Source: Elusimicrobiota bacterium (GTDB lineage Bacteria > Elusimicrobiota > Elusimicrobia > UBA1565 > UBA9628). Taken from it: a DNA stretch of 64,000 nt. A model generated the notes under the pieces. It was not told where the DNA came from. It was given only the letters and a program-made list of their open reading frames with translations, and did not search any database. The translations under genes were made by a program, and so were the position numbers. Where the stretch lies: NCBI GenBank assembly GCA_027319565.1, contig DAHVNA010000003.1, positions 29,042-93,041 of the forward strand, read 5' to 3'. Position 1 is the first letter of the stretch. Each line of letters opens with the position of its first letter. Below are positions 1 to 64,000 of this stretch, piece after piece.

Positions 1-2
1 AT

Positions 3-416
3 GGACTTGAGGAAAAAGATTATCAGAGCCGCCGGCAAGAGCTTTTACAGATCACTCGCATGGCCCCATTCGCCGATCGCCCTGCGGGGCATCTTTCCGG
101 AGGAATGTATAAAAAGTTGGGCCTTATGTGCGCGCTTCTTCCCTCTCCCCGGATTCTTCTTTTAGACGAACCGACGACTGGAGTCGACCCCATCAGTCGG
201 CGCGATTTCTGGGATCTCCTTTACCGCTTAGTCGAAGAAAGCCATCTGCTCATCCTGACCTCGACATCCTACATGGACGAAGCCGCCCGGTGCGGGAACG
301 TGCACCTAATAGAATCCGGAAAAAAGATTGCCTCCGGAACCCCCAGAGAAGTGCTCGCCCAAGAACAGGTCAAGACTTTTGAGGAATTATTTATCCGGCA
401 CGCGAAAATGCCATGA
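3..416 (+). CDS. ABC transporter ATP-binding protein (5' partial, YbhF-like)
   Basis: Frame is open to the window edge; LSGG signature, LLLDEPTTGVDP Walker B, STSYMDEA switch region. Confidence 0.9.
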   Translation, partial: GLEEKDYQSRRQELLQITRMAPFADRPAGHLSGGMYKKLGLMCALLPSPRILLLDEPTTGVDPISRRDFWDLLYRLVEESHLLILTSTSYMDEAARCGNVHLIESGKKIASGTPREVLAQEQVKTFEELFIRHAKMP

Positions 417-1336
417 ATGGATACGCGGTCGAAGTCGATCATTTAATCGTTCGCTTCGGAGATTTTACCGCCGTCAATAATGTGTCCTTTGCGGTTAAGC
501 CAGGAGAGATTTTCGGTTTTTTGGGGGCCAACGGCGCGGGAAAAACGACCACGATTCGCGTTCTCTGCGGGCTTTTAAAGCCGACTTCGGGAGAAATTAA
601 AATCGCGGGACTGAGTCCCCATGACGGGCTTAAGCCCATCAAGAAAAAAGTGGGATACATGTCTCAACGCTTTACGCTTTATAACGATTTAAGCGTGGAG
701 GAAAATATCGCCTTTGCCGCCAGCCTTCGAAAACTAGATCCATCCAAAATCAAGGAGCGCGCGCAAACCTTGTTTAAGGAAATAGGCTTTGACTCTTCTC
801 CCGGCATGCTGGTTCAAGACCTCTCCGGCGGAATTAAACAGCGCCTGGCCTTGGCCGTCTCGATGATTCATGATCCGGACATTCTTTTTCTTGATGAGCC
901 TACGGCTGGCGTCTCTCCGGCCGCCAGAGTCGCCTTTTGGGATTTAATTCGCGAAATCGCCTCAAAAGGCAAAACGATATTTGTCACGACCCATTATATG
1001 GACGAAGCCGAACAATGCGGCAGAATCAGCCTGATGAGAAACGGAGAAATCATCGCGTTGGACTCTCCGGAGAATCTTAAATCGCAAGCATTCCCCGAGC
1101 CCCTCTACGAAGTGGAAAGCCCGGATCCCACCAACAAAGATTGGAAGAAAAATTTATTGAGCCGAAAAGAAATTAAAAATTTAGAGCCGCACGGGCTTTT
1201 TTGGCACTTTCAACTAAGGCCCGGGCCCGACGCCAATTTAGCGAACTTGTCCAGAGAAATCAATTCCGAGGCGCGGCAAATAAGCCCTTCCCTGGAAGAT
1301 GTGTTCATTCGTTTTATCGAGGGTTCGCGTGAATAA
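413..1336 (+). CDS. ABC transporter ATP-binding protein (YbhF-like)
   Basis: GANGAGKTT Walker A, LSGG, LFLDEPT, TTHYMDEAE; ATGA overlap with the upstream ATPase. Confidence 0.95.
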   Translation: MNGYAVEVDHLIVRFGDFTAVNNVSFAVKPGEIFGFLGANGAGKTTTIRVLCGLLKPTSGEIKIAGLSPHDGLKPIKKKVGYMSQRFTLYNDLSVEENIAFAASLRKLDPSKIKERAQTLFKEIGFDSSPGMLVQDLSGGIKQRLALAVSMIHDPDILFLDEPTAGVSPAARVAFWDLIREIASKGKTIFVTTHYMDEAEQCGRISLMRNGEIIALDSPENLKSQAFPEPLYEVESPDPTNKDWKKNLLSRKEIKNLEPHGLFWHFQLRPGPDANLANLSREINSEARQISPSLEDVFIRFIEGSRE

Positions 1337-2459
1337 AAAGAGCGGCTTTAATTTTTCCAGGGCCTACTCGATAGCCAAAAAGGAATTTCGCCACCTCTTG
1401 AGAGATCCCTTCACCCTGACGCTCGCGCTTGGGCTGCCGATCGCGCTTCTCATCTTTTTTGGTTTTGCAATCAATTATGACATCAAGAATATTCATATCG
1501 GAGTCTTTGACGGAGACTTGTCTATCGCTTCGCGAAATCTCGTGGATGTTTTTCAAAGCTCCGGATATTTTAAGACCGACCCTCTTCCTTTAGACCAAGA
1601 TCCTCTTCAAAGACTCGATACCGAGAAAGAAAAAGCGATTCTGATCATCAACCCGAAATTCGGACGGCATCTGGCGGCTGGAAAAACCGAAAGCGCCCAA
1701 ATCGTCCTAGACGGCGCCGACAATCTCGTCTCGGGAATAATCAGCGAGTATCTATCGGGCATTGAAGATTCTTTCAATTCTCAACTTCCGCAAAAAGGAA
1801 TCCCTCCGCCCAAAGTTCAGGAAAAAGTTCGCTATCTGTTCAACCCGGAGCTTAACAGCCACTGGTTTTTTGTTCCGGGCCTTATCGCGGTCATCAATGG
1901 CCTTATCTCGATTTTACTGACCGCCTTAACAGTCGCCCGCGAATGGGAAAATGGATCGATGGAAATGCTGCTGTCGACCCCGGTTCAGCCCTCTGAAATT
2001 ATTTTGGGAAAATTAACCCCCTATGCCGTTTTGGGAATCGGGGGAGTTTTGCTTGTCTTTATAGCCGCCCGCTTCATCTTCGGCGTGCCGATGAACGGCA
2101 GTTATCTATTATTGTCCTTTTCAACTCTGGCTTTTCTGTCCGCGACCTTGGCTCAAGGACTTTTGATTTCGGTTCTGACTCGCCAACAACAATTGGCCAT
2201 GCAAATCGCGATTACCACCGGACTACTCCCCGCCTTTCTTCTCTCCGGCTTTATTTTCCCGGTTCAGAACATGCCAATTTTCTTTCGATATTTGACCTCC
2301 ATTCTTTCTGTTCGATGGTTTATGCAAATACTGCGTCCGGTTTTTTTACGCGGCTCCAATTTTCTAGACCTCCAAACCGCCATTGCGATGCTGTCTTTAT
2401 TGACAGCCTTGCTCATTATCGGCTCCATTAAGGGCTTTAAGCGAGATCTTGAGCCATGA
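1329..2459 (+). CDS. ABC-2 type permease (YbhS-like)
   Basis: N-terminal KEFRHLLRD plus TM, FNPEL..FFVPG, AREWENGSME motif, multiple TMs; GTG start at 1329 preferred over 1299. Confidence 0.92.
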   Translation: MNKKSGFNFSRAYSIAKKEFRHLLRDPFTLTLALGLPIALLIFFGFAINYDIKNIHIGVFDGDLSIASRNLVDVFQSSGYFKTDPLPLDQDPLQRLDTEKEKAILIINPKFGRHLAAGKTESAQIVLDGADNLVSGIISEYLSGIEDSFNSQLPQKGIPPPKVQEKVRYLFNPELNSHWFFVPGLIAVINGLISILLTALTVAREWENGSMEMLLSTPVQPSEIILGKLTPYAVLGIGGVLLVFIAARFIFGVPMNGSYLLLSFSTLAFLSATLAQGLLISVLTRQQQLAMQIAITTGLLPAFLLSGFIFPVQNMPIFFRYLTSILSVRWFMQILRPVFLRGSNFLDLQTAIAMLSLLTALLIIGSIKGFKRDLEP

Positions 2460-3535
2460 ATTTCACCTTAATTGGATTTTTAAAAAAAGAATTCGCTCAA
2501 GGCTTAAGAGACCGCCGGATGAGAGTTCTTATCTTCATTTTGCCAAGCTTGCAACTCATTGTCTTCGGTCTGGCCATTCGCACCGAGATGAGAAATATTC
2601 GCCTTGCCGTCTTTGGCAAACCCGATCCTCTCTTGCGGGAAATAACGACTCGCGCGGAGGCCTCGGGATGGTTTATCCCCGCCAAGGTTCGCGGAAACAA
2701 CCCTTATCAGTGGGCCAAATCCGGGGAGGCGGAAGCGATTTTAGTCGCCCCCGAAAACGGGCTTGGCAGAGACGCCAAGCGCGGAACGGCGAACCTTCAA
2801 ATTCTCATCGACGCCTCCGACAGCGTCAGGGCGCGCATCATCAATGCCTATCTGTCTTCGGTTATCCGGCAAGCCGACAAAGACCCCGCGCCTCAGTTTA
2901 GCTTCTCAATCCGAACTCTTTATAATCCGGAATTAAAAACCGCCCACTTTATGGTTCCTTCTATTTCCGGGCTGATTCTCAGCATCCTGACCATTATCTT
3001 GACCAGCATGTCTCTCGCCCGCGAAAAAGAAATTGGAACCATGGAAACCATTCTATCGGCTCCTATTGAAGGATGGGAAATACTTTTAGGCAAGACCATC
3101 CCTTTTGTCGTCATGGGAATCATCGTCTTTACGCTGGTCATTTCCGCCGGGATACTGGTCTTTGGCGTGCCCGAGCGCGGCCCGATATGGATGCTGGGAC
3201 TCGCAGGCCTTGTCTTTGTCATCACCAGCGTGACCATCGGGCTTTTTATTTCGACAATCACCCAAAATCAGCAACAGGCGATGATGGCAAGTTTTATCTT
3301 TCTTTTTCCGGCCATGCAATTATCCGGCATCGCATTTCCGGTCGACAATTTGCCGCCTCTAATCGGCTGGGTCAGCTATTTCGATCCGCTGAAATATTTC
3401 GTGACCTTGATGCGAAACATCATGCTCAAGGGCGGAAACTCCGTGGTATTTTGGGAAAACTTGGCGGCGATAGCCTTGATCGGAACATTGGTCGCCATTT
3501 TCGCCGTTGAGCGCTTCCACGACACCCTCAACTAA
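2456..3535 (+). CDS. ABC-2 type permease (YbhR-like)
   Basis: KEFAQGLRD, YNPEL..FMVP, AREKEIGTME motif, multiple TMs. Confidence 0.92.
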   Translation: MNFTLIGFLKKEFAQGLRDRRMRVLIFILPSLQLIVFGLAIRTEMRNIRLAVFGKPDPLLREITTRAEASGWFIPAKVRGNNPYQWAKSGEAEAILVAPENGLGRDAKRGTANLQILIDASDSVRARIINAYLSSVIRQADKDPAPQFSFSIRTLYNPELKTAHFMVPSISGLILSILTIILTSMSLAREKEIGTMETILSAPIEGWEILLGKTIPFVVMGIIVFTLVISAGILVFGVPERGPIWMLGLAGLVFVITSVTIGLFISTITQNQQQAMMASFIFLFPAMQLSGIAFPVDNLPPLIGWVSYFDPLKYFVTLMRNIMLKGGNSVVFWENLAAIALIGTLVAIFAVERFHDTLN

Positions 3536-4623
3536 ACAGTCTTTGTAGACTTTAACTTCTCGATTTGATGGCGCACGGAATTGACGGTTCGCCGGGAAAC
3601 GGAAATACCGCGTTCCATTTTTAATTTTGAGGCAATTTCAGCGTCGGTCATGGCCGGGAAATCCCTTATCCAAATTTCAACGAGCTCGCGCAAAACCCGG
3701 CGCCTTCCAGGCAGGAGAGAAATCAGCGGAACCTCTTTCTCCCAGGGAAGTCGCACCGAACGATGAGAAAGCGACCGACTAATGGTCGAGGGTGATAAAT
3801 CTAAACGCCGCGCCAAGCCTCTGAGACTTATCGGGCGCAGATTTTCGACCCGGCGAGAGGACAAATACTCTATTTGAATTTTCGATAAGGATTCAAAAAC
3901 CCGATACAGGGCGCTTTGCCTTAAATTCAGCGCTTCGATTCGCTTAATTAATGAGGGAAGCCGCGCCTTTTCCGAAGGAGACAAAGCTGTCGTTTTCCAG
4001 CCGTCAATGAGCTCATAACGAATGTGGTAGAGACCTCTCGCCCAATAAGGGGCGTAAAACTCAAAACGAACTTCCCCCTCCAAAACTTTTAAATGCGCGA
4101 CACAGGCCGCTGGGCGGTCTGGGGCCTTGGATGGAGCCGATGTTGGAACTTCAAACTCGGAACGAATCTCGACATCCAGCAGAAAATCATGGATCGCAAG
4201 AACTTCTTCTTTTGAAAAGCCCACCCGTTTTGATATTTCCTCAAGAGTGATTCCCTGACCCCTTAAAAAATATTTCTCGAAATTTTCGCGGCCCATTTTC
4301 CGGATCGCCGCCACCGCCAAGTCTTGTTCCACCGCCAATTTTTCGACAGGGACTCGTTCTCCCATTCCTGCGGTGGTCCTCTCGTCAATTTCATAAAAAG
4401 AGGAGTGCAGTTCTCCGGAGGGCCACTTTTGCCTTTGAAACGCGGGCAAAATCTTTCCATCTCCGAAATAGAGCTTGCGAAAAAGATCGTCTTTCTCTAT
4501 TTTCGCCACTTCAGAGGCGAAATCCTTTTCCGGCATCTCAATTAAATCCGCCATCCGCATGCGCCCCATAATAGAAAGGCGCTGCTGGGTCTCTAAAGTA
4601 AGTCCTTGCTCTATTTTCGCCAT
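3532..4623 (-). CDS. rpoN: Atypical short RNA polymerase sigma-54 factor
   Basis: Q/L-rich region I (LTLETQQRL), LRPISLRGLARRLDLSPSTISR HTH, degenerate RpoN box SRRTVNSVR. Confidence 0.8.
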   Translation of the reverse strand: MAKIEQGLTLETQQRLSIMGRMRMADLIEMPEKDFASEVAKIEKDDLFRKLYFGDGKILPAFQRQKWPSGELHSSFYEIDERTTAGMGERVPVEKLAVEQDLAVAAIRKMGRENFEKYFLRGQGITLEEISKRVGFSKEEVLAIHDFLLDVEIRSEFEVPTSAPSKAPDRPAACVAHLKVLEGEVRFEFYAPYWARGLYHIRYELIDGWKTTALSPSEKARLPSLIKRIEALNLRQSALYRVFESLSKIQIEYLSSRRVENLRPISLRGLARRLDLSPSTISRSLSHRSVRLPWEKEVPLISLLPGRRRVLRELVEIWIRDFPAMTDAEIASKLKMERGISVSRRTVNSVRHQIEKLKSTKTV

Positions 4624-4688
4624 AGGGATATCAATTAAAAGTTTAGCAGATGTTTTTAACGTTTACAGTGTTTATAATTTGCTAAAAG

Positions 4689-6146
4689 ATGAGAAAGACT
4701 ATTTCAATGAAAGCCCCCTCTTTGTTTAAAGATTGCGCCGATGAGCTTATCGAATTTCTAGATCACGCTCCCGATTTTGTCATGCTTAGAAATCCGGATG
4801 GGACCATTCTCATGGCCAACGAAACTCTCTGTGAAAGACTCGGAGTCCCGCGGGAAAAACTCATTGGCCGGTCTATTTATGATTTCTATATAGCCCCCAA
4901 GCAAAAACCCATTAGCCAAAAATATACGGAAACGCTCTTGCGCCAAGGGACGAATCAGATTACGCTTCTCATGCGCGACAAAAACGGCTCTCCGGTCGAA
5001 GTCGAAGTCCGGGGTTGCCTGGTAGTTCACAAAGGGAAAAAAGTTCTTTTTGGCATCGGACGAGAAATTGGGCGTTCTGAAAGAGATCAGAGATTGGCGG
5101 AGATATTGAGAACCGGATTTAGGGCTTCGCATGATATCATGTTCTACACCGGCCCCAACGGAATGATTTTAGACGTCAACGACGCCTTTACCCATTATTA
5201 TGGCTACACCCGAGAAGAGGCAATAGGCAGAACTCCCGGCTTTCTGCGCTCTCAGCATTCCAGCGATGAATTCTACCGGTATATGTGGGAAAAGATATTG
5301 GCTCCCGCGCACGGATTTTGGAGAGGAGAAATCATCAACCGGACCAAGGATGGACGAGAAATCCCGCTTATCCTAACCATTTCAGCCGTGCGGGACGGCT
5401 CCGACAAAATAATTGGCTTTATTTCCAGCGCCACCGATATCCACAAGCACAGGGAACTGGAAGAGAAGATTGCCCAAACCGAAGCCTTGGCCGATCTGGG
5501 AGAAATGGCGGCCGCCGTCGCGCATGAAATTAGAAACCCCCTCAGCTCGATTTCAATGGCTTCAAAACGACTCTTGCAGCGCGATTTAAAATTATCCGAC
5601 AAGGAACCCATCGTCAAAATCCTCGAGAGCGAAAGCCAACGCCTCAATAAGATTCTCAACGAACTCCTCTTATTCGCGCGGCCGCGAACGCTCAAAAGGA
5701 AATCCTCCGATCTGAACTCCCTGATAAAAACGACCGTTGATCTTATAACCCAAAATCAAAATCTGTCCTCTAATATCAAATTGGCGCTTTCTCTCGACCC
5801 GAACCTCTATCCATTCTTGTTTGACTCCGACCAGATTCTACAGGTTTTATGGAATATGATTTTAAACGCCATCCAATCGATGGAAGGCACAGGAACCCTG
5901 ACCATCCGTTCCGGCCACTCCGAAAACTTCGCCTATTTCGCGATCAGCGATACCGGCCGGGGCATTTCAGAAGAAGAAAAAGCGAAAATCTTTAAGCCCT
6001 TTCACTCCACCAAAAGCCAAGGAGTGGGATTGGGGCTCCCCACCGCGAAAAGAATCGTAGTCGCCCATGGAGGAAGAATTGAGGTCGACACAAGAATGGG
6101 GCAAGGGACCGTATTTACCGTCTGGCTTCCCTACTTGGAGAGTTAA
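4689..6146 (+). CDS. Cytoplasmic double-PAS sensor histidine kinase
   Basis: Two PAS-like domains, H-box AHEIRNPL, N-box NMILNA, DTGRGI and GVGLGL G-boxes; no TM. Confidence 0.93.
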   Translation: MRKTISMKAPSLFKDCADELIEFLDHAPDFVMLRNPDGTILMANETLCERLGVPREKLIGRSIYDFYIAPKQKPISQKYTETLLRQGTNQITLLMRDKNGSPVEVEVRGCLVVHKGKKVLFGIGREIGRSERDQRLAEILRTGFRASHDIMFYTGPNGMILDVNDAFTHYYGYTREEAIGRTPGFLRSQHSSDEFYRYMWEKILAPAHGFWRGEIINRTKDGREIPLILTISAVRDGSDKIIGFISSATDIHKHRELEEKIAQTEALADLGEMAAAVAHEIRNPLSSISMASKRLLQRDLKLSDKEPIVKILESESQRLNKILNELLLFARPRTLKRKSSDLNSLIKTTVDLITQNQNLSSNIKLALSLDPNLYPFLFDSDQILQVLWNMILNAIQSMEGTGTLTIRSGHSENFAYFAISDTGRGISEEEKAKIFKPFHSTKSQGVGLGLPTAKRIVVAHGGRIEVDTRMGQGTVFTVWLPYLES

Positions 6147-6147
6147 A

Positions 6148-7353
6148 TTGAGAAAACCCGCTATTCTCTTGGTTGAAGACGATATTTCTCTTAATACGCT
6201 CACCACGCTTGAGCTAAGAAACCGCGGCTACGAAGTGGAAACGGCTAAATCGGGCCAAGAGGGATGCGAAAAAATAAGCCAAAACCCCGACATCGTCATC
6301 ACGGATCTTAAGCTCGGCGACATGGATGGGATGGATGTCCTGAGCCGGGTTAAGAAATATGATCCCAGGATAGAAGTCATCGTCGTCACGGGACACGGTT
6401 CCATTGACAGCGCGGTCAAGGCTATCAAGGCCGGCGCTTTTGATTATCTCACGAAACCCGTCGACTCCGAAGAATTGGAACTGACCATCAAAAAAACCCT
6501 AGAACATCAAAAATTAATCGCCGAAGTGGAGAATCTCCGCTCTGAAATTCGAGACAAATATAGCTTTAGCGGAATCGTCTACTCTAGCCCCAAGATTAAA
6601 AACATACTCGAAATGGTCAACAAAGTCGCCAAAACCGAGGCCACTGTTTTAATTCTAGGCGAATCAGGAACCGGCAAGGAGTTAATCGCCCATGCAATTC
6701 ACGAGCAAAGCCCCCGACGCCACGGCTCTTTTGTAGCCATCAATTGCGGAGCCTTGCCCGAAGGGCTGCTTGAAAGCGAGCTTTTCGGCCACGTCAAGGG
6801 CTCTTTTACGGGAGCCGATAGAAACAAAAGGGGGCTTTTTGAAGAGGCCTGTGAAGGCACCTTGTTTTTAGATGAGATTAGCGAGACAACGCCCGCTCTT
6901 CAAGTCAAACTCCTGCGGGCGCTGCAAGAAGGAGAAATCCGGCGCGTTGGAGACAATCATCCGATCAAGGTTTCCGGCCGACTCATCGCGGCCTCAAACA
7001 AGGATTTGGAACAACTGGTGGAAAGCGGGAAATTTAGAGACGATCTTTATTATCGCCTTAAGGTTTTTCCGATTGAAATTCCGCCTCTCAGAGAGCGCCC
7101 CGAGGATATTCTGCCTCTGGCCGAACACTTCTTAAGAAAAGCGCAAAAGAAGATATCGGGAAGCGCCAAACGCTTTTCTCCGGAAGCGGCCGCAGCTCTC
7201 AAAGCCTATTCTTGGCCCGGGAACGTCCGCGAGCTTGAGCATACCGTTGAGCGAATATTAATTCTCGCCTCCCAAGCCGAGATAAAACTGGAAGATGTTC
7301 CTCCCGAGATTCGCGCCTTACGAAAAAAAGCTTCGCTAAAACAGAAAAATTGA
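6148..7353 (+). CDS. NtrC-family sigma-54-dependent response regulator lacking C-terminal HTH
   Basis: Receiver (VEDD, ITDLKL, KP), GESGTGKE, GSFTGA loop, LFLDEI, WPGNVREL; TTG start at 6148 with GGAG upstream. Confidence 0.93.
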   Translation: MRKPAILLVEDDISLNTLTTLELRNRGYEVETAKSGQEGCEKISQNPDIVITDLKLGDMDGMDVLSRVKKYDPRIEVIVVTGHGSIDSAVKAIKAGAFDYLTKPVDSEELELTIKKTLEHQKLIAEVENLRSEIRDKYSFSGIVYSSPKIKNILEMVNKVAKTEATVLILGESGTGKELIAHAIHEQSPRRHGSFVAINCGALPEGLLESELFGHVKGSFTGADRNKRGLFEEACEGTLFLDEISETTPALQVKLLRALQEGEIRRVGDNHPIKVSGRLIAASNKDLEQLVESGKFRDDLYYRLKVFPIEIPPLRERPEDILPLAEHFLRKAQKKISGSAKRFSPEAAAALKAYSWPGNVRELEHTVERILILASQAEIKLEDVPPEIRALRKKASLKQKN

Positions 7354-7506
7354 GACGAGAATCAAGGCAAGGCCAATGAACAGCTTCTCGGGTTCCCCTT
7401 CATTTTTTCCCAGGCGAATATAAAAGGCTCCAAGTAAACTCAAAATCAGGCCGATTAAGGCTTTAAAAGCGCTCCAGGCGGTAAAATGGAGGTTTAAGCC
7501 GGGCAT
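7336..7506 (-). CDS. Small two-TM membrane protein (56 aa), absent from ORF track
   Basis: Manual translation MPGLNLHFTAWSAFKALIGLILSLLGAFYIRLGKNEGEPEKLFIGLALILVSIFLF; start overlaps the fabF stop (TGATG). Confidence 0.65.
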   Translation of the reverse strand: MPGLNLHFTAWSAFKALIGLILSLLGAFYIRLGKNEGEPEKLFIGLALILVSIFLF

Positions 7507-8813
7507 CAAGATTCCCAGCGCTTAAACAAGAGACATCCATTGACGTCTCCAAAGCCGAAGGAAGCCTTAATCACATACTCCAAGTTCCGGTCCATTTTTT
7601 GATGAGGAATACTCCCGGATATTTTCTGAATCTCGGGGTGAACCTTCTCGGAATTAATCGAGGGGTGAACATATGAATTGACTATTTGGTCGACCACCGC
7701 CACCGATTCCAAGGCCCCCGCCGCGCCCAAGGAATGTCCGATCATGGATTTGGTCGATTGAATCAAGGGAAATTTCGCGGGATCAAGTTCCAGGGCCTTT
7801 AGCCAACTTCCCACCTCGCGCGGATCGGCGGCAGTCGAGGTCAAGTGCCCGTTGATGAGAGAAATTTTAGACGGAGAAACTCCTGAATCCTCAATGACTT
7901 TTCGGATACAGCGAACAACCCCCTCGGGATTTGGAAAAGTCATCGTGCCCCCGTCTCTTTGGCCGCCGGAATTGCAATAGGCGGCGACGAGTTCGCAAAG
8001 TATTTTCGCCCCGCGCTTTTGCGCCGATTCCAGGCTTTCGAGTCTCAAAACTCCGGCGCCGCCGGAAGGGACAAAGCCGCAGGCCCCCGCTCCCATCGGT
8101 TGGGAGCCTTTTTCCGGAGCCTCGTTATATTTGGAACAAAGAACGTCTCTCATCGCGTCAAAGCCGGACCAACTGCCGTAATGCGTGCCCTCGGCCCCCC
8201 CGGCATACATGGATTCGGCGTAGCCCAACTGAATATTTTTCCAGGCATCGAAAATCGCTTCCGTCCCGGTGTTGCAGGCGGAACTATTAGAGCTCGTTTG
8301 TCCGCCGGCGCCTAAAAATTTCCCGACCGCGACTGAAATGGAACTAGACATCACCTGCGGGACGATATCGGTTCCCATGGGAGCGGTCCCACGCCCCGGC
8401 TCTTGGTTTTTGGCGTCAAAGACGACCGGGGCCAAGGAATCAAGAATCGTGTCCATGCCGCCAATGCCGGAGCCGATAATAACCCCCGTGTCCCACAAAA
8501 CCGGGGTATCTCGTTTCCCGTTGACCCAATCTATTTCCATGCCGCTCATCCGCGCGCATTCAATAGAAGCCATCACGGCATAGACCATCGCCTCGTTTAA
8601 TTTATTGAGCTCGCCCTCGGGAATCAATTTTAAAACCTCTTCTTCCTCCACAGGCGGAACGCCTCCGATTTGGCAGAGATAATTCATTTCTTTAAGATCT
8701 TCTCTAAAAGAAATCCCCGATTTTCCCGCCTTTAAAGCCTCTCGAAAATTTTGAACTCCAACGCCATTGGGCGCGACCGCGCCCACCCCGGTAACGACAA
8801 CTCGTTTTCTCAT
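7506..8813 (-). CDS. fabF: Beta-ketoacyl-ACP synthase (FabF/FabB family)
   Basis: RVVVTGVG, catalytic SACNTG, NGHLTST, IGHSLGAAG, SFGFG. Confidence 0.9.
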   Translation of the reverse strand: MRKRVVVTGVGAVAPNGVGVQNFREALKAGKSGISFREDLKEMNYLCQIGGVPPVEEEEVLKLIPEGELNKLNEAMVYAVMASIECARMSGMEIDWVNGKRDTPVLWDTGVIIGSGIGGMDTILDSLAPVVFDAKNQEPGRGTAPMGTDIVPQVMSSSISVAVGKFLGAGGQTSSNSSACNTGTEAIFDAWKNIQLGYAESMYAGGAEGTHYGSWSGFDAMRDVLCSKYNEAPEKGSQPMGAGACGFVPSGGAGVLRLESLESAQKRGAKILCELVAAYCNSGGQRDGGTMTFPNPEGVVRCIRKVIEDSGVSPSKISLINGHLTSTAADPREVGSWLKALELDPAKFPLIQSTKSMIGHSLGAAGALESVAVVDQIVNSYVHPSINSEKVHPEIQKISGSIPHQKMDRNLEYVIKASFGFGDVNGCLLFKRWES

Positions 8814-9226
8814 TTCTTCACCTCGAAAAGTTCCTGATGAGATATTTTCAGCGCCGCGCTAAAAACCCCTTCCCCGTCTTTTTCCCCCCCGTAAAAAAAG
8901 GACTCCGCGCGAAAAGAAAAAAATCCATTTTCCGAAGGCGCTTCTTGAGCGCTAACCTTGACGGCCACAGCGTCTCCGGGGCGCACTTTTTTTTTAAACA
9001 AAGCGTTCTCTACCGAACGGAAAAGCCCCGTTTCTCCAGATTCCGATTCCCGAAAAGACCACAAGCGAGCGCCTGCCTGACAGGCCATCTCGACCAATTT
9101 AATTCCCGGCACCACCGGATTTCCCGGAAAATGTCCGGCGCAATCTTCTTCTTTCCAAGCGTAAAGCGCTAAAAGATGCGAATCGGTTTTTTCCAAAATC
9201 CGATCGATGAATTTCCACTCCATCAC
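8810..9226 (-). CDS. 3-hydroxyacyl-ACP dehydratase, FabA/FabZ hot-dog family
   Basis: GHFPGNPVVPG..LVE motif, FKKKVRPGD. Confidence 0.85.
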   Translation of the reverse strand: MMEWKFIDRILEKTDSHLLALYAWKEEDCAGHFPGNPVVPGIKLVEMACQAGARLWSFRESESGETGLFRSVENALFKKKVRPGDAVAVKVSAQEAPSENGFFSFRAESFFYGGEKDGEGVFSAALKISHQELFEVKK

Positions 9227-9951
9227 AAGCCCATTCCTCCGTCGACGCTTAAGATCGCCCCGTTAAGATAATCGTTCTCAATTAAATGCGCGACCGCTAG
9301 AGCGACCGCTTCCGCGCTGCCAAATTGCCCCAAGGCGATTTCTTGGCGAATCAGGTTCCGCGTCGCTTCCGCGATTGTCTCGGTCATGGACGTTTCAATA
9401 AAACCAGGGCTGACCGCATTGACCCTTAAGCCCTTGGGCCCCCATTCAAAAGCCGCCTGTTTGGTCAAGGCCTCAAGAGCGGCTTTGGACGCCCGGTAAA
9501 CCGCGCTCCCCGTCAAAGCTTTTTTCGCCAAAATGGAGCTGACGTTAACGATCATTCCGGAACCGGATTTAATCATCTCCTTGGCGAAATCCCGCATCAG
9601 AAGAAGCGGCGTTTTAAAATTGACTCCCAAAATCAAGTCAATGGATTCTTCCTGGATATTGAGAGTCGGCTCGTGGGGCTTGTCGATTCCAGCGTTATTG
9701 ACGAGAATATAGGGATTTCCCTCTTTGAGAGCGGCCTCCAGTAAAGCGCCCCGGCCCCGCGCCGTCGAAAGATCGGCTTGAACCAAAAAAGAATTTTCTA
9801 TTTCCGACTGCAAGGCCTTTGCGGCCTCGGCATTTCCTTTATAATGGATTCCAATTCGCAGTTCTCCCTCGCTTTTTTCGCTTAAAACCTTGGCGATGGC
9901 CCTCCCAATTCCGCCGGACGCTCCAGTAATGATCGCGACATCTTCAGACAT
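9223..9951 (-). CDS. fabG: 3-oxoacyl-ACP reductase (SDR)
   Basis: TGASGGIG, NNAG, YRASK, VNAVSPGFIETSMT. Confidence 0.85.
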   Translation of the reverse strand: MSEDVAIITGASGGIGRAIAKVLSEKSEGELRIGIHYKGNAEAAKALQSEIENSFLVQADLSTARGRGALLEAALKEGNPYILVNNAGIDKPHEPTLNIQEESIDLILGVNFKTPLLLMRDFAKEMIKSGSGMIVNVSSILAKKALTGSAVYRASKAALEALTKQAAFEWGPKGLRVNAVSPGFIETSMTETIAEATRNLIRQEIALGQFGSAEAVALAVAHLIENDYLNGAILSVDGGMGL

Positions 9952-10958
9952 TAGAGAACCTCCATATATCCGCCGCCCCAGGCAAGCCCGGCCCCCAAAA
10001 CGGCGTAAACGATCTGATCTCCTTTCTTAAACCGGCTCCAATTTTGCGCGAGAACCGAGGGGCACCCTGCGGCGGCGATATTTCCTTGCTCCCGCACGTT
10101 TCTCAAATGGCGTTTTTCCGGAAGCTGCAAATGTTCAAGAATGGAATTTTGCATCACGAAATTAGCTTGGTGGGCGATGGTATAACAATCTTCGGCATAA
10201 AGCCCTTTTCGTTGGGCTATTTCCTCGAACATCTCGCAGGTTTTCCGTATTGAAAACTCGCGAACCGCCGCTCCGTTTTGCCTAAAATGTCCGACGGAAT
10301 CAATCACGATTTCATCGGCATCTTCCGATCTGGTTTCAAAAATCACAGGTTCGACCTTCAGTCGCCCCGGATGCTTGGACGAGACCACTTCCGCCGCCGC
10401 TCCGTCTCCCCAAATATATCCATCGATACTTTTGGCTGAATAGTCCGTGCGCGTCGTGTAAGCCGAGGACTGAACGCAAAGAATAAATTCCGGAAGACTT
10501 TCCTTTTCCATATCCGCAAGGGTTTTCATATGGAGAGAAAAACTCGAGCACGCGGAGTTGATATCGCAGTGCGGCCCCGGCCGAGCGCCCAGTTCCCGCG
10601 CGATTTGATTGGCCAGGCAGGGAATCATTTCAAAGGGCGTGTCGCAGTTAGCGATCACCCAACCAATTTGACTCGGAGAAACACGGGCGCGCTCTAAAGC
10701 TTGTCTTGCCGCCAAAACCGCAAGGCTTAACGGCGTCTCGCCGCGAGAGCGGGCGTGCAAAATCGCTTGATCAGGGTTTTTATTTTTAGTTTCCCGGAGA
10801 TAATCAAGGCTTAAAACCGAATAACGGCTGTTGATGCCAAGCCGAGAATCCACCCAGTCCTGGCCTTTTTCAAGCCCCACTTCCCGATGCAGAAAATCAT
10901 TGCTTATTTCCGTTTTCGGGAGAGAACTGCCGATGCCGTGAATGTAAAACCCGCCCAT
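9951..10958 (-). CDS. fabH: 3-oxoacyl-ACP synthase III family
   Basis: Cys-His-Asn triad: SACSSF, AHQAN, GNIAAA; GDGAAA; GAGLAWG. Confidence 0.88.
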   Translation of the reverse strand: MGGFYIHGIGSSLPKTEISNDFLHREVGLEKGQDWVDSRLGINSRYSVLSLDYLRETKNKNPDQAILHARSRGETPLSLAVLAARQALERARVSPSQIGWVIANCDTPFEMIPCLANQIARELGARPGPHCDINSACSSFSLHMKTLADMEKESLPEFILCVQSSAYTTRTDYSAKSIDGYIWGDGAAAEVVSSKHPGRLKVEPVIFETRSEDADEIVIDSVGHFRQNGAAVREFSIRKTCEMFEEIAQRKGLYAEDCYTIAHQANFVMQNSILEHLQLPEKRHLRNVREQGNIAAAGCPSVLAQNWSRFKKGDQIVYAVLGAGLAWGGGYMEVL

Positions 10959-11939
10959 CTATAATCCCGAGATCGCTTCTCCGCCGTCAACGCGCAGAAC
11001 CTCGCCATTGACCCAGGAAAAACCGGGGAGACAAACCTGATAAATTGTCTCGGCCACGTCCTCGGGAGTAGTCAGGCGGTGATAAGGGTTTCTCATGCGC
11101 GCCTGGGCCTTCATTAAATCGAAATTGGGGATCGCGTTTCCAGCCGGGGTATCGGTAATTCCGGCTTGAATCACTAATGAGCGCGCGCCGTAAGGCGCCA
11201 ATTCCACCGCTAAAGCCCGGCAAGAAGCCTCCAGAGAACACTTCGCCGCTGAAACCGCAGCATATCCCTTCCAAGCGATTTCATTCCCTTCCGATGTCAT
11301 CGCGATGAGACGCGCCTCTTTGCTCAAAAGCCCTTCCTTGGACAACTCCCGCCCCCAAAGCAGATAGTCATACCCCATCATCCAAATCGTACGGCTCAAA
11401 TCTTCTTCGCTTAATAAATCCTCGCGATAGGGAATGCGGCTATCGGCCAAGGTATAGAGGGCATCACATTTTTTTTCATGAAAAGCCTCGTTAATCGCCG
11501 CGCGCAAAACTTCGGCGGAAGCGGAAACGCCGCGTTTTGAGAGAGACTCCGACAATCCCTTGATAGCCGCGCCTTTAAAATCGGGGGTTTTATCTTCCAA
11601 GATGAGTTTGCACGCTCCTGCCGCCACCGAATGCATAAAAAGATGAACCCCTTGAGGCCCCGCTTCCTTAGAGAGGCTTTCAAAAACAAGCCCGCGCTCG
11701 TCTTCATCGAATAAATTGACGTTGTGGGTGACCAAGCGAACGCCCAAAGAGCGAATTTCATCAAAATGAGGCTTTATCGAAGTTTCAACAACGCCTTCTT
11801 TGTCTTTATGCGCGATAAAAATATTGAGCCCGCTCTGGGCCAAGCGCTTGGCCGCGGCCAAGCCAAAACCGGAAGAGCCGCCTAAAATGACAGCCCAAAG
11901 ATTTTTCCCGACAAACGGCTTTTCTTCAAAATGAGCCAT
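10959..11939 (-). CDS. Enoyl-ACP reductase-like SDR (FabI/FabL type) with internal insertion
   Basis: LGGSSGFG, YAAVSAAK (YX6K), QAGITDTPA, RLTTPEDVA. Confidence 0.82.
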   Translation of the reverse strand: MAHFEEKPFVGKNLWAVILGGSSGFGLAAAKRLAQSGLNIFIAHKDKEGVVETSIKPHFDEIRSLGVRLVTHNVNLFDEDERGLVFESLSKEAGPQGVHLFMHSVAAGACKLILEDKTPDFKGAAIKGLSESLSKRGVSASAEVLRAAINEAFHEKKCDALYTLADSRIPYREDLLSEEDLSRTIWMMGYDYLLWGRELSKEGLLSKEARLIAMTSEGNEIAWKGYAAVSAAKCSLEASCRALAVELAPYGARSLVIQAGITDTPAGNAIPNFDLMKAQARMRNPYHRLTTPEDVAETIYQVCLPGFSWVNGEVLRVDGGEAISGL

Positions 11940-11944
11940 GGCTT

Positions 11945-11953
11945 ATTATAACA
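11945..11953 (-). promoter_or_regulatory. Extended -10 promoter (TGtTATAAT) 5 nt upstream of the enoyl reductase ATG
   Basis: Minus strand reads aaTGtTATAATaagccATG. Confidence 0.65.
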
Positions 11954-12012
11954 TTTGATTTTAACTACCCCCACTGGACATCCACAGCGGAAACCTTGCT
12001 ACAATAGACTCG

Positions 12013-12993
12013 ATGCGCCGCTTAAATAAAAGCGTGTTTTTTGTCTCCGCCTTTTTGTTCGCGGCTTCCGCTTGGGGACAAACGGACATCTCATCTAGGT
12101 ATTTTAAGTCCGGATGGGCCAAGGCTAAGGCTCCCGACTTTGCCCCAATCAAGTCAAACCCAGTCTTGGTCCAAAAACCCGGGGACACTTTCCACGCCGA
12201 ATACGCTCGCCCCACCCATATTTTCGTCACGGAAATGGCTTACCAGCTGTATTCTTCGCAGTTTGGCGGCGGAGAAATGGCCCAATACTTGCCGAAAATT
12301 GTCAAAGCCTCATATGAAGAAGATATGCCGTTTAAAAATCCCTTCGGACAACTGATCCCTGAATTGCGGCATTTTTGGGATCCCCGGCGAGGACTTAAAA
12401 AAGGGCTGGCCGGCTATGACAGCGCGGTAGACCGCGCCTATAAATATTTTACCGGCGGATACGGAATTGATGGGAAATACGACCCGCGCTGGTCCGTAGA
12501 AGGAGTCAAGGGACAAGGAATCATTTTTCTTTACCGCGCGGGAGAAAAAGTCCAGGCCTACGAATACTTAGGACATGTCGCCCATTTGTTAGAGGATCTC
12601 ACCGTCCCAGCCCACACTTTATTATGGCCTCACCTGCACGCTATTCCCGGAAGCGACGCATATGAAACTTACGCGGAAACTCACTTCCGCGAAAACTTCA
12701 AAATGCCAAGCTCAAACGTGGAATCATTTTCTTCTCTCTACGATCTTTTTAACCAAACGGCCCGAACCACCCAGGAGTTCGACGCCGGATTCGGCCCCGG
12801 GCCTCTTGAAGGAAAAGACGGGACGCTCGACCGCGGTCAAAGAAGAAAGGACGGGTTTACCCCCTTGGAACTCCAAGAAGAAGCCCGGGTTTTGTTGCCG
12901 CTCGCCGTCAAGCGCGTAGCCGCTCTTTTTCTCTATTTTCAAAACCAAGCTGCTAATAATTTTTCCAAGCCACTGATTCCTTCTCTTAAATAG
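12013..12993 (+). CDS. Secreted zinc-dependent phospholipase C/P1 nuclease-fold protein
   Basis: Signal peptide ending ASAWG; THIFV, RHFWDP, LGHVAHLLEDLTVPAH, YETY Zn-ligand pattern. Confidence 0.75.
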   Translation: MRRLNKSVFFVSAFLFAASAWGQTDISSRYFKSGWAKAKAPDFAPIKSNPVLVQKPGDTFHAEYARPTHIFVTEMAYQLYSSQFGGGEMAQYLPKIVKASYEEDMPFKNPFGQLIPELRHFWDPRRGLKKGLAGYDSAVDRAYKYFTGGYGIDGKYDPRWSVEGVKGQGIIFLYRAGEKVQAYEYLGHVAHLLEDLTVPAHTLLWPHLHAIPGSDAYETYAETHFRENFKMPSSNVESFSSLYDLFNQTARTTQEFDAGFGPGPLEGKDGTLDRGQRRKDGFTPLELQEEARVLLPLAVKRVAALFLYFQNQAANNFSKPLIPSLK

Positions 12994-13046
12994 GCCCGGC
13001 CGTTCTCCAGACACCAACAGACATTTTAATTTGCTATTTTTTAGTC

Positions 13047-13847
13047 ATGGAGAACGTTGACCACTTGCCCGCAACTTCCGTGATTTCCGAGAAAACTTTC
13101 GGAAAAGTCCGCTGCCTTGTTTTTAACCATCCGCCTTCAAACAATCTCTCGTTATCTTTTTTCGACGCGTTTGAGGCCGCTCTTAAAGTCGCCCAGGAAG
13201 ACTCCGGCGTTCGCGCTGTTTTGCTTGCCTCTTCAATCCCGAAATACTTCTCGGCGGGCCTGGAATTATCCGAACTTTTCTCATCGGAGGAAAAGACTCG
13301 AACCCGTTTATTCCTGCGTTTGGTTGACCTTCACAAAAAACTCGCCCATTTTCCGAAACCGACCGTCGCCGCCATCGAAGGCTCCGCCTTTTTGGGCGGT
13401 TTTGTCTTGGCCCTGGGATGCGATTTTCGCCTCATGGCCGAGGAAACCGGACGCGTTTCTCTCAGCGAGATTCGCTTGGGCCTTTCCCCCACCCTTCCAC
13501 TGATTTCTCTTGTCGCCTCGATGTCCGGGCGTCCGGGATTAATTAAAGACCTCATTTTAAAAGGAAAGACTCTCAGGGCCGGAGAAGCTCTTGAAGCAGG
13601 ACTCGTGGACCATATTTTTCCTAATTCTAATTTCTTTGAAACATCCATCAAGGAAGCCGAGAAACTCTCGAAACTGCCGCCGATGGCCTATGCGGCGATT
13701 AAAACCTCTCTTCGCGCGGTTTTGATGAAAGATGAGGAGAAACTCTGGGAAAAAGGGCTGGTGGAATTTAATTCCCTTTTTGCGGGAGAAGAAGCCCAAG
13801 AAGGCGTTCGCGCGATGTTTGAGAAAAGAAAGCCGCGATGGGAATAA
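13047..13847 (+). CDS. Enoyl-CoA hydratase/isomerase (crotonase family)
   Basis: FSAGLEL, PKPTVAAIEG..LGGFVLALGCDFR, EIRLGL, EKRKPRW C-terminus. Confidence 0.92.
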   Translation: MENVDHLPATSVISEKTFGKVRCLVFNHPPSNNLSLSFFDAFEAALKVAQEDSGVRAVLLASSIPKYFSAGLELSELFSSEEKTRTRLFLRLVDLHKKLAHFPKPTVAAIEGSAFLGGFVLALGCDFRLMAEETGRVSLSEIRLGLSPTLPLISLVASMSGRPGLIKDLILKGKTLRAGEALEAGLVDHIFPNSNFFETSIKEAEKLSKLPPMAYAAIKTSLRAVLMKDEEKLWEKGLVEFNSLFAGEEAQEGVRAMFEKRKPRWE

Positions 13848-14671
13848 ATTCTCTTTTTTCTCCGGAACTCCTTAAGGGCAAGGTGGCCGTCGTCACCGGA
13901 GGCGGAACAGGAATCGGGAAAGTGATCGCGCTAGATTTTGCGCGCCACGGGGCCAATGTCGCGGTCGTTTCTCGAAATATCGATCGCCTCAAGGAAACGG
14001 TTCTTGAAATCGAAAAATTGGGAGCGGAAGCGGCGGCTTTTCCCTGCGATGTCTCTCTTCCGGAACAGGTGCGCGCCGCCTCCCGTGCCGTGATCGAAAA
14101 ATTTAAGCGCGTCGATATTTTAGTCAACAATGCCGCCGCCAATTTTATCCGACCGTCCGAAAAATTAACCTCCGTTCGCTGGAAAAAGGTCATCGACATC
14201 GTTTTAAACGGAACTTTCTATTCAAGCCTTGAATTTGGCCGAGAAATGCTCGCCCAAAAAAGCGGGCGGATCATTAATCTTGTCGCCGCCTACGCCTGGA
14301 CCGGAGCGCCAGGCCTTCTTCCTTCGGCTTCGGCAAAAGCGGGAGTGGTCGCCCTCACCAAAACCCTCGGAACGGAGTGGGCCTCGCGAGGAGTCCTGGT
14401 CAACGCCATCGCGCCAGGCCCGATAGACACTCCCCAGACCCGCGAACGCCTTTGGCCGACCCCGGAAATGGAAAAACAAATTCTCTCCAGCATTCCATTG
14501 GGACATTTTGGAAAAGAAGAGGATGTCTCGGCCTTAACTCTTTTTTTGGCCTCGGAACTTGGAAGGAATATCTCGGGCGAGGTTATCACCTCCGATGGAG
14601 CGCAAAGCCTCGGAAGAGGAGCTCTCGATTTACTCAATGCCGCCGCCAAGAATCACCCTAACAACGATTAA
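13838..14671 (+). CDS. 2,4-dienoyl-CoA reductase-like SDR
   Basis: TGGGTGIG, NNAAANFIRPSEKL..VIDIVLNGTF, SASAKAGV (no catalytic Tyr), NAIAPGPI. Confidence 0.85.
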   Translation: MGINSLFSPELLKGKVAVVTGGGTGIGKVIALDFARHGANVAVVSRNIDRLKETVLEIEKLGAEAAAFPCDVSLPEQVRAASRAVIEKFKRVDILVNNAAANFIRPSEKLTSVRWKKVIDIVLNGTFYSSLEFGREMLAQKSGRIINLVAAYAWTGAPGLLPSASAKAGVVALTKTLGTEWASRGVLVNAIAPGPIDTPQTRERLWPTPEMEKQILSSIPLGHFGKEEDVSALTLFLASELGRNISGEVITSDGAQSLGRGALDLLNAAAKNHPNND

Positions 14672-16410
14672 TATCGATATTGAATCAAGATCGGACTTGG
14701 ATGATCGGCATTAGGGCCGGCCAGAACAAGCACTCGCCTCTTGGCAAAAGGAACAATCCCTAAAATTGTCTGATGGGCCGGATAACGAGCCTGAAGAATC
14801 ATCTGGCCTCCTTGGAGTTTGAAAACCAAAAGCTCTCCTCCCTTTGAGTCAAAGGCCCAAAGCCTTCCATCAACCCAAGCCATGGCTGTCACGGCAAACC
14901 CATTTCCCAAGGAATAGGCCTGGGTTTGCGTCGGATCAGAACCGTGCTGGTAAAGGAGCCCATTGACCGCATCATAAGACCACAGGGATTTTCCATCGAA
15001 AGCCAGAGCCGTCGGCGCCGGGCCCGGAGCGGGATAACTCTCGGAAACAACCCCAGGGTCGGAAGAAGAATGCTCAATGAGGCGGGCTTGGGCCGCGTCC
15101 AAAGACCATAAATTGCCTTTCCCAAATACGAGAGAAGAGGGATGATAGGGCTTCGTCGCCAAAACCTTGGCGCTCCGAGTAATCGTATCGGCCTTTTGAG
15201 GAGAAAATGACTTTAAATTCCCATCCCAGTCGGAGGCCCAAAGCATGTTCCCGTCAAAGGCAAGCCCCGTGGGATTGGAAAGAGAAACCGCTTGAACCGA
15301 AAGGGCATGAAAATGGAAACGGTTAAAATAATTCCAAACTCGATATCCCCCAACGCTCACAACCGCCAAGGCCAGGATAGAAAACCAAAACCCCTTGCGC
15401 TTAAGCGTTCTCAAAGCCGGGTGGGGACTCTCCACTTTTTCTGAAACCCTCTTCATGAAGGAAGATAATTTCGCCGTCGCCTCCGCCGATTCACGCACGC
15501 TCTGATTCATCGCTTCGGTAAAGCGCAAATGTTCCGATTCCTTTTTCTCAAGGTCGGCATGCCAACTCTCCCGCTCTTTCCGCAAATTTTCTTCCCAAGA
15601 GGATAATTCCGCTCTCTGGTTTTGCCAAGCAGAGCGCTCACGGTCCCAAAGCTCCTTCCATTCCGCGCGCTCTTGCTCCCAAATTTTGGAAAGCTCTTCC
15701 AAATGTTTTTCCAAATCGGCGACTTTTTTAAGGGCCCCCGCCTTATCTTTTTCCGCCTCGCTTAAGCGATGCCTTTCTTCCAATAGTTCCGCCAAGGTTT
15801 TTTCAAGGGCGGTCTTGGCCTCCCGGAGACTCTGGGATGATTTTTCCAAATCGCGGGATAAAACGGATGATTCCTGCTGGACTCGCCCGGTCAAAGCCTG
15901 CGTCTCCCGCAAACTTTGGAGGTATTCCTCCTCTTTTTTTTGCCACATTTCCTCTTGGCGTTCGAGAATTTTTTGCTGTTCGGATAAGCGCTCCCGGGTT
16001 TGAGACAAAAGAGACTTGAGCTTTTCTTTTTCGATAGCGTGATTTTTTCTCTCTTCTTCCAAACTCTTTAAAGCCGCTTCGATTTTGCCCTCGGTCTCAA
16101 GCCCGCCGTGTAAAATGGCCGCCTCTTGCCCCGACAGTTCACTCTTCAGATGTTGGATTTCGCCGCGCAAGATCGCTTCCCGTTGTCTTGATTCCTCCAA
16201 AGCCTTATATCTCGAGCTTAGGAGTTCGGAAAGTTCTTCCGCTTCGCGCCGGCTTTTTTTACGGACTAAAGACAAGGCCTCCCAAGCGGCTTGGGAAGGA
16301 AATGCCTGACCCTCGCCCGAGAAAGGAATCAGAAATTCAGAGGAAGAAGATTCGGCCTTTCTCCACAAATCCTCAAGATTGTCCTCAAATCCGAAAAGAT
16401 CTTCCGCCAT
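14668..16410 (-). CDS. Coiled-coil, single-TM protein with C-terminal beta-propeller-like domain
   Basis: About 280 aa of E/K/R/L heptad-rich sequence, TM FWFSILALAVVSVGGY, repeats PTGLAFDG..LW / PTALAFDGKSLW; ATG at 16410 follows TACAAT. Confidence 0.75.
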   Translation of the reverse strand: MAEDLFGFEDNLEDLWRKAESSSSEFLIPFSGEGQAFPSQAAWEALSLVRKKSRREAEELSELLSSRYKALEESRQREAILRGEIQHLKSELSGQEAAILHGGLETEGKIEAALKSLEEERKNHAIEKEKLKSLLSQTRERLSEQQKILERQEEMWQKKEEEYLQSLRETQALTGRVQQESSVLSRDLEKSSQSLREAKTALEKTLAELLEERHRLSEAEKDKAGALKKVADLEKHLEELSKIWEQERAEWKELWDRERSAWQNQRAELSSWEENLRKERESWHADLEKKESEHLRFTEAMNQSVRESAEATAKLSSFMKRVSEKVESPHPALRTLKRKGFWFSILALAVVSVGGYRVWNYFNRFHFHALSVQAVSLSNPTGLAFDGNMLWASDWDGNLKSFSPQKADTITRSAKVLATKPYHPSSLVFGKGNLWSLDAAQARLIEHSSSDPGVVSESYPAPGPAPTALAFDGKSLWSYDAVNGLLYQHGSDPTQTQAYSLGNGFAVTAMAWVDGRLWAFDSKGGELLVFKLQGGQMILQARYPAHQTILGIVPFAKRRVLVLAGPNADHPSPILIQYRY

Positions 16411-16475
16411 GACCTTATTGTAAGGCCCCAAAGCCCAAAAATCAATATCGGAATTGTTACGGGAAAAGAAAAGAC

Positions 16476-17453
16476 CTAGGTGAACAACTCAAGATGAGCG
16501 GTCAAACCGGACTTTTTGGAAAGCTGAACGGCTTGTTTAAACAAAATCTCCGCCGCGCGCGTTTCGCCCAGAGCATGCAAAACCTGGGAGAGAGAAATTT
16601 GAGCCAAGACAAGACCGCGGTTTTCATGAGCCCTCTTAAATAAGGCTAAAGCCTGGCCTAAAAACCGGCGAGCGTCTTTTAAATTTCCCTGTTGCATATC
16701 GACCCGCGCAAGACCCCATTCGACATAACCCAGATCGGCCGGATCTCCCAGCTTGCGGTAAAGAAATCGGGATTTCAGGTAAAGTTCCTTAGCCTCGCCA
16801 TAAAGCCCCTTCTGCCTTAACGCGTTTCCGAGTCCGCAATAGGCATATGCTTTCGCGAACAAATCCGCGCTTTGAGACAATAAATTTTTGGCTTTGCGGT
16901 AATAATTTTCGGAGTCCGAGAGTTTCCCCTGAATCCGGGAAATTCCGCCTAAACCCAATAAAGCGTAAATTTTTCCGTCACCGTCTTTGGCTTTTGAGGC
17001 CAGTTCCAAAGACCGAAGATAAGCCTTTTTTGATTTCTCAAGTTGACCGGAAAATCTCAAGGCTCCGCCGAGCGCCCATTCAATGAAAGCGCAGGCCTGA
17101 AAATCCTTTTCCCGAATCTTTCGTTTTAAAAAGGCGTTTAAGCGAGAAATACTCTCCTGATATTTCCCATCCGCCCTGTCGACAAGAATTTCTTCTAAAT
17201 CGACGGATTCTTTTTCATCCATTCTGCCCGCCCGCCGCATCTCAAAGCGCGCGTTTTCAATATATCCGCGAGCGCTGGAAATGTCTCCAATACTTCGCGC
17301 GATAGAGGCCAAGGACAGAAAAGAGTCAAAGCGCAAAGACGGGTCTGAGCTTGTTTTGAGCGCGCGAAGATAAGCCAGCTGAGCTTGTGCAAAAAGCCCG
17401 CGCGCGCGAAAATTCTCCGCTTTCTCTAAAATTTTCCAGGAAAAATCGGCCAT
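16476..17453 (-). CDS. Tetratricopeptide repeat protein
   Basis: Repeated TPR helices (ALGGALRFSG, GLGGISRIQG, GLGNALRQKG); start at 17453 avoids overlap with the divergent gene and follows TATAAT. Confidence 0.85.
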   Translation of the reverse strand: MADFSWKILEKAENFRARGLFAQAQLAYLRALKTSSDPSLRFDSFLSLASIARSIGDISSARGYIENARFEMRRAGRMDEKESVDLEEILVDRADGKYQESISRLNAFLKRKIREKDFQACAFIEWALGGALRFSGQLEKSKKAYLRSLELASKAKDGDGKIYALLGLGGISRIQGKLSDSENYYRKAKNLLSQSADLFAKAYAYCGLGNALRQKGLYGEAKELYLKSRFLYRKLGDPADLGYVEWGLARVDMQQGNLKDARRFLGQALALFKRAHENRGLVLAQISLSQVLHALGETRAAEILFKQAVQLSKKSGLTAHLELFT

Positions 17454-17502
17454 CGTTAGATTATATCTTTCCAGAAGCCTCCGAAATTGTTGTGATATAG
17501 GA

Positions 17503-18360
17503 GTGAAGAAAAAAACCGGGCTATTACTGAGTCTTTTCCTCTTGCCGATTTTAGGCTTTGAGCCGCTCAATGAACCTCCCCAATGGCACGAGGATTCAAC
17601 CTTTCACTACAAAATCCTCCATCAAGATACCTGGCTTCCGATGGGGTTTACGCTCAAGTTGGAAAATATCCACAGCCGCATGAGAATGGATCTCGCTTGG
17701 TGTTGGCCGCCGGTTTCATCTGCCGCCAAAATTCCACTCTACCTCTACCGCAATCAAAGGCTCTATGAAAATGGCCGCTTTCACCCGCCCGCTTGGAGCG
17801 TAGGGCTGGCCGAACCCGGGATACGAACGATTCTCTCTTTCGATCAAAAACCGATGGCCAATCTTTATCAGATCATCGCTCACGAAACCACCCACGTCAT
17901 TTTTGTCTCTTATTGGCTGAGAAAAAACCAAAGCTATCCGCCCTATTGGCTCAACGAAGGCCTAGCGATGGTTGAACAGACCTCAGAAGAGCACTCCAAA
18001 GACTGTTATTGGTATCAACAAATATCTTATCTTTCAGGGCAGAATCTCTTCCCGCTTAAAACATTGATGCGGCTTGAGCCCATGAAAATGAATAATACCA
18101 GCGCCATTCAATTGTGGTATGTCGAGTCTTATTCTCTAATCTATTTCTTGCTGAGAAAGCGCCCCAATTTTTACTTTAAAACCTTCGTCTCTTATCTCCG
18201 GGATGGGCGCTCTTTTAGAACAGCTCTTTGGGCGGGATACCATTACACTCCCCGGCAACTTGAGAGTGAGTGGCATAAATTCTTAAATATCCAAAGCCGA
18301 CATAAAACTTTCGGCCCCATCTCGACTGTCGGCTTTTTCCACGATCTCGGGCCCTCTTAA
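17503..18360 (+). CDS. Exported zinc metallopeptidase (peptidase MA-like)
   Basis: N-terminal hydrophobic segment, HETTH plus downstream WLNEGLA. Confidence 0.8.
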   Translation: MKKKTGLLLSLFLLPILGFEPLNEPPQWHEDSTFHYKILHQDTWLPMGFTLKLENIHSRMRMDLAWCWPPVSSAAKIPLYLYRNQRLYENGRFHPPAWSVGLAEPGIRTILSFDQKPMANLYQIIAHETTHVIFVSYWLRKNQSYPPYWLNEGLAMVEQTSEEHSKDCYWYQQISYLSGQNLFPLKTLMRLEPMKMNNTSAIQLWYVESYSLIYFLLRKRPNFYFKTFVSYLRDGRSFRTALWAGYHYTPRQLESEWHKFLNIQSRHKTFGPISTVGFFHDLGPS

Positions 18361-19412
18361 CGGGGGAATGTTTTAGGAATATTGACGCGAACGGGTTTCC
18401 CGTTGAGAGCTTTCAAAAAAGCGACCAAATCTTTTTTCTGTTGAGAATTAAGCCCCAGTGGATGAATTTCCTTGTCCAGATAAGGGTTGGGGTTTCCGCC
18501 TTTGTTATAAAAATCGATGACCTCTTCCAGTGTTTTTTCCGAACCGTCATGCATATAAGGGTGGGTGTAGAGTAAACCCCGAAGTCCGGGAGTCTTAAAA
18601 CGCCCCTGGTCACCGTCTTTTTTCGTGACCAAATAGCGGCCAAGGTCCGGATGTTTGGCATTCATCCCGACGCCCAAATTATGAAAGCTGGAATCAGAGA
18701 AATTGGGACCAGTATGGCAAGCGTCGCAATGGGCTCTTCCAAAAAACAGATTCATTCCCCGCTGAGCCGACAAAGACAAGGCTTTCTTGTTTCCGGCGAT
18801 AAACCGGTCATAATCTGAATCCCCGGATAAAATAGTTCGCTCAAAACTCGCGATGGCTTCAACAATGCGCTCAGACGTAATCGGCCCGGGGCCGAAAGCC
18901 TTTCTAAACATTTTTTGATAGCCTTTAATTTGCCCAATTTTCTGTTCGACTCCTTTGAGGGAAAATCCCATCTCCACCGGATTTTGAATCGGGCCCTTGG
19001 CCTGCTCTTCTAAGCTGGGGGCTCTCCCATCCCAAAATTGGAGTTCGTTATAAGTCGCGTTGAAAACAGGCGGAGCGCTACGCGCGCCTTTTAAGCCGTT
19101 AATTCCGGTTGAGACCGGACTCTGATCGGTCCAACCCTTGGCCGGGTCATGGCAGGTAGCGCAGCTAATCGTGTTATTGCGAGAAAGTCTCTTATCGAAA
19201 TACAGATATCTTCCCAAATCCACTTTCTCTTTAGTGATCGGATTGTTTTGAGGAACCTTGGGTTTGCTTAATCCTAAAGGAACTGGATAAGGGTAAGCGG
19301 GAGCGCTGGCGCTTGAATCATCGCCCCAATCATCGGCCAAAAGCCCCCGAGAAAAAAATATCAAGGGCACAAGAAGAGTCAAAGCCAAGACTATATTTTT
19401 TTTCATCATCAT
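18357..19412 (-). CDS. Di-heme cytochrome c peroxidase (CcpA/MauG family)
   Basis: Signal peptide; CATCH and CDACH heme motifs; QFWDGRA, FKTPGLR, PYMHDG. Confidence 0.93.
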   Translation of the reverse strand: MMMKKNIVLALTLLVPLIFFSRGLLADDWGDDSSASAPAYPYPVPLGLSKPKVPQNNPITKEKVDLGRYLYFDKRLSRNNTISCATCHDPAKGWTDQSPVSTGINGLKGARSAPPVFNATYNELQFWDGRAPSLEEQAKGPIQNPVEMGFSLKGVEQKIGQIKGYQKMFRKAFGPGPITSERIVEAIASFERTILSGDSDYDRFIAGNKKALSLSAQRGMNLFFGRAHCDACHTGPNFSDSSFHNLGVGMNAKHPDLGRYLVTKKDGDQGRFKTPGLRGLLYTHPYMHDGSEKTLEEVIDFYNKGGNPNPYLDKEIHPLGLNSQQKKDLVAFLKALNGKPVRVNIPKTFPR

Positions 19413-19451
19413 TTTTTCTCCATTTAAAACCTTATGGGATCGTTACGAATC

Positions 19452-19922
19452 CTACGCTAAAAAAGAGCGCAACATCCAGGCCATTTTTTCATGCTGTTCC
19501 ATGAGCCCTGTCAGAAAATCATTGGTACCCATATCACCGCTCAACTCACAAACCTTAAGCTGAGCTCTCAAATCTCCAATGAGAGTTTCATGATCCGACA
19601 AAAGCTCTTGAAGCATTTCCTGATCCTTAAGGCCCTTTTTCGCGGGCTCTTTAATAATGGAAGCCTCCAAAAATTCTGCCAGGCTTCCAAAAGATCTTTC
19701 GCCCAAAGCCCGCGCTCTTTCGGCGACCTCATCAATAATATCGTCCAACTCCTCATACTGCGCTTCAAAAAATTTATGGAGATCGTTAAACCTGGGTCCG
19801 ACGACATTCCAATGAAAATTGCGCGTCTTGGTATAAAGGACATATTCCGTCGATAAGATTCGGTTTAAAATACCCGCGACTTCCTTTTGGCCCTTTTCTC
19901 CGATTCCGATATTCGTTTTCAT
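19452..19922 (-). CDS. dps: Dps DNA starvation/ferritin-like protein
   Basis: KTRNFHWNVVG, DEVAER, HEKMAWML; AGGAG upstream of ATG 19922. Confidence 0.95.
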   Translation of the reverse strand: MKTNIGIGEKGQKEVAGILNRILSTEYVLYTKTRNFHWNVVGPRFNDLHKFFEAQYEELDDIIDEVAERARALGERSFGSLAEFLEASIIKEPAKKGLKDQEMLQELLSDHETLIGDLRAQLKVCELSGDMGTNDFLTGLMEQHEKMAWMLRSFLA

Positions 19923-20425
19923 TGTTTTTCTCCTTGACATGATTTAAATCTTCCCACTTTTTGTTTTTTATCGGCGCAAGAGCGGCAAAGGCCGGAAACT
20001 CGAACCTCATATTCTTCCGCCACAAAGCCTCCTGATAATAAGGAAGGCAAAGGTAATGCATCCCAGCGCGAGTCTCTCCAGTCCTCCATCGATCCGCAAA
20101 CACGGCAAACCAAATGCTGATGGGGCTCCATATTCGCGTCTAAACGTAAAGGCCCGTTCTCGGAGGCGACACGGCGAATAAGTCCCAAATCGATTAAATC
20201 CTCAGCAATGCGGTAAACCGTCGGAAGGGGCAGGGACGGCCAATTTTTTTTGAGCCTAAGGTAAATCTCTTCGACTGTCGGATGAGCGGGATCCGCGGCC
20301 AAGGCCTCAAAAACAGCTCTTCGCTGGGCCGTCAGGCGAATTTTTCTTGAGCGACAAGTCTCTTCAAACCGGTTCAGCCACTGATTGACAAGATGCAAAG
20401 GCCTTAATTTGGAAATTAAACTCAT
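19919..20425 (-). CDS. Fur/PerR family transcriptional regulator
   Basis: RLTAQR, HPTVEEIY, PTVYR, HQHLVCRVCG, GLCRSC. Confidence 0.93.
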   Translation of the reverse strand: MSLISKLRPLHLVNQWLNRFEETCRSRKIRLTAQRRAVFEALAADPAHPTVEEIYLRLKKNWPSLPLPTVYRIAEDLIDLGLIRRVASENGPLRLDANMEPHQHLVCRVCGSMEDWRDSRWDALPLPSLLSGGFVAEEYEVRVSGLCRSCADKKQKVGRFKSCQGEKQ

Positions 20426-20432
20426 ATGATAA

Positions 20433-20461
20433 ATATTAACATATGATATTAATTCTGTCAA
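20433..20461 (-). promoter_or_regulatory. Sigma-70 promoter of the perR-dps-ccp operon with AT-rich putative Fur/Per operator
   Basis: TTGACA-17nt-TAATAT, 7 nt upstream of ATG 20425; spacer is almost all A/T. Confidence 0.75.
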
Positions 20462-20518
20462 GTACCCAAAAACTCTTTGCGCCCAAAGCCTTGAGAACTT
20501 GCCGCGCGGTTTAATTTC

Positions 20519-23197
20519 CTATTTCGGGGCCGGCCCCTCCACGACTTCAACCATATCCTCAGGGCGAAGCCACTGCGAAAAAGCCCGGCTCACATCTTTG
20601 GCTTTTAAATGGACATAAATCTTCGCCGCGCGCTCAGGTTCATCGAGAGAAAGACCGAAACTGGACAAATAAAGCCAGCGCGAAGCCACTGCTCCAAAGC
20701 TGGCTTCTTTTAAAGGAATCGAGCGCAAAAGCAAAATTTTACCTTGTCTCAATTCTTGAGCGGAAACCTCTTTTTTTTGCATCGCGAGGATATCGTTTAA
20801 AGCCAAGGTTCTGGCCTTTGAAACTTTATCCGGGTCGGAACCGTAGACGATTTGATACCTTGACCGCGTGCGTCCCGCGTCCCATTCAGACCAGACTGAA
20901 TAAGCCAAACCCGTCTTCTTGCGCAAGTCCAAACTCAGCCTTGAAGCGTAAAAGGCTCCGCCCAAAATTTTATTGCCTAAATTAAGAGCGTAGTAATCGG
21001 GAGACAAGCGCGTCATCCCCACCGTCTGAGCCAAAATGACCTGATCCTGAAGCCGGCTTGAATCGGGGACATTGATTTTCGAGAAGTGATTGAGCGGCAC
21101 TGTTGGATAGTCGATATTGGGTTTTGGCCCAACGGCTTTCCAAGACCCGAAATAGCGCTCAATGACCGTTTTGGCCTCTTCGGGATCCACTTGCCCAATA
21201 ACGACGATGGTGGCCATATCCGGTCGAAAAACCTTATGATAATATTGTTTGACGTCGTTGAGGCTTAAAGCCTTAACCGTCTTCGGAGTCGCCTGGCGCA
21301 AAATCGGATCGGTTTTGGGATAAAGCGCCTTGTCCACCCCCCGCCAAGTCAGATGATCGGGGCTTTGAAGTTCGCCGACCAATTCGTCAGCCACCTCTCC
21401 GCGGATGATTTTGAAATCATGCTTGGGAAGAGCCGGGGACAATTCATTTTCAGCCAACAATTTGACTCCCTCTTCAAAATGACTCGACAAGACATTGAGA
21501 AAAAAGCGGGTTCCCGCGTTTTCATCGGCCGCAATATCATCGAGAGCTTTTTGAAACGCGATTCGATTCAGATTTTTACTTCCGTAAGGAAAGAGCTCTC
21601 CCAAGACCCGCTCCACTCCTTCTTTTCCGGGCACAGCCTCGGTATCGGGATTGGATAAAATCTGTCCGGAAACCGAAACCGTGGGGCTAATCGCCTCGGG
21701 TTCCACAATTAAATGGATTCCGTTGGGCAAAACACTGACAATGGGATGAAGGGTTAAAGGCGGAATTTTTAGGCTCTCGACCGCCTTTCGCGCCCACAAG
21801 GGGAGCGGCACGGCTTTGACCGAAGAAGAGGCAAAAGATTCCTGGCCTCCAAAACCCTTGCCTGAAATCGGCTTACCCGAAGGCTGCGGAGTCAAAATCG
21901 TGGAAGCGGAATGGTCAAAATCAATATATTTTTTCGCGACGCGCGCGACATCTTCAGGGGTGACTTTCTTGATCGCCTCGATATCCTCATCGGGAGACTG
22001 TCGCCCCTCGCCTGCCACCGCCTGCGACCATTCCATCGCCAGTCCCTCAATCGAATTTTTTTGAAATTCAGCCGAAGCCACTTCCCGCCGCTTAGCCGCG
22101 GCAATAAAATCGGGATCAATTCCCTTTGACAACTCTTTTTTCAATACCGCATTGATCTTCTTGAGCAACTTCTTGGAGTTCGCTCCTTTGGGAAATCCCG
22201 CAATCGCAAAGCCCATTCCCGCCTTGGGAAGGCCTTCGTAATAAAACCCCGCAAAAAGCGCATCTCCCTTGACCTGAAGTTCATAGAGAGGCCCCCGCGG
22301 GTTCGACAACGCATCTGAAAGGATCTGAGCCGCGGCATAATCAGGGCTATCGCTACCCGGAAGACGAAAAACCACGGCCACCATGCCGTAAGAGCTGTCG
22401 GTATCCATATTCTTAAGCGAAGGTTTGACGGGGCTAAAATTGAAATCCGGCCGCTTCGGCATTTGAACCTGAGAAATCTTCCCGAAAAGCCGGCGCACCG
22501 TTTTTAAAGTTTTGGAGGGATTCACATCTCCGGTGATGACCAAAACAGCGTTATTGGGACCGTACCAATCATTGTGAAACTTCCGAAGCATGTCCGCGCT
22601 CGTCTTATCGAAGGAAGGGCGGGTTCCCAAGGCGTCATGTTCATATGGGGTCCCTTTAAAAAGAGTTTTGAGAAGTTTCATGTAAAAAACGTAGTTCGGA
22701 TCCGAGAGATCCCGTGAGACTTCCTGCTCGATAGCGCCGCGCTCTTTATCCCAGGAAGATTTTTTGGCTGAAATCGCCCGCATTCGAAGGGCCTCGATAT
22801 GCAAAACCGTATCCAAATATTGAGAAGGAACCGTGTAAAAATACTGCGTCAGATTTTGCTGGGTATCGGCGTTAAGGCGTCCCCCCACATCCGCGCCAAT
22901 TTCGGCCAATTGATCCGCTGAAACTCCGGGGCTTCCGCGAAACATCATATGCTCGGTTGCGTGCGCCGTCCCAGGAAAGCCCGCGGGCGCTTCATCGGAT
23001 CCAACCTCATAGTTGACAACGCTGGTCGCCACCGGCGCGAGCGGATCGTAGACGACAATGACTCTCAACCCGTTTTTTAAAGTCTCCCGAAAAACCTGCC
23101 CGGCTGAAATTTGCGTTTTCTCTGCCCGGGAAATAAGAGGAAGCAACAAGAAACCGACCATTAAAAACGCCCGCCGCCATTGATTTTTATTTTTCAC
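20519..23197 (-). CDS. M16 family (pitrilysin/PqqL-like) zinc protease, exported
   Basis: Signal peptide; inverted zinc motif HATEH; duplicated halves (LKNGLRV, LPNGIHL). Confidence 0.93.
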   Translation of the reverse strand: MKNKNQWRRAFLMVGFLLLPLISRAEKTQISAGQVFRETLKNGLRVIVVYDPLAPVATSVVNYEVGSDEAPAGFPGTAHATEHMMFRGSPGVSADQLAEIGADVGGRLNADTQQNLTQYFYTVPSQYLDTVLHIEALRMRAISAKKSSWDKERGAIEQEVSRDLSDPNYVFYMKLLKTLFKGTPYEHDALGTRPSFDKTSADMLRKFHNDWYGPNNAVLVITGDVNPSKTLKTVRRLFGKISQVQMPKRPDFNFSPVKPSLKNMDTDSSYGMVAVVFRLPGSDSPDYAAAQILSDALSNPRGPLYELQVKGDALFAGFYYEGLPKAGMGFAIAGFPKGANSKKLLKKINAVLKKELSKGIDPDFIAAAKRREVASAEFQKNSIEGLAMEWSQAVAGEGRQSPDEDIEAIKKVTPEDVARVAKKYIDFDHSASTILTPQPSGKPISGKGFGGQESFASSSVKAVPLPLWARKAVESLKIPPLTLHPIVSVLPNGIHLIVEPEAISPTVSVSGQILSNPDTEAVPGKEGVERVLGELFPYGSKNLNRIAFQKALDDIAADENAGTRFFLNVLSSHFEEGVKLLAENELSPALPKHDFKIIRGEVADELVGELQSPDHLTWRGVDKALYPKTDPILRQATPKTVKALSLNDVKQYYHKVFRPDMATIVVIGQVDPEEAKTVIERYFGSWKAVGPKPNIDYPTVPLNHFSKINVPDSSRLQDQVILAQTVGMTRLSPDYYALNLGNKILGGAFYASRLSLDLRKKTGLAYSVWSEWDAGRTRSRYQIVYGSDPDKVSKARTLALNDILAMQKKEVSAQELRQGKILLLRSIPLKEASFGAVASRWLYLSSFGLSLDEPERAAKIYVHLKAKDVSRAFSQWLRPEDMVEVVEGPAPK

Positions 23198-23215
23198 TTT
23201 TATCTCCTTTGATCT

Positions 23216-24289
23216 TCATCCAGCCGCGGCCCTGGGAGCCTTGGGGCGATTGGAATGTTTAAAGCTTAATTCCCGGCCTTCTTTAAGAGCTTTAAACCAC
23301 TCGGAAATCTCCTCTGTCTTAGAGTCTATAATCTCTTTCGCCCTTGAGATTTCCGCCGAGCGCCCCTCCAAATTCTTGGCGACGATATGCTCTAAATCCT
23401 CAAGGCGATAAAGATAGACATGCTCAAGATGATGAATCTCTTCTTCAATATCTCTCGGCATGGCGATATCCACCATGAAAAGTGAGCGCCCGCGCCTGTT
23501 TTTAAGCGAACTCTCGACCATCTCCTTGGTAATCACCAACTCCGGAGAACCCGTCGAGGAAAGGACGATATCGACTTCCCGCAAAGCCTCCTGCCGTTTT
23601 TCCCAAGGCCAAACAACTGCTTTAAAATTTCGAGCCAAGGCTTCTGCGCGCTCGCGAGTGCGATTTGAAATTAAAATTTTAGGAGATTTTTTCGTGACCA
23701 GATGGCGAATCATTAATTCCGCCATCTGCCCCGCGCCCAAGACCAAAATAGAGCTCTCGGAAAGATTGCCAAAGATGCTTTGCGCCAGCTCCACCGCGAC
23801 CGAAGCGACCGAAGTCTGCCCGACCGAAATACCGGTCTCGCTCCGAACCTTTTTACCGACATAAAGCGAGCGTTGAAATAAAATGTTTCCAATTTTTCCG
23901 GTCAAGCCTTCGCTTTTAGCCCGCTCGTAGGCCTCCTTGACTTGTCCCAGAATTTCGGTTTCGCCGACCACCAGGGAATCAAGCCCGGAAGCGACTTTAA
24001 GCAAATGCGACACCGCTTCCAAGCCGCTATAGAGATAAATATCTTCCCGGCTGGGAGTTTTGCCGATTAAATCCTCAAAGAAGCTCAACAGGACCTCCGG
24101 ACCGTCTACGCCGTCGGCAAACCCGCAGGCATAAATTTCAAAGCGGTTGCAGGTCGATAAAAAAACCGCGTCCGTAATCGGACTCGATTTTATTTTTTTT
24201 GCGATATCCGAAAAAGAAAGAAGCGCGAATTTTTCGCGCAACGCCAATTCCGCGCTTTTATGGCTAAGCCCGGCGACAACAATCTGCAT
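23216..24289 (-). CDS. hemA: Glutamyl-tRNA reductase (short C-terminus)
   Basis: GLSHK, STCNRFE, SGLDSLVVGETEILGQVK, GAGQMA, DIAMPRDI. Confidence 0.95.
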   Translation of the reverse strand: MQIVVAGLSHKSAELALREKFALLSFSDIAKKIKSSPITDAVFLSTCNRFEIYACGFADGVDGPEVLLSFFEDLIGKTPSREDIYLYSGLEAVSHLLKVASGLDSLVVGETEILGQVKEAYERAKSEGLTGKIGNILFQRSLYVGKKVRSETGISVGQTSVASVAVELAQSIFGNLSESSILVLGAGQMAELMIRHLVTKKSPKILISNRTRERAEALARNFKAVVWPWEKRQEALREVDIVLSSTGSPELVITKEMVESSLKNRRGRSLFMVDIAMPRDIEEEIHHLEHVYLYRLEDLEHIVAKNLEGRSAEISRAKEIIDSKTEEISEWFKALKEGRELSFKHSNRPKAPRAAAG

Positions 24290-24300
24290 AAACCCTTTGA

Positions 24301-25152
24301 TTATCCCTTGGAAAGATATCCGTGAAGCCCGCTTAAAAAATTAACGCCAGCAAAGGTAAAGACGACACAGGCAAAGCCAAACATCGACACATAGATGGCT
24401 TTCTTGCCGCGCAGCCCCATCATGTAGCGCATATGCAGGTAGCCAGCGTAAACCAAAGCCGTAATCAAAGCCCAGGTTTCCTTGGGATCCCATCCCCAAA
24501 ATCGGCCCCAAGCGTTTTCTGCCCACACGCCTCCCATGATGATGCCCACCGTCAGAATAGGAAAAGCCGCCGCGATAATACGGTAGTTGAGATTATCCAA
24601 CTCCTCGATAGAAGGAAGGCGATAACAAAGAGCGATGGGTTTTCGCGATTTAATCTGATGTTCCTGAACCAAAAGGGCAAGCCCGACGCCGAAAGCGTTG
24701 CCGAAAGCGGCATAAGAAGTCATCAAGACCAGAGGATGAATATTAATCCAATAACTCTGAAGCGCGGGGACCAAACCGGAAATTTCAGGAGAAGCGAACA
24801 AGACGGCAATCCCAAGGCTTAACGAAGCCCACGGCAAGACAAACGCGCCCAAGATTCCCAGATGATGACGGCTTTCAATCAAGAAAAAGATGACGCAAAC
24901 AGCCAAGGCCAAGTAGGATAAAGCCCCGAAAAAGGTATTGATCGGAAGAAAATAGCGATTTTCCGGAATATGCCAGAAAGAATGAATGCGAAATCCAAAA
25001 CTCGCTAGATGAAAAACGATTCCAAGGCCCAATAAATTCAACATCCAGCGGCTCCAGCGCTCATCTTTGTAGGCCAAATAGATGAAGGATAAAATGGTAG
25101 CCCCCCCATAAGCGGCTAAGGCGATTTCAATCAATATAAGCTCAGGGTTCAT
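24301..25152 (-). CDS. ccsA: Cytochrome c biogenesis System II heme ligase CcsA/ResC
   Basis: WWD motif WAENAWGRFWGWDPKETW, terminal GLHGY. Confidence 0.95.
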   Translation of the reverse strand: MNPELILIEIALAAYGGATILSFIYLAYKDERWSRWMLNLLGLGIVFHLASFGFRIHSFWHIPENRYFLPINTFFGALSYLALAVCVIFFLIESRHHLGILGAFVLPWASLSLGIAVLFASPEISGLVPALQSYWINIHPLVLMTSYAAFGNAFGVGLALLVQEHQIKSRKPIALCYRLPSIEELDNLNYRIIAAAFPILTVGIIMGGVWAENAWGRFWGWDPKETWALITALVYAGYLHMRYMMGLRGKKAIYVSMFGFACVVFTFAGVNFLSGLHGYLSKG

Positions 25153-26555
25153 CTTGGAACCTCCATTGTATTTAAATGAGATTTCATTTCTCCCATTAGA
25201 CGATTAAATTCGCTTTCAAACTCCCGGCCTCCTCTGGAACTCCAAGCGCCGATTGAAAATTGAGTTTCGCCTTCTCCTTTTGGCTCAAGAAGAACCCAAA
25301 ACCTCCGGCGATGAAGATAGAAAAGCAAAATAAGTCCTAGAACCCACAACAGCGCCCCCCCCATGACCCAGGGGTATCCCGGATCATAGGCCACTTGGAT
25401 TCCGGAAAATAAAATCGGATCGACAGAGGCCAACGAAAAAGGCGGCGCTTCCGCGTGCTGAAGAGTTCCGTCTGGATTTTCTTTAAGACAAACGTGCGGG
25501 TAAAGAACAAAAAGCCACAAAGGCGGGGTCGGCTTTCCCGCGACGCTAAACAAAAATCGCACCGCCGGATTCTTGAGATCCAGAGAAGCGGTATCAGGAC
25601 GCCCGTTGGAGACGGTAAAATCCGGCATCAAGATATCGGCGGTCACCGAAAACGGGGTACCCGGAACTTTTTTAGGAACGCGCTGATCCAAAGTCAAGAA
25701 GGTTCCGCCCAGATCCAAGGTCGCGGTCTTAAACATTCCCGCCGCTCCCCAGGAAGCCTGATAAAAACGCACCCCGTGGATATCGAGAGGATGATTGACC
25801 AAAATCGTTTTTTGTCCAATGAGTTTATCTCCGGCTTTGACGCGCAAGGCCGAGGAAAACAAACTCGGTTGAAAAGTCCCCTTGTAAAAATGGACGGTGA
25901 ATTTATCCACGGAAAGAGTCCACGGGCGGTTTTTCATCGCGGCCGTTTCTCCCTCCATGACCGGCACCAGCTCGACAAAGCCATGTAAAGCCTTGATCAG
26001 CGCCCCCAGCAAAATAATGACTAGCGCGATATGGGCGACATATGAACCCCAGCGTTGAAGACGATGTTTCGTCGCCAAAAAAGCCGCGCCGGAAGGACTA
26101 TGGAACTCATCATGAACCGCATAACCTTGGCCCCTGAAAAATGAGCTCGCTTTTCCAAAAGCCTCGTCAAAGCCGAGAGAAGAATCCATGGAAAATTGAA
26201 AAGGCTTAAGACGCAGAGCTCTTTCTTTTTGAGACAAGTGCTTTTCGGCTTCTTCTTCGTCGGTATTTTCCGGAGGAAGGGCGGTCGCGCCGATATCGGG
26301 AGGTTTATTCCAAAGCTTGCAAACGACAATATCAAAAGCCATGAGCCCTAAAAGCCCAATAAACCACCAACTCTGATAGAGATTAAAAATCCCGAAGAGA
26401 TTTAAAATTCTAAAACCAAAGGGATGGAGAGAACGGTAAAGCTCGACTTTATCGGGAGAGACCGAAGATTGAGGGAAAAAGGTTCCAAGCGCGCTTGAAG
26501 CGGCAATCAAGGCTCCTAAAATGATGTTAAAGCGAATCGAGCGAAAAAGTTTCAT
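25149..26555 (-). CDS. resB: Cytochrome c biogenesis protein ResB/CcsB
   Basis: LGTFFPQ, LYQSWWF, YVAHIALV, VNHPL, YDPG; adjacent to ccsA. Confidence 0.9.
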   Translation of the reverse strand: MKLFRSIRFNIILGALIAASSALGTFFPQSSVSPDKVELYRSLHPFGFRILNLFGIFNLYQSWWFIGLLGLMAFDIVVCKLWNKPPDIGATALPPENTDEEEAEKHLSQKERALRLKPFQFSMDSSLGFDEAFGKASSFFRGQGYAVHDEFHSPSGAAFLATKHRLQRWGSYVAHIALVIILLGALIKALHGFVELVPVMEGETAAMKNRPWTLSVDKFTVHFYKGTFQPSLFSSALRVKAGDKLIGQKTILVNHPLDIHGVRFYQASWGAAGMFKTATLDLGGTFLTLDQRVPKKVPGTPFSVTADILMPDFTVSNGRPDTASLDLKNPAVRFLFSVAGKPTPPLWLFVLYPHVCLKENPDGTLQHAEAPPFSLASVDPILFSGIQVAYDPGYPWVMGGALLWVLGLILLFYLHRRRFWVLLEPKGEGETQFSIGAWSSRGGREFESEFNRLMGEMKSHLNTMEVPR

Positions 26556-26594
26556 CTATTTCGAGCGCAAACTCAAAACCAGCCTCTGACCAAT

Positions 26595-27806
26595 TTATGA
26601 GGAAATAGCCGAAAGCCCCGGAAGAGTCTTTCCTTCCAGAAGCTCAAGGCTGGCTCCGCCGCCGGTCGAACAGTGACTCATCTGTTCCGAGAGTCCGCCC
26701 TGGCTTAAAACCGCGAGGCTGTCTCCGCCCCCGACGATAGTCACGGCGCCGTTTTTTCCGGCCTTGGCCATCGCTTCCGCGATAGCGCGGCTGCCGGATG
26801 AAAATTCCGGGATTTCAAAAACTCCCATCGGCCCGTTCCAAAAAATAGTTTTGGCTTTCTCAATTTCTTCCAGGAAAATTTCAATCGTATGCGGGCCGAT
26901 GTCGGCGCCGATCAGCTGTTCCGGAATCGCCATCCCTTGAGTGACGGAAACTTGAACGCCCGGTTTAATTTCTGAAACCGCCAAGTGATCGGCGGGGAGA
27001 AGACAGGTCACTTTTTTAGCGTAAGATTTATCAATCACCGCTTGGGCATCCGCTATTTTTTCTTTTTCGAGAAGAGATTTCCCAATTGAAATTCCCTGGG
27101 CCGCCAAAAAGGTATAGGCCATTCCGCCACCGATAAGAAGAGTATCCACGCGGTCTAAAAGCTTGTTTAAAACCCCCAATTTATCGGAAACCTTAGCCCC
27201 TCCGATAATGGCGACAAACGGCCTTGCAGGATTGCCAATCACGCGGTCTAAAAACTCAAGTTCCCTTTGAACCAGAAATCCGACGCAAGAAGGAAGTATT
27301 TTGGGAATTCCGACAGTCGACGCGTGCGCGCGGTGAATGGCGCCGAAAGCGTCTTCGACAAAAACTTCTCCCAGACTCGCCAAATCTTGAGCGAAAGCAG
27401 AATCATTTTTCTCTTCGCCCGCATGAAACCGGAGATTTTCCATCAAGAGGATCTCACCTTCTTTGAGGTTTAAAGCCGCCTTGGTGGCCTCAGGGCCCAC
27501 GCATTCCGGAAAAAAGGCGACGGGAGTCTCAAGAATTTTTTCCAGGGCCTTCGCGACGGGTTTAAGGCTGTATTTTTCTTCCGGTTTCCCCTTGGGACGG
27601 CCCAGATGGGAAATGAGAATAATTTTTGCCTTGGCTTGGATTAAGTACCTGAGCGTCGGCAGAGCCGCGCGCAGACGGCTGTCATCTGAAACCGCCCCGC
27701 TTTTAAGGGGAACGTTAAAATCCACCCGAACTAAAACCCTTTTGCCTTGGATGGGCATCTCTTGCAAGCGCTTAAGCTTTAAAGCTGGCTTTTGAGTTTC
27801 TTCCAT
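26595..27806 (-). CDS. pgk: Phosphoglycerate kinase
   Basis: RVDFNVP, SHLGRPKG, ENLRF, GGAKVSDK, STGGGASLE; GGAGG before ATG 27806. Confidence 0.98.
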   Translation of the reverse strand: MEETQKPALKLKRLQEMPIQGKRVLVRVDFNVPLKSGAVSDDSRLRAALPTLRYLIQAKAKIILISHLGRPKGKPEEKYSLKPVAKALEKILETPVAFFPECVGPEATKAALNLKEGEILLMENLRFHAGEEKNDSAFAQDLASLGEVFVEDAFGAIHRAHASTVGIPKILPSCVGFLVQRELEFLDRVIGNPARPFVAIIGGAKVSDKLGVLNKLLDRVDTLLIGGGMAYTFLAAQGISIGKSLLEKEKIADAQAVIDKSYAKKVTCLLPADHLAVSEIKPGVQVSVTQGMAIPEQLIGADIGPHTIEIFLEEIEKAKTIFWNGPMGVFEIPEFSSGSRAIAEAMAKAGKNGAVTIVGGGDSLAVLSQGGLSEQMSHCSTGGGASLELLEGKTLPGLSAISS

Positions 27807-27828
27807 TTCCCCTCCCAGGGACATTCTG

Positions 27829-28737
27829 TTAATAGATTTTTTTGCCCATCGCCGAACTGACGAGTTCAACCGCCAAGACCGCTGTCGAGTTTTGAATATC
27901 TTCTAACGGGTTAATCTCAACCATGTCTAGCCCAAGAAGTTTTTTGGACTCGGAAGCCATTTCCATAATCAAATGAGACTCGCGGTAGGTCAGCCCGCCT
28001 CTTTGGGTCGTGCCGGTCCCGGGAGCTTGAAGCGGGTCAACCGCGTCGATGTCAAAACTGAGGTGAAACCCGGCGGTCTCGTTATTGACAATTGACAGCG
28101 CCTGCTCCATTACCCGCGCCATCCCCATGCGGTCGATATCTTGCATGGAAAAAACCTTGACCCCCGATTCTCGTAAATTATCGGCTTCACTCTCATCGAC
28201 GGTGCGAGTTCCCACCAAACACACGTTTTTAGGATCCACCTTGGGCGAAAAGCCGCCTAAGCGGACAAAAGGCGCATGTCCCATGCCGATGAGATGCGCG
28301 ACCGGCATTCCATGAATATTGCCGGAAGGAGAAGTTTTAGGCGTATTGATGTCCGCGTGAGCATCTACCCACAAAAGGCCGATCAAAGAACCTTTCTTGC
28401 GATAAGCCCCGGAAACTCCCGACACCGTTCCCATCGCCAAACTATGATCTCCCCCCAAGGTCAAAGGCAAATGTCCGCCACGCGCGATTTTGCGAACCTG
28501 CTTTTCCAAATCGCGGCAGACTTTGAGTATTGCCGGCGCATTTTTGAGCTTCCTGTTTTTATAAGGAGACGGTTCTGGAACGGAAACATCTCCAATATCT
28601 TCAACCGAAAGCCCGATTTTCTCAAGAGACGAAATCAACCCCGCGCGGCGAATGGCCGAAGGCCCCCCGGATGCGCCCTCTTTGCTGGCGCCCAAATCGA
28701 TAGGGGCCCCTAAAACGACGACTCTCCGCTTATTCAT
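27829..28737 (-). CDS. rocF: Arginase
   Basis: GGDHS, DAHADINTP.TSPSGNIHGMP, SFDIDAVDP, VEINP. Confidence 0.95.
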   Translation of the reverse strand: MNKRRVVVLGAPIDLGASKEGASGGPSAIRRAGLISSLEKIGLSVEDIGDVSVPEPSPYKNRKLKNAPAILKVCRDLEKQVRKIARGGHLPLTLGGDHSLAMGTVSGVSGAYRKKGSLIGLLWVDAHADINTPKTSPSGNIHGMPVAHLIGMGHAPFVRLGGFSPKVDPKNVCLVGTRTVDESEADNLRESGVKVFSMQDIDRMGMARVMEQALSIVNNETAGFHLSFDIDAVDPLQAPGTGTTQRGGLTYRESHLIMEMASESKKLLGLDMVEINPLEDIQNSTAVLAVELVSSAMGKKIY

Positions 28738-28747
28738 GAGGAAATAA

Positions 28748-29818
<1,071 letters not shown>

Positions 29819-29869
29819 CTATCCTACCGCTTTAAAAGGCGATTTTCCAGTTTTGCTATGATAATTTCT

Positions 29870-30625
29870 ATGGAATATCCAAAGGTTCGCTGGGGCGCCT
29901 TGAGCCTATTGTCCTTATGGCTTAGCGGCTGTGCCTCCTATTACACCCCCAAATCTCTTTATCTGGAAGACCCCTCGCTTTTACCAATCCACGTGACAGT
30001 CCCCAATACCCAGGTTTCTGTCGGCATCGTCTTTCTCGATTCTCCCAAACTGGTCCATTTCTTTTTCACCCGGGAAGGTCTGATCAGACAAGACATTCTA
30101 CCGGTCTTAATCTCGATCTACTCTAAGGATAAACAGATTTATTCGGCCCGACCACGCTCTTTCTATTTTGAAGAAGACGGACGCGTTTATAAGCCCATCT
30201 CTCCGGAAGAAGTCTTTGATGTTGCATGGCAAAGCAAACACCCTTATATCGTCGTCAAAAAGACTCTCTACTATACGGCTCTAACCGTCTTTACCATCGT
30301 AACCCTGGGCCTGGGATCGATGATCTGGGTTTTACCCACGCCCTTTAAGCAACCCACGCCAGCAGACGATCCCTTTGGAAGAGATCTCGCTTATAAATCA
30401 TTCCCCAAAAAAGCGCTCATTCAACCTGACACAATGACCGGGGGAATGATCTTTTTCCATATGACCGATAAGATGAAAGATCCGGCTCACGCCGCATTTG
30501 TCATCCATTTATCCCAGGAAAATTCGTCTTTTAGCGTTCACTCGACATCGGTGACAATCAAGACCTCGGACCAGGAAGATTCTCAAAACGCCATTGACGT
30601 TCTCAAAAATCTCTTTAACTATTGA
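29870..30625 (+). CDS. Hypothetical lipoprotein with an internal hydrophobic segment
   Basis: Lipobox LSGC; ATG 29870 lies 7 nt after TGcTATGAT. Confidence 0.7.
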
Positions 30626-31713
30626 TGAAGTGGACCATCGCCGTTATTATAGGCCTATCCGTCATCGGCACGGCGATTTTTTTAGCGCGTTCTCAGGAGA
30701 ATAACAATATGGATTCCTATCACAAACCGTCGGATTCGGAACTAAAGAAAAAACTAACATCGCTGGAATACGCGGTGACGCAAAAATGCGAAACAGAACC
30801 GCCGTTTCATAACCGATATTGGGATAATCACGCTCCCGGCATTTATGTGGATATTGTCTCCGGAGCTCCGCTATTTTCTTCCCTGGATAAATACGATTCC
30901 GGAACGGGCTGGCCTAGCTTCACTAAGCCACTAGAGCCTAAAAATATCATTGAAAAAACGGACACCACCCTTGGGATGACTCGCACGGAAGTTCTCTCTC
31001 AAGAAGCCCATTCTCATCTAGGACATGTCTTTCCGGACGGGCCGGGCCCCTCTGGGTTACGTTACTGCCTCAATTCCGCCTCTCTGCGTTTTATTCCGCT
31101 CGCGGACATGGAAAAAGAAGGATATGGGAAATATCTGCCGGCTTTTGAAAAAGCGGGGCTTTGGCCGATTAAACCCGCTTCAAAAAAGGAATCTCTTGAA
31201 ACCGTCGATCTTGCCGGAGGATGCTTTTGGGGCATGCAAGAAATTCTGCGAAAAATCCCCGGAGTGGTTAAAACCGAGGTCGGCTATGAAGGCGGGCATA
31301 CTCCCAATGCCACTTATGAAGAAGTCCACACTGGAAAAACCGGCCATGCGGAAACGGTTCGCGTCGTTTTCGATCCCAAGCGGCTCAGCTTTTCCGAATT
31401 ATTAGGCTACTTTTTCCGAATGCACGACCCTACGACTATTAATCAGCAGGGCAATGACGTCGGAACTCAGTACCGCTCGGCTATTTTCTATCACAGCGAA
31501 AAACAGCGCGAAATAGCCGAAAAAGTGAAAAAAGAGGTAGAAGATTCCCATCAATGGCCACGGCCCTTGACCACTGAAATCGCTCCCGCCGGGCCTTTTT
31601 GGCGCGCGGAAGATTACCATCAAGACTATCTCATCAAGCATCCGCATGGATACACCTGCCACTTTCTCAGAGTGCCGGTTCAAGATTACCCAAAATTTAA
31701 AAATCCCACGTAA
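30622..31713 (+). CDS. msrAB: Exported bifunctional methionine sulfoxide reductase MsrB-MsrA
   Basis: N-terminal signal/TM; MsrB GWPSF, HLGHVF, RYCLNS followed by Msr[19 protein letters not shown]. Confidence 0.95.
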
Positions 31714-31729
31714 AACGAAGTTTTTTTAA

Positions 31730-32608
31730 TTATCGGGACGGCGAACGCGCGAACAGTATCCACCCCCGCGTGTCAATTTGATATCCCAATGGTAAAAGCA
31801 TCGCTTTGATCCCTTCCCTCTGTTCCGGAATCTCGACTTCCATAACGATATTGGGCTTATATCGGCTCAAGAGAGCGGCCGCACCTTTTAAGACTTCATA
31901 GGTGCTTCCTTCAACATCAATCTTGAGCAAATCCGGCCCGATCCTCAACTCATGGGACACCGCATCCAAAGTCGAAACGGGAACTTCAACAGAATTTCCC
32001 TCAGCGGCAGGTAAAAGCAATGAATGCCCGCCGGACATCAATCGGCTACAGTAAAGATTCGCCCGACCAATGTTATCTGAAATCGCGACGGGAAGAGTAA
32101 CGACGTTAGAAAAGTTATTCCGTGATATATTACCTTTCAAGAGCTTAAAATTCCAGGGTTCTGGCTCCATTGAAACGACTTTTCCGCCGTCAGCCCTACG
32201 AGCGGCTAATCCCGTAAACACACCCTGTTGGGCTCCGACGTCAAATATAATTTGGCGGGGGCTAATCTCAAACCTTCCACCGGGACCGATTTCGTACATA
32301 TCGTCTTCATAAAGCTCTTTGAGAATCATAAAAGAGGTCATCAGATCGATATGGAAATCCGTCCCATCGGGCAAAATAGCCCGCACGAGGCGGTTGCTCA
32401 ACCCATACAACCCTAAGAACTCCATGGCGGCACCGTGAGCCGACAAAGGATCCGTTCCCCGCCCAGGATGAATATATCGAGCCCAAAGATAACTTCCCCA
32501 ATAAGCGCTGGCATAAAGGAGCCTTGGCAGCCGAGAGCCCCCTATTTTCAGTTGGAACCGATAGCTATTGATGATGTTATCAGCCGCTTCTCGGAAAGGC
32601 ATTGGCAA
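31730..32608 (-). CDS. FkbM family methyltransferase
   Basis: FDVGAQQG, MEP, LKIDVEG. Confidence 0.88.
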   Translation of the reverse strand: MPMPFREAADNIINSYRFQLKIGGSRLPRLLYASAYWGSYLWARYIHPGRGTDPLSAHGAAMEFLGLYGLSNRLVRAILPDGTDFHIDLMTSFMILKELYEDDMYEIGPGGRFEISPRQIIFDVGAQQGVFTGLAARRADGGKVVSMEPEPWNFKLLKGNISRNNFSNVVTLPVAISDNIGRANLYCSRLMSGGHSLLLPAAEGNSVEVPVSTLDAVSHELRIGPDLLKIDVEGSTYEVLKGAAALLSRYKPNIVMEVEIPEQREGIKAMLLPLGYQIDTRGWILFARSPSR

Positions 32609-32623
32609 TAGTCTCTACGCTAT

Positions 32624-32656
32624 AAAACGGCCCGCCTAAAACTTTAGGCGGGCCGT
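32624..32656 (-). terminator. Intrinsic terminator downstream of peroxiredoxin
   Basis: Perfect 14-bp inverted repeat ACGGCCCGCCTAAA/TTTAGGCGGGCCGT followed by a short T run on the minus strand. Confidence 0.8.
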
Positions 32657-32670
32657 CGGTTTGGCTTAGT

Positions 32671-33258
32671 TTAAGCCGCGACCTTGAAATACTCTTTCGA
32701 TTTGACCGGATCGGCCTTCATCGTCTTTTTGCCATCATCCCAGTTAGCCGGGCAAACCTCGCCGGTTTTTTCGACTTGCTGGAAGGCTTTAAGAACCCGA
32801 AGAGTCTCATCCACGCTGCGGCCCACCGATAAATCATGGACCACGCTATAAGCCACCATTGCCTTGGGATTAATCAGGAACAGACCCCGCAGGGCCACCC
32901 CGCCTTCGCTGAGAACTCCATAATCCTGGGCGATTTTCTTTTGGATATCAGACAGAAGCGGGTAATGGATTTCACCAAGACCGCCGTCTTTTCTGTCCGT
33001 ATTCACCCACGCGAGATGGGTAAACTGACTGTCAATCGAGCAACCGAGAATCTCGCACCCCAGCTTTTTGAAGTCTTCCACGCGATCGCTAAAGGCCGTA
33101 ATCTCGGTAGGACAGACAAAAGTAAAATCAAGCGGATAAAAGAAAAGAATCAGCCACTTCCCTTTATAATCCGACAATTTCACTTCCTTAAACAGTTTCC
33201 CTGTCAAGGCCATAGCCTTAAAATCAGGGGCCGGCTTTTGAACTAAAGAATCTCCCAT
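32671..33258 (-). CDS. 2-Cys peroxiredoxin (AhpC/TSA)
   Basis: [13 protein letters not shown] and GEVCPANW; GGAGG before ATG 33258. Confidence 0.96.
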
Positions 33259-33328
33259 GTTTGAATCCTCCTTTTCCCCATGATACAAAAAATAGCCTGT
33301 TTTAAGGGATGGGCAAAATTTAGTTTAA

Positions 33329-35701
33329 TTGACGGATGGAAAACAGGCCGGAAAGGAGCGGCCTTTCTTGGTTGATGGCATCCTTATTAGCCCCTCTCCT
33401 GTGATTTCTCTTATCTTTTCTATTCTCCTTTTAGGAACTCCCAAAACATTCGCGGCGGTATCCGCCTCCTCGACGACCTTGCCCGTGGTTCTTTCAAGTT
33501 CAAGCCTGAAAACCTCCTTAAAGACATCTTCTTCCACCATCCGCCCCGATTCCATCCTGGCAGAAGCAGATACGGGGTATGCGCTCCCTTCTCCGCCCAA
33601 GATATCCACCGATGAAACCTTGACGATTTTCGAAGCTGATGAGGTGGATTATTCTAGTCCTGTCATCCATATGAAGGGCAATATCGTCATCCACCAATCC
33701 ACGCGAACCATCAAAGCCGATCAGCTGTGGATTAATCAGAAGACCAATATCGGGACCTCAAAAGGATTTCTCATCATCAAGGATTCCGGATCGGCTATTA
33801 GCGGAAATCCCGGAAAATACGATTTTGCGACCGAGACCGGAACCCTGATTCACGCTTCAGCGGGATATGGCTATTGGCGAGTCCATGGGGCGACCGCGAC
33901 TCTTCAGCCCGGGCAAAAAGCCATTTATCAAGACGCGGATTTTACCAGCTGCAATGTTTATCCCAATCCGGATTATCATTTTCACTCAACTCATCTTTTG
34001 GTCGTCCCCAATAAGTATCTGTTGGGGTACAATACGACCTTTTGTCTCGGTAAAACGCCGCTATTTTATATGCCCTTTTTTTACAAATCGCTGGTTCCCA
34101 AAAACAAGCAAAATGGAACCTTTCATATCACCTCCGACCCCGGATACGACTACCGCAACGGATATTTTTTAAAGAACATGGCCGAAGAAGACTGGAGTAA
34201 AACCTTTCAGACCAAGGAATTTTTGGATTATTATTCAAACGAAGGCGTCGGCATAGGAGGTGAAATAGACCATCACGAGAGCAAAAATCAACGGGGTTCC
34301 CTCTATTTTTATACGATTCATGAAAATCCACCCAAAACCGTCGGCGGAAATCTCATCTCAAGCGGACTCCAGAGATGGGGCGTCTATGGAGACGAATACG
34401 ATCAATTAACCAGTTCCCTGTCTTTCCAAGCCCGTATTCAAGCCCAGTCCGATCAGAACTTTAACAATGACTATGCCCGCTCCAATCTCTATCCGGTGGC
34501 CAACCAACTCATCAACAGCAGCGCCTTGGTCTACCGTCAAGCCAAATATTTCGCACGGGTCAGCTATTCACGGGTAGACAACGCTTATAATCCCAACGGC
34601 GTCAACGGCGGAGGGTTTCAGACTTATTCCGAAAGCGCGCCCCGCTTTGATTTTCAAACCGTGCCCTTGAAATTCAAACATGATCCTCTCATCAACACCT
34701 TTAGCGCCTTTGAAGACAATACAACGCAACAGGGGCAACCTTTCTTGCAACATTCAGCTGGAATTAACTGGCAAGGCTCGAATGTCTACCGCATGGGCTG
34801 CGGGGTCAATTTTACCCCCACCTTTCAATATTCAAGCACCTATTACAGCAAAACCAATCCTTATAATCAAATAAGCAATTATGCGACAACCAACCCGACC
34901 GCCATTTCAACCAATGTATTCATCAACGATTATTCCGCCTCCGGGGATCTGCGTCTTCCCACCATCGTTGGAGACGTGGACGTCATTCAGAGTATGACCG
35001 GACGCAGCAGCCTCAACAGCTTCGGTCTTGACTCCAGCGCTCCAGACCACGGAATTCAAAGCGAAATGGCGACTCTTGAGGACGTCTATACCTTTTCTCC
35101 CACTTCCATGTTCCGGATCACCTCGGGCTATAACGAACAGCAAGTCACGAACCAGCCGATTCCCCTCAATCAGAGAATTCAACCCATCGCCGAAAATCTC
35201 ACCTACGTGACCTCCTCGGGAATCAACATCACTCAATCCAATACCTATCAGTTCGATGGCGGAGAGCAGTCTTTTCAACTCAACCTCATGAAAGGGCAGG
35301 AAAAGAGCACCCATTTTGGGATATCGGCGGGATATGCCCCGGTCGTTCCGGGCGTGAGCCCTCAGACCTACACGGTTAACACGGATTTTGGCTGGGCTCC
35401 CGCCTCTTCGACCTGGCATGTTTTTCTCATCACCAGATCCCAAGCCGTCTCAAACGCCGGAGTCGGACAAATGCAGGCATTCGCCCTTTATGACAAAGAA
35501 TTGACGGTCGTGAGACTCTGGCATGATTTTATAGGAACCGCGCAATTTTTGTTCCGCCCGGGAAACGTCAAACAGGTCTCTTTTAACGTCACTCTCCGCC
35601 TACCGGCCGGAGGGCCACCAACGAGCAAAGCCCAGCAGCAACAAACCGACTGGGAATCGGAATGGTATCCAGAAAGGCAGCGCCCAATGACCCGGCTGTA
35701 A
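33329..35701 (+). CDS. lptD: LPS-assembly LptD/OstA-like outer membrane protein
   Basis: Signal-like segment, OstA-like N-domain (FEADEV..KGNI), FTSC..PDYH, PLFYMPFFY, beta-strand-rich barrel; start codon uncertain. Confidence 0.72.
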   Translation: MTDGKQAGKERPFLVDGILISPSPVISLIFSILLLGTPKTFAAVSASSTTLPVVLSSSSLKTSLKTSSSTIRPDSILAEADTGYALPSPPKISTDETLTIFEADEVDYSSPVIHMKGNIVIHQSTRTIKADQLWINQKTNIGTSKGFLIIKDSGSAISGNPGKYDFATETGTLIHASAGYGYWRVHGATATLQPGQKAIYQDADFTSCNVYPNPDYHFHSTHLLVVPNKYLLGYNTTFCLGKTPLFYMPFFYKSLVPKNKQNGTFHITSDPGYDYRNGYFLKNMAEEDWSKTFQTKEFLDYYSNEGVGIGGEIDHHESKNQRGSLYFYTIHENPPKTVGGNLISSGLQRWGVYGDEYDQLTSSLSFQARIQAQSDQNFNNDYARSNLYPVANQLINSSALVYRQAKYFARVSYSRVDNAYNPNGVNGGGFQTYSESAPRFDFQTVPLKFKHDPLINTFSAFEDNTTQQGQPFLQHSAGINWQGSNVYRMGCGVNFTPTFQYSSTYYSKTNPYNQISNYATTNPTAISTNVFINDYSASGDLRLPTIVGDVDVIQSMTGRSSLNSFGLDSSAPDHGIQSEMATLEDVYTFSPTSMFRITSGYNEQQVTNQPIPLNQRIQPIAENLTYVTSSGINITQSNTYQFDGGEQSFQLNLMKGQEKSTHFGISAGYAPVVPGVSPQTYTVNTDFGWAPASSTWHVFLITRSQAVSNAGVGQMQAFALYDKELTVVRLWHDFIGTAQFLFRPGNVKQVSFNVTLRLPAGGPPTSKAQQQQTDWESEWYPERQRPMTRL

Positions 35702-35710
35702 CCTTGGGCC

Positions 35711-36667
35711 TTATTCCAAGGCCAATAGAGCGGCCCCGATGCATCCGAAATCGGAATTCTCGGTCATGCGAATTTTGGCGCGCAAAAACGGCAATTTAAA
35801 CGGCTCTTGAGAAAGCTCTTTCTTGAGAGGATCCATCAAATGTCGGCCGGCCGCGGAAACCCCTCCCAAAAGAGAAATTCCATCAGGATTAAAAATCATC
35901 ACTAAACTCGCGATTCCCGCGGCTAAATAGCGCGCGGTCACCGCCCAGACTTCTTGAGATAAAACGTCTCCCATCTGCGCGGCTTCGCTCAGATGTCTAG
36001 GCTCTAGCGCGTTGGGATCCGCGCAAAGAGAAGAGAGAATCTGTCCTTTATCCGGAGACTCAGAAAGCATTCGGCGGGCGGTTTTAATAATTCCATATCC
36101 CCCCGCGTAAGCCTCAAGGCATCCTCGGCTGCCGCAATGACAGAGTTCTCCGCCTACGGCCACTCTCATATGCCCAATTTCTCCCGCGCTTCCCGCCGAT
36201 CCGCGGTAAAGTTTCCCGTAACAGATGATACCGCCGCCCACTCCCGTTCCCAAGGTAAGCCCCAAGAAATTCTCTCCTTTTCTCTTAAAATCTAAGGCAT
36301 AACAACCCCAGACCGCGGCGTTGGCGTCATTTTCAACGATGAATTTTCGCGCGCCCATCTTCTTTGAAAACGCTTTCTTAAAGTCGAAATTCGGCCAACC
36401 TTTCAAATTGGGGGCAAACAAAATTTTTCCGGATACGGGGTCGACCGCTCCGGCCAAGGCAAGACCAAAGCCTTCCGCATGAACCTTTAAGAGTTTTTCC
36501 ATCTCGAGAACGGCGCCGGAGATTCTCGATACAAAATCCCTGGGGCCCAAGGATGATTGCGTGGGAACTTGCTTTTTCGCGAGAATCTTTTGATTTTTCC
36601 CCAAGATCGCGATTTTAGTGTAGGTTCCGCCGACATCAACGCCAATGGATATATTATTTTTTCCCAT
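35711..36667 (-). CDS. ROK family sugar kinase (glucokinase-like)
   Basis: GVDVGGT, ENDANAA, TLGTGVGGG, GEIGH, CHCGSRGCLE. Confidence 0.93.
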   Translation of the reverse strand: MGKNNISIGVDVGGTYTKIAILGKNQKILAKKQVPTQSSLGPRDFVSRISGAVLEMEKLLKVHAEGFGLALAGAVDPVSGKILFAPNLKGWPNFDFKKAFSKKMGARKFIVENDANAAVWGCYALDFKRKGENFLGLTLGTGVGGGIICYGKLYRGSAGSAGEIGHMRVAVGGELCHCGSRGCLEAYAGGYGIIKTARRMLSESPDKGQILSSLCADPNALEPRHLSEAAQMGDVLSQEVWAVTARYLAAGIASLVMIFNPDGISLLGGVSAAGRHLMDPLKKELSQEPFKLPFLRAKIRMTENSDFGCIGAALLALE

Positions 36668-36668
36668 T

Positions 36669-37952
36669 TTAAAATCCTCTCTTCGCTAAAGACTTCCGCG
36701 CAAAATCCACCAAATAGAGGGAACCGCAAACAACGAGGGTTTCCCTCTCTTCATTTTGCCAAATGTCTAAGCTCTCCTCAAGATTATCCGCCTCTAAAAC
36801 CTGAGCGAGCGGAAAAACCTCGCGAGCTGTTTTCGCAATATCCGATGATTGAGCCGCGCGAGGATGCAGAGAAGAGACCGCGACTATTGAACGCGCCTGT
36901 TGCGGCAAGGACTTAAGAGATGCGTAGATGTCTTTATCTCTCATCATGCCTATAATCCACACAGCCTCCGTTTGGGCCCAGGGAGACTTTTCCCAGGTCT
37001 TTGAAAAATTTCGCATCGCTTCAGGATTATGCGCTCCGTCTAAAATCGCCATCTTTCCATCAGGGCCGGGGATAACTTCAAAACGGCCCGGCCAAGAAAC
37101 CAAGGAAAGCCCTTTTTGCATATCCGCATGAGAAACCTTTAAATCCTGATTCCGGGTTAAATAAGATAATACCGCCCAAGCCAAGGCGGCATTTCCGCAC
37201 TGGGAAGCTCCTAAGAGAGTCAGTTTCGCTTCTTCTCCCCAAGGAGTCTCAAGAATCTGACTATTGTTTCCCCAATCAATTTTTTTGACAGACCAGGAAG
37301 TCTCAACGACATTCAAAGGCGCTCCAAGGGACAGGGCCTTTTCTTGAATTGAAGACAGGGCCGTCTGCGGCAATTGCGGACAAAACACCGCGCAGCCTTC
37401 TTTGATAATTCCGGCTTTTTCACGCGCGATTTCTTGAAGGGTGTTTCCCAACCAGTTAGTATGGTCGAAATCAATTGAAGTAATCACCGAAGCCAAAGGT
37501 TTTTCAATCACGTTGGTCGCGTCCAAACGGCCCCCGAGCCCGGTCTCGACAACGGCCACATCAATTTTTTGCTCGGAGAAATACTGAAAGGCTAGCGAAG
37601 TTAAAATTTCAAAATAGGTCAATTCTTTTTCTGGGTCAAGACGCAGAATTTTCTCTAAAAGCCTCTTAAAATCTCCTGTGGAAATCCACTCTCCATTGAC
37701 GCGAATCCGCTCTCGAGGACTCTCAAGGTGCGGGGAAAGATAAAACCCGGTTTTATATCCCGCGGCGCGAAGCGCTGACTCTAAAATCGCGCAGGTCGAG
37801 CCTTTTCCATTAGTCCCCGCGACATGAATGGAACGAAAATCTTTGTGGGGATATCCCAACAGGGACAAATGCCTTGAAATGCGCTCCAGGCCGGGAACAA
37901 TTTTATGCTCTTGCCGCTCTTCAAGAGCTTGGAGAGATTTTTCGAGAGTCAT
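36669..37952 (-). CDS. folC: Folylpolyglutamate synthase/dihydrofolate synthase
   Basis: HVAGTNGKGS, SPHL, ETGLGGRLDATN, WPGRFE, DGAHN, CGSLY. Confidence 0.96.
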   Translation of the reverse strand: MTLEKSLQALEERQEHKIVPGLERISRHLSLLGYPHKDFRSIHVAGTNGKGSTCAILESALRAAGYKTGFYLSPHLESPRERIRVNGEWISTGDFKRLLEKILRLDPEKELTYFEILTSLAFQYFSEQKIDVAVVETGLGGRLDATNVIEKPLASVITSIDFDHTNWLGNTLQEIAREKAGIIKEGCAVFCPQLPQTALSSIQEKALSLGAPLNVVETSWSVKKIDWGNNSQILETPWGEEAKLTLLGASQCGNAALAWAVLSYLTRNQDLKVSHADMQKGLSLVSWPGRFEVIPGPDGKMAILDGAHNPEAMRNFSKTWEKSPWAQTEAVWIIGMMRDKDIYASLKSLPQQARSIVAVSSLHPRAAQSSDIAKTAREVFPLAQVLEADNLEESLDIWQNEERETLVVCGSLYLVDFARKSLAKRGF

Positions 37953-39204
37953 TAGCGCGCCGGATTAAAGCCCCTAAAGCCGATAATTTGTCTTCAATTT
38001 TTTCATAGCCGCGGTCGATATGATACACGCGCTGTAAAACGCTATGCCCTTCAGCGGCAAGAGCCGCCACCAAGAGCGCCGCCCCGCCGCGAATATCGGA
38101 AGCCATAATGGGAGCGCCAATTAGTTTTTTAACTCCAAAAATCCGGGCGTGATTGCCATGAACGGAGATGGAAGCTCCCATGCGTAAAAGCTCGGCCGCA
38201 TGGAGAAAACGATTCTCGAAAATGGTTTCTTCCACTTCGCTTTTGCCCGCGGATAAGCACATCAAGGTCATCCAAAGGGCTTGAAGATCGGTGGGAAATT
38301 CCGGATAAGGGCCGGTCTTAATCGAAATAGGTTTTAACGCCTTTCCATTGGAAATAACCGTTATTTTCCGAAGCCCGGTTTTAATTTTAACTCCGCAAGC
38401 GCGCAGTTTGGCAATGGGGTCTTTGAGATGCGTTGGGTCAGCTCCCAGAAGCTCAACGTGACCCTGCGTCGCGGCGGCGGCAATCATAAAGGTGCCGGCT
38501 TCCAAGCGATCGGCAATGACGGAATATCGCGCGCCGTGCAAAACGGGTTTTCCCAGTACGGAAATCCTCGAATGTCCCAAACCCTTGACTTTCGCTCCCA
38601 GAGAAATTAAAAACCTCCCCAGGTCTTCAATTTCCGGCTCTCTTGCCGCATTTTCTATGATTGTCTCTCCATTCAGAGCGGCCGCGGCCATCATTAAATT
38701 TTCAGTCGCTCCGACGCTGGGAAATTTCAGCCGAACCCGACCCGGAGACAACTCTCTCGAAGAGAGAATAATATCGCCCTGATCGACCAATTCCCGGGCT
38801 CCCAAGGCTTTAAAACCATTGAGATGGATATCAATCGGACGCAGCCCAATAGAACACCCTCCAGGAATCGGAACCCGCACCACGCCAAAGCGCGCCAATA
38901 GCGGACCGGCAACCAAAACGGAAGCGCGCATTTGTTTGACCAAATCATAGGGGGCATGGGTTTTGAGCGACGCCTGAGGTTTGACGGTCACTCGCGAATT
39001 TTGGGAAATGACTTTTTTCCCAAGACTCTCAAGCAATTGAAATGTCGTTCGGATATCTCTGAGCAGAACAGGGACATTCTCGATGACGCAAACTTCATCG
39101 GTCAATAAGGTAGCAATCAAAATCGGAAGCGCCGCATTTTTAGAACCGCTGATTTTTACCCCGCCCTTAAGAGGCTTGCCGCCGTCAATAAAAAATTGGT
39201 CCAT
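37921..39204 (-). CDS. murA: UDP-N-acetylglucosamine 1-carboxyvinyltransferase
   Basis: GSKNAALP, MRAS, PGGCSIGLRP, FPTDLQ, HIDRGYE. Confidence 0.98.
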   Translation of the reverse strand: MDQFFIDGGKPLKGGVKISGSKNAALPILIATLLTDEVCVIENVPVLLRDIRTTFQLLESLGKKVISQNSRVTVKPQASLKTHAPYDLVKQMRASVLVAGPLLARFGVVRVPIPGGCSIGLRPIDIHLNGFKALGARELVDQGDIILSSRELSPGRVRLKFPSVGATENLMMAAAALNGETIIENAAREPEIEDLGRFLISLGAKVKGLGHSRISVLGKPVLHGARYSVIADRLEAGTFMIAAAATQGHVELLGADPTHLKDPIAKLRACGVKIKTGLRKITVISNGKALKPISIKTGPYPEFPTDLQALWMTLMCLSAGKSEVEETIFENRFLHAAELLRMGASISVHGNHARIFGVKKLIGAPIMASDIRGGAALLVAALAAEGHSVLQRVYHIDRGYEKIEDKLSALGALIRRANDSRKISPSS

Positions 39205-39206
39205 GT

Positions 39207-40061
39207 TTAATCCTTTCGGGCCAGCGCGAAACGCTCAATTCCCGCGAAATCTTTTTCAATTTCCACTTGTTTAAAACCGCAGTTTTCCATGATTTTTTTA
39301 ACTTTAGATCCCTGATCAAATCCCATCTCAAGGGCCAAAAGTCCTTGAGGCTTTAAATGTCTCGGCGCGAGGGAAATAATTCTTCTCAAATATTTAAGGC
39401 CGTCTCGGCCGCCGTCTAAGGCCGCGCGCGGCTCTTTTAAAACTTCGATTTCAAGTTTTTTTATTTCGGAGCTCGGGATATAAGGCGGATTTGAAATAAT
39501 TAAATCTAATTGCCGGCCTTTTAATTCCCAATTCCGCGATAGATCTTGATCAAGCGCAGACACTCTTTTCGCCTCCTCAGGATAAAGAGCGAGGTTTTTT
39601 CTCATCCATTTTCGCGCGCGAAGACTATTTTCCATCGCAAAAACGCGGGATTTCTTAAAACGGCGGGCCAAAGAAATGGCGATGGCGCCCGAACCAGAAC
39701 CAATATCTAAAAATGAAAGCTCCTCTTTTTCCCGTCCGCGAAATTTCTTGAAAACTTCAACGAGGAGTTCTTCGGTTTCAGGTCTAGGAACCAAAACCCC
39801 GGGGCCGCAGAGAATTTCCAAATCAATAAAGGGCTGAACGCCTGTCACATAAGCCAAGGGTTCGCGAGCGGCCCGACGGTAAATCAACGTTAAAAACCGT
39901 TTCTTCTCTTGCGGTGAAATGACATCAACCAAGTCTCCCTGAATTTGAGCGCGCCCCACTTTGAGCACGTGAGACAAGAGAAATTCAGATGAAGCTTCCG
40001 CTTCGGGAACATTTCGCTCCTTTAAATACGTAAGGCCTTCTTTCAAAACCGAAGGCATCAC
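39207..40061 (-). CDS. prmC: Release factor glutamine methyltransferase
   Basis: EPLAY, PRPETE, DIGSGSG, SNPPY; downstream of prfA. Confidence 0.96.
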
Positions 40062-41140
40062 GAGTTTTCTCCTCCATTTTTTGACGCCTCTTCTCTTAAG
40101 GCCTCCAGAACCGGCCCAATGGCGCCTTCCATTAAAACCGGTAAATTATGCCAAGAGCGTTCTAGGCGGTGGTCGGTGAGGCGATTTTGGGGGAAATTAT
40201 AAGTTCGGATTTTTTCCGAGCGATCTCCGGTCCCCACCTGAACCTTTCTATTTTGAGACACCTTCTCTTCCTGTTTTTGACGCTCCGCGTCATAGAGTTT
40301 AGAGCGAAGCATCGCCATCGCCTTCATCTTATTTTTAAGCTGGGAGCGCTCATCTTGGCACTGAACCACAACTCCGGTCGGAATATGGGTAATGCGAATC
40401 GCGGTTTCCACTTTATTGACATTTTGTCCGCCGGCCCCGCCGGCGCGATAGGTATCTATTTTGAGGTCGTCAGGACGAATCTCGACATCCACCTCTTGCG
40501 CCTCCGGCATTACGGCCACAGTCACCGTCGAAGTATGAATGCGGCCGGAGGCCTCCGTCTGCGGAACGCGCTGAACGCGGTGAACGCCGCCTTCGTATTT
40601 AAACCAGCCGTAGACCGGCCCTCCTGAAATATAAAGGACTGCGGATTTGAGCCCCTTAAGGCCGGTGGAGTTGGCTTCCATCGTTTCCACTCTCCAACCT
40701 TGATCTTGGGCAAAGCGGCTGTACATCCGCAATAATTCCGAGGCAAACAAGGCGGCCTCATCTCCCCCGGCGCCCGCGCGAACCTCTAAAAAAACATTTT
40801 TAGAATCATTCGGATCTTTTGGCTTTAAGGCCTCCAAAAGCTCCCCCTGGATTTTTTGAACCTTTTGAGAAAACGCCTGTTTTTCTTTCAGCGCCAAGTC
40901 CGCGAACTCTTTATCCGCCTCTCCGCCTTGAAGAATCGAGTCTAACTCTTCGATTTCTTTATAGGCTTCCTTAACTTCTTTGATTTTAGCGACCAACGGG
41001 CGCAATTCATTATAGCGAGCGGAGAGATTTTTCAAGATTTCCGGAGAAAGCCCCGGCTGGGAAAGTCGCGCCTCGATTTCAGAAAGTTCCTCTTCCAACT
41101 TCAAGACGGAAGGAGGCAACATCGCCATCAGGGAAAGCAA
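40058..41140 (-). CDS. prfA: Peptide chain release factor 1
   Basis: [12 protein letters not shown] (PxT), [16 protein letters not shown]. Confidence 0.97.
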
Positions 41141-41151
41141 TATCCCTAAAA

Positions 41152-41490
41152 CTATTTCTTCGCAGGAACTTTAGAAGCCGACTTTTTTTCGGTTGTTTTA
41201 GGAGCCGAAGTCAAGGTCTTTTTCGCCCTGGGAACGGCCGCCAGTTTTTTGACCGGGGCCTTGGCGGTTTTCCGAACGACCGTTTTGCCTTCAGTTGACT
41301 CAAAGCGTTTTTTAAAGCGCTCGACGCGTCCGGCGGCGTCCACGAATTTTTGTTGTCCGGTAAAGAAGGGATGGCAGGCGGAACAGATTTCCAGCTTGAC
41401 TTGTTTTCTTGTGGAACGCGTCTCAAAAGAAGCCCCGCAAGCGCAAGTGACCGTCGTCGTCATATACTGTGGATGAATTCCTGGTTTCAT
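41152..41490 (-). CDS. rpmE: 50S ribosomal protein L31 (Zn-binding type) with basic C-terminal tail
   Basis: [27 protein letters not shown]. Confidence 0.97.
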
Positions 41491-41560
41491 GATTTCCTCT
41501 ACCGGAGATATCAAAATTTCTTTTAGGATTCAGCGACCCTATTTTTAGTATTTTACTAAA

Positions 41561-42658
41561 ATGGAGGCTAAAAAAGAAGCGAAAAAAAATTTTATTCTTG
41601 TCTGCGCTTTGGTTTTAGTCTCCTTTTGCCCCTGGCACGTTTTTTCCCGTCCGCTCAACCCGCATTGGAAATCTCACTTATCGGCAAAAAAAACTGCGGC
41701 AAATTCAAAGAAAAGCCCGGCCGCTTTTTCCGGCGAAGGATGGTCGCCTCAAGTCGCGCAGGCAATCAGAAAACTCATCGCCCAAAAAGGGAACACATCT
41801 CCTTCCTACAACCCCCAAAAGCCGCCGATCGCGACTCTCCCGTGGGAAGGAGTGATCGCCAACAATGACGCCGATGCGCTCATCTTTTGGCGCCTGGTCC
41901 GCCGGGCCGATTTTAAATTTTCCAATCCATTTTGGGATATTGTTCCCATCGCCTACGGAAGGCAAAAAATTCGAGCCGCCTATGAGCAATTTTCACCCCT
42001 ACCAAAAACCATCTGGAATACCCAGCCCACCTATCATCAATACCTGAAATATTTCGTCAAGAGTTACCAGGACCAGTGCAGGGAAACGGGGCTCAAATCC
42101 TGCCGGATATACCTTTCCCGGCTCTGGTTCGGATTTTCTCCGCAAGAAGCCGTAGCCTACGCCCAGATAACTCTCAACCAAGAAAAATTTCAAGCCTTAA
42201 AAAAAGAAATGATCGCAGAGCCGCCGGAAGACCGCTCCCCGGTTTATCTTAAGCGCGGAATCGGCGTGCGCCCACAATTAATTGAACTCGTCCAAAGCCT
42301 TCATACCGCAGGCTTTGATATTTGGATCCTATCGGCCAATGCGGAGACCACCTTGCAGGCGGCCCTCAATTGGGCGGACATTGCTTACGCGCATCCCGCT
42401 GGAATTAAGCTTAAACTGGATAAAAAAGGCTTCTTTAATGGCCAAATCTCTCAGCCGCTTCCTTTTTGGGGCGGAGAAATTGAAACCATCATATTCCACA
42501 CCGGAAGGGCTCCGGCGCTATCATTGGGATTTTGGCGGCAGGATCAGGAAATTTTAAGCTATGGAAACGGGCTTAAAATACTGATTGCAGGAAAAAATCA
42601 GTCTCTCATTAAAACCGCCCGAAAAAAAGGATGGCTCATCCAACCCTCCTTTAAATAG
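41561..42658 (+). CDS. Exported HAD-fold protein with degenerate catalytic motifs
   Basis: Signal-like N-terminus; GFDIWILSA motif II; motif I position reads TLPWEG. Confidence 0.6.
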   Translation: MEAKKEAKKNFILVCALVLVSFCPWHVFSRPLNPHWKSHLSAKKTAANSKKSPAAFSGEGWSPQVAQAIRKLIAQKGNTSPSYNPQKPPIATLPWEGVIANNDADALIFWRLVRRADFKFSNPFWDIVPIAYGRQKIRAAYEQFSPLPKTIWNTQPTYHQYLKYFVKSYQDQCRETGLKSCRIYLSRLWFGFSPQEAVAYAQITLNQEKFQALKKEMIAEPPEDRSPVYLKRGIGVRPQLIELVQSLHTAGFDIWILSANAETTLQAALNWADIAYAHPAGIKLKLDKKGFFNGQISQPLPFWGGEIETIIFHTGRAPALSLGFWRQDQEILSYGNGLKILIAGKNQSLIKTARKKGWLIQPSFK

Positions 42659-42666
42659 GCAAGCCT

Positions 42667-43776
42667 TTAATCTTTCTTCTTTATCAAGATAAAGAGCTTG
42701 CCTGCATTCCATTGGTTGGAAGAAACTGTCCGGGCTTGAGCTCCATGCCCCACATACATATCCACCCGTCCTGGGCCCTTGATCGCGCCGCCGGTGTCCA
42801 GGCAAAACGCGAAACTGCGGCGCTTAAAGCGTCCTAGGAAACGCCCTTGACGATCGGCTGATGGCGAGGTCGTCTCTATATAGGCCAAAGCCCCTAGAGG
42901 GATGACGGCGGGATCAATGGCGATAGAAGCGCCAGGCACCAGAGGTTGATGCGCGGTCCCCTGGGGCTCTTCTCCGGGCTGAAACGGATCCAGCTTAAAA
43001 AAAACATAGCGCGGGTCTTGCGCCAGTATCTTTTCTTCCTGATCGGAATGGCTTTTTAAATAAGCATGTAACGCGTCTTTTGATATTTTGCCTTTCTTAA
43101 AAACTCCTTGGCGCACTAAAATCGATCCGATCGGACGATAGGGCAAGCCGTTAGTCGCCGCGTACTGCGCCAAAATTTCGCTCCCATCCGGGAACTTAAG
43201 GATACCGGAGCCCTGAACTTGAAGGTCAAAGACGTCAAAGGGATCTTTCAGCCAAGCCAAGGCAAGACCTTTGCCGGCCAAGGCGTGATCGATATCAATC
43301 TCTTTGCGACTCAAGGAAGAAAGGGCCTTTTCCATCGGCAAGCGATAAATCGGATAGCGATAGACTGAATCTTTATGAAAACGCGCGGAAAGAACCGGCT
43401 CATAATAGTCGGAAAAAATCACTCTTCCCTGGCCGTCCGTTCCTAAAGACTCAAACACCTCAAAATTTTTTTTAAGCGCGCGGGCGAATTGTTTTTGATT
43501 CCGGCTTTCGTGGTTGAGCTTCAAAAACTCTTGAGCGGAATCCGTCAAAGTTTGAACCGTCCATGAATAGCCGCCGGCCTGGACTTTAGATTTTGGAGGC
43601 AATTGCGATAAATAATCCAAGGCCCTTTGGGCCGCGATATCCAAGGCCTTTTGATCCCACTGCGCTCCTTTAAAGGAAGGGGCCTGTAAATTTTTTAGGA
43701 GTTTTAAAGACGGAAATTCTCCGCCCAAAACCGCAACGGGGAAAAAGATAAGAAGAAACAACCTAAAAATTTTCAC
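42667..43776 (-). CDS. mltA: Membrane-bound lytic murein transglycosylase A
   Basis: YYEP, YPIY, LQVQGSG, PRYVFF, SIAIDP, DTGGAIKGPGRVDMYVG (3D domain). Confidence 0.93.
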   Translation of the reverse strand: MKIFRLFLLIFFPVAVLGGEFPSLKLLKNLQAPSFKGAQWDQKALDIAAQRALDYLSQLPPKSKVQAGGYSWTVQTLTDSAQEFLKLNHESRNQKQFARALKKNFEVFESLGTDGQGRVIFSDYYEPVLSARFHKDSVYRYPIYRLPMEKALSSLSRKEIDIDHALAGKGLALAWLKDPFDVFDLQVQGSGILKFPDGSEILAQYAATNGLPYRPIGSILVRQGVFKKGKISKDALHAYLKSHSDQEEKILAQDPRYVFFKLDPFQPGEEPQGTAHQPLVPGASIAIDPAVIPLGALAYIETTSPSADRQGRFLGRFKRRSFAFCLDTGGAIKGPGRVDMYVGHGAQARTVSSNQWNAGKLFILIKKKD

Positions 43777-44936
43777 CGATTAAGCGCAATCCGGGGGTTT
43801 TTAGGCTCAAACAAAACCAGCGTTCGGCGAAGTTCCCCCTCTTCCTCTAGATGAATGGCCTTGACATGGCAAGGCTCGGATTTAAAAACGGTGTCGGCTT
43901 CGACCACTTGATTGGGGCGATCAAGGGCGATTCCAATCAAGCGAAGCACTTCCTGCTGCTGGGTATCGATCACGTCCAATAAATGCGGTTTTGAGGGATT
44001 CTTATTTTGATTGTCTTTGTCTTCAATTCCCGGAATCCCGGAGACCGTCGGCAATTGAAAATTGGTGTAGAGAACGCTATTGTCCTCATCAACGACAATG
44101 GCGTGATAGTTTTTGGGAACCACGGCAAAAAGAATCGAGCGCCACCAACGCGCTTCGGATAAGCCGCGCTGGGATTCACGAACCTTAACCGTGGACAATT
44201 CGCCCTTGACCTTAAAAAGAAACATTTTGAGGGCCTCGGCCACATCTCCGATTTCATCCGAACGCGGCGGGAATTTAAGCTCAAAATTTTTAAACGAAAC
44301 CGCTTCAACAGCTTCTCTTAAATTGAAAAGCGGGATTAGCACCCAACGATGAAGAAAGAAATAAAGCGGGACCCCTAATAAGAGAAGAACACCGACTGCG
44401 CCAACGGCATATTTAGTCATCGCGCTGTTAATGACGGTCACAGCCGTCTCGCGGCTGACTTGGAGATCTAAAATTCCGAGAGCGCGGCCTTCATAGGACA
44501 GCGGAATCGCGATATCGTACAGTGGAAGATTGGGAACAGGAAGAATGACCGGAGATTTCGTCTGCCAAGCCTTGGCAATCGCGTCGGTCGGGAGCGTCAC
44601 CTCTTTGGAAAACTCATCGAAACTTTCCGTAATTTTAGATGGATCTTTAAACCACCGAACCTCTCCATATTTATTTAAATAAACCAAGGCGGCAACCCGG
44701 CGATCGCCCGCAATCCGGGTAATGGTATCCAACTCATCAATGGAAATGACGCTCTGATCATGGCTGAGCCCCCTGACCAAGGTCGGCGCATAGAGATGGA
44801 CCATGTCCAAGGTCTCTTGCTTGAGTTTTTGGTCAAAAGTCCACTTAAAAAGGTTGTAATAGAAAATACCGCCCAGAAACATCACGTAGATTCCGATCGC
44901 GGTAAACCAAAGGAACCATTTCGCGGAAATGCTCAT
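43773..44936 (-). CDS. Two-TM membrane protein with periplasmic domain, HAMP linker and PAS-like cytoplasmic tail
   Basis: TM1, about 140-aa loop, TM2, then IPL..L..AV..V....F...RSDEIGDVAEAL HAMP pattern; no kinase or cyclase motifs. Confidence 0.75.
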   Translation of the reverse strand: MSISAKWFLWFTAIGIYVMFLGGIFYYNLFKWTFDQKLKQETLDMVHLYAPTLVRGLSHDQSVISIDELDTITRIAGDRRVAALVYLNKYGEVRWFKDPSKITESFDEFSKEVTLPTDAIAKAWQTKSPVILPVPNLPLYDIAIPLSYEGRALGILDLQVSRETAVTVINSAMTKYAVGAVGVLLLLGVPLYFFLHRWVLIPLFNLREAVEAVSFKNFELKFPPRSDEIGDVAEALKMFLFKVKGELSTVKVRESQRGLSEARWWRSILFAVVPKNYHAIVVDEDNSVLYTNFQLPTVSGIPGIEDKDNQNKNPSKPHLLDVIDTQQQEVLRLIGIALDRPNQVVEADTVFKSEPCHVKAIHLEEEGELRRTLVLFEPKNPRIALNR

Positions 44937-44961
44937 CTCACGACGCTTCCTTGACCGGGGC

Positions 44962-46290
44962 TCATAGCCCGCCTTTGTTATAAATCTGATCTATCTTTTC
45001 AAGCCCCGCGGCGGCATCGGAATTTTCCGGGTCATATTTCTTGGCCAAGATCCACTCATTTTTCGCCTGTTCGTAATTATGCTGCATATAATACTGAACG
45101 CCCAAGAGATAATGCTGTTTCGAGGCTTTTTTATCCTCCTCTGAAACCGCGGCGGTTTGTAGAGGCGGTGTAGAAGAAGTTTGGGCGGTTTGAGAACTCG
45201 CCGAAACAGAAGCGGTTTGAGCCGCTTTCTCTTTTTCCTTTTTCCGCTCGGCTCTCTTTTTAGCTGCGGCAATAGCCTCTTGTCTTCTCTTGAGCGCGGA
45301 CTTTTCTTCCGCTTTCAACTCTTGATGCCTTTTGACGATCGCGTCTTTGGCTTGGGCAATCAGCTGATCCGCCGACTCCGTGTCGTAACCATAATCTGTA
45401 GCTTGTTTCCACTGGGCAATCGCTTGATTAAAATGTCCCTGACGATAGAGATCTCGTCCGGCAACCACATGCTGATTGGCCATTTCCGAACGAATTTGGC
45501 CCATTAAGCTGCGGACCTTACCATTAGAGGGCTCATAGGACAAAATCTGATCCAAAATCTTGAGCGCCTCGTCGGTCTGGCCTTCCCCGTAAAGAGTCAA
45601 GGCCGCTTCCAGTTTTTTATTCATGTCCCTGTTTTTTTGCTGCATCTCGACTCGCTGAATCGCTTCTTGAAGATGCGGATACCTGGGATTTAAAACAAGG
45701 GCGGAATACCATTGATCCAAGGCTTCTTTATATTGCCTCTTCTGATAGAAAATCCGGCCGCGAACGAAATGCTCATGAGCCAATTTAAAGCGGCACTTTT
45801 TCAGCCAAAACTTGGCCTTGATATTGTAGGGCGACAGCTGAACGACTTCTTTAAACCGGTTTTCCGCCTCGACCAAACGCCCTTCCCGGTAAAATTCCAT
45901 TCCCTCGTCGAACTTATCGACGGATAGCTTATGCTCGGCAAAAAGAGGCCGCGGGGATCCTTTTAAATTAATCGCCGCATCCTGGAGAATCTGCGCGTCT
46001 TGATAATCCGGATCAATAGTCAATATTTGAGCGGTTAATCTCTTAGCCCCGGCGAAATCCCCTTTTTTATATAAATCATATGCGCTCCGGTAAACCTCTT
46101 TGAGCATCGCGCGCGTGATTTGAGACTGTTCTAAATCGACGGTGTCAATGGCTTTTTTCTCCTCATTGGAGCTAACCGGCCCCAAGGTTACTTGGGAAAG
46201 ATTTAGAAATAAAGCGTCCATTTTCTTGTCGCTATCCTGCGCATAAAGCGCGGAAGAAATCAAAAGAAAAAAAGCCGCGACAAAGGCCAT
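44962..46290 (-). CDS. Exported TPR protein (TadD-like position)
   Basis: Signal peptide ending ALYA-QD; multiple TPR repeats and a coiled coil. Confidence 0.8.
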   Translation of the reverse strand: MAFVAAFFLLISSALYAQDSDKKMDALFLNLSQVTLGPVSSNEEKKAIDTVDLEQSQITRAMLKEVYRSAYDLYKKGDFAGAKRLTAQILTIDPDYQDAQILQDAAINLKGSPRPLFAEHKLSVDKFDEGMEFYREGRLVEAENRFKEVVQLSPYNIKAKFWLKKCRFKLAHEHFVRGRIFYQKRQYKEALDQWYSALVLNPRYPHLQEAIQRVEMQQKNRDMNKKLEAALTLYGEGQTDEALKILDQILSYEPSNGKVRSLMGQIRSEMANQHVVAGRDLYRQGHFNQAIAQWKQATDYGYDTESADQLIAQAKDAIVKRHQELKAEEKSALKRRQEAIAAAKKRAERKKEKEKAAQTASVSASSQTAQTSSTPPLQTAAVSEEDKKASKQHYLLGVQYYMQHNYEQAKNEWILAKKYDPENSDAAAGLEKIDQIYNKGGL

Positions 46291-47186
46291 TAGAATCCAA
46301 GGCCTCCTTTGAGAAGCGACTTAATCATCGGTGAAAGCATCATGATAAACACCGTTGGGAAAATGAAAATAAATAGCGGAATCAACATTTTGGTTGAAGC
46401 CTGGGCGGCTAATTTTTCAGCTTTATTGAGACGCCGAAAACGCATATCGGCGGCGTAATTTCGCAAAAGTTCGACCAAGGACGTCCCTAATTCGTCGGAC
46501 TGAATAATCAAGCCTACAAATGAGCGAATTTCTTGAAGCCCGGTCCTCAAGGCCATGCGTTCCAAGGCGTCGCGGCGGGAATAGCCCAAACGAACCTCGG
46601 TCAAGGTCTTATCGATTTCGACCTCAAGCTCGGTTTTAGTCTTGGCGTTTTTGACGATGCGTTCAAAAGCCGACAGGTAATCAAGCCCGGATTCAATGGT
46701 TAAAGCCGCTAAATCGACAAAGGTGGGAAAATTTCTTAAGATGGCCGCTTGCCGAACTTCGACTTGTTTTTTAAAGAGACTGTCCGGCAAGATAAAGCCG
46801 ACCACCAGGCCAAAAATTCCAAACAAAATATTTCCCGTCAAGAGTCCAAACAACGCCCCAAAAGCCGACGCCAAAAGCTCTTTCTGATGGAGAATATCAA
46901 GCGGAGTCGGCTTCTCCGGCCTACCCATCATCATATGCAGATTTTCGATGGCTTTTCCAATCTTTAAAGTATTCAATAGCCATAAATCCAGCCGCTCGAC
47001 AAAAGAGCCCTTGGGGTTTAAAGCCGAAAAAGCGGTCTCAAGGGATTTTTCCGATTTAGCGATTTTAGCGACATCGGTCTCGTCTTGGACTGCCGGGCTA
47101 AAAGCGCGATGAACCAAGGTATAGGTGGCCATCGAGCCTAAAAAGCCCAAAATCAACAAAAGGTAATGCATCATGGTCAAACTCAT
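46290..47186 (-). CDS. tadC: Tad pilus assembly platform protein TadC (T2SSF family)
   Basis: FPTFVDL..IESGL, RLGYSRRDAL, QSDELGTS, AEKLA..KMLIPL..FIFP. Confidence 0.9.
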   Translation of the reverse strand: MSLTMMHYLLLILGFLGSMATYTLVHRAFSPAVQDETDVAKIAKSEKSLETAFSALNPKGSFVERLDLWLLNTLKIGKAIENLHMMMGRPEKPTPLDILHQKELLASAFGALFGLLTGNILFGIFGLVVGFILPDSLFKKQVEVRQAAILRNFPTFVDLAALTIESGLDYLSAFERIVKNAKTKTELEVEIDKTLTEVRLGYSRRDALERMALRTGLQEIRSFVGLIIQSDELGTSLVELLRNYAADMRFRRLNKAEKLAAQASTKMLIPLFIFIFPTVFIMMLSPMIKSLLKGGLGF

Positions 47187-48862
47187 ACCTGGACATCTCC
47201 CAATTTATTGACCACCTTCATACCGATGGCGATCCAGATCGTGCAAAAAAGCAATGTAATTACGCCCAGAGGGCTAAAATAAAAAGCGGACATCTGCTGG
47301 GGCTGAAACAGAAACATCACTAAAAGCATAATCCACGGCATAATGCCAACGACAATGGCCTGAATTCTCTGTTGCGCCGTCATCGCGGCGGTCTTTTCCA
47401 CCAATTTAGTTTCTTCGCGGATATTTTCGACAATGCGGTCAAACAGCTTCGTCAGGTTTCCGCCCGCGGTCCTTTGAATGACAATGGCCTTGATAAAATA
47501 AGACAAAAGTCGGCTCTGCACTCTTTCTTCCATTCCCTCCAAAGCTTTCTCGATGCTGGTTCCCAGCTGATAATTTTTAAGACAAAGCCCAAATTCTTCC
47601 GAGATAGGCGGTTGCAAATCCTTTTGGACCATGCCGAAACATTGCACTAAATCGACTCCCGCTTTAAGGCCATTGGACATCAAAATCAGCGCGTCCATCA
47701 ACTGTTTTTCGCATTTCATCCCTCGGCGAAAACGAATATTCTGTAAAAGCCATCCCGGTAAAATCAGCCCGGCATATGTTCCAAGCCCAAAAAAGATAAT
47801 AAACCCAAAGATATTAAAAGTCAAAAGTCCCACTAAAAACCCCAAGACAATCGGAGCTCCCACTAAATAATTAACTTTAACGGTCAAAAACTGGCGTTGA
47901 TATTCGTAGGCCCACTCTTTAGCCTTGGCTTTATAACGATCCGTCGCTTCTTGGATTTGAGCTTTATTAAGACTGCCGAGAAACCATCCCCCAAAAAGCA
48001 TGACGGCTACTCCCACCAGCGTTAGAAAAGTCGCTAGAGCTGGAGACGCGGGGCCCGGCACATCGGGAGGGGCGTAGCCCGCCGGCGGCTGATTGAGCCT
48101 TTGAAAGGACTGTTTAGCCAACATCGCAATGGCCATGACCCCTTGCCGATATTCCTTCACATTTCCATTGGTTAAACCGGTAATCAAACTTTCCATTTCT
48201 TTGTCGATCAACGAAAAAATCGCCATTTCTTCCCGTCCGCGCCCGGCCAGGGAATTTTCAAGCCGCGCGCGATAGAGGCGGTCCAAGGCCATCTCAAAGC
48301 GAATGCGTTCGGTCTCATAATCGCCGGCGAGCGTCTTGGGATCTTGCAATTGGCCGCCGTCTTTGGGCGATAAGGTTTTGCGGGTCAACTCAAAAACTTC
48401 GTAGAGGACCGCCGGAGGCCCCTGCCAAATCTGCGCCTCATTAAGCGTTCCTTGTTCCGGGTCCTGCCAAACCGGATGAGAAATCATCGCCGGCATAATT
48501 TGATCGACCCAGCCGGGAACGATCAGGGCGGGATCGCGGTCTTTCTTAAAATAATGATAAAAACGCTGGACGTCTGATTCCGCCCCGCTTTGGGGATTAA
48601 AAATATAATTGACCTGGGCCGGATTGAAATAATCGGCGAAAGCGGAAGCGGAAAGAAACGGAGAGAAAAAGAGAGCAACGGAAAGTAACGGAAAGACACG
48701 GAAAGCAAAGGAAGGCAAAGGAAAGTTACGGAAAGAAACGGCAAGTAACGGAAAGAAACGGAAGGTAACGGAAAGACACGGAAAGGAACGGAAAGGAAGA
48801 GACAACAGCGAATACTTGCCGTCTCCTTTTATTTCTTTCCGTTTCTCTCTGTTGCTTTCCAT
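47183..48862 (-). CDS. tadB: TadB with extra N-terminal exported domain; signal peptide is encoded by a repeat array
   Basis: C-terminal QLMDALILMSNGLKAG, PPISEEF, QRTAGGNL, TAQQR; N-terminus ends ASAFA-DY. Confidence 0.88.
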   Translation of the reverse strand: MESNREKRKEIKGDGKYSLLSLPFRSFPCLSVTFRFFPLLAVSFRNFPLPSFAFRVFPLLSVALFFSPFLSASAFADYFNPAQVNYIFNPQSGAESDVQRFYHYFKKDRDPALIVPGWVDQIMPAMISHPVWQDPEQGTLNEAQIWQGPPAVLYEVFELTRKTLSPKDGGQLQDPKTLAGDYETERIRFEMALDRLYRARLENSLAGRGREEMAIFSLIDKEMESLITGLTNGNVKEYRQGVMAIAMLAKQSFQRLNQPPAGYAPPDVPGPASPALATFLTLVGVAVMLFGGWFLGSLNKAQIQEATDRYKAKAKEWAYEYQRQFLTVKVNYLVGAPIVLGFLVGLLTFNIFGFIIFFGLGTYAGLILPGWLLQNIRFRRGMKCEKQLMDALILMSNGLKAGVDLVQCFGMVQKDLQPPISEEFGLCLKNYQLGTSIEKALEGMEERVQSRLLSYFIKAIVIQRTAGGNLTKLFDRIVENIREETKLVEKTAAMTAQQRIQAIVVGIMPWIMLLVMFLFQPQQMSAFYFSPLGVITLLFCTIWIAIGMKVVNKLGDVQV

Positions 48863-48980
48863 TTCTTTCCGTTGCTCTCCGCTTATTTCCGTTTCTTTCC
48901 GTGTCTTTCCGTTACTTTCCGTTGCTCTCTGTTTCTTTCCGTTGCTTTCATTTTCTTTCTGTCACTTTCCGTTACTTTCA
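48651..48980. repeat. Inverted array of 10-bp tandem repeats (GGAAAGWAAC x~15, then GTTWCTTTCC x~16)
   Basis: Read directly: left arm 48651-48800, right arm 48811-48980; the arms are reverse-complement consensus. Confidence 0.97.
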
Positions 48981-51275
48981 TTTCGGTTTCGCCGCCGGGG
49001 CGGGACTTGCATTTCCCATCCCCAACGAGAGCGCCTGTTTTTCCGGCGAGGGAAGGCCTTGTCTTTTGGCCTTGGATTCCTCGCTTTCAAAAATCGACTT
49101 TGGAACATTGAGGCCTTTGAGATGAAACTCTTCGTGAAAGGTAGGGACATAATCGCAGGCGGAAAAATAGCCGACGCTTTGGCCTTTCTCGTTAACTGCC
49201 ACCTGGTGATATTTGTAAATATCGCGCATGGATATCTTAAGCCCCTCTTTTCCGGTCACTTCGGTCACATAGGTCACTCGCCTTTTTCCATCGGCAAACC
49301 GGGTCAATTGAACGATGACGTGAACCGCGCTTGAAATCATGTCCACCAAAACCGACATCGGAAGTTCCGTCCCCGCCATCAAACACATCGCCGACAAGCG
49401 CGAAATCGCGTCATTGGGAGAGTTCGCATGCAAAGTCGCCAGCGATCCCTCATGGCCGGTATTCATCGCTTGAAGCATGTCCAAGGCTTCTCCACCGCGG
49501 CACTCGCCAACCACGATGCGGTCCGGTCTCATGCGCAGACAGTTTTTAATCAGGTCGCGAATGGCAATTTCTCCTTTTCCCTCGATATTGGGAGGGCGCG
49601 ATTCCAAGCGCACCCAATGCTCTTGCATCAAATTAAGTTCCGCGGTGTCTTCCACGGTGATGATGCGCTCGTCTTCCGGAATAAAATTAGACAACATATT
49701 TAAAAAAGTTGTTTTTCCGGTTCCGGTTCCACCGGAGATGATGATATTCTTGCGCAAGATAACGCAGTTTTTAATGAAGTCTATGATATCGGGCGTGCAA
49801 GCCCCAAAGCCAATCAACTGCTTATAAGTAAAGGGTTTTGCCGAGAAACGCCGAATGGTAAGCGTCGGACCGGAAACCGCCAGCGGCGCGATAATGGCGT
49901 TGACCCGGGAACCGTCTTTAAGGCGCGCATCGACGAGTGGCACCGACTCATCAATTCTACGCCCCACCGGAGCGACAATGCGCTTGATCACTTGAACCAC
50001 CTGATCATCGTCTCTAAACCTCACCGGAAGAAGCACTAATTTGCCCTGGCGCTCGATATAAATTCGGTCAAAAGCGTTGACCATGATTTCGTTGATGCTG
50101 GGATCCCGCAAGAGAGACTGAAGCGGCCCTAGACCCAAGATTTCATCGATGAGTTCGGTAGTGAAAAGTTCGCGCTGTTGGCGTGAAAGTTTTAGATCCG
50201 GCTCTCGTTGAAGCAGGCTTTCGATGATCGCTGAAACTCTCGCCCGATTTTCTTCATTCTGACCGGTTTCATCTGCAATGCGAATGCGCTCGGTTTCCAT
50301 CGCGGTCACAACCAACTTGTGCATCTTCCCTTTGAGCTCATCCCAAAAAGGCGGAAGATCTTCAGCGGGCAAACGAACAGGATCGGGCTTTTTCTTGGCG
50401 GGCGCCTCAGGAGAATCCGCGCCAAGAGCGGATTTCCACAAGAGTTCCGAGCCTTGCTGGAATTCGCTTGTCTCAAGATTGGACTCCCACGATTTCGCCG
50501 CCGGAATCGCGCTGCCAAGACGAGCGAGCAGAACTTTAAGGGTTTTTGCCCAGTCATTTTGCATATTTTCGGCGACTAAAATTTTTTGCGTATTGGCGCA
50601 CTCGGGAATCAACTCCTCCCAAGGCATATAGGCCAGCACTTTCTTTTGAAGAGTCTGGAAAAATTTATCGATTTCTTGGGGAGCTAAAGAACCGGGGAGA
50701 TTGGCTTGGTTGATCACCACTTCAAAGCGTTCTAAAGGAAAATGGAGGGCTTTGAGCTCGGAAAAGATGTTGTAGGTCGCCTCGCAATGGCTTCTCTGCG
50801 GCAGACAAACCCAATAGACGAGATCGGCGAAATCCAAAGAGAAAATCTGCATTGGAAAATAAGGGTCGACATCGATAAAAATATCATAAGTCTCAGAAAG
50901 GGCTCCCAAAACCTTGGCTACCACCTGGGGCTGAAGCATCGTGATCTCTTTTCTGTTATTACCCAAGGGCAAGACTCCGACCCCCCATTGGCTCATCGGG
51001 ATTCGCCCGCGCAAGAGCTTTCCTAATCCTGAAGGGTTAGGCGCGACCAAGGAGGAAAGCTGCGCTAACGTCGGAGAATTAAGGCGCAATTGAAAAGAAA
51101 GATCATTGCGTCCTAAAGGATCCATCGAGACGATCAAAACGTTTCGGTTCTGGGTTCCGGCCCACACCAAGGCCAGGTTAAGACATATCGCGCTTTTCCC
51201 GACCCCTTCCTTGGGCCCGGTAAAGACCGCAACCCGTCCCGGCAAACTAACCGTCTTCGTTTCTGGGCTTGCCAT
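48978..51275 (-). CDS. cpaF: Fused CpaE/TadZ (ParA/MinD-like) and CpaF/TadA pilus ATPase
   Basis: N-terminal GPKEGVGKS deviant Walker A; C-terminal GLGPL, VDARLKDGSRVN, GGTGTGKTT, LRMRPDRIVVGE, MNTGHEG. Confidence 0.93.
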   Translation of the reverse strand: MASPETKTVSLPGRVAVFTGPKEGVGKSAICLNLALVWAGTQNRNVLIVSMDPLGRNDLSFQLRLNSPTLAQLSSLVAPNPSGLGKLLRGRIPMSQWGVGVLPLGNNRKEITMLQPQVVAKVLGALSETYDIFIDVDPYFPMQIFSLDFADLVYWVCLPQRSHCEATYNIFSELKALHFPLERFEVVINQANLPGSLAPQEIDKFFQTLQKKVLAYMPWEELIPECANTQKILVAENMQNDWAKTLKVLLARLGSAIPAAKSWESNLETSEFQQGSELLWKSALGADSPEAPAKKKPDPVRLPAEDLPPFWDELKGKMHKLVVTAMETERIRIADETGQNEENRARVSAIIESLLQREPDLKLSRQQRELFTTELIDEILGLGPLQSLLRDPSINEIMVNAFDRIYIERQGKLVLLPVRFRDDDQVVQVIKRIVAPVGRRIDESVPLVDARLKDGSRVNAIIAPLAVSGPTLTIRRFSAKPFTYKQLIGFGACTPDIIDFIKNCVILRKNIIISGGTGTGKTTFLNMLSNFIPEDERIITVEDTAELNLMQEHWVRLESRPPNIEGKGEIAIRDLIKNCLRMRPDRIVVGECRGGEALDMLQAMNTGHEGSLATLHANSPNDAISRLSAMCLMAGTELPMSVLVDMISSAVHVIVQLTRFADGKRRVTYVTEVTGKEGLKISMRDIYKYHQVAVNEKGQSVGYFSACDYVPTFHEEFHLKGLNVPKSIFESEESKAKRQGLPSPEKQALSLGMGNASPAPAAKPK

Positions 51276-51276
51276 T

Positions 51277-52020
51277 TTATTTCACGATATCTAAAGTGAT
51301 AAACAAAAACAAGGTCGACTCTTGCTCTTGAACGCTGGTCTGAGTAAACAAAAGCCCCAGTAGCGGGATACGGCCCAAATACGGAACTCGCGTTGTGGTG
51401 ACGTTTTTAGAACTGGTTTTAAGCCCTCCAATCACCAAGGTCTCCCCGCTTCTAACCTCGACCGAAGTTTGTATCTGACGAGTCGTAATAGACGGCACCA
51501 CGCTTCCACCCACTTGAACGGTTTGTGAATAATTGGGATTGGAAACTTCTAGCTGAAATTGAGCCATAATATGGTCTTTTTTATTCGGGTCCACGCTCAC
51601 CGCCGCGTTTAAAATCGTGGCGATCTTTTTAAAACTGACGCCCACTCCTTGGACATTGACCACTGGATAGGGTTGCTCTCCTCCAACGACAAAATTGGCC
51701 TGTTGGCCTGATTGAACGATGACCTTGGGGTTTGACAAGGTCTGGGCTTTGCCGTCTGTCTCCATCATCTGAAGAGAAGCCTGCAAAGCCGTCTTTCTCG
51801 CGAAATCGCCAATACGGATAAGCCCGGGAATTGAATTTTCGGCAAAGGTAATTCCGGTTTGAAACGGCCCCCAGTTAAAACCTTCTGCTTTAGTCACGGA
51901 ACCTGAAATCTCCACGATATCCGCCGATATGGAAATGAGCGGAGTCTCATCTGCGGCAAGCGCGCGTGACTGCGCCGCCATCAGAATAACCAATACTCCC
52001 CACCACTGTCGCATCATCAT
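51277..52020 (-). CDS. Minimal secretin (RcpA/CpaC-like)
   Basis: Signal peptide; GKAQTLSNP, ANFVVGGE, TRQIQT.V....GETLVIGGL, VPYLGRIPLLGLLF. Confidence 0.88.
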   Translation of the reverse strand: MMMRQWWGVLVILMAAQSRALAADETPLISISADIVEISGSVTKAEGFNWGPFQTGITFAENSIPGLIRIGDFARKTALQASLQMMETDGKAQTLSNPKVIVQSGQQANFVVGGEQPYPVVNVQGVGVSFKKIATILNAAVSVDPNKKDHIMAQFQLEVSNPNYSQTVQVGGSVVPSITTRQIQTSVEVRSGETLVIGGLKTSSKNVTTTRVPYLGRIPLLGLLFTQTSVQEQESTLFLFITLDIVK

Positions 52021-52069
52021 GTTGTCGTACTGTTGAGCCGGGGCAAAGCCCCCAATTTACTTCGTTTGC

Positions 52070-52825
52070 TTATTTAAAGAGCTTTCTAAAACTCGCCATC
52101 TCCATCGGATGCATCTCCAAATCTCCCAAGCCTCTTAATATGACGGTGACTTCGCCTTCTTTCATCGAAAGGGCTAAATACTGGGCCTCATCCGGATTTA
52201 AAGCGACGGAAACCGCGGCCTTATCCGAAAGAGAAGAAAGCTGACTCTGTTGGGAGTTCAAGGCCTTGGCCTGCTTGGCGTTAAGCCCTTGCCCCATATT
52301 GTCTCCAACGGCCAAAACCATTAAATTCTGAAGAATGGTCGCGGTCACTTTTTCTTTATGGCCATCGGCCATTTTCGCGTTAAAAGTCACGAGCACATCC
52401 ACATGGTCTCCCGGCTTAATGAGGTCTCTCATCGCCGGGTTAATCGGCAAAATCGCCCCGCGATACCCCGGGGGAATCTTAACCGAAAGCCCAGCCTTGG
52501 CCGACATTGAAATGACCGCCGATTGCGTGATCTGGTCTCCCTGCGGGATACGAATGCGCGTCACCAAGTTTGAAATCATGCTGATATCCGAAGGAGAGCG
52601 AATTTCAAAGGCGTCTTGCTGCATAAATTTTCTGGGAATGGAGACAGGCTCAACCATATTCTCTTTGAGGACCGTCCGCTCGGGAATGTCGAGTCTTGCC
52701 ACCAAGACATGCGTCGTTTCATATGCGCTCATCAAGGAACGCTCCTTGGCCGTCAAAATCATGAGATAAATCGTCGCTGCGGCAATCGCCAGGATCGCGG
52801 GAATCAGAATATTTTTTTTGTCCAT
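52070..52825 (-). CDS. cpaB: Flp pilus assembly protein CpaB/RcpC
   Basis: N-terminal TM, SAF domain VLVARLDIP, IPPGYR, IKPGDHVDVL, ILQNLMVLAVG. Confidence 0.92.
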   Translation of the reverse strand: MDKKNILIPAILAIAAATIYLMILTAKERSLMSAYETTHVLVARLDIPERTVLKENMVEPVSIPRKFMQQDAFEIRSPSDISMISNLVTRIRIPQGDQITQSAVISMSAKAGLSVKIPPGYRGAILPINPAMRDLIKPGDHVDVLVTFNAKMADGHKEKVTATILQNLMVLAVGDNMGQGLNAKQAKALNSQQSQLSSLSDKAAVSVALNPDEAQYLALSMKEGEVTVILRGLGDLEMHPMEMASFRKLFK

Positions 52826-52837
52826 AATCGTTGAGCC

Positions 52838-53425
52838 TCAGTTGTTTGAATACGGCAATGGAATCTCGACCGGCATATCGACGACGGCCTGAATCTGCCG
52901 GACATTTTGCCCGTGCACATTAGATAAAATTAAGCTGCTCAAAGGAAAAACCAGCGGCACGTTGTAGGTCGCGGTCACTTCCAAATCCTCATTTTGAACC
53001 CCGGACTGCGGATCTTGAAGAGTTGGAATCATGCTTGAGGTTAAGGTCGCGCCCTTGATATGCTGGCTGAGAAGCGCCTGCATCGTTCCCGTTGGATTAC
53101 TCACACTCCCTGTTTTTCCAGCCGCCGTCATCGCCCCCACGCGAGCGCATTCAAACGTCGCATGGTTAAGCACGATGACCCAGAAGGCGATATAGCCCAT
53201 TTCCATGATGGTAAAAACAATCGTCAAAAAAACCGGCAAAATGAGAAGGGTTTCAACCATGACCTGCCCGCCTTTTGAGCGAAGGGAAGGCGCGCACGAT
53301 TGCCTATTGGAAAGACGTTGCAATCGGGCCTGACCCAGTTCTGAAAATATCGGGCGAGGGGGTCGAACCCTCGGGGTTTTACAAAACCCAGTGTTCCCGA
53401 TACCTCTAGGCGAAGCTGTCTTCAT
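52838..53425 (-). CDS. tadE: TadE-like pseudopilin with long leader
   Basis: G|QVMVE class III cleavage site, hydrophobic helix, ECARVG; start codon uncertain. Confidence 0.88.
   Translation of the reverse strand: MKTASPRGIGNTGFCKTPRVRPPRPIFSELGQARLQRLSNRQSCAPSLRSKGGQVMVETLLILPVFLTIVFTIMEMGYIAFWVIVLNHATFECARVGAMTAAGKTGSVSNPTGTMQALLSQHIKGATLTSSMIPTLQDPQSGVQNEDLEVTATYNVPLVFPLSSLILSNVHGQNVRQIQAVVDMPVEIPLPYSNN
53348..53402 (-). other. Perfectly paired three-way junction with TTCGA loop (tRNA-like or REP-like) in the tadE leader region
   Basis: TATCGGG/CCCGATA outer stem, GGGTTTT/AAAACCC arm, CGAGGG-TTCGACC-CCCTCG arm. Confidence 0.6.
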
Positions 53426-53448
53426 AATGCCGCCTGTTTTCTCCTAGG

Positions 53449-53634
53449 TTATTGCCCCATATTCGATGCAGCGCCCGAAATCATGCCTTGAATTTGCTGA
53501 AAAAGGCTCGGCATATACTTTTTAAGAGCAAAGCCGGCCGCCAAAACGACGCCGACGACGACCGTCAACATCAATAAATACTCAACCGTGTTTTGACCAC
53601 GCTGAGACTTAAGCCACTGATTCATTTTTTTCAT
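53449..53634 (-). CDS. flp: Flp family type IVc pilin
   Basis: RG|QNTVEY motif plus hydrophobic helix; AGGAGAG RBS. Confidence 0.9.
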   Translation of the reverse strand: MKKMNQWLKSQRGQNTVEYLLMLTVVVGVVLAAGFALKKYMPSLFQQIQGMISGAASNMGQ

Positions 53635-53659
53635 TTCTCTCTCCTGTGTTTTTTGGCCC

Positions 53660-53824
53660 CTAGATCCACGTCGATAGAATCATCATCGCCGCGTTGGTAA
53701 AGAGGCTTTTAAGTTGCTGCTGAATAAATCCATAAAACCCGGAAAAGGCCGCGACTAAAACCACCGTGGTCAAAAGATATTCCACCGTGGTTTGCCCTCG
53801 GCTGAGCCGGTATTTTTTTCTCAT
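53660..53824 (-). CDS. flp: Second Flp-like pilin (54 aa), absent from ORF track
   Basis: Manual translation MRKKYRLSRG|QTTVEYLLTTVVLVAAFSGFYGFIQQQLKSLFTNAAMMILSTWI. Confidence 0.88.
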   Translation of the reverse strand: MRKKYRLSRGQTTVEYLLTTVVLVAAFSGFYGFIQQQLKSLFTNAAMMILSTWI

Positions 53825-53830
53825 ATTCCC

Positions 53831-53859
53831 AGTGTAACAGTCGATCTCAATTGTGTCAA
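53831..53859 (-). promoter_or_regulatory. Sigma-70 promoter of the flp-tad operon
   Basis: TTGACA-17nt-(TGt)TACACT, 6 nt upstream of flp ATG 53824. Confidence 0.8.
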
Positions 53860-53905
53860 GTCGCTAACGATTACGAAATTTAACACCTCTGGACTAGTCC
53901 CATCG

Positions 53906-55051
53906 CTAAAATTTAGTGGTCAGGGTAAACTGATTGACGGTCCCCAATGCCCCCATCGGAACAAAGGCATAATCGACCCCTAAGCCGTAGCCAAAAGCGG
54001 CGGAGGTGTAAAAACCAAGGCCCAAACTAATGCCGCTGACCGCGTTAAGGTTAATGGCCGGAGAACTCGGAGTGGTAATCGCGGTATAATTATCGGCTTC
54101 AAAATACCCGGCGCGGAAAGCCAATTGACCCACCTCTAAATATTCTTCAGGAACGGTAAATTCCGCGCCGACTCCGGGCCGCGGAATATCACCGGCGAAT
54201 TGATGGACCTCGAAGCTTAGCTTAAAGAAATCATTAGGGATAATCGCAAAACCCGCGCGCATTGTAGAACCAACGACATATTGGCTGGCGCCAAAATTTT
54301 GGTAGGAAGCTCCAAGACTCAGCCAATCATTGGGCTTAACGATAATTCCGGCATCTCCGACCAAGCTGTCTGAGATATCTCCGTTATAGTCTTGATGCAC
54401 TAGGCGAAGGGTTCCGCCCAAAAAAATGCGCTCATACCAGAAAGATCTGGCGACAGAAACAGCCCCATAGCCATTGTTAACCTGGACGTTAAAATTAGAA
54501 AGCGGCACCCCGTTTTGATCGCGAACGTCAAAATTATTATCGCTCATGTAAGAGCCGCTAAATCCAAAAACCGTTTGCCCCACCGGCTGGGCATATGCCA
54601 TATAGACGGGAGCTTGAACTCCTTGAATATATTTGAGGTAGGAATAAGAAAATTCTCGTTCATCGGTCATCGCGAGCCCCGCCGGATTCCAGGTAATGGC
54701 GTCAACGCCCGAGGCCAAGGCGACAAAGGATTGTCCCAAGGCCATCGCCCGAGCCGAGCCCTGAGAAATATCTAAAAAGGCCGCACCCCCGGTTCCCGCC
54801 CCGGCGCTAATGGCCCAGGCCGAAGGGACGGAGAGGAAAAGAGAGAAACAGAAAGCAACGGAAAGTAACGGAAAGTAACGGAAAGTAACGGAAGGTAACG
54901 GAAAGAAACGGAAAGTAGAAGAAAGCAAAGAACGGAACCAGACAGAAACGGACAGAAACGGAGAGAAACAGACAGTAGAGGAAAACGGCAAAAACCTTCC
55001 GTTACTTGCCGTCACTTTCCGTAACTCTCTGTTACCTTCCGTTTCTTTCAT
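53906..55051 (-). CDS. PorV/PorQ-family outer membrane beta-barrel; signal peptide is encoded by a repeat array
   Basis: AAFLDI..SARAMALG..F.A.....AITWNPAGLA signature, DYAFVPMGALG, terminal Phe. Confidence 0.85.
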   Translation of the reverse strand: MKETEGNRELRKVTASNGRFLPFSSTVCFSPFLSVSVWFRSLLSSTFRFFPLPSVTFRYFPLLSVAFCFSLFLSVPSAWAISAGAGTGGAAFLDISQGSARAMALGQSFVALASGVDAITWNPAGLAMTDEREFSYSYLKYIQGVQAPVYMAYAQPVGQTVFGFSGSYMSDNNFDVRDQNGVPLSNFNVQVNNGYGAVSVARSFWYERIFLGGTLRLVHQDYNGDISDSLVGDAGIIVKPNDWLSLGASYQNFGASQYVVGSTMRAGFAIIPNDFFKLSFEVHQFAGDIPRPGVGAEFTVPEEYLEVGQLAFRAGYFEADNYTAITTPSSPAINLNAVSGISLGLGFYTSAAFGYGLGVDYAFVPMGALGTVNQFTLTTKF

Positions 55052-55110
55052 TTTCTTTCTGCTACTTTCCGTTTCTTTCCGTTACCTTCCGTGTCTTTCC
55101 GTTGCTTATC
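54831..55110. repeat. Second inverted array of the same 10-bp repeat
   Basis: Left arm 54831-54980 (includes three exact GAAAGTAACG units), right arm 54991-55110 (GTTWCTTTCC). Confidence 0.97.
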
Positions 55111-55112
55111 AC

Positions 55113-58100
55113 TCACGGGATCAGCACCTTTTTAACGGTTTGGGCAAAATTTTTATTTCCGTAAGTTTCCTGAGCTTGAAAGACCACATAGTAAATTCCT
55201 TTCGCCACCGGACGCCCGGCTTCATTGTCTTTGTTCCATACATATGTCAGAGGAGACGGGCTGTCATATGCGGGAGGGACCTGTCCGAAATCATGTTGAT
55301 AGACCAATTCTCCCGCCATCGTATATATCCTCATGAAGACATCGCCCTGGAAAGGCACCCAGATTGAAAAAGTCACCGTCGGCCCGTACGCAGGATTGGG
55401 ATAGGCGTAGGTATTTTGATCAAAATCTCCCTGGGGGTTTAAGGATCCGTTTCTACTGACCGGCAAATTCTCAATATATTGATCAATGGAGAGTTCGCAG
55501 AGGTCTCCCTGAGTCACTTGTCCCGTAATCGTGTCAATGGCGGTGTTGTCGGTAGATCCTATGACCGTAAAGGTGTAATCCCCATCCGGGACCTTGGTGA
55601 AACTGAGGTCGGTTCCATCCCAATCAGTCTCGACTGGCTGGCGCGGCGGCTGGTTTGAAACCAGCACCTTGACCAACGAGCCGATTCCCCCAGTCGTCGT
55701 ATAAGCAGGCGGGCTCGGGCTTCCAATCTGGGGACAATAAGACTGGTTGATATTGGAATTGGGAAATTGCGTATTGGGACGATAAACCAAGACCGCGACC
55801 TTCATTGGTTCCGAGACTTGATAAAAGATGCGCGCCGTAGGATTTTGGAGATTAATGGGGCTGACCGCCAAATCATAAATCTGAATAGGGAAATAGCTAA
55901 TCGTCGCCGCAGAAGTCGACAAAGAGAGGAGGGAGTTTTCTGAAGCCACGTCTTGCGCCGTCATGACGATGGTATAGAAATTAGGAGGCGGGAAATTGCC
56001 ATAATTATCCCGTCCATCCCATACGGCGTTGACGGGAACCCCCCCGTCATATGATTGCCCGAAAACCAAATTGCGAATCACCTGCGGCGGGGTATTGTCA
56101 TTGACCACATTGATTGTCACCGAAGACGGGCGCGTCAATTCAAAATTGATGGTAAATGGATCAAGTTCGACTGTTTGACTTGAGTAATAAGTTCTGGCGA
56201 TAGTCGGCTCGACGTTAAAAATAGGAACGCCGATGATTCCCCTGGCAACTGGAATAATTCCCACGATGCGGTCGGTTGAATAAGCAGAGCCGCCCTCGAC
56301 CGGAACCGTCGCCTGAGCAACCAAGGTAAAGGGATAATCTCCATCCGAAACCATGATTCCGTTGGAGTCAATTCCTGGCCAATTGTCCGAGACCATCAGA
56401 CGCCCCGCGCGCATTCCGTAAATTTGATAGAAAGGCACTTCGGGAACTCCGTTGGAGGCAACGACATCATTACAAGGGCTATTTTGAACCACTTGTCCGC
56501 ATGGCGGCCAAGAAGTATTGACGTTTTTAATAATGGTCCCCGGTTCATAGATATTAATTCCCGTCCACATGGCGTTAGATTCCTCATAATTAATAAATGC
56601 CGTGGCGGTCGTTCCCGAAAGAAGCGGAGACACCGTCAAATTGGTCGTCCGGAACATATCAACCGGGAAAATAGCGGTGGTAGTCGAGACAAAAGCGGGG
56701 AAAGCCGGGTCCCAAGCTTCGAGTTGAACCAGATAATCCCCGGATGAGACGTAGAGACCATTGTCATCGGTTCCATCCCAAATTTCGGTATTGGGAATGT
56801 TGGCGGATCTGGACTCACCCAAAATTAGATGCCTCACAACCGCAGTAGAATTGGCTTCGTTAAAAATATCAACCTTAACCGTGGCGTCCCGGGTCAGGGT
56901 ATAGGTAAATTCAAAGGGGTTGATTCCCGCGACCGGAGGGCTTGAACCGACGACAGTTGAAGTCGGCGTAATTTGGCTAATTCCCACAAGCCCCCGAACC
57001 ACTGGGATAAAGCCGGTATTGGCCACCATGGTCCAAATGCGCGAATCATTAGGGTTTCCATTAAACGGATAGCCATTTTGAGAGGCCAGTTCCGCATAGA
57101 GAACATACACATAATCTCCATCCGGCAAGAGATTTCCCGAGCTGTCTCTCCCGTCCCACCAATCGATGACCGGCGTGCGGGACGGTTGGGATTGGACGAT
57201 ATGCTGAATGGGAGAAACATTAGAAACAATGGGCCCCGATGTTGGACAAGGCCCCATATACGGATAAAAATTCTTGGGTGGCGCAATCGCCTGATTGACT
57301 CCCGCTCCCGTGTCTAACCCTGGATTGTTAACGCTCGACAGCGGCACAATCTCCTGCCCTCCTATCGACACAGGAGAACAAAATTGAACGCCCGGCGGGT
57401 AAATATCCAAAAATGTCGTCGCGGGCTCGGTCAAGGTGTATCCAATCACCGCCAAAGAGGTCGATCCGCCTTCAAGAGGAGTCACCGCAATATCGGTGAT
57501 TTGAAGCGGATTAATGGACATGGGATAGGTATAGGGAGCGGAAATATCAAGCCCATACTGATCCGCGTTTTCGGCCTGGAGATAGACCAAATAGTTCCCA
57601 GGCGGGGCCAAATCTCCATTATCATAACGCCCGTCCCAGGCATCTCCATTAGTCAGGGTTCCGCCCGGGTAACCCTCGCCCACCCGCGGAAGCCCGTTGA
57701 CCAGATGCCGAACGATGGTGACAGTAGATTGATTGATGACTCCACTAGGGACCGTGACGGTCGTAATTTCAATAAACATGGTCGCGTCTTCCGAGAGGCG
57801 ATAGGTCAAATTATAAGGCTCGGCCGCTACGGGAGTTAATTTCCCGACCAAGGTCGGAGACGAGCGAACGACATGGACATCGACGACATTAACCGTAATC
57901 GGTTGCTGTAAAACATTGGCCCCGGCGGTAAAAGAACCGGCGGATTGATAGCTAAAACTACCGCCAGTGATAGAAGCCGTCCCACCCCCGCTGGCAACGC
58001 TAAAATTAATGGTCCCTGAAGTAACGGCTCCTGCCGCTCCAGAACCATTGGCAAAGGTCCCTTGGCTTAAGCTCAGGCTCCCCGTTCCGTTGAGCAAAAG

Positions 58101-59453
58101 TCCGTTTCCTGATCCCACGCAGTTACTGCTATTACAAGAAAGCACGCCTCCAATCTCCGCCCCTTGAATGCTGGTTGACTGCGCCGAAAAAGAAACGCCG
58201 GTCACCCCTGTCGATAGGATGCTCCCATTATAAGTCCCACTTTGAATATAAGTGATCCCATTAGCGCTGCTGGAGTTGAGATTCAAACTGACAGCATCGC
58301 CGGGGGACAAATAACCGCTGCTTGAATTGGTGGAAACAAGGGTCAGAGATCCACTTGTGATTGTGTCAATCGCTGAATATGAGGGAATCGTTTGAGTGAG
58401 TGGATAATTCACAAAGTCCGCGTCATTGGTCGAGCCCGAGGGATAGGCCTGCACATTGGAAAGTTGAATATTTCCGGTCAAGGATTGAGTCTCATTGGTC
58501 GCGACTGTCGCCCGAAAGCCAAATTGACCGTTGGTCTTGCCAAAAATCCCCTGAATATTAATGGAACCGTCCCAAGGAACGCAATAAGGCCCGAGATCCG
58601 GGCATCCCGGTTCTCCACTGATTCCAGTCGTACAACCCTGAAATCCATCCGGAGGGATATATCCGACATTATTGATAAAGAAAGTTCTTAAAGGCGGGGT
58701 TGAAGTGGGGTCTAAGGGATTAGAACCATTGGCGTATTGAAAAACTTCATACTCAAGCGAATCAATCGCCATGGGCGCCAGGGGAACGCCGCTACCGGGT
58801 AAAAGCGCCTCGCTTAAATCATAACCCACCGAGGCGCAGAGATAGATCTCGCTATTACAAATGTTTGAGGCCTCATCCGACGGCCAAGGAATTAAAGGAA
58901 CCGTAGACGGAGCTGATTGGGTTTGTGTTGTCGTTACCCCGTCCGTAACCAGGGCTCCCAGATTACTTAACTGTTGAGTGGCCAGGGCGGAACATTGGGC
59001 CGCGCCAAACCCGCCAGTGCCCGACTGTCCCTCTTGATCAAATTCGATATGCGGGTCATTGGATATATTTCCAAACCCCGCATAATAATCAGGATTAATC
59101 GTGGGAGCCCCCGAGAAATTTTGTCCCCCGCCGGTCCCGCAAGCCGGAGAACTGAGGATTCCAGTACACAAATCCGTTGGCGAAAGCGGAATCGGGGGGC
59201 AGATAAAGCGCGGAACGCCTCCCACGGTGTCTTGAACGATGCAGTTTGGGTTAACCTGCTGGGTAAAAATAGAATCGATAAAAATCTGCTGGGCGCTTGA
59301 AGCTTTGGGGAACAGAGAAAAAAGCGCAAGTGGAAATAGGCCGGACCATAAAACCTTTCCCATAGATGTTCCGGGACGCTCTCGCTTCGCGAGTGAATGC
59401 AGGGACAGTTTCCATTTCCACTTGCCGCGCGGATGCGATATTCGGATGCTCAT
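55113..59453 (-). CDS. Large secreted protein with tandem FlgD-Ig-like modules and a T9SS-type C-terminal sorting-like domain
   Basis: About 8 W(D)GxDxxG...GxY modules; C-terminal YAYPNP..IYTMAGELV..WN..GIY..KKVLI; likely start 59363 (MGKVLW..ASSA-QQ). Confidence 0.82.
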   Translation of the reverse strand: MSIRISHPRGKWKWKLSLHSLAKRERPGTSMGKVLWSGLFPLALFSLFPKASSAQQIFIDSIFTQQVNPNCIVQDTVGGVPRFICPPIPLSPTDLCTGILSSPACGTGGGQNFSGAPTINPDYYAGFGNISNDPHIEFDQEGQSGTGGFGAAQCSALATQQLSNLGALVTDGVTTTQTQSAPSTVPLIPWPSDEASNICNSEIYLCASVGYDLSEALLPGSGVPLAPMAIDSLEYEVFQYANGSNPLDPTSTPPLRTFFINNVGYIPPDGFQGCTTGISGEPGCPDLGPYCVPWDGSINIQGIFGKTNGQFGFRATVATNETQSLTGNIQLSNVQAYPSGSTNDADFVNYPLTQTIPSYSAIDTITSGSLTLVSTNSSSGYLSPGDAVSLNLNSSSANGITYIQSGTYNGSILSTGVTGVSFSAQSTSIQGAEIGGVLSCNSSNCVGSGNGLLLNGTGSLSLSQGTFANGSGAAGAVTSGTINFSVASGGGTASITGGSFSYQSAGSFTAGANVLQQPITVNVVDVHVVRSSPTLVGKLTPVAAEPYNLTYRLSEDATMFIEITTVTVPSGVINQSTVTIVRHLVNGLPRVGEGYPGGTLTNGDAWDGRYDNGDLAPPGNYLVYLQAENADQYGLDISAPYTYPMSINPLQITDIAVTPLEGGSTSLAVIGYTLTEPATTFLDIYPPGVQFCSPVSIGGQEIVPLSSVNNPGLDTGAGVNQAIAPPKNFYPYMGPCPTSGPIVSNVSPIQHIVQSQPSRTPVIDWWDGRDSSGNLLPDGDYVYVLYAELASQNGYPFNGNPNDSRIWTMVANTGFIPVVRGLVGISQITPTSTVVGSSPPVAGINPFEFTYTLTRDATVKVDIFNEANSTAVVRHLILGESRSANIPNTEIWDGTDDNGLYVSSGDYLVQLEAWDPAFPAFVSTTTAIFPVDMFRTTNLTVSPLLSGTTATAFINYEESNAMWTGINIYEPGTIIKNVNTSWPPCGQVVQNSPCNDVVASNGVPEVPFYQIYGMRAGRLMVSDNWPGIDSNGIMVSDGDYPFTLVAQATVPVEGGSAYSTDRIVGIIPVARGIIGVPIFNVEPTIARTYYSSQTVELDPFTINFELTRPSSVTINVVNDNTPPQVIRNLVFGQSYDGGVPVNAVWDGRDNYGNFPPPNFYTIVMTAQDVASENSLLSLSTSAATISYFPIQIYDLAVSPINLQNPTARIFYQVSEPMKVAVLVYRPNTQFPNSNINQSYCPQIGSPSPPAYTTTGGIGSLVKVLVSNQPPRQPVETDWDGTDLSFTKVPDGDYTFTVIGSTDNTAIDTITGQVTQGDLCELSIDQYIENLPVSRNGSLNPQGDFDQNTYAYPNPAYGPTVTFSIWVPFQGDVFMRIYTMAGELVYQHDFGQVPPAYDSPSPLTYVWNKDNEAGRPVAKGIYYVVFQAQETYGNKNFAQTVKKVLIP

Positions 59454-59559
59454 AGCTTTGGCGCTTTGAAAGGAGGATAGTATTTCCAGGTTACAGATTT
59501 ATAACGAAGAAAATTATTTAGGCCAAACGCCCTACAGATAAACCCCTACAATCTTTTTT

Positions 59560-61194
59560 TCACATCTTTTCCGGAGACGAGACGCCGATAAGGCCCAGGG
59601 CTTCTTTGATGATGAGGCGAACGCCCTCGCACAAAAAAAGCCGGGCGCGGGAAAGCTCAAGGTCTTGAGAATCCACCACCCGGCATTTCTCGTAGAACGG
59701 GTGGAAGAGACCCGCCAATTCCAGGACATAATTGGCCAGCGGATGCGGAGACAATTCTTTTTCAACGCTCTTTAAAATCTCGGGAAACCAGGCGATTTTA
59801 ATTAAGAGGGCGCGCTCTTCCGGAAAAAGAGGCGCTCCCTTTTTTTGAAAAAAGGGAACTATCCCTTTTTCGGCTATTTTTTGGCGCTCCGCCTCCTCAA
59901 AAATCGAGCAGATGCGCGCGTGAACATACTGGCAATAATAAACCGGGTTTTCCGAAGTGCGTTTTTTGGCGAGTTCCAGATCGAAATTGAGATGGGAATG
60001 GGGCGTTCTCATCGCGAAGAAAAACCGGCAGGCGTCTTTTCCCACCTCGTCAATCACCTCTTTGAGGCGCACGAATTCACCGGCGCGTTTGGACATTTTG
60101 ACCGGCTCTTTCCCCCGGAAAAGAAGAATGAGCTGATGGACAATCGCATGAAAGGATTTTTCCGGATAGCCTAAGGCCGCTATCGCCGCTTTCATGCGCG
60201 GCACGTATCCATGATGATCCGCCCCCAGGATATCAATCAAACGCGAAAAACCCCGGGAATATTTATTTTGATGATAGGCGATATCGGCTAAAAAATAGCT
60301 GGGGCGCCCGTCTTGCCGAATAAGAACCCGGTCCTTGTCGTCCTCAGAAGATGAGCTTGAGGCCGTGCCTAACCAAGTCGCGCCGTCTTTTTGATAGACC
60401 ATTCCGCGGGCTTTGAGAATCTCAAGCGCCGCGTCCAAGGCCTTAGCCTTGTGAAGCTCAGACTCCCGAAACCAACGATCGAAAGAAACTCCAAAAGCCG
60501 CCATATCTTCCTGATGGGTTTTCAAAAGAGCCTCGATTCCATGTTTGGCCAATTCATCGGCGCTCCAGGAATCCGCCTCTTTCGGAAAAGACTGGGCGAG
60601 TTGAGCGATATACTCTCCATGATAGCCGTCTTCGGGAACAGGCTCGCCTTTTCTTCGCGCCCAAAGGGATTTCCCGAATTTCTCAATTTGATTTCCCGCG
60701 TCGTTAATATAATATTCCGCCGCGACTTCATGCCCCAGGCGTTTTAAAATCCGGACCAAGGAATCTCCCAAGGCGCCTCCCCGTCCGGAGGCAAGATGCA
60801 AAGGCCCGGTGGGATTGGCGGAAACAAACTCGATGATCATTTTTTCGGGGTTGATGTCTTCTCTTCGGCCATAAACGCCGGGAGAGCGAACGGCCGTTTT
60901 CAAGTTCTCCCAAAGAACTTCCTCTGAAAGAGTCAGATTGACAAATCCGGGCGGGGCGGGATCCGCGCGCTCAACTCCATCCAACCCGCCAAGAATTTCC
61001 GCTATTTCCTTGGCCAAATCCAGCGGATTTTTTTGGTTCATCTTCGCGATTTGAAGAGGACAAACCAAGCTGAGGTCGGCTTTGACGTGCGCCGGGGCCA
61101 AAGAAAGAGGCAATTCTTCAGGAAGACTCAAAGATCGCGCTTGAGCCCAAGAGCGAATTTTTTCCGCGATTTTCTTTTGAAAATTTACGATCAT
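59560..61194 (-). CDS. argS: Arginine--tRNA ligase
   Basis: EFVSANPTGPLH, YFLADIAYH, GADHHGY, KMSKR, ENPVYYCQYVHAR, PEKM. Confidence 0.97.
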   Translation of the reverse strand: MIVNFQKKIAEKIRSWAQARSLSLPEELPLSLAPAHVKADLSLVCPLQIAKMNQKNPLDLAKEIAEILGGLDGVERADPAPPGFVNLTLSEEVLWENLKTAVRSPGVYGRREDINPEKMIIEFVSANPTGPLHLASGRGGALGDSLVRILKRLGHEVAAEYYINDAGNQIEKFGKSLWARRKGEPVPEDGYHGEYIAQLAQSFPKEADSWSADELAKHGIEALLKTHQEDMAAFGVSFDRWFRESELHKAKALDAALEILKARGMVYQKDGATWLGTASSSSSEDDKDRVLIRQDGRPSYFLADIAYHQNKYSRGFSRLIDILGADHHGYVPRMKAAIAALGYPEKSFHAIVHQLILLFRGKEPVKMSKRAGEFVRLKEVIDEVGKDACRFFFAMRTPHSHLNFDLELAKKRTSENPVYYCQYVHARICSIFEEAERQKIAEKGIVPFFQKKGAPLFPEERALLIKIAWFPEILKSVEKELSPHPLANYVLELAGLFHPFYEKCRVVDSQDLELSRARLFLCEGVRLIIKEALGLIGVSSPEKM

Positions 61195-61571
61195 CTCACC
61201 GCCTTTGACGCCGGCGAATCTTCCGACTCCCAATCGACGACCGGAGAATCGGCATAGATTTTTTCCAAGGCGTAAAAAGAACGGGTTTCCGCAGTCATGA
61301 TATGAACCATCAAACCGCCGAAATCCAGCGCCCGCCAATGATCGGAAGCGGGTTTAGCCCGGTGAAGACAATAAAGCCCGCTCGCCTTTAGCCTCTCTTT
61401 AATTTCCCACTCTAAAACCTCTAGGTGCGGTCGGGAGTTCGCGGTCACAAACAACCAATAATCGGCCAGAGGGCTTTTTTTGCCGGGGCGCAAAAGAAGA
61501 ATGTCTTCCCCCTTTTTATCGGAGGCCGCCCGGGCCGCTAGGACGGCGAAATTCTTTATTTTTGGAGCCAT
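61191..61571 (-). CDS. rsfS: Ribosome silencing factor
   Basis: DKKGEDI, DYWLFVTANS, W.ALDFG..MVHIM...R.FYALEKIY. Confidence 0.93.
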   Translation of the reverse strand: MAPKIKNFAVLAARAASDKKGEDILLLRPGKKSPLADYWLFVTANSRPHLEVLEWEIKERLKASGLYCLHRAKPASDHWRALDFGGLMVHIMTAETRSFYALEKIYADSPVVDWESEDSPASKAVR

Positions 61572-62647
61572 TATTGGGCCGCCTTTGGGGGAAGACCGGC
61601 TAATTGCCTCAGAGAATCGGGGTTTCGCGCTTTTTCAATGGCGGCTTCAACCGAGACGATTCCTTTTTTAACCAATTCCGCCAAGGATTTATCCATCGAA
61701 ATCATGCCGGTCTTGGCCCCGGTCTCAATGGAGCCGTAGATTAAATGAGTTTTTCCCTCCCGGATCAAGTTTGAAATCGCGGGGTTGACCACCATAATCT
61801 CCCGCGCGGCCGCGCGCCCCTGCTTGTCTTTTTTAAGCACCAAGGTCTGGGCGACGACCCCGCGCAACACCGTTGACAGCTGAACCCGAATTTGAGCCTG
61901 CTGATGCGGCGGAAAAACGTCGATCATCCTGTCGATGGTCGAGGCGCAATCTTGGGTATGAAGGGTCGCGAAACAAAGGTGTCCGGTTTCGGCCACCGTC
62001 ACCGCGAGTTGAATGGTCTCAAGATCGCGCAATTCTCCGACTAAAATCACGTCGGGGTCTTCGCGCAAGGCCGATTTTAAGGCGGCGGCAAAAGACTTGG
62101 TGTTTTGCCCCACTTCCCTCTGGCGAAAAATCGCTTGCTTGGGCTCATAGACAAACTCAATGGGATCTTCCACCGTCAAAATATGAACCGGAGATTTTTG
62201 ATTAATCATCTCAATAAGACACGCCAATGTCGTCGATTTCCCGGAGCCCGTCGGACCCGTGACGAGGACCAGCCCCCGGTCCAAGCTCGCAAAGCGCGCA
62301 ATGGCCTCCGGAAGATTAATTTCCTCGGGCGTCGGTATTTTAGAAGAAATCACGCGCATCACCGCCTCGACCCCGTTTTTCTGGACAAAGGCGTTGACGC
62401 GAAAACGCGACAAACCCGTCGCGCTAAAAGAGCAGTCCAATTCCCAGTTGGCCTCTAATTTTGCCCGCTGTTCATCATAGAGAATGGAATAGACCAGGCG
62501 CTTGGATTCTTCCGCGCTGAGAATGGGAAAACCGGGAACTTCCTTCATCTCTCCGTTTAAGCGCATCATCGGCGGTTTTCCGATGACTAGATGGGCGTCA
62601 GAGGCCCCGGCAGAGACAACCGCTTTGAGTACTTCAATGAGTTCCAT
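61571..62647 (-). CDS. pilT: Type IV pilus retraction ATPase
   Basis: ASDAHL, GPTGSGKSTT, EDPIE, QREVG, LREDPD, AETGH, AISNLIRE. Confidence 0.95.
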   Translation of the reverse strand: MELIEVLKAVVSAGASDAHLVIGKPPMMRLNGEMKEVPGFPILSAEESKRLVYSILYDEQRAKLEANWELDCSFSATGLSRFRVNAFVQKNGVEAVMRVISSKIPTPEEINLPEAIARFASLDRGLVLVTGPTGSGKSTTLACLIEMINQKSPVHILTVEDPIEFVYEPKQAIFRQREVGQNTKSFAAALKSALREDPDVILVGELRDLETIQLAVTVAETGHLCFATLHTQDCASTIDRMIDVFPPHQQAQIRVQLSTVLRGVVAQTLVLKKDKQGRAAAREIMVVNPAISNLIREGKTHLIYGSIETGAKTGMISMDKSLAELVKKGIVSVEAAIEKARNPDSLRQLAGLPPKAAQ

Positions 62648-62650
62648 CTT

Positions 62651-63427
62651 TTACGCTCCTTTTGCAAAAAAAATATTTCGCCAAATCCGCTTTAAGTTTA
62701 AAGTTCGCGAAGTCGCGCCCAAGGGGCAATCCGCGGCCAAAAAAACGCTAACGTCCACTAAATTTTTTGAATCGACCAAGGTCTCTTCCCTCGCGTTCAA
62801 GCATCCCAAGGCGCGCCAAACCCGCCAGGCCGCGCTGGGGTTTCCCGTCCGGTCATAAACGACGGTCCGAGTGAAATTGGTCTCGGAATTACCGACGCTC
62901 ACCACATCCATGCCGTTTAATCTTAGAACTTTCTCGGCCTCCGTGGCGAGCCCGGGGATTTTCGAGGCGTTCATAATTTCTGTCACCACCGCCAGAGACG
63001 AGTCCGTTCGGGGCGGGTAGAGAAGCTTAGCCGCCAATTCCTGATCCGTCTTGGGATTGACCGAAAGAGACACCCTGTCGACTTCTCCCAATTTTAAGGC
63101 CCGAGCTTTCATCCAAAACAAAAAACGGTTTAAATTTCCGGAAAACGATTGCGGAGAAAGCCGCCAGTCATGGACCTCAATTCCCAGGCCTTTGAAAATT
63201 CCTTCCATCTCCCGCCTCTGGGAGCCCTGCGCGAAAATTTTCTCCTCTTGAGAGCCTTCGTGAACAATGCTAAAGCCGTTTTTGTCCTCGATGACCCAAG
63301 GCCTCTTTGAGCGCAAGGTTTGGGAAAAGGGAGAAAAAAATTCGATGAGGCCGGACAAAAGCAACACGCCAGCGGCGCAAACGGCCAACCAGCGCTCGGT
63401 CTGAACTAGAGAATGAGGGAATTCCAT
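62651..63427 (-). CDS. Membrane-anchored protein with LytR C-terminal domain
   Basis: TM, then EIMNAS.IPGLA...L...G.DVVSVGN, TVVYDR, DVSVFLA. Confidence 0.75.
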   Translation of the reverse strand: MEFPHSLVQTERWLAVCAAGVLLLSGLIEFFSPFSQTLRSKRPWVIEDKNGFSIVHEGSQEEKIFAQGSQRREMEGIFKGLGIEVHDWRLSPQSFSGNLNRFLFWMKARALKLGEVDRVSLSVNPKTDQELAAKLLYPPRTDSSLAVVTEIMNASKIPGLATEAEKVLRLNGMDVVSVGNSETNFTRTVVYDRTGNPSAAWRVWRALGCLNAREETLVDSKNLVDVSVFLAADCPLGATSRTLNLKRIWRNIFFAKGA

Positions 63428-63999
63428 ACTTGGATGGGAAACGGGTGAATCCACCCGCGCAAAGACAAGGCATGCCGAATTTTTCCGTTGAGACATTCCA
63501 GGAAAGCCTCTTGAGGGTCGCGCGCCGCCAGTTCTCGAAGTTGAGCGGCCTCGGAATAATTCCGGTCTTCAGAACAAGTATCGCAGACATAAATCAAGCG
63601 CTCCAAGTTTCCCATCGCGAAGGCCCCTAAGGTGTGATGCCGAATCGCTTTAAGAATATCCTCATTTTTAATTCCAAAGATTCGCCGAGAGATATCCTCG
63701 CTGATATAGGCATGAAGGAGAATCGGCTGATACGCGGAAACCTCCCGCAAAAGAGGAATGCGCAGGCGGCGTTTTTGGCAATAAGATTTCATCTCTGAAA
63801 CCGGAATGCTTCTGCCCGCGTCGTGCAAAAGCCCGGCCAAGGCCGCCTCAAAAGAATCTACCCGCCAAACGGAAGACAAATTGCGAGAAAGCCTGGCCAC
63901 AGAAATGGAGTGTAACAGGCGTTCGGGTTTTAAAATTTTCTTGAGTTTGGAAAGAATGGACACTCCGTAAAGGCCTTCTTGGTTAATCCATTCAAGAAC
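63406..63999 (-). CDS. yqeK: NadD-YqeK fusion (5' partial); YqeK HD-domain Ap4A hydrolase part
   Basis: RLLHS, GLLHDAG, LLHA, IRHHTLG, IYVCD; frame stays open to the edge reading VLEWINQEGLYG (NadD-like C-terminus). Confidence 0.88.
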   Translation of the reverse strand, partial: VLEWINQEGLYGVSILSKLKKILKPERLLHSISVARLSRNLSSVWRVDSFEAALAGLLHDAGRSIPVSEMKSYCQKRRLRIPLLREVSAYQPILLHAYISEDISRRIFGIKNEDILKAIRHHTLGAFAMGNLERLIYVCDTCSEDRNYSEAAQLRELAARDPQEAFLECLNGKIRHALSLRGWIHPFPIQVWNSLIL

Positions 64000-64000
64000 G

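Follow-up and report, generated by a model that had tools for sequence, protein, structure and literature searches.

A Tad/Flp pilus operon of Elusimicrobiota that begins with a CTD-bearing Ig-repeat protein and a PorV/PorQ-like barrel

Genes and features of the locus

The window, the whole 64,000-nt stretch of DNA analyzed here, comes from Elusimicrobiota bacterium assembly GCA_027319565.1 (contig DAHVNA010000003.1, 29,042 to 93,041 of the forward strand). An earlier note, made from the sequence alone, had named 13 co-oriented genes in a particular order. All 13 minus-strand open reading frames were present between 42667 and 59453, and family profile matches bore out the order. In the direction of transcription, the genes and associated features are as follows:

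55113..59453, minus strand: giant secreted Ig-repeat protein, 1446 aa as listed (FlgD_ig E 5.9e-31, three stretches)
55116..55445, minus strand: C-terminal domain (CTD) of the giant, last 110 aa, T9SS type A CTD-like (PorZ C-terminus E 3.8e-9)
54844..55107, no strand: inverted arrays of the 10-bp repeat GGAAAGNAAC, located after the giant's stop and before the conserved portion of the barrel gene
53906..55051, minus strand: PorV/PorQ-family outer-membrane barrel, 381-aa ORF (PorV_fam 83.1 bits, E 2.6e-23)
53660..53824, minus strand: Flp-type prepilin 1, 54 aa (G/QTTVEY motif by eye; conserved in most loci)
53449..53634, minus strand: Flp-type prepilin 2, 61 aa (G/QNTVEY motif by eye)
52838..53425, minus strand: TadE-like pseudopilin (PF07811 E 3.1e-9)
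52070..52825, minus strand: CpaB/RcpC (TIGR03177, 106.4 bits; cut-off, 71)
51277..52020, minus strand: minimal Tad secretin, 247 aa (PF00263 E 3.7e-38)
48978..51275, minus strand: TadZ/CpaE-like ParA/MinD domain fused to TadA/CpaF ATPase, 765 aa (CbiA 17-231, T2SSE 381-667)
48645..48979, no strand: the inverted 10-bp repeat element in its second copy, with the ATPase gene on one side and tadB on the other
47183..48862, minus strand: long TadB-like platform protein, 559 aa (T2SSF residues 392-517, E 2.5e-18)
46290..47186, minus strand: TadC-like platform protein, 298 aa (T2SSF E 2e-18)
44962..46290, minus strand: secreted TPR protein in the TadD position (TPR families)
43773..44936, minus strand: two-TM membrane protein with a weak HAMP-like segment (Pfam HAMP E 0.028)
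42667..43776, minus strand: MltA lytic transglycosylase (PF03562 and 3D domain)

Translation of the giant probably starts at Met31 and leads into a Sec signal peptide; its orthologues (1119 to 1276 aa) all carry a signal peptide at their start. A conserved N-terminal head and an S/G/T-rich insert precede about five FlgD-Ig-like repeats, with WDGxDxxG-type motifs at residues 766, 892, 1025, 1145, and 1406. No recognizable fold was found for the head, so the label "adhesin" is drawn from the architecture alone. Residues 1340 to 1430 match the C-termini of PorZ (E 4.4e-8) and PorU, and it is these two C-termini that the CTD matches best; against TIGR04183 (Por_Secre_tail) it scored 19.4 bits (E 7.6e-4), under the cut-off of 23. 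Throughout 39 orthologues the CTD keeps PNP without change, in most of them as YPNP, and carries W..N..G and VKK.L near its end.

The PorV_fam score of the barrel lies just under the NCBIfam cut-off of 90 bits, and the protein also matches PorQ (E 2.2e-13) and PorV (E 4e-5). A profile from 40 barrel orthologues matched solved PorV (6h3i_F, E 2e-5). When a structure model (pLDDT 77, pTM 0.79) was searched with Foldseek, the best fold match was a PorV in complex with a CTD substrate (8gl6_F, E 6.7e-9); 6h3i_F came fourth and FadL/TodX followed closely, and the barrel is thereby modeled as a PorV-like FadL-type fold. Its conserved mature part begins near residue 80, the preceding residues coming from the repeat element and being missing from orthologues. 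In distant orthologous loci the 10-bp arrays are missing, and the giant and barrel genes overlap by 4 nt. Across loci, the stop of the giant overlaps the start of the barrel in 37 of 39 cases, with gaps of 1 and 7 nt in the other two, and this translational coupling implies a giant-to-barrel ratio of 1:1. The giant's CTD is predicted to be bound by this cognate barrel.

The remaining genes include Flp prepilins, TadA/CpaF, TadB/TadC, RcpA/CpaC with RcpC/CpaB, and TadZ/CpaE; the locus is a Tad/Flp system. It has the same core parts, in the usual gene order, as the Tad/Flp (type IVc) systems Cpa of Caulobacter and Rcp-Tad of Pseudomonas and Aggregatibacter, sharing with them the Flp G/xxxxEY site, TadE, CpaB/RcpC, an RcpA-type secretin, CpaF, TadB/TadC, and the TPR protein. 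Unlike known Tad/Flp systems, however, it has a TadZ/CpaE-like domain fused to TadA, a secretin of only 247 aa, a TadB with an extra conserved N-domain of about 300 aa, and, as genes 1 and 2, the CTD protein and the PorV-like barrel; it also differs in being without TadV, TadF, TadG, and RcpB. Family profile searches recognized none of the last three in the operon, in agreement with the earlier note, which had reported the window to be without TadG.

No family profile reached its cut-off for prepilin 1; prepilin 2, which is 51 to 97% identical among relatives, matched Flp1_like under the cut-off (E 3e-4). The secretin consists of a signal peptide and the secretin domain, without N-domains, and keeps this length in relatives; its closest solved relative is RcpA 8odn (E 1.5e-23; residues 83-246 against 207-370 of 8odn). 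The fusion ATPase, full length in relatives, matched solved CpaF (E 1.3e-110) and T2SSE (E 1.7e-63), and scored 321.6 bits against TIGR03819, under the equivalog cut-off of 373. The first 90 or so residues of the long TadB ORF come from the second repeat element and are unconserved; orthologues align only from residue 52-93 on. The extra conserved domain spans approximately residues 92-390, and a family search with it gave no match. By eye, the signal peptide of the TPR protein has no lipobox cysteine. The two-TM membrane protein, the last conserved gene of the operon, had been called a HAMP protein; the gene is present as described, but its match to HAMP, at 15.2 bits where the cut-off is 25, is weak. 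A promoter-like pattern, real as a pattern, precedes flp1 at 53859-53831; 21 such sites were observed in the region against 16.2 +/- 4.3 expected.

As the earlier note had it, the window holds no prepilin peptidase, PorK/L/M/N, or SprA gene: profile searches for A24 peptidase, SprA, and GldK/L/M/N gave no match anywhere on its contig. Genome-wide, Peptidase_A24 matched on two other contigs, C34 (60.7 bits) and C78 (23.2 bits), and a prepilin peptidase from elsewhere in the genome could act in trans. The genome has one Tad set only.

Conservation of the linkage

The first twelve genes, from the giant CTD protein to the two-TM membrane protein, keep the same order across one Elusimicrobiota class. 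Searching with the ATPase, we found giant and barrel in all 39 related loci whose upstream DNA was long enough; searching with the barrel, we found tad genes downstream of it in 68 of 69 loci. At these loci the pair constitutes the first two operon genes, and the linkage of CTD protein, porV, and tad that the earlier note had proposed to check across genomes is therefore conserved. The order persists with barrel identity down to about 30% and is kept in families f4, f5, and f7. Barrel and flp genes are typically separated (median, 59 nt) instead of overlapping. In f7 the cargo is down to 357 aa with CTD and barrel retained, suggesting that the tag-barrel unit and not the long rod is the constant part. 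MltA, which the earlier note had counted as the thirteenth gene, adjoins the operon in the closest relatives only (L014, L015, L017, and L018) and therefore falls outside the conserved unit.

With the two-TM membrane protein gene as operon marker, genome surveys detected this marker in 50 of 121 genomes of the phylum, all of one class. It was found in none of the 67 genomes sampled from other classes, nor in any of 4 from families f6 and f9 within that class. In a barrel tree, 42 tad-linked barrels fell on one side of a branch (SH-aLRT 93) and 11 paralogues from the window's genome on the other. In five reduced genomes an SprA-like gene and Tad are retained alongside a single barrel and a single CTD protein: their sole strong PorV-family gene is the tad-linked barrel, and their sole CTD-like match is the ORF directly upstream of it. 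Class-wide conservation, the split in the barrel tree, and the reduced genomes all contradict an earlier caveat that the linkage was perhaps incidental. Conserved order in one class could nonetheless partly reflect shared descent.

T9SS-like parts in the genome and phylum

Four further CTD-protein/PorV-like pairs lie in the window's genome, away from the tad genes, and their cargos pass TIGR04183 (29 to 35.5 bits; cut-off, 23). A 1918-aa ORF on contig C20 is a candidate SprA-like translocon: it scored 97.2 bits (E 4.2e-28) against TIGR04189, whose cut-off is 200, and 25 of its 30 nearest Atlas clusters carry SprA_N. Pfam gave no match to it, and none was obtained to solved SprA in the PDB, even with a 10-sequence profile. 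Across the phylum, 261 of 301 genomes have an SprA-like candidate and 60 of 61 have PorV-family barrels, a single genome giving as many as about 30 matches; both kinds of gene also occur in genomes that gave no match to the operon marker.

The earlier note had allowed that a complete canonical T9SS elsewhere might account for barrel and cargo; none was found. Profile searches of the window's genome (91.65% complete) returned no match to GldL/GldM (PorL/PorM) or to the GldK/GldN (PorK/PorN) ring. In 151 phylum genomes GldM matched none and GldL one, weakly; because no control genome matched either family, the sensitivity of this search is unproven. The peptidase part of PorU was not covered by any NF033707 match in the genome; four ORFs there match nothing but the C-terminal end of the model (positions 911-1094 of 1095).

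Like the Bacteroidota T9SS, the window's genome has PorV-family and CTD parts and an SprA-like candidate; unlike in that system, motor, ring, and sortase were not found, and PorV-family genes are multiplied. Elusimicrobiota lie outside the groups named in the sections of the T9SS papers drawn on here. According to Glew et al. 2017 (PMC5562754), PorU and PorZ retain their CTDs and form 1:1 subcomplexes with PorV and PorQ, and in porU mutants uncleaved cargo remains PorV-bound. The pair at this locus resembles PorZ-PorQ and PorU-PorV of P. gingivalis in pairing a secreted type-A-like CTD protein with a PorV/PorQ-family barrel. In contrast to those pairs, the cargo is an Ig-repeat rod, neither sortase nor LPS carrier; searches turned up neither a PorU peptidase nor PorK/L/M/N; and the pair is encoded within a pilus operon. 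Type B CTD proteins, as Gorasia et al. are said to have described in 2022, are encoded beside cognate PorP/SprF-like barrels. The Elusimicrobiota modules are similar in that the cargo gene adjoins one dedicated anchoring barrel gene, several times per genome, but here the CTD is type-A-like and the barrel PorV/PorQ-like.

A proposed tethered surface protein alongside a pilus

We favor, with moderate confidence, the explanation that the operon yields a tethered, PorZ/PorQ-like surface adhesin alongside a Tad pilus, and judge this most likely when set against a new Tad-driven secretion system. One operon would give rise to a compact pilus machine (two Flp pilins, TadE, CpaB, an RcpA-type mini-secretin, TadZ-TadA, TadB, TadC, the TPR protein, and the membrane protein), with its prepilin peptidase supplied from another genomic site, and to a Sec-exported, rod-like Ig-repeat protein. 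The cognate barrel, made 1:1 with the rod, would hold its type-A-like CTD. The rod would cross the outer membrane most likely via the genome's SprA-like translocon, a route that is incomplete as a model because no known T9SS energizer or ring was found. Since no PorU was found, the rod is probably uncleaved, and it would remain tethered on the barrel, much as Porphyromonas keeps PorZ on PorQ and PorU on PorV. Together, the pilus and this rod may attach the cell to surfaces or to other cells.

Giant and barrel might instead be structural parts of the Tad outer-membrane assembly that pili would need, replacing missing RcpB, TadF, or TadG functions or supporting the N-domain-less secretin. We consider this unlikely. 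In its favor, the pair always leads the operon, reduced genomes keep only this PorV-family/CTD pair, the secretin is short, TadF, TadG, and RcpB went unrecognized, and CTD and barrel outlast the long rod in f7. However, four copies of the module lie away from Tad genes in the window's genome, the module family is phylum-wide, and by family profiles neither giant nor barrel is similar to any known Tad part. The earlier note had proposed CTD/PorV display for which a Tad motor, in place of PorLM, supplies the power or to which it is coupled. Its genetic linkage holds. As a mechanism, Tad would act as a type II secretion-like piston or motor that exports the CTD protein and replaces PorLM, the barrel serving as anchor; this seems quite improbable, as does the exit it would entail, through the mini-secretin or via the SprA-like protein. 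The conserved linkage, the near absence of GldL/GldM matches, and the joint retention of SprA-like gene, barrel, CTD protein, and Tad in reduced genomes are consistent with it, yet the SprA-like ORF on C20, the SprA-like and numerous PorV-family genes of genomes where the marker was not found, and the four pairs unlinked to the single Tad set leave the motor unsupported. We know of no precedent for CTD-protein export by a Tad machine, and a literature search found none.

That the linkage is merely inherited gene order, with no shared function, is highly improbable. The promoter-like site before flp1, the gap in place of an overlap between barrel and flp, and the origin of every locus in one class would agree with such inheritance; on the other hand, the order has survived extensive barrel divergence and strong genome reduction, and flanking genes such as MltA are not retained.

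Beyond the favored adhesin and pilus, we tentatively raise the prospect that CTD protein, PorV-like barrel, SprA-like translocon, and Tad make up one integrated envelope apparatus in this Elusimicrobiota class. In one version the pilus machine would require the tag-barrel unit as an outer-membrane part; in the other, the unit would be a cargo with Tad-dependent display. We hold the proposal to be doubtful. If true, such an apparatus would represent type IX-like display without PorLM, PorKN, and PorU, tied to a type IV filament machine.

Gene content of the operon and its leading pair

The window lies on contig C45 of a 2.03-Mb genome (91.65% complete), and the relatives of its locus were found in Elusimicrobiota MAGs. 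An earlier note had described 13 co-oriented genes of a Tad-pilus operon with type IX secretion system (T9SS) features between positions 42667 and 59453. All 13 minus-strand open reading frames were recovered there, and Pfam and NCBIfam models confirmed the gene list.

Genes of the operon, in transcriptional order
55113-59453, minus strand: giant protein, 1446 aa, FlgD-Ig repeats
53906-55051, minus strand: barrel, PorV/PorQ family (83.1 bits against a cut-off of 90)
minus strand: two Flp-like pilins, TadE and CpaB (Pfam/NCBIfam)
minus strand: secretin, 247 aa; closest solved relative, the Tad secretin RcpA
minus strand: ParA/MinD-type domain fused to a TadA/CpaF ATPase; closest solved relative, CpaF
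minus strand: two T2SSF proteins (TadB and TadC), 559 aa and 298 aa
minus strand: TPR protein, membrane protein (43773-44936) and MltA (Pfam/NCBIfam)

The membrane protein gene is present as described, but its designation as a HAMP protein is weak (E = 0.028). Housekeeping genes flank the operon, with argS upstream and L31, RF1 and PrmC downstream. Two genes upstream of the operon, past argS, lies a gene for a PilT-like ATPase (61571-62647, minus strand; T2SSE, E = 7e-47), which may serve either the Tad pilus or another pilus system of this genome. The long TadB carries a conserved N-terminal domain of ∼300 aa without a family match (window 47183-48589, residues ∼92 to 390); in relatives further away whose matches are full length, identity is 54 to 66%.

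The giant probably starts at Met31, ahead of a Sec-type signal peptide, and all of its orthologues have a signal peptide as well. Conservation across 39 orthologues is strong over the final 110 residues, with an invariant PNP (mostly as YPNP), W..N..G and, close to the C terminus, VKK.L. These residues matched the C termini of PorZ (E = 3.8e-9) and PorU, and scored 19.4 bits against the C-terminal tag (CTD) model TIGR04183, under its cut-off of 23. A jackhmmer search of the genome with the same 110 residues returned the giant alone; the tag common to the cargos of this genome was detectable with family models only. The head of the giant (residues 55 to 560) gave a poor predicted fold (pLDDT 61, pTM 0.49), with no Foldseek match in the PDB at E ≤ 0.001 and nothing usable from an Atlas search. 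At 1446 aa, the protein is ∼170 to 330 aa longer than most orthologues (1119 to 1276 aa), and distant orthologues are without its stretch rich in S, G and T (window 57900-58400, residues ∼350 to 520).

For the barrel, a profile of 40 orthologues matched the solved PorV structure 6h3i_F (E = 2e-5), and an AlphaFold model (pLDDT 77) had as its best Foldseek match the PorV of a substrate-bound T9SS complex, with FadL-type barrels ranking shortly behind. A maximum-likelihood tree, computed quickly for 53 barrels, omitted a near-duplicate on contig C80 and four relatives nearly identical to the window; in it, one branch (SH-aLRT 93) separated all 42 tad-linked barrels from 11 paralogues in the window's genome. 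The apparent separation of tad-linked barrels from paralogues is tentative because the branches are long.

Two inverted arrays of the 10-bp unit GGAAAGNAAC and its complement were observed in the window, at 54844-55107 and 48645-48979, exactly where the signal peptides of the barrel and TadB are expected to be encoded. Translated in the current frames, the arm rich in purines gives a charged N-region, and the one rich in pyrimidines gives a very long hydrophobic stretch terminating in the conserved cleavage-site motif. About 20 array sites, located by blastn (a strict regular expression missed most copies), occur elsewhere in the genome at the 5' ends of envelope genes, on contigs C14, C15, C19, C22, C23, C30, C33, C67, C78, C89 and C96. 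At the barrel junction, close relatives have a shorter array (locus L018) or a different palindrome (loci L015 to L017), distant relatives have none, and the site varies even between relatives 93 to 97% identical elsewhere. As the unit length is not divisible by 3, a change in copy number would shift the frame; such frameshifts could switch expression on and off, and array RNA could form a ∼150-bp hairpin.

Conservation of the linkage across Elusimicrobiota

Conservation of the linkage between the giant-barrel pair and tad genes, which the earlier note had left to be checked, was established from two directions. Using the fused ATPase as the query, 50 loci were found. Of these, 39 have 2.5 kb or more of sequence ahead of the pilin/TadE genes, and all 39 contain both giant and barrel. 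The remaining 11 were cut short or, for the Chloroflexia locus L062, matched the ATPase half alone; L062 was rejected as an operon relative. An independent search from the barrel gave 78 loci, with CpaB and the secretin downstream in 68 of the 69 with enough room. An upstream giant was scored in 71 of 74 of these loci, the exceptions being L161 and two loci, L097 and L119, that do contain the giant but whose match to it overlapped the threshold. L161, from Ca. Desantisbacteria (29 to 30% identity), was the sole barrel match outside the phylum and has no tad genes nearby, and linkage beyond the phylum was rejected. In 37 of the 39 loci, the TGA of the giant overlaps the barrel's start codon (ATG or GTG), where its signal peptide begins; the gap is 1 and 7 nt in the other two.

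Distribution of the operon was scored over 121 sampled phylum genomes with its last conserved gene, the membrane protein, as a marker. The marker was detected in 50, including every sampled genome of families f1 to f5, f7 and f8, and in 0 of 4 genomes of families f6 and f9 and 0 of 67 from other classes. An identical 12-gene order occurs in f4 and f5, and the operon is carried by a class member whose genome is complete in a single contig (G066, 1.64 Mb, f4). In f7, the cargo is just 357 aa and its gene still overlaps that of the barrel by 4 nt. Linkage to MltA is restricted to the nearest relatives. The operon version furthest removed from that of the window (L082:7888-12406, in f7 genome G064) has two tandem CpaB genes, and its 357-aa CTD protein stands in place of the giant. 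A possible second Tad operon on contig C71 was rejected: this 2,396-base contig repeats the secretin/ATPase stretch at C45:78406-80799 with 90% identity and probably represents a variant strain that entered the same bin.

In five genomes of 1.4 to 1.6 Mb from a single genus (g15), the tad-linked barrel was the sole strong match to the PorV family model. In three of them (G033, G027 and G050) it shares contig and strand with the marker and lies ∼9.8 kb upstream; in G044 and G039 it is on a separate contig from the marker. TIGR04183 gave one weak match in these five genomes, a 1672-aa open reading frame immediately upstream of the tad-linked barrel. An open reading frame resembling the translocon protein SprA is retained in 86 of 88 f4 genomes. 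Taken together, these results indicate that the pair, the SprA-like gene and Tad were retained jointly while other pairs were lost.

CTD/PorV-like pairs and T9SS-like components outside the operon

Thirteen PorV-like open reading frames were found in the window's genome, four of them directly behind a large same-strand protein.

Further CTD/PorV-like pairs in the genome (contig and positions, size of the large protein)
C22:30753-35299: 1080 aa
C14:24560-30858: 1729 aa
C33:12695-22929: 2777 aa
C41:9675-14262: 1143 aa

The C-terminal ends of these four cargos all pass TIGR04183. No Tad genes lie beside any of the four pairs, and the Tad set of the genome is single. A large TIGR04183-tailed protein followed by a PorV-like barrel is a recurrent two-gene cassette here, with four instances besides the pair in the window; the cargo-barrel junctions on C22 and C33 also hold a 10-bp repeat array.

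The SprA-like gene (C20:15445-21201, minus strand) encodes a putative outer-membrane protein of 1918 aa, which matched the SprA model TIGR04189 at E = 4.2e-28, with 97 bits against a cut-off of 200. It had no Pfam match, and neither the sequence alone nor a profile built from 10 sequences matched a solved structure. Among the 30 Atlas clusters closest to it, 25 contain SprA_N. Its relatives occur in 261 of 301 phylum genomes (223 of 234 high-quality ones). PorV family matches were present in 60 of 61 sampled phylum genomes, with up to ∼30 each, including families without a detected tad marker.

Models for the motor and ring components GldL, GldM and GldN had no match in the window's genome (91.65% complete), and none in any control genome either; GldK was likewise unmatched in this genome. 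Across the phylum, GldM was found in 0 of 151 genomes and GldL in 1 of 151, as a weak match of 24.7 bits, again with no control genome matched. The match to the sortase PorU in the window's genome was confined to the C-terminal end (model positions 911 to 1094 of 1095). Elusimicrobiota look as though they possess a T9SS-like outer-membrane set that lacks the known motor.

Predicted role of the pair

By its appearance and gene arrangement, the pair looks like a cargo-anchor unit. For Porphyromonas, PMC5562754 describes PorU and PorZ as retaining their CTDs and binding PorV and PorQ 1:1, and uncleaved cargo as remaining bound to PorV when PorU is missing. Since PorU is undetectable in the window's genome, permanent tethering of the giant would, by analogy, be the simplest outcome. 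Because the pair consistently leads the Tad operon, with its two genes coupled, we propose that it shares a role with the pilus, most plausibly in attachment.

The earlier note had instead suggested a CTD/PorV display pathway that is powered by, or coupled to, a Tad motor in place of PorLM. Tad as the motor of CTD export fits poorly with the spread of SprA-like and PorV family genes beyond the families that carry the Tad operon, and with the four CTD/barrel pairs unlinked to Tad. It is conceivable that Tad drives the export of this particular cargo, the giant heading its operon. A shared role in attachment remains our preferred reading.

The T9SS papers surveyed, PMC5562754 among them, assign the system to Bacteroidota or the FCB superphylum, groups to which Elusimicrobiota do not belong. 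Literature searches returned nothing of substance on T9SS in Elusimicrobia or Elusimicrobiota, and no description of the pair-Tad arrangement among work on PorV with Tad pili or on Elusimicrobium pili. The phylum combines an SprA-like protein, multiplied PorV family barrels and CTD proteins with no detectable motor, ring or sortase, and a streamlined Tad operon that outlasts genome reduction has one tag-barrel pair built into it. This offers a small natural system in which to probe the capabilities of the minimal CTD/PorV/SprA unit and the source of its energy, and suggests how these small, mostly uncultured bacteria may attach to surfaces or hosts.

Follow-up and report, generated by a model that had tools for sequence, protein, structure and literature searches.

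A palindromic minisatellite family as the likely source of the start codon and export signal of a TadB-like protein in an Elusimicrobiota bacterium

Rickettsia palindromic elements (RPEs; Ogata et al. 2000, cited in PMC2229807) and MITE-like repeats are palindromic, multi-copy and lineage-specific, and occur in frame within ORFs. RPEs are defined sequences of ~100-150 bp that are inserted at varied protein positions. In the leader-peptide region of the Neisseria opa genes, perfect, one-armed CTCTT coding repeats switch at ~1e-3 per generation (PMC3960869). REP, BIME and REPIN elements with their RAYT (Y1) form a further class of palindromic junction repeats whose copy number varies between close species, and pyrimidine-rich secretome mRNAs have been described under the name SECReTE (bioRxiv). 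The full-text literature that we searched, supplementary files excluded, contained no description of palindromic tandem arrays as signal peptides.

Here we describe an inverted array of a 10-bp unit, GGAAAGNAAC, between a cpaF-like and a tadB-like gene in a 64,000-nucleotide stretch of DNA (the window) from an Elusimicrobiota bacterium (contig DAHVNA010000003.1). The reading that we favour, at a probability of roughly 0.7, is that the array belongs to a lineage-specific palindromic minisatellite family and supplies the start codon and export signal of the TadB-like protein, with translation, export and cleavage being inferences from sequence and orthology alone.

The array at the cpaF/tadB junction

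Tandem Repeats Finder resolved two arms of period 10, one at 48645-48795 (15.1 copies, 77% matches) and the other at 48832-48979 (14.8 copies, 74% matches). An inverted-repeat search paired 48651-48798 with 48832-48979 (148 nt each, 77% complementary, 33 nt apart), and ~15 GGAAAGNAAC units (48645-48798) lie opposite ~15 reverse-complement units (48832-48979) across a 33-nt spacer (48799-48831), the loop of the hairpin. On the coding (minus) strand, the ~15 GGAAAGNAAC units of the purine arm (48832-48979) encode a peptide rich in Lys, Arg, Glu, Gly, Asn and Thr, and the ~15 units of the pyrimidine arm (48645-48798) encode a periodic FRxFPLLSVx peptide, the final 21 codons of which carry no charged residue (VFPLLSVALFFSPFLSASAFA). 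Together they take up the interval between the cpaF stop and the point where the conserved mature N-terminus of the TadB-like protein (DYFNP...) begins. When at most one mismatch is allowed, the window has 25 occurrences of the 16-mer GGAAAGNAACGGAAAG where 0.04 would be expected; 0 of 100 shuffles reached this count, and all 25 fall in this array or in a second one (54850-55090).

The cpaF-like secretion ATPase gene (48978-51275, minus strand; Pfam T2SSE 1.7e-63) has an N-terminal CbiA/ParA-like domain (CbiA 7.1e-08), and the outermost repeat unit contains its TGA stop (48978-48980). This stop shares an ATGA overlap (ATG 48981-48979) with an out-of-frame 32-codon ORF (uORF; 48883-48981, minus strand), which ends 21 nt ahead of the sole in-frame ATG (48860-48862, minus strand) beyond the last in-frame stop; both the uORF and this ATG are contained in the purine arm. 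The 559-aa ORF that opens at ATG 48862 (47183-48862, minus strand) starts with MESNREKRKEIK, continues via repeats of the FRxFPLLSVx type and reaches a leader end ...FFSPFLSASAFA/DYFNP (the slash marks the inferred cleavage site), the next ATG being found only at residue ~117, within the conserved domain. The mature TadB-like protein (47183-48634, minus strand) has a ~200-aa N-terminal extension that is conserved across the order, ahead of a T2SSF domain (residues 392-517; Pfam 2.5e-18). A TadC-like gene (46290-47186, minus strand; T2SSF 2e-18) is next in the operon. With a CpaF-type ATPase upstream and a second T2SSF gene downstream, the TadB-like protein meets the criteria for the T2SSF platform protein of a Tad/Flp pilus locus. 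The initial annotation had claimed an inverted 10-bp array filling the space from the cpaF stop to the mature TadB N-terminus, a cpaF stop inside the last unit, the ATGA overlap and the out-of-frame 32-codon uORF; all of these held on the evidence of the repeat searches and the ORF list.

From the leaders of orthologues we infer a signal peptide of 76 aa running from ATG 48862 (48635-48862, minus strand). Compared with a Sec signal peptide, it satisfies the n-region criterion, beginning with MESNREKRKEIKGDGK and carrying further Arg every 10 aa, the h-region criterion (~10-20 hydrophobic residues), with the 21 uncharged residues ahead of the mature start, and the AxA (-3/-1) criterion, with A-F-A/D. 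The usual length of ~18-35 residues is not met, since the leader has 76 aa here and 35-87 aa over the 12 array loci with an ATG; for the tadB leader to be of normal length, translation would have to begin at TTG 48718. Typical Sec signal peptides are far shorter than these leaders of 35-87 aa, in which an Arg recurs every 10 residues. The earlier claim that the array encodes the ATG, a charged n-region and a periodic peptide that ends in a cleavage site was borne out at the level of sequence, while Sec-dependent export, cleavage and indeed translation of the leader are inferred from sequence and orthology only.

The coding strand of the array has a predicted folding energy of -182.7 kcal/mol, whereas shuffled versions average -101.9 (z -12.9) and none of 100 is as stable. 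In the prediction, ATG 48862 is fully base-paired (pairing probability 1.0) and TTG 48718 largely unpaired (0.03-0.32), and the suggestion that an mRNA hairpin buries the start codon stands as a prediction. We found no support for a hairpin selected at the RNA level. Summed minimum free energies were -1093 kcal/mol for sense and -1085 for antisense, with sense more stable in 6 of 13 arrays, which is not as strand-specific RNA selection predicts, and the arms showed no co-variation (best 50-nt complementarity 0.777 within arrays versus 0.769 between arrays, p=0.43). The proposal of a repeat element turned into an export signal was supported in each part that could be checked, although the word 'domesticated' goes further than the data. 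The best Rfam matches, to plant miRNA-precursor models, scored 23-37 bits where the thresholds are 85-184 bits, a generic likeness of long hairpins. A consensus scan for intrinsic terminators returned four sites in 48300-49300 (2.1 expected), none within the array, and a promoter scan around the array returned 0 promoter-like sites.

The array family in this genome and its relatives

The genome-wide copy count, proposed along with the initial annotation, gave 22 array loci, 14 of them read as exported-protein leaders, in the 2.03-Mb genome, a short-read metagenome-assembled genome (MAG; 111-contig bin, 91.65% complete), against 0 passing positions in a shuffled genome (criterion, a 50-nt periodic score; a looser scan adds two short arrays). 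The arrays range from ~50 to 450 nt. When either strand is read 5' to 3', the purine arm specifies an n-region rich in Lys, Arg and Glu, and the pyrimidine arm, free of stops in all frames, an h-region of Phe, Leu, Ser, Pro and Val. An ORF of at least 450 nt continues out of the pyrimidine arm at 17 of the 22 loci, and the 14 that we take to be leaders of exported proteins remain after exclusion of C15 (start unclear), C33:22928 (ATG after a half-array) and C96 (813-nt contig). Their products matched T2SSF, PorV (two), SBP_bac_5, N_methyl pilin, Trypsin_2, TPR (two) and Ank plus caspase in Pfam, with one PorV-like protein showing a Toluene_X match below the cut-off and four without any match; from sequence alone, we infer these to be envelope or exported types. 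Of the 16 gene-linked loci listed, 12 have an upstream ORF of 100 codons or more whose stop is no further than 63 nt from the array start, and two arrays (C33:4897 and C89:50610) lead no gene and lie between convergent gene ends. Just one pair among the 22 loci, C30/C96, has higher-order sequence in common. Nine of the ten unit positions are strongly conserved and one is free, in translated and untranslated arms alike, which hints at a constraint beyond our main explanation.

In the open stretch before the mature part, an ATG is present in the gene's frame at 12 of 14 loci, compared with 3 of 28 for the other frames (Fisher p=3e-6), and the two loci without such an ATG have GTG or TTG at the array edge. 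Stops inside the arrays are distributed over the frames as 10/24/29 (chi-square p=0.01). Eight of the 14 loci have their first start codon at the array edge or ahead of it; in four of them it overlaps the upstream stop (ATGA or TGATG), and at the pilin locus GGAGGAGG is found 6 nt upstream of the start codon. Over the last 40 codons, the longest uncharged run had a median of 20.5 in frame versus 12 on the untranslated opposite arm (14 loci; Mann-Whitney p=0.006, paired Wilcoxon p=0.03). As long uncharged runs, of up to 34 residues, also occur in some opposite, untranslated arms, this h-region test carries only moderate weight. Arrays open throughout in the gene's frame were not significantly enriched (8/14 versus 7/28, p=0.085).

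The second array in the window (54830-55107, minus strand), identified from Tandem Repeats Finder, the sequence, the ORFs and the pattern search, separates the stop of a FlgD_ig surface-protein gene (1446 aa, 55113-59453) from a PorV-like outer-membrane protein gene (53906-55051, minus strand). The latter has an 80-aa array-encoded leader ending ...FCFSLFLSVPSAWA/ISAGAG, that is, A-W-A/I. For this copy, Pfam returned only the weak Toluene_X match under the cut-off; two paralogues are above the PorV cut-off. At the equivalent junction, the PorV-like leader of four sister genomes (G001, G003, G004 and G005) has an A-tract/GGGGACnGTCCCC/T-tract hairpin.

Orthologues of the TadB-like protein were found in 38 genomes, 36 of them other genomes with a best match at E<=1e-170; in 31 of the 36 the match begins at query residues 43-76, and in the remaining five at 91-154, three of these on short contigs. 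In six other genera, the orthologues have ordinary signal peptides of 18-21 aa, e.g., MSRAAAFLSVLLLSAPAAAQ/VFTP..., which end immediately before the conserved V/L/PF(T/K)P... start. Within the genus, G004 has an array-free 22-aa leader at the tadB site (MKIKEMKPYFLFLLFLSLPASA/DYFNP), and the other four of five sister genomes (G001, G005, G003 and G002) have short to medium arrays there. The comparison of orthologues for empty sites, which had been suggested as a check, thus returned ordinary signal peptides in other genera and one array-free congener. The cleavage region reads AFA/D in G001, G002, G003 and G005 and ASA/D in G004; as AFA just before D is common to sister species, we regard the c-region as ancestral and not array-derived. 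In all five sister genomes the ATGA start and the mature protein share a reading frame; at this locus they do not.

Leaders of other genes vary similarly in array length. The protease has an ordinary MKK... leader in 5/5 sister genomes and an array only in this genome; the leader of the C22 outer-membrane protein is ordinary in G001 and G004, with a short array in G005 and a medium one in G002; that of the solute-binding protein is ordinary in G001, G002 and G004, with a short array in G005. Arrays are also used as leaders in G002, G003, G005 and two other genera (G014, G021), and occur in a MAG titled uncultured Elusimicrobia. A contig from a run of another study (X5), which differs at 8 of 287 nt of the cpaF flank (~97% identity), covers the same locus; it lacks 90 nt of one arm, has 29 nt in place of 134 in the other and retains 48767-48881, ATG 48862 included. 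At orthologous sites the array occupies the segment from start codon to cleavage region, and neither a remnant of the old leader nor a duplication was visible.

Outside these relatives, short or perfect one-armed arrays of the 10-mer occur in records of Thermoguttaceae, Thioalkalivibrio, Streptomyces, Sinomonas, Acidobacteria and Clostridia. They may be chance findings among minisatellites, and we draw nothing from them. The 37 pattern matches in G035 proved to be another dispersed element and not arrays. As a protein query, leader residues 1-77 gave 277 word-sharing candidates, none at E<=0.001, which is probably a low-complexity effect and uninformative on spread.

For the GGAAAGNAAC arrays we found neither a transposase nor a target duplication. 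A MITE fails on the variable length, on higher-order identity limited to C30/C96 and on the lack of a visible duplication. REP/REPIN elements mobilised by RAYT were likewise rejected, as no Y1 (RAYT) gene was found in the array-bearing genome (G000); Y1_Tnp (PF01797) was not detected at its 91.65% completeness. PF01797 is present in G001 (two copies), G002 and G003, and the Y1_Tnp genes of G001 and G003 are flanked by the GGGGACnGTCCCC hairpin family, none of which was found beside the G002 gene. We dropped an attC-like, integron reading because the junctions lie in operons syntenic across the genus, and the intrastrand triplex repeats (PMC4666352) concern another short motif, rich in G/C. A search for the hairpin nuclease subunit SbcD gave no match in any of five genomes of the family, while 13 of 14 control genomes matched, eight of them above the family cut-off.

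Proposed mechanism and competing readings

In the mechanism that we propose, junctions between genes, in this genus and in some of its relatives, carry two inverted arrays of the 10-bp unit. The palindrome begins with purines whichever strand is read, so that either downstream gene has the purine arm first and the pyrimidine arm second. The purine arm, with codons AAG, AAA, CGG and GAA for Lys, Arg and Glu, would provide a positively charged n-region, and the pyrimidine arm, with TTC, CTT, TCC, CCG and GTN and no stop in any frame, would provide a hydrophobic h-region. Sec signal peptides are laid out in this order, and an array could therefore replace or inflate the segment from start codon to cleavage site without killing the gene of an exported protein, after which the gene would depend on the array for its start codon and export signal. 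At cpaF/tadB, the array would contribute the start codon of the 76-aa leader as well as its n- and h-regions, with the ancestral AFA/D cleavage region retained. We infer that arrays arise by unit slippage or insertion and are tolerated in a 'safe harbour' rather than selected; an origin as a tolerated selfish repeat is possible but not shown, in the absence of a transposase, of a target duplication and of higher-order identity outside the one pair.

The very stable hairpin would be expected to throttle initiation, and translation of tadB would thus depend on ribosomes coming from cpaF. A putative relay runs from the ATGA overlap through the 32-codon uORF to reinitiation 21 nt downstream at ATG 48862. 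Efficient initiation is not obvious here, with the ATGA start in the wrong frame and the in-frame ATG predicted to be fully paired, and the frame of the ATGA leaves the assignment of the tadB start codon uncertain. The unit count comes from a short-read MAG assembly, and the frame of each ATG rests on that assembly.

It could be argued that the hairpin is chiefly a non-coding intercistronic element, i.e., an RNA 3'-end stabiliser, an attenuator or an RNase III site for the upstream gene, and that translation covers only the late pyrimidine arm, beginning at a non-ATG codon (TTG 48718, for example) and giving a classical 28-aa signal peptide (MPSFAFRVFPLLSVALFFSPFLSASAFA). The proximity of upstream stops to the array start (12/16 loci), the two arrays between convergent gene ends and the A-tract/GGGGACnGTCCCC/T-tract hairpins of sister genomes at the same junctions (the PorV-like leader and, in G003, upstream of an 838-aa gene) are in its favour, as is the largely unpaired TTG 48718, which would yield a leader of normal length. 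Against it stand the strong enrichment of in-frame purine-arm ATGs (12/14 versus 3/28), starts at the 5' edge of the array in 8/14 loci, with ATGA overlap or Shine-Dalgarno, the lack of a Shine-Dalgarno-like sequence before TTG 48718, the empty terminator scan within the array and the equal stability of sense and antisense folds. We therefore regard this reading as unlikely, and even under it the signal peptide is still array-encoded. A bolder and likewise improbable reading is that of a selected bifunctional module of envelope proteins, in which an export signal is combined with GGAAAG/CTTTCC motifs of 10-bp periodicity, one per helical turn, for a sequence-specific DNA or mRNA factor; such a factor would gate or localise secretome-gene expression, coupled to the upstream cistron. 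It would account for the nine of ten unit positions conserved across arms and genera, which neither arm pairing nor coding explains.

A phase-variation (contingency) switch, in which gain or loss of a 10-bp unit shifts the start codon in and out of frame, is suggested by a unit not divisible by 3, by the location of the repeats in a leader-peptide region as in opa (PMC3960869), by a pyrimidine arm open in all frames, by array lengths that vary among sister species and in the close relative, and by the ancestral ATGA start, out of frame in this assembly. However, the units are degenerate (74-77% matches) with few identical neighbours, which disfavours high-frequency slippage; the 90-nt arm difference, the only cleanly measurable one in the close relative, is a multiple of 3 and keeps the frame; and with ATGs only in the gene's frame, most unit changes would simply kill expression. 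On contigs, which do not resolve length variants within a sample, a switch is very unlikely. Finally, an assembly artefact of the short-read bin (a collapsed, chimeric or snap-back repeat) has to be considered in a bin of 111 contigs, as Logan contigs of four runs break inside arrays (loose ends at 48677-48979) with no listed contig spanning one, and the out-of-frame ATGA start could reflect a miscounted unit. This explanation is all but excluded: the arms are degenerate (77% complementary), unlike the perfect inverted duplicates left by snap-back, like arrays occupy the orthologous site in four of five independently assembled sister genomes and occur in other genera and another MAG, the flanking frames join conserved mature proteins correctly at 14 loci, and the contig from another study keeps 48767-48881 with ATG 48862.

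Implications and relation to known systems

If the array-leader reading is correct, ~15 exported proteins of a small genome, among them a pilus platform protein, a pilin, PorV-like outer-membrane proteins, a protease and a solute-binding protein, draw their start codon and export signal from one repeat family. This would amount to a natural replicated experiment on the minimal information in a signal peptide, on its length limits (35-87 aa) and on the way in which complementary hydropathy, a property of the genetic code, allows a purine-first palindrome to reside within genes on either strand. For annotation, gene callers will mis-start or truncate array-led genes, and predictors of signal peptides may overlook such genes where they were trained on short leaders. 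The very stable hairpins between operon genes also make translational coupling, attenuation and palindrome tolerance testable, the failure to find SbcD in the family bearing on tolerance.

Altogether, the arrays are likely to be in-frame palindromic repeats of a previously undescribed form; the feature is real, and export is inferred, not shown. Like RPEs and MITE-like repeats, they add peptide segments without destroying the gene, but they differ from RPEs in being paired inverted tandem arrays of variable length that are confined to leaders and supply a start codon and export signal. With the opa CTCTT repeats they have in common pyrimidine-rich tandem leader repeats, a unit not divisible by 3 and hydrophobic coding in every frame; in contrast to opa, they are degenerate and palindromic, without evidence of switching. 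From REP, BIME and REPIN they are set apart as tandem 10-mers rather than single 20-40-nt hairpins, by their largely intragenic position and by the lack of a detected Y1_Tnp in the genome; the REP-like GGGGACnGTCCCC family of the sister genomes, with 79 copies in G001, lies beside Y1_Tnp genes and has copies read in frame in the PorV-like leader. A further parallel is a 168-bp, mostly intergenic repeat element with one predicted locus, where relatives from other genera likewise have unrelated signal peptides. Unlike that single locus, the GGAAAGNAAC family accounts for ~14-16 leaders in one 2-Mb genome and more in relatives, and these leaders are almost wholly built of repeats, in a frame that is statistically supported.

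The inverted array between cpaF and tadB

The initial annotation had described an inverted 10-bp repeat array at the junction between a cpaF-like and a tadB-like gene, and this description proved accurate on analysis with Tandem Repeats Finder, an inverted-repeat search, folding and the ORF list. Tandem Repeats Finder places arrays of period 10 at 48645-48795 (15.1 copies, the pyrimidine arm on the coding strand) and 48832-48979 (14.8 copies, the purine arm), which face each other as inverted arms of 148 nt (77% complementary) across a 33-nt gap; a two-unit 16-mer occurs 25 times in the window versus 0.04 expected. The coding (-) strand is predicted to fold into a single long hairpin (-182.7 kcal/mol, z -12.9). 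Three further claims held on the ORF list. The cpaF stop lies inside the last repeat unit, with the TGA of the cpaF-like ORF (48978-51275, (-) strand) falling in the outermost unit; an out-of-frame 32-codon uORF starts from an ATGA overlap, ATG 48981 overlapping this stop and the uORF ending at 48883; and the array gives the start codon of the TadB-like ORF, a 559-aa frame opening at ATG 48862. Its N terminus reads MESNREKRKEIK, followed by FRxFPLLSVx-type repeats and then by FFSPFLSASAFA/DYFNP (slashes mark putative cleavage points). Unit counts and the true start codon rest on MAG assemblies and sequence inference.

According to Pfam, the upstream gene encodes a CpaF-type ATPase (T2SSE preceded by a CbiA/ParA-like domain at the N terminus), the mature TadB-like protein (47183-48634, (-) strand) matches T2SSF and carries an extension of about 200 aa N-terminal to it, and a third, TadC-like gene beside them also matches T2SSF. 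A TadB-like protein was found in 39 of 41 genomes (40 relatives and the window's own, which is counted). Of the 36 other genomes with a best match at E<=1e-170, 31 align from query residues 43-76 onward, near where the array-encoded part ends, and the remaining five from residues 91-154. The 5' regions of 11 orthologues were inspected; those in six other genera have ordinary 18- to 21-aa leaders (e.g., MSRAAAFLSVLLLSAPAAAQ/VFTPAQVKFM) beginning at or beside the cpaF stop, from which we infer that the TadB-like protein is synthesized with a signal peptide at its N terminus, and putatively exported, throughout the order. The residues before DYFNP are AFA/D in four of five sister genomes of the same genus and ASA/D in G004, which marks the cleavage region as native, cleavage itself being inferred. 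The first in-frame ATG 3' of the array (ORF list) lies about 40 residues into the conserved domain, therefore a start after the array cannot retain the signal peptide. The N-terminal extension, together with a signal peptide, is also conserved through the order.

A family of putative leader-encoding arrays

A second palindromic array with the same 10-bp unit lies at 54830-55107, directly after the stop of a gene for a 1446-aa FlgD_ig surface protein (55113-59453) and before a PorV-like OMP gene (53906-55051), whose product takes from it an 80-aa leader ending in FCFSLFLSVPSAWA/ISAGAG. A periodic score identified 22 array loci in the whole 2.03-Mb, 111-contig genome (G000) and none in a shuffled genome; a looser scan of the genome added two short arrays. 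The pyrimidine arm runs into an ORF continuing for at least 450 nt at 17 of the 22 loci, and 14 were retained as leaders; C15 was dropped for its unclear start, C33:22928 because a half-array precedes its ATG, and C96 because the contig is tiny. Of the 14 products, four are PorV-like OMPs and two are lipobox proteins; the other eight are the TadB-like protein, an SBP_bac_5 lipoprotein, a pilin with an N_methyl match (leader ...PFG/FTLIELLVV), a protein that looks TadE-like by eye, a Trypsin_2 protease, one TPR/SH3 and one ankyrin-caspase protein, and a very large protein without a Pfam match. Pfam matches are lacking for four of the 14. Four array loci are junctions leading from a very large surface protein to a PorV-like OMP, and arrays leading no gene lie between convergent genes (two), upstream of genes or on small contigs. 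Contig C33, outside the window, holds five arrays in 21 kb around a 2777-aa gene; the C33 arrays at 12250-12673, 21040-21441 and 25484-25931 have 160- to 300-nt cores between their arms that carry a third palindromic repeat type, two of the cores sharing 82 nt at 91% identity.

The layout is identical on either strand, a purine arm followed by a pyrimidine arm. The purine unit translates as a net basic GKxRKxTE(S/R)N-type peptide and the pyrimidine unit, stop-free in all frames, as VxFRxFPLLS, which is hydrophobic save for one Arg per 10 residues. The signal-peptide-like reading of a purine-first palindrome is a direct consequence of the sequence and the genetic code. In favour of translation of the arrays, an ATG in the open stretch was present in the mature-protein frame at 12 of 14 loci versus 3 of 28 in the other two frames (p=3e-6); the two loci without one have GTG/TTG at the array edge instead. 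Stops within arrays numbered 10, 24 and 29 for frames 0, 1 and 2 (p=0.01), and a fully open array in the gene frame was not significant (8/14 vs 7/28, p=0.085). Eight of 14 loci have their start at the array's 5' edge or ahead of it, four of these eight overlapping the upstream stop, and the pilin locus has a Shine-Dalgarno sequence, GGAGGAGG. The final part of the translated arm lacks the periodic Arg, and the longest uncharged run has a median of 20.5 in the translated arm versus 12 in the untranslated opposite arm (p=0.006 unpaired, 0.03 paired), a test that is only moderate because some opposite arms also show long uncharged runs. At the array-led protease (locus L042, G000 C89:46480-47800; compared with L094-L098), TTGACA-17 nt-TATATT was seen by eye just 5' of the GTG, therefore it is possible that this mRNA is nearly leaderless, with the hairpin at its extreme 5' end.

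Distribution among relatives

The array motif is patchily distributed, with 91 pattern hits in the window's genome, 19 each in G002 and G003, nine in G005 and one each in G001 and G004 (all same genus), 16 in G021 and seven in G014 (other genera), and two or fewer, as in the control, in 32 of 33 other genomes. G035, with 37 hits, was rejected as an array carrier, its hits stemming from another element (L108-L115) that is dispersed, frequently located at the ends of contigs, and carries subterminal repeats of the ACGCAGAGG and ACGGAAAGG type with a period of about 10 bp; one G035 locus resembles two ends of this element fused head to head.

Leader-forming arrays are also present in G002, G003, G005, G014 and G021. 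At the TadB-like site, G004 has no array, G001 an incipient one, G005 and G003 short ones and G002 a medium one, and the ATGA start is in frame in all five sister genomes. The protease has an ordinary MKK... leader in all five, a comparison indicating that the array replaced the ancestral leader in G000. Ordinary leaders are also found at the C22 OMP site in G001 and G004 (short array in G005, medium in G002) and at the SBP site in G001, G002 and G004 (short array in G005). At the site of the window's PorV-like gene, G002 has a short array and G001, G003, G004 and G005 have a different palindrome (A-tract, GGGGACnGTCCCC, T-tract), present once or twice and read in frame as part of the leader (e.g., MNKKRGQSPF...; L025, L026, L028, L029); two unrelated palindromic families therefore occupy one leader in different species. 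G001 contains 79 copies of the GGGGACnGTCCCC family and G003 contains 16, with few elsewhere; in both of these genomes the family flanks Y1_Tnp (RAYT-like) genes. Its copies (L073-L088; L105, L107) are mainly intergenic and terminator-like.

Variant-unit palindromic arrays occur in a MAG titled uncultured Elusimicrobia, which is probably Elusimicrobiota on the weak evidence of five ORFs with 34-64% identity to one G000 contig. The main locus itself recurs on a contig from another study (X5, with a mine drainage metagenome label like that of the best-matching runs), where the cpaF flank is ~97% identical (8 differences/287 nt), 90 nt are absent from one arm and, in the other, a 29-nt stretch stands in place of 134 nt. 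The same 10-mer appears in unrelated records (Thermoguttaceae, Thioalkalivibrio, Streptomyces, Sinomonas, Acidobacteria, Clostridia; L014, L015, L017-L019, L021-L024) as short arrays or as long, perfect one-armed arrays at contig ends, conceivably by chance among minisatellites.

Nature of the element and expression of the leaders

Our main reading, which we consider likely (probability about 0.7), is that a lineage-specific palindromic minisatellite settles at gene junctions and provides the start codon, n-region and h-region of exported-protein leaders, the native cleavage region being kept. It would persist there because the encoded peptide is basic and then hydrophobic; Sec export and cleavage are inferred. 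A co-evolving RNA helix was ruled out, as own-arm complementarity is 0.777 versus 0.769 against the arms of other arrays; the hairpin is therefore a by-product of opposed arrays of one unit. Sense and antisense strands are equally stable over 13 arrays, Rfam gave no family at threshold for the array, and a scan found no terminator- or promoter-like sites inside it. A MITE or REPIN identity fails on its defining features, since higher-order sequence is common only to the C30/C96 pair (92-95% identical arrays with different flanks), neither an old-leader remnant nor a target duplication is visible at the orthologous sites compared, and searches of G000 and G004 returned no Y1 transposase. The 813-nt contig C96 has two ends identical over 77 nt. 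In translated and untranslated arms alike, conservation is 89-97% at positions 2, 6 and 9 of the unit, with position 7 free, which the minisatellite reading leaves unexplained. SbcD (TIGR00619) was not found in any of five family genomes searched (G000, G001, G003, G004, G007; 92-99% complete), and the same search matched 13 of 14 control genomes, eight above the family cut-off; its absence, if real, might ease the retention of long palindromes.

The hairpin probably reduces independent initiation. The ATGA of the main locus is out of frame, and the fold model pairs ATG 48862 with probability 1.0; this ATG also remains paired when the 5' part is modelled as open up to the uORF stop. The most economical route, which we infer, would be translational coupling to cpaF: ribosomes finishing cpaF would begin again at the ATGA and read the 32-codon uORF along the purine arm; having terminated 21 nt short of ATG 48862, they would reinitiate at that codon. 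The second array has a similar layout by eye, where a short ORF runs from the upstream stop to ~10 nt before ATG 55051. A miscounted unit in the assembly, or a phase-off state, would give the same picture at the main locus as this relay. For the minisatellite reading as a whole, start codon, export, cleavage, hairpin regulation and array origin all stand at the level of MAG-based sequence inference.

In the literature searched, supplements excluded, we did not find inverted 10-bp arrays building whole leaders of ~15 exported proteins in one genome. In-frame palindromic repeats are already known as RPEs (cited in PMC2229807), a feature common to these and the G000 arrays, and opa has tandem pyrimidine repeats in its leader region (PMC3960869), as do the G000 pyrimidine arms. 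In Yersinia YPO1552 one MITE is predicted to contribute to a signal peptide as a part of it (PMC2759123), whereas the G000 arrays would make up the whole leaders of ~15 exported proteins.

What the first reader, a model, noticed from the sequence alone, without database searches (positions are those of the whole stretch)
54831..55110. Second, independently diverged copy of the array encodes the PorV-like signal peptide
Seen: same unit, orientation and placement (starts 2 bp after the upstream stop, supplies ATG 55051, ends at SAWA-IS). Unit order differs from copy 1, arguing against a simple duplication or mis-assembly, yet the variant TTTCATTTTCTTTCTG is shared. Both peptides end similarly: FPLLSVALFFSPFLSASAFA versus FPLLSVAFCFSLFLSVPSAWA, each losing the periodic Arg. 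Inference: selection on the repeat-derived peptide; a family of elements that target gene junctions and hide in cleaved leaders.
Basis: partly seen in the sequence, partly recalled or inferred. Interest (0 to 1): 0.78.

Follow-up and report, generated by a model that had tools for sequence, protein, structure and literature searches.

The report
Palindromic repeat array inside export leader
A 280-base palindrome built of 10-base repeats lies inside the cut-off export leader of an outer-membrane protein gene and stretches that leader from about 23 to 80 residues; it is one of about 22 such arrays in this uncultured bacterium, most of them lodged in export leaders, which seem to be a place where repeat DNA can grow without harming the protein.

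Summary
Window 54831-55110 is a palindrome of 10-bp units (CGGAAAGNAA on one arm, its complement on the other), and Logan contigs of three runs reproduce it exactly. Being a palindrome, its "same orientation" as copy 1 says nothing.

The Elusimicrobiota genome holds about 22 such arrays. Fifteen lie in the leader-coding 5' ends of exported-protein genes: PorV-like proteins, lipoproteins, pilins, a protease.

At four junctions compared in five sister species, the start codon and the cleavage site stay fixed and the mature proteins stay 82-98% identical. Leader length runs from 17-23 aa with no array to 76-89 aa here, nearly always in frame.

On the gene strand the purine arm encodes a Lys/Arg/Glu-rich n-region and the pyrimidine arm a Phe/Leu/Ser/Pro/Val h-region.

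My reading: a lineage-specific repeat family is translated and tolerated in cleaved leaders. It was not shown to be a targeting mobile element. No transposase, target duplication or autonomous copy was found, and seven arrays lie outside leaders. The "lost Arg" argument is weak.

The mRNA hairpin (-140 kcal/mol) may modulate expression; this is untested.

The scan had already noted two other copies in this genome, and similar leader palindromes in two other phyla.

The parts
55113..59453 (-). Upstream gene: 1446-aa exported protein with FlgD Ig-like domains. Its stop codon TGA is at 55115-55113.
   Evidence: ORF. Pfam FlgD_ig E = 5.9e-31.
55048..55116 (-). Ancestral start position: GTG 55116-55114 overlaps the upstream stop (CCGTGA). 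In this genome it opens only a 22-codon short ORF. That ORF ends at TGA 55050-55048, which overlaps ATG 55051-55049 (ATGA).
   Evidence: Sequence; script. In G001, G003, G004 and G005 an ATG, and in G002 a GTG, at this position is in frame with the mature protein.
54997..55110 (-). Purine-rich arm on the gene strand (about 11 units). It holds ATG 55051 and encodes MKETEGNRELRKVTASNGR, the charged n-region.
54985..54996 (.). Loop between the two arms.
54831..54984 (-). Pyrimidine-rich arm on the gene strand (about 15 units). It encodes FLPFSS...FRYFPLLSVAFCFSLFLS. The last 22 residues before the cleavage site carry no charge and form the h-region.
54812..54830 (-). c-region VPSAWA, outside the repeat. 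The predicted signal peptidase I site falls between A (54814-54812) and I (54811-54809).
   Evidence: It aligns with SAWA|, RAWA| and PAWS| of orthologues that have short leaders.
53906..54811 (-). Mature PorV/PorQ-like outer-membrane protein (301 aa).
   Evidence: NCBIfam PorV_fam 84.3 bits (cut-off 90), with the profile starting at mature residue 9. Orthologues are 96-98% identical.
48645..48979 (-). Copy 1: same build, with a purine arm 48979-48832 and a pyrimidine arm 48795-48645 on the gene strand. It lies between the CpaF-like ATPase stop (48980-48978, overlapped by ATG 48981-48979) and the site SAFA|DYF of a T2SSF (TadB/C-like) protein. A 32-codon short ORF is followed by ATG 48862, giving a 76-aa leader.

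Best explanation
The segment is a translated, leader-resident palindromic repeat array. A repeat family restricted to this lineage has grown inside the DNA that encodes the cleaved export leader of a PorV/PorQ-like outer-membrane protein. The unit is 10 bp, CGGAAAGNAA. It is found in this genus and in two other genera of its family.

The array lies between the old start codon, which overlaps the stop of the upstream gene, and the signal-peptidase site SAWA|IS. Read on the gene strand, the purine arm gives a Lys/Arg/Glu/Gly/Asn-rich, net positive n-region. The pyrimidine arm gives Phe/Leu/Ser/Pro/Val with an Arg about every tenth residue. The last 22 uncharged residues plus AWA act as the working signal peptide. 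The whole 80-aa leader is removed, so the mature protein is untouched.

Shown:
- the anatomy of the array;
- the fixed start and cleavage sites in sister species;
- leader length variation that stays in frame;
- the genome-wide excess of arrays in leaders.

Inferred:
- The arrays grow by slippage of the 10-nt unit and by copying between loci.
- They persist in leaders because a palindrome with the purine arm first happens to spell 'charged, then hydrophobic', and because the leader is discarded. They are tolerated, not required.
- In this copy a frame change against the old GTG start is bypassed by a unit that carries ATG, reached through a 22-codon short ORF that ends in an ATGA overlap.
- The long mRNA hairpin is a by-product that probably damps or couples translation.
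For: (1) Anatomy of the array.

(2) The orthologous PorV junction in five same-genus genomes, where the mature protein is 96-98% identical:
- G004 has a plain 23-aa leader, MNKKGGQSLFFLVFMAIPGSAWA, whose ATG overlaps the upstream stop.
- G001, G003 and G005 have 34-36 aa leaders with small GGGGACAGTCCCC hairpins.
- G002 has a 43-aa leader with a short decamer palindrome.
- This genome has 80 aa.

(3) Three more junctions show the same pattern:
- CpaF/TadB: 22, 34, 35, 45, 40 and 76 aa.
- PorV paralogue on C22: 17, 18, 20, 33, 40 and 89 aa. There the old ATG stays in frame through the whole 242-bp palindrome.
- Lipoprotein on C78: 20, 20, 47, 47, 53 and 77 aa.

(4) The old start is in frame and open in 18 of 23 cases by script. 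It is 19 of 23 after my correction of one mis-picked start. One further case, G002 at C22, has its start inside the array and was not scored. There are 16 distinct in-frame lengths against 4 out of frame, p = 2.5e-5 against an expectation of 1/3.

(5) Shuffling the order of the 10-mers in the purine arm leaves an in-frame ATG open to the mature protein in an expected 2.9 of 11 arrays. Observed: 9 of 11 (p about 3e-5). Counting ATG or GTG: 11 of 11 against 3.65 expected.

(6) 15 of 22 arrays sit in leaders that end in AxA sites, lipoboxes (FSAC, FASC, AISC) or prepilin sites (G|FTLIEL). The background rate of signal- or membrane-like N-termini is 34%, giving p = 1.2e-3.

(7) Peptide make-up: the purine-arm part is 48% K/R/E/D and 87% polar. 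The pyrimidine-arm part is 8% charged and 77% F/L/S/P/V.

(8) Signal peptidases I and II are encoded in the genome.

(9) Arrays in G002, G003, G005, G014 and G021 also precede AxA or lipobox sites.

(10) One clear recent whole-copy event: the C30 and C96 palindromes share the loop and a 66-nt exact run.
Against: - There is no direct evidence of translation or cleavage: no RNA run, no proteome.
- An 80-aa leader is far beyond the usual 18-30 aa.
- In both window copies the old start codon is out of frame with the mature protein. Expression then depends on an internal ATG with only weak purine-rich sequence upstream, buried in a hairpin of -134 to -175 kcal/mol. These two genes could be poorly expressed or switched off.
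- The Arg-loss signal is weak.
- Seven arrays lie outside leaders, so leaders are not the only habitat.
- The mechanism of spread is unknown.
- At the PorV junction the sister species carry other hairpins (z -1.6 to -6.8). That leaves room for a selected fold at this one site.
- Sister species are not independent samples, so the in-frame statistics overstate the evidence.
Confidence: 0.6

Rival explanations
1. The fold is the function. The palindrome is a selected intercistronic RNA hairpin inside operons: an mRNA stabiliser, attenuator or processing site, and a device that makes translation of the downstream envelope gene depend on ribosomes finishing the upstream gene. Because the genes overlap, the hairpin has to be written into the leader codons.
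For: - Very stable folds at all four array-bearing junctions: z -10 to -17.
- The arrays start right at the overlapping stop/start.
- At the PorV junction the sister species carry unrelated small hairpins in the same place: z -4.8, -5.2, -3.3 and -6.8.
- Some non-leader arrays lie between convergent 3' ends, where terminators sit.
Against: - At the other three junctions the array-free relatives have no fold beyond chance: z +1.3 to -1.7 in G001 and G004.
- Arm lengths are only weakly correlated: r = 0.39, p = 0.23.
- The arms pair equally well in every 10-nt register, so no specific pairing is kept.
- No terminator-like site was found by the consensus scan.
- Two of five same-genus genomes (G001, G004) gave no hit to the strict three-unit pattern, although a few unit-like stretches occur in the G001 CpaF/TadB leader.
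Confidence: 0.2
2. Phase variation. Gain or loss of one 10-nt unit shifts the frame by one, switching envelope proteins on and off or changing their level. Units that carry ATG, together with short upstream ORFs, act as stop/start switches. This would work like opa CTCTT repeats or the GCAGA leader of Streptococcus gallolyticus pil1.
For: - The unit length is not a multiple of three.
- There are runs of near-identical units: 7 copies at 90% match, 54847-54917.
- 4 of 23 junction/genome cases are out of frame with the old start and use a short ORF of 10-32 codons plus an internal ATG. Three of the four have an exact ATGA overlap.
- The genes concerned are surface or envelope genes.
Against: - Contigs from runs dated 2011 and 2020 agree exactly over the array, and no insertion or deletion was listed. 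Contigs hide minor variants, however.
- Most length variants are in frame, which is the opposite of free on/off switching.
- The units are degenerate, which lowers slippage.
- An ATG followed by A carries a TGA by construction, so the overlaps are not significant.
Confidence: 0.12
3. Not translated as a long leader. Translation starts at a TTG or GTG inside the pyrimidine arm and gives an ordinary 25-40 aa signal peptide, so the purine arm is untranslated spacer. Alternatively, the two window genes are silenced by the array.
For: - In-frame TTG codons exist in several pyrimidine arms, for example TTG 33 codons before the outer edge in this copy.
- The old start is out of frame in both window copies.
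Against: - There is no purine-rich ribosome-binding sequence inside pyrimidine arms.
- Such TTG or GTG codons are missing in several arrays: both C14 copies and both C23 copies.
- The purine arms are kept open with an in-frame ATG or GTG far more often than unit shuffles allow.
- In C22, C78 and C23:129655 the old start reads through the whole array.
- The mature proteins are conserved at 96-98%, so they are not decaying pseudogenes.
Confidence: 0.08

Closest known systems
Rickettsia palindromic elements (RPE), as described in a review of prokaryotic MITEs (PMC10969869, passages read)
   Same: A multi-copy palindromic repeat family that sits in frame inside protein-coding genes and is translated with the host protein.
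   Different: RPEs are discrete units of about 150 bp that encode a conserved peptide and are inserted in the mature parts of unrelated genes. Here the element is a variable array of 10-bp units with no fixed length. It is confined to cleaved leaders, spacers and gene ends. Homology to RPEs was not tested.
Neisseria opa CTCTT coding repeats in the leader-peptide region (PMC3960869, one passage read)
   Same: A short pyrimidine-rich tandem unit, not a multiple of three, inside the leader-coding 5' end of outer-membrane protein genes. The repeat itself encodes hydrophobic leader residues.
   Different: opa has a 5-nt direct repeat only, no inverted arm, and proven high-frequency on/off switching. 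Here the unit is 10 nt, there are two inverted arms, the leaders reach 76-89 aa, and no switching has been shown.
Streptococcus gallolyticus pil1 control: GCAGA repeats in an upstream leader peptide plus a stem-loop terminator (PMC3894217, abstract read)
   Same: Repeats set the length of a short upstream ORF that runs into a stem-loop ahead of a pilus/envelope operon. Both window copies have such a short ORF (22 and 32 codons) ending inside the hairpin.
   Different: There the leader peptide is a separate regulatory ORF and the hairpin is a transcription terminator. Here the hairpin is itself coding for the signal peptide, and no terminator features were found.
REP / BIME / REPIN-type extragenic palindromes
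   Same: Abundant, lineage-specific, hairpin-forming repeats at gene junctions. Some copies here lie between convergent genes.
   Different: REPs are short, extragenic and linked to RAYT (Y1) transposases. These are long arrays of 10-mers, mostly intragenic, and no Y1 transposase was found in this genome.
[quoted passage not shown]
   Same: Tandem coding repeats whose DNA has dyad symmetry, associated with membrane-targeted proteins and moved within genomes.
   Different: PARCELs encode a 25-residue amphipathic domain that stays in the mature surface protein. Here the repeat encodes the discarded leader, and the dyad spans two whole arms.

Membership tests
Sec-type (signal peptidase I) signal peptide | Positively charged n-region | tested here: met
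   MKETEGNRELRKVTASNGR. Pooled purine-arm peptides hold 83 K+R among 249 residues.
Sec-type (signal peptidase I) signal peptide | Uncharged hydrophobic h-region directly before the cleavage region | tested here: met
   YFPLLSVAFCFSLFLSVPSAWA: 22 residues without a charge after the last Arg.
Sec-type (signal peptidase I) signal peptide | Small residues at -3 and -1 (AxA), at the site used by relatives | tested here: met
   A-W-A|I. The same site follows 23-43 aa leaders in five orthologues. PorV and PorQ profiles begin to match at mature residues 9-11.
Sec-type (signal peptidase I) signal peptide | Usual length of about 18-30 residues | tested here: not met
   80 aa from ATG 55051. The other array leaders are 76-89 aa.
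Sec-type (signal peptidase I) signal peptide | Export and cleavage shown experimentally | not testable with these tools
   No proteome and no RNA run. Signal peptidases I and II are encoded.
In-frame palindromic repeats of the RPE kind | Multi-copy palindromic element kept in frame within coding DNA | tested here: met
   22 arrays, 15 of them in leaders. In-frame starts are kept: 9 of 11 with ATG against 2.9 expected.
In-frame palindromic repeats of the RPE kind | Discrete element of fixed length and conserved sequence, part of the mature protein | tested here: not met
   Lengths run from about 60 to about 450 bp. Unit order differs between copies. All coding copies lie before the cleavage site.
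Phase-variable coding repeat (opa type) | Tandem unit not divisible by three within the 5' coding region | tested here: met
   Period 10.
Phase-variable coding repeat (opa type) | Unit number varies within a population and switches the frame | tested here: inconclusive
   Contigs of four runs show one form, but contigs cannot show minor variants. Between species, 4 of 23 cases are out of frame with the old start.
REP / REPIN | Partner RAYT (Y1) transposase in the genome | tested here: not met
   PF01797: no match in G000 (92% complete) or G004. It is present in G001, which gave no hit to the strict array pattern.
MITE | Target-site duplication and a related autonomous insertion sequence | tested here: inconclusive
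   No duplication was seen by eye at the printed borders, and no systematic test was run. No transposase lies next to any copy in the ORF lists that I read.
Intrinsic terminator | G+C-rich stem followed by a T run | tested here: not met
   0 sites in 54600-55300.
PorV/PorQ family (the downstream gene) | Score above the curated family cut-off | tested here: inconclusive
   NF033709 scores 84.3 bits against a cut-off of 90, and Pfam gives only a weak Toluene_X match. Two array-bearing paralogues pass Pfam PorV, at 29.7 and 43 bits against a cut-off of 27.
Any Rfam RNA family | Match at the gathering score | tested here: not met
   Only sub-threshold matches to plant miRNA precursor hairpins: at most 37 bits against 85 or more.

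The most novel reading that the evidence does not exclude
The decamer palindromes are a self-spreading 'portable leader'. One DNA palindrome spells a complete export signal: a charged n-region from the purine arm and a hydrophobic h-region from the pyrimidine arm, with start codons one mutation away from the consensus unit. It also acts as an expression switch for envelope genes. Gain or loss of a unit (one frame step) decides whether the gene is read from the coupled start or through a short ORF with an ATGA restart, and the ribosome must open a hairpin of more than 100 kcal/mol. Together with the heptamer and other leader palindromes that the scan noted in a Methylomirabilis-like bacterium and a DPANN archaeon, this would make cleaved leaders a general, unrecognised habitat and control point for repeat DNA in uncultured prokaryotes.
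Probability: 0.2. Interest if true: 0.8.

Novelty: new variant of a known kind. Interest (0 to 1): 0.6.

Why it matters
If correct, about 15 envelope proteins of one small genome are made with leaders three to four times the normal length, written by a hairpin-forming repeat. Nearly identical sister species make the same proteins with ordinary leaders. This bears on four things.

- Gene callers and signal-peptide predictors will mis-start or miss such genes.
- It gives a natural series for testing how long and how structured a Sec, lipoprotein or prepilin leader may be: leaders of 17 to 89 aa on mature proteins that are 82-98% identical across the four junctions.
- It shows where repeat DNA can expand inside compact genomes without cost, because the genetic code turns a purine/pyrimidine palindrome into 'charged, then hydrophobic'.
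- It offers a testable candidate for repeat-driven control of pili, PorV-like channels and lipoproteins in an uncultured phylum.

Tried and rejected
- **RNA evidence.** No RNA holder was listed for the stretch. Only Logan contigs could be laid, and they cannot show unit-number heterogeneity, transcript ends or expression.
- **Promoter and terminator consensus scan.** Nothing in 54600-55300.
- **Rfam.** Only sub-threshold plant miRNA hairpin models.
- **Plasmid collection.** blastn found no match. The phage collection was not searched.
- **RAYT/Y1 transposase as driver.** None in G000 or G004, but present in G001, which gave no hit to the strict array pattern. Rejected.
- **CsrA titration by the many GGA motifs.** No CsrA gene in G000, which is 92% complete. 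Dropped.
- **Arrays seeded by an inborn self-complementarity of any signal-peptide coding region.** The first 90 nt of 220 (of 576) signal-like genes without units fold no better than those of 220 (of 1096) other genes: mean z -0.24 against -0.35, p = 0.84. Rejected.
- **Loss of the periodic Arg as proof of selection.** Not different from the best of three control frames.
- **Arms kept at equal length.** r = 0.39, p = 0.23. No support.
- **Shared origin of the two window copies beyond the unit.** Only 22-nt exact runs.
- **Rows dropped before the counts.**
  - Five rows are A-rich but not periodic by eye: C14:13731, C21:5099, C21:30781, C89:9810 and C89:44611.
  - C66:1962, four units inside an RHS/YD-like ORF, was left as uncertain.
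- **Time-out.** It was corrected and rerun.
- **Literature searches.**
  - Searches (signal peptide, palindromic, tandem repeat, hairpin and similar terms; Elusimicrobia, signal peptide, repeat) listed no paper on such arrays.
  - Searches were look-ups of known comparators: RPE, opa CTCTT and the TAACTGA heptamer repeats.
  - Supplements were closed and not consulted.
Full report
**1. What is there**

Window 54831-55110 consists of 10-bp tandem units. Tandem Repeats Finder gives period 10 for 54847-54917 (7.1 copies, 90% matches) and for 54997-55107 (11.1 copies).

The two halves are inverted copies. The + strand reads (CGGAAAGNAA)n up to 54984 and the complement from 54997. The arms are 73-82% complementary in every 10-nt register. 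Pairing therefore comes from the unit consensus, not from unit-by-unit matching.

A pooled logo of 255 units is C-G-G-A-A-A-G-N-A-A, with position 8 free.

The RNA of the gene strand folds at -140.1 kcal/mol, against -86.8 +/- 4.9 for shuffles (z = -10.8).

Copy 1 (48645-48979) has the same build. Any gene leaving either side is preceded by a pyrimidine arm, and any gene arriving is followed by a purine arm.

The assembly is sound. Logan contigs of runs X1, X2 and X4 cover 54788-54917, 54889-55091 (this piece spans the loop and the ATG unit) and 55063-55161 with no differences. A 2011 run (X5) covers 54900-55370.

**2. Gene context**

On the - strand a 1446-aa FlgD-Ig protein gene ends at 55115-55113.

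ATG 55051 opens a 381-aa ORF. Its first 80 residues are the array and its c-region. From ISAGAG onward it is a PorV/PorQ-like barrel (NCBIfam PorV_fam 84.3 bits against a cut-off of 90; the profile starts at mature residue 9).

Copy 1 lies between a CpaF-like ATPase gene and a T2SSF (TadB/C-like) gene whose mature part starts after SAFA|DYF.

**3. Sister species settle where the leader is**

The organism is an Elusimicrobiota genome of 2.03 Mb in 111 contigs, about 92% complete. Five genomes of the same genus carry the PorV-like gene with 96-98% identical mature protein.

Their 5' ends:
- **G004:** ATG overlapping the upstream stop (CCATGA), leader MNKKGGQSLFFLVFMAIPGSAWA|L, 23 aa.
- **G001, G003, G005:** the same start, 34-36 aa, holding one or two small hairpins AAAAAGGGGACAGTCCCCTTTT.
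- **G002:** GTG overlapping the stop, 43 aa, with a short decamer palindrome.
- **G000 (this window):** the 280-bp array.

The cleavage site lines up in all of them, so the array lies wholly inside the leader.

In G000 the GTG that overlaps the stop (55116-55114) opens only 22 codons. They end at TGA 55050-55048, which overlaps ATG 55051 (ATGA).

I repeated this for three more junctions. Leader lengths in aa:

| Junction | G004 | G001 | G005 | G003 | G002 | G000 |
|---|---|---|---|---|---|---|
| CpaF/TadB | 22 | 34 | 35 | 45 | 40 | 76 |
| PorV paralogue on C22 | 20 | 17 | 33 | 18 | 40 | 89 |
| Lipoprotein on C78 | 20 | 20 | 47 | 47 | 53 | 77 |

- At C22 in G000, the old ATG stays in frame through the whole 242-bp palindrome.
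- At C78, all leaders start at a GTG seven bases after a TATATT box.
- A fifth query (the giant protein on C30) found only 61-64% relatives, in two genomes. I did not use it.

**4. Are the arrays translated?**

By script the old start is in frame and open to the mature protein in 18 of 23 junction/genome cases. In one of the five failures (G001, C78) the script picked an ATG three bases before the real GTG, which is in frame, so I count 19 of 23. One further case (G002, C22) has its start inside the array and was not scored.

The four true exceptions are both window copies, G002 at CpaF/TadB, and G002 at C78. Each has a short ORF of 10-32 codons from the old start. The main ATG follows at an ATGA overlap in three of them and 20 nt downstream in copy 1.

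Counting distinct lengths only, 16 in-frame variants stand against 4 out of frame (p = 2.5e-5 against 1/3). The species are related, so this overstates the case.

As a test within this genome, I shuffled the order of the 10-mers in the purine arm of 11 leader arrays. An in-frame ATG open to the mature protein is expected in 2.9 of them and is observed in 9 (p about 3e-5). With ATG or GTG the count is 11 of 11 against 3.65 expected.

The purine arm is therefore kept readable, although its commonest unit (GTAAC) carries a stop in one frame.

**5. What the arms encode**

In the gene frame the purine-arm part of 11 leaders is 48% K/R/E/D and 87% polar, with K+R at 83 of 249 residues. The pyrimidine-arm part is 8% charged (almost all Arg) and 77% F/L/S/P/V.

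A palindrome with the purine arm first thus spells the order of a signal peptide.

In this copy the last Arg is followed by 22 uncharged residues and AWA.

The longest uncharged run has a median of 20 aa in 13 gene-facing arms and 13 aa in 39 control frames of arms that face no gene start (p = 0.02). It does not differ from the best of the three control frames per arm (p = 0.76).

**6. The family in the genome**

A scan for four or more units gave 39 arm rows. After inspection I kept 22 arrays. I dropped five non-periodic A-rich rows and left one four-unit stretch inside an RHS/YD-like ORF (C66) as uncertain.

Fifteen arrays lie in leaders:
- three further PorV-like genes (C14:29768, C22, C33:21030);
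- lipoproteins with the lipobox at the array edge (C19 FSAC, C23:26528 FASC with SBP_bac_5, C78 AISC);
- a type IV pilin (C23:129655, ...PFG|FTLIELL, N_methyl);
- a TadE-like protein (C67);
- a TPR/SH3 protein (C14:39141, AFA|QQ);
- an HtrA-like protease (C89:47536);
- a giant protein (C30);
- an ankyrin protein (C42);
- a TPR protein (C89:4650);
- the two window copies.

Seven arrays lie elsewhere:
- upstream of a promoter-like site (C15);
- between divergent genes (C33:12230);
- in co-directional spacers (C33:22930, C33:25495);
- between convergent 3' ends (C89:50568, C33:4920), where purine units even supply the last residues of the incoming proteins;
- on an 813-bp contig (C96).

With a deliberately generous rule, 34% of 1701 crude genes have a signal- or membrane-like N-terminus. 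Finding 15 of 22 arrays in leaders then has p = 1.2e-3.

Signal peptidases I and II are present.

**7. Distribution**

A three-unit pattern with up to 3 mismatches hits G000 95 times, against 0 for the reversed control. It also hits three of five same-genus genomes (G002 15, G003 16, G005 6) and two other genera of the family (G014, G021). It hits none of 16 genomes of two other families of the order.

In the loci fetched from those genomes, the arrays again precede AxA or lipobox sites.

**8. How they spread**

Only one pair is a clear recent copy. The palindromes of C30 and C96 share the loop and a 66-nt exact run.

Other pairs share at most 32-nt exact runs. The longest of these is the block that holds the ATG unit, between C30 and copy 1.

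ATG-bearing units are one transition away from the consensus (AAACGG to AAATGG).

No Y1/RAYT transposase is found in G000. No transposase lies beside the copies whose ORFs I listed, and I saw no target duplication by eye.

Graded lengths at fixed start and cleavage sites suggest unit slippage plus occasional copying or gene conversion between leaders. At the PorV junction the closest relatives (G003, G005) carry unrelated hairpins instead, so the G000 array replaced them, or they replaced an array. Either way this is more than local growth. The mechanism is inferred, not shown.

**9. Is the hairpin the point?**

Array-bearing junctions fold at z -10 to -17.

At the PorV junction the relatives also fold better than chance: z -4.8 (G003), -5.2 (G005), -3.3 (G002), -6.8 (G001) and -1.6 (G004).

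At the other three junctions the array-free relatives do not: z +1.3 to -1.7 in G001 and G004.

Arm lengths are weakly correlated (r = 0.39, p = 0.23). Nothing in the consensus scans or in Rfam names the element.

A conserved fold is therefore plausible for this one junction but is not the general rule.

The idea that ordinary leader-coding regions are already self-complementary and seed the arrays failed.

**10. Verdict**

The closest known things are:
- in-frame Rickettsia palindromic elements (PMC10969869, passages read);
- opa-type leader repeats (PMC3960869, one passage read);
- the repeat-plus-stem-loop leader of S. gallolyticus pil1 (PMC3894217, abstract read);
- REP-like junction hairpins;
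- PARCELs (PMC2996958, abstract read).

None of them combines a two-armed array of 10-mers with a signal peptide.

My searches for such arrays listed no description of this. The library lacks most subscription journals, and supplements were closed.

The scan had noted two other copies in this genome (e1-1380281, e1-920392). It had also noted leader palindromes in a Methylomirabilis-like bacterium and a DPANN archaeon (e1-3125859, e1-2598096). Those notes are unchecked leads, not support.

Noticed in passing
G000 contig C96 (locus L051:1-813): This 813-bp contig has identical 77-bp ends. It carries an antitoxin-like ORF and a RelE/YafQ-like toxin ORF (TIGR02385 25.5 bits, below the cut-off) with a promoter-like site. 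A decamer palindrome flanks them on both sides and is about 93% identical to the one on C30, loop included. It could be a cassette between two arrays, a small circle, or an assembly scrap.
   Followed up: partly
L026:2090-2300 and 6526-6790; L025:2160-2290 (contig C33): A second, unrelated repeat family (GTCATTCCGGCGACCGAGC...GCCGGAATC) has 14 blastn matches on seven contigs. It is nested in the loops of three decamer palindromes on C33.
   Followed up: partly
L011, L013, L014, L015 (PorV junction of G003, G005, G004, G001); six sites in G000: Small terminator-like hairpins of the form A-run, GGGGACNGTCCCC, T-run are written into the n-region codons (KKRGQSPF) of the orthologous leaders. The same hairpin occurs six times in G000.
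   Followed up: partly
L028 (C78), L029 (C89:47536), L019 (C15): Three exported-protein genes appear to start at a GTG about 7 nt after a TATATT/TATATA box. This suggests leaderless mRNAs in this lineage.
   Followed up: no
L026:6463-6497; L029:5182-5205; C33:4890-4946: Purine-arm units supply the last few residues (...TESNRK, ...KRTESHGK, ...TGESNGE) and the stop codon of genes that run into an array.
   Followed up: no
window 46290-53824: A complete tad/Flp pilus locus: two small Flp-type pilins at 53449-53634 and 53660-53824, TadE-like, CpaB-like and secretin-like genes, a CpaF-like ATPase, and two T2SSF genes. The T2SSF protein behind copy 1 carries an extra N-terminal domain of about 300 aa, exported by prediction, ahead of its membrane part.
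   Followed up: no
L052 (G002:C26:3245-6571): In G002 a Y1 transposase gene (PF01797, 59 bits) lies about 1.7 kb from a decamer array at G002:C26:6772-6898. No such gene was found in G000.
   Followed up: no
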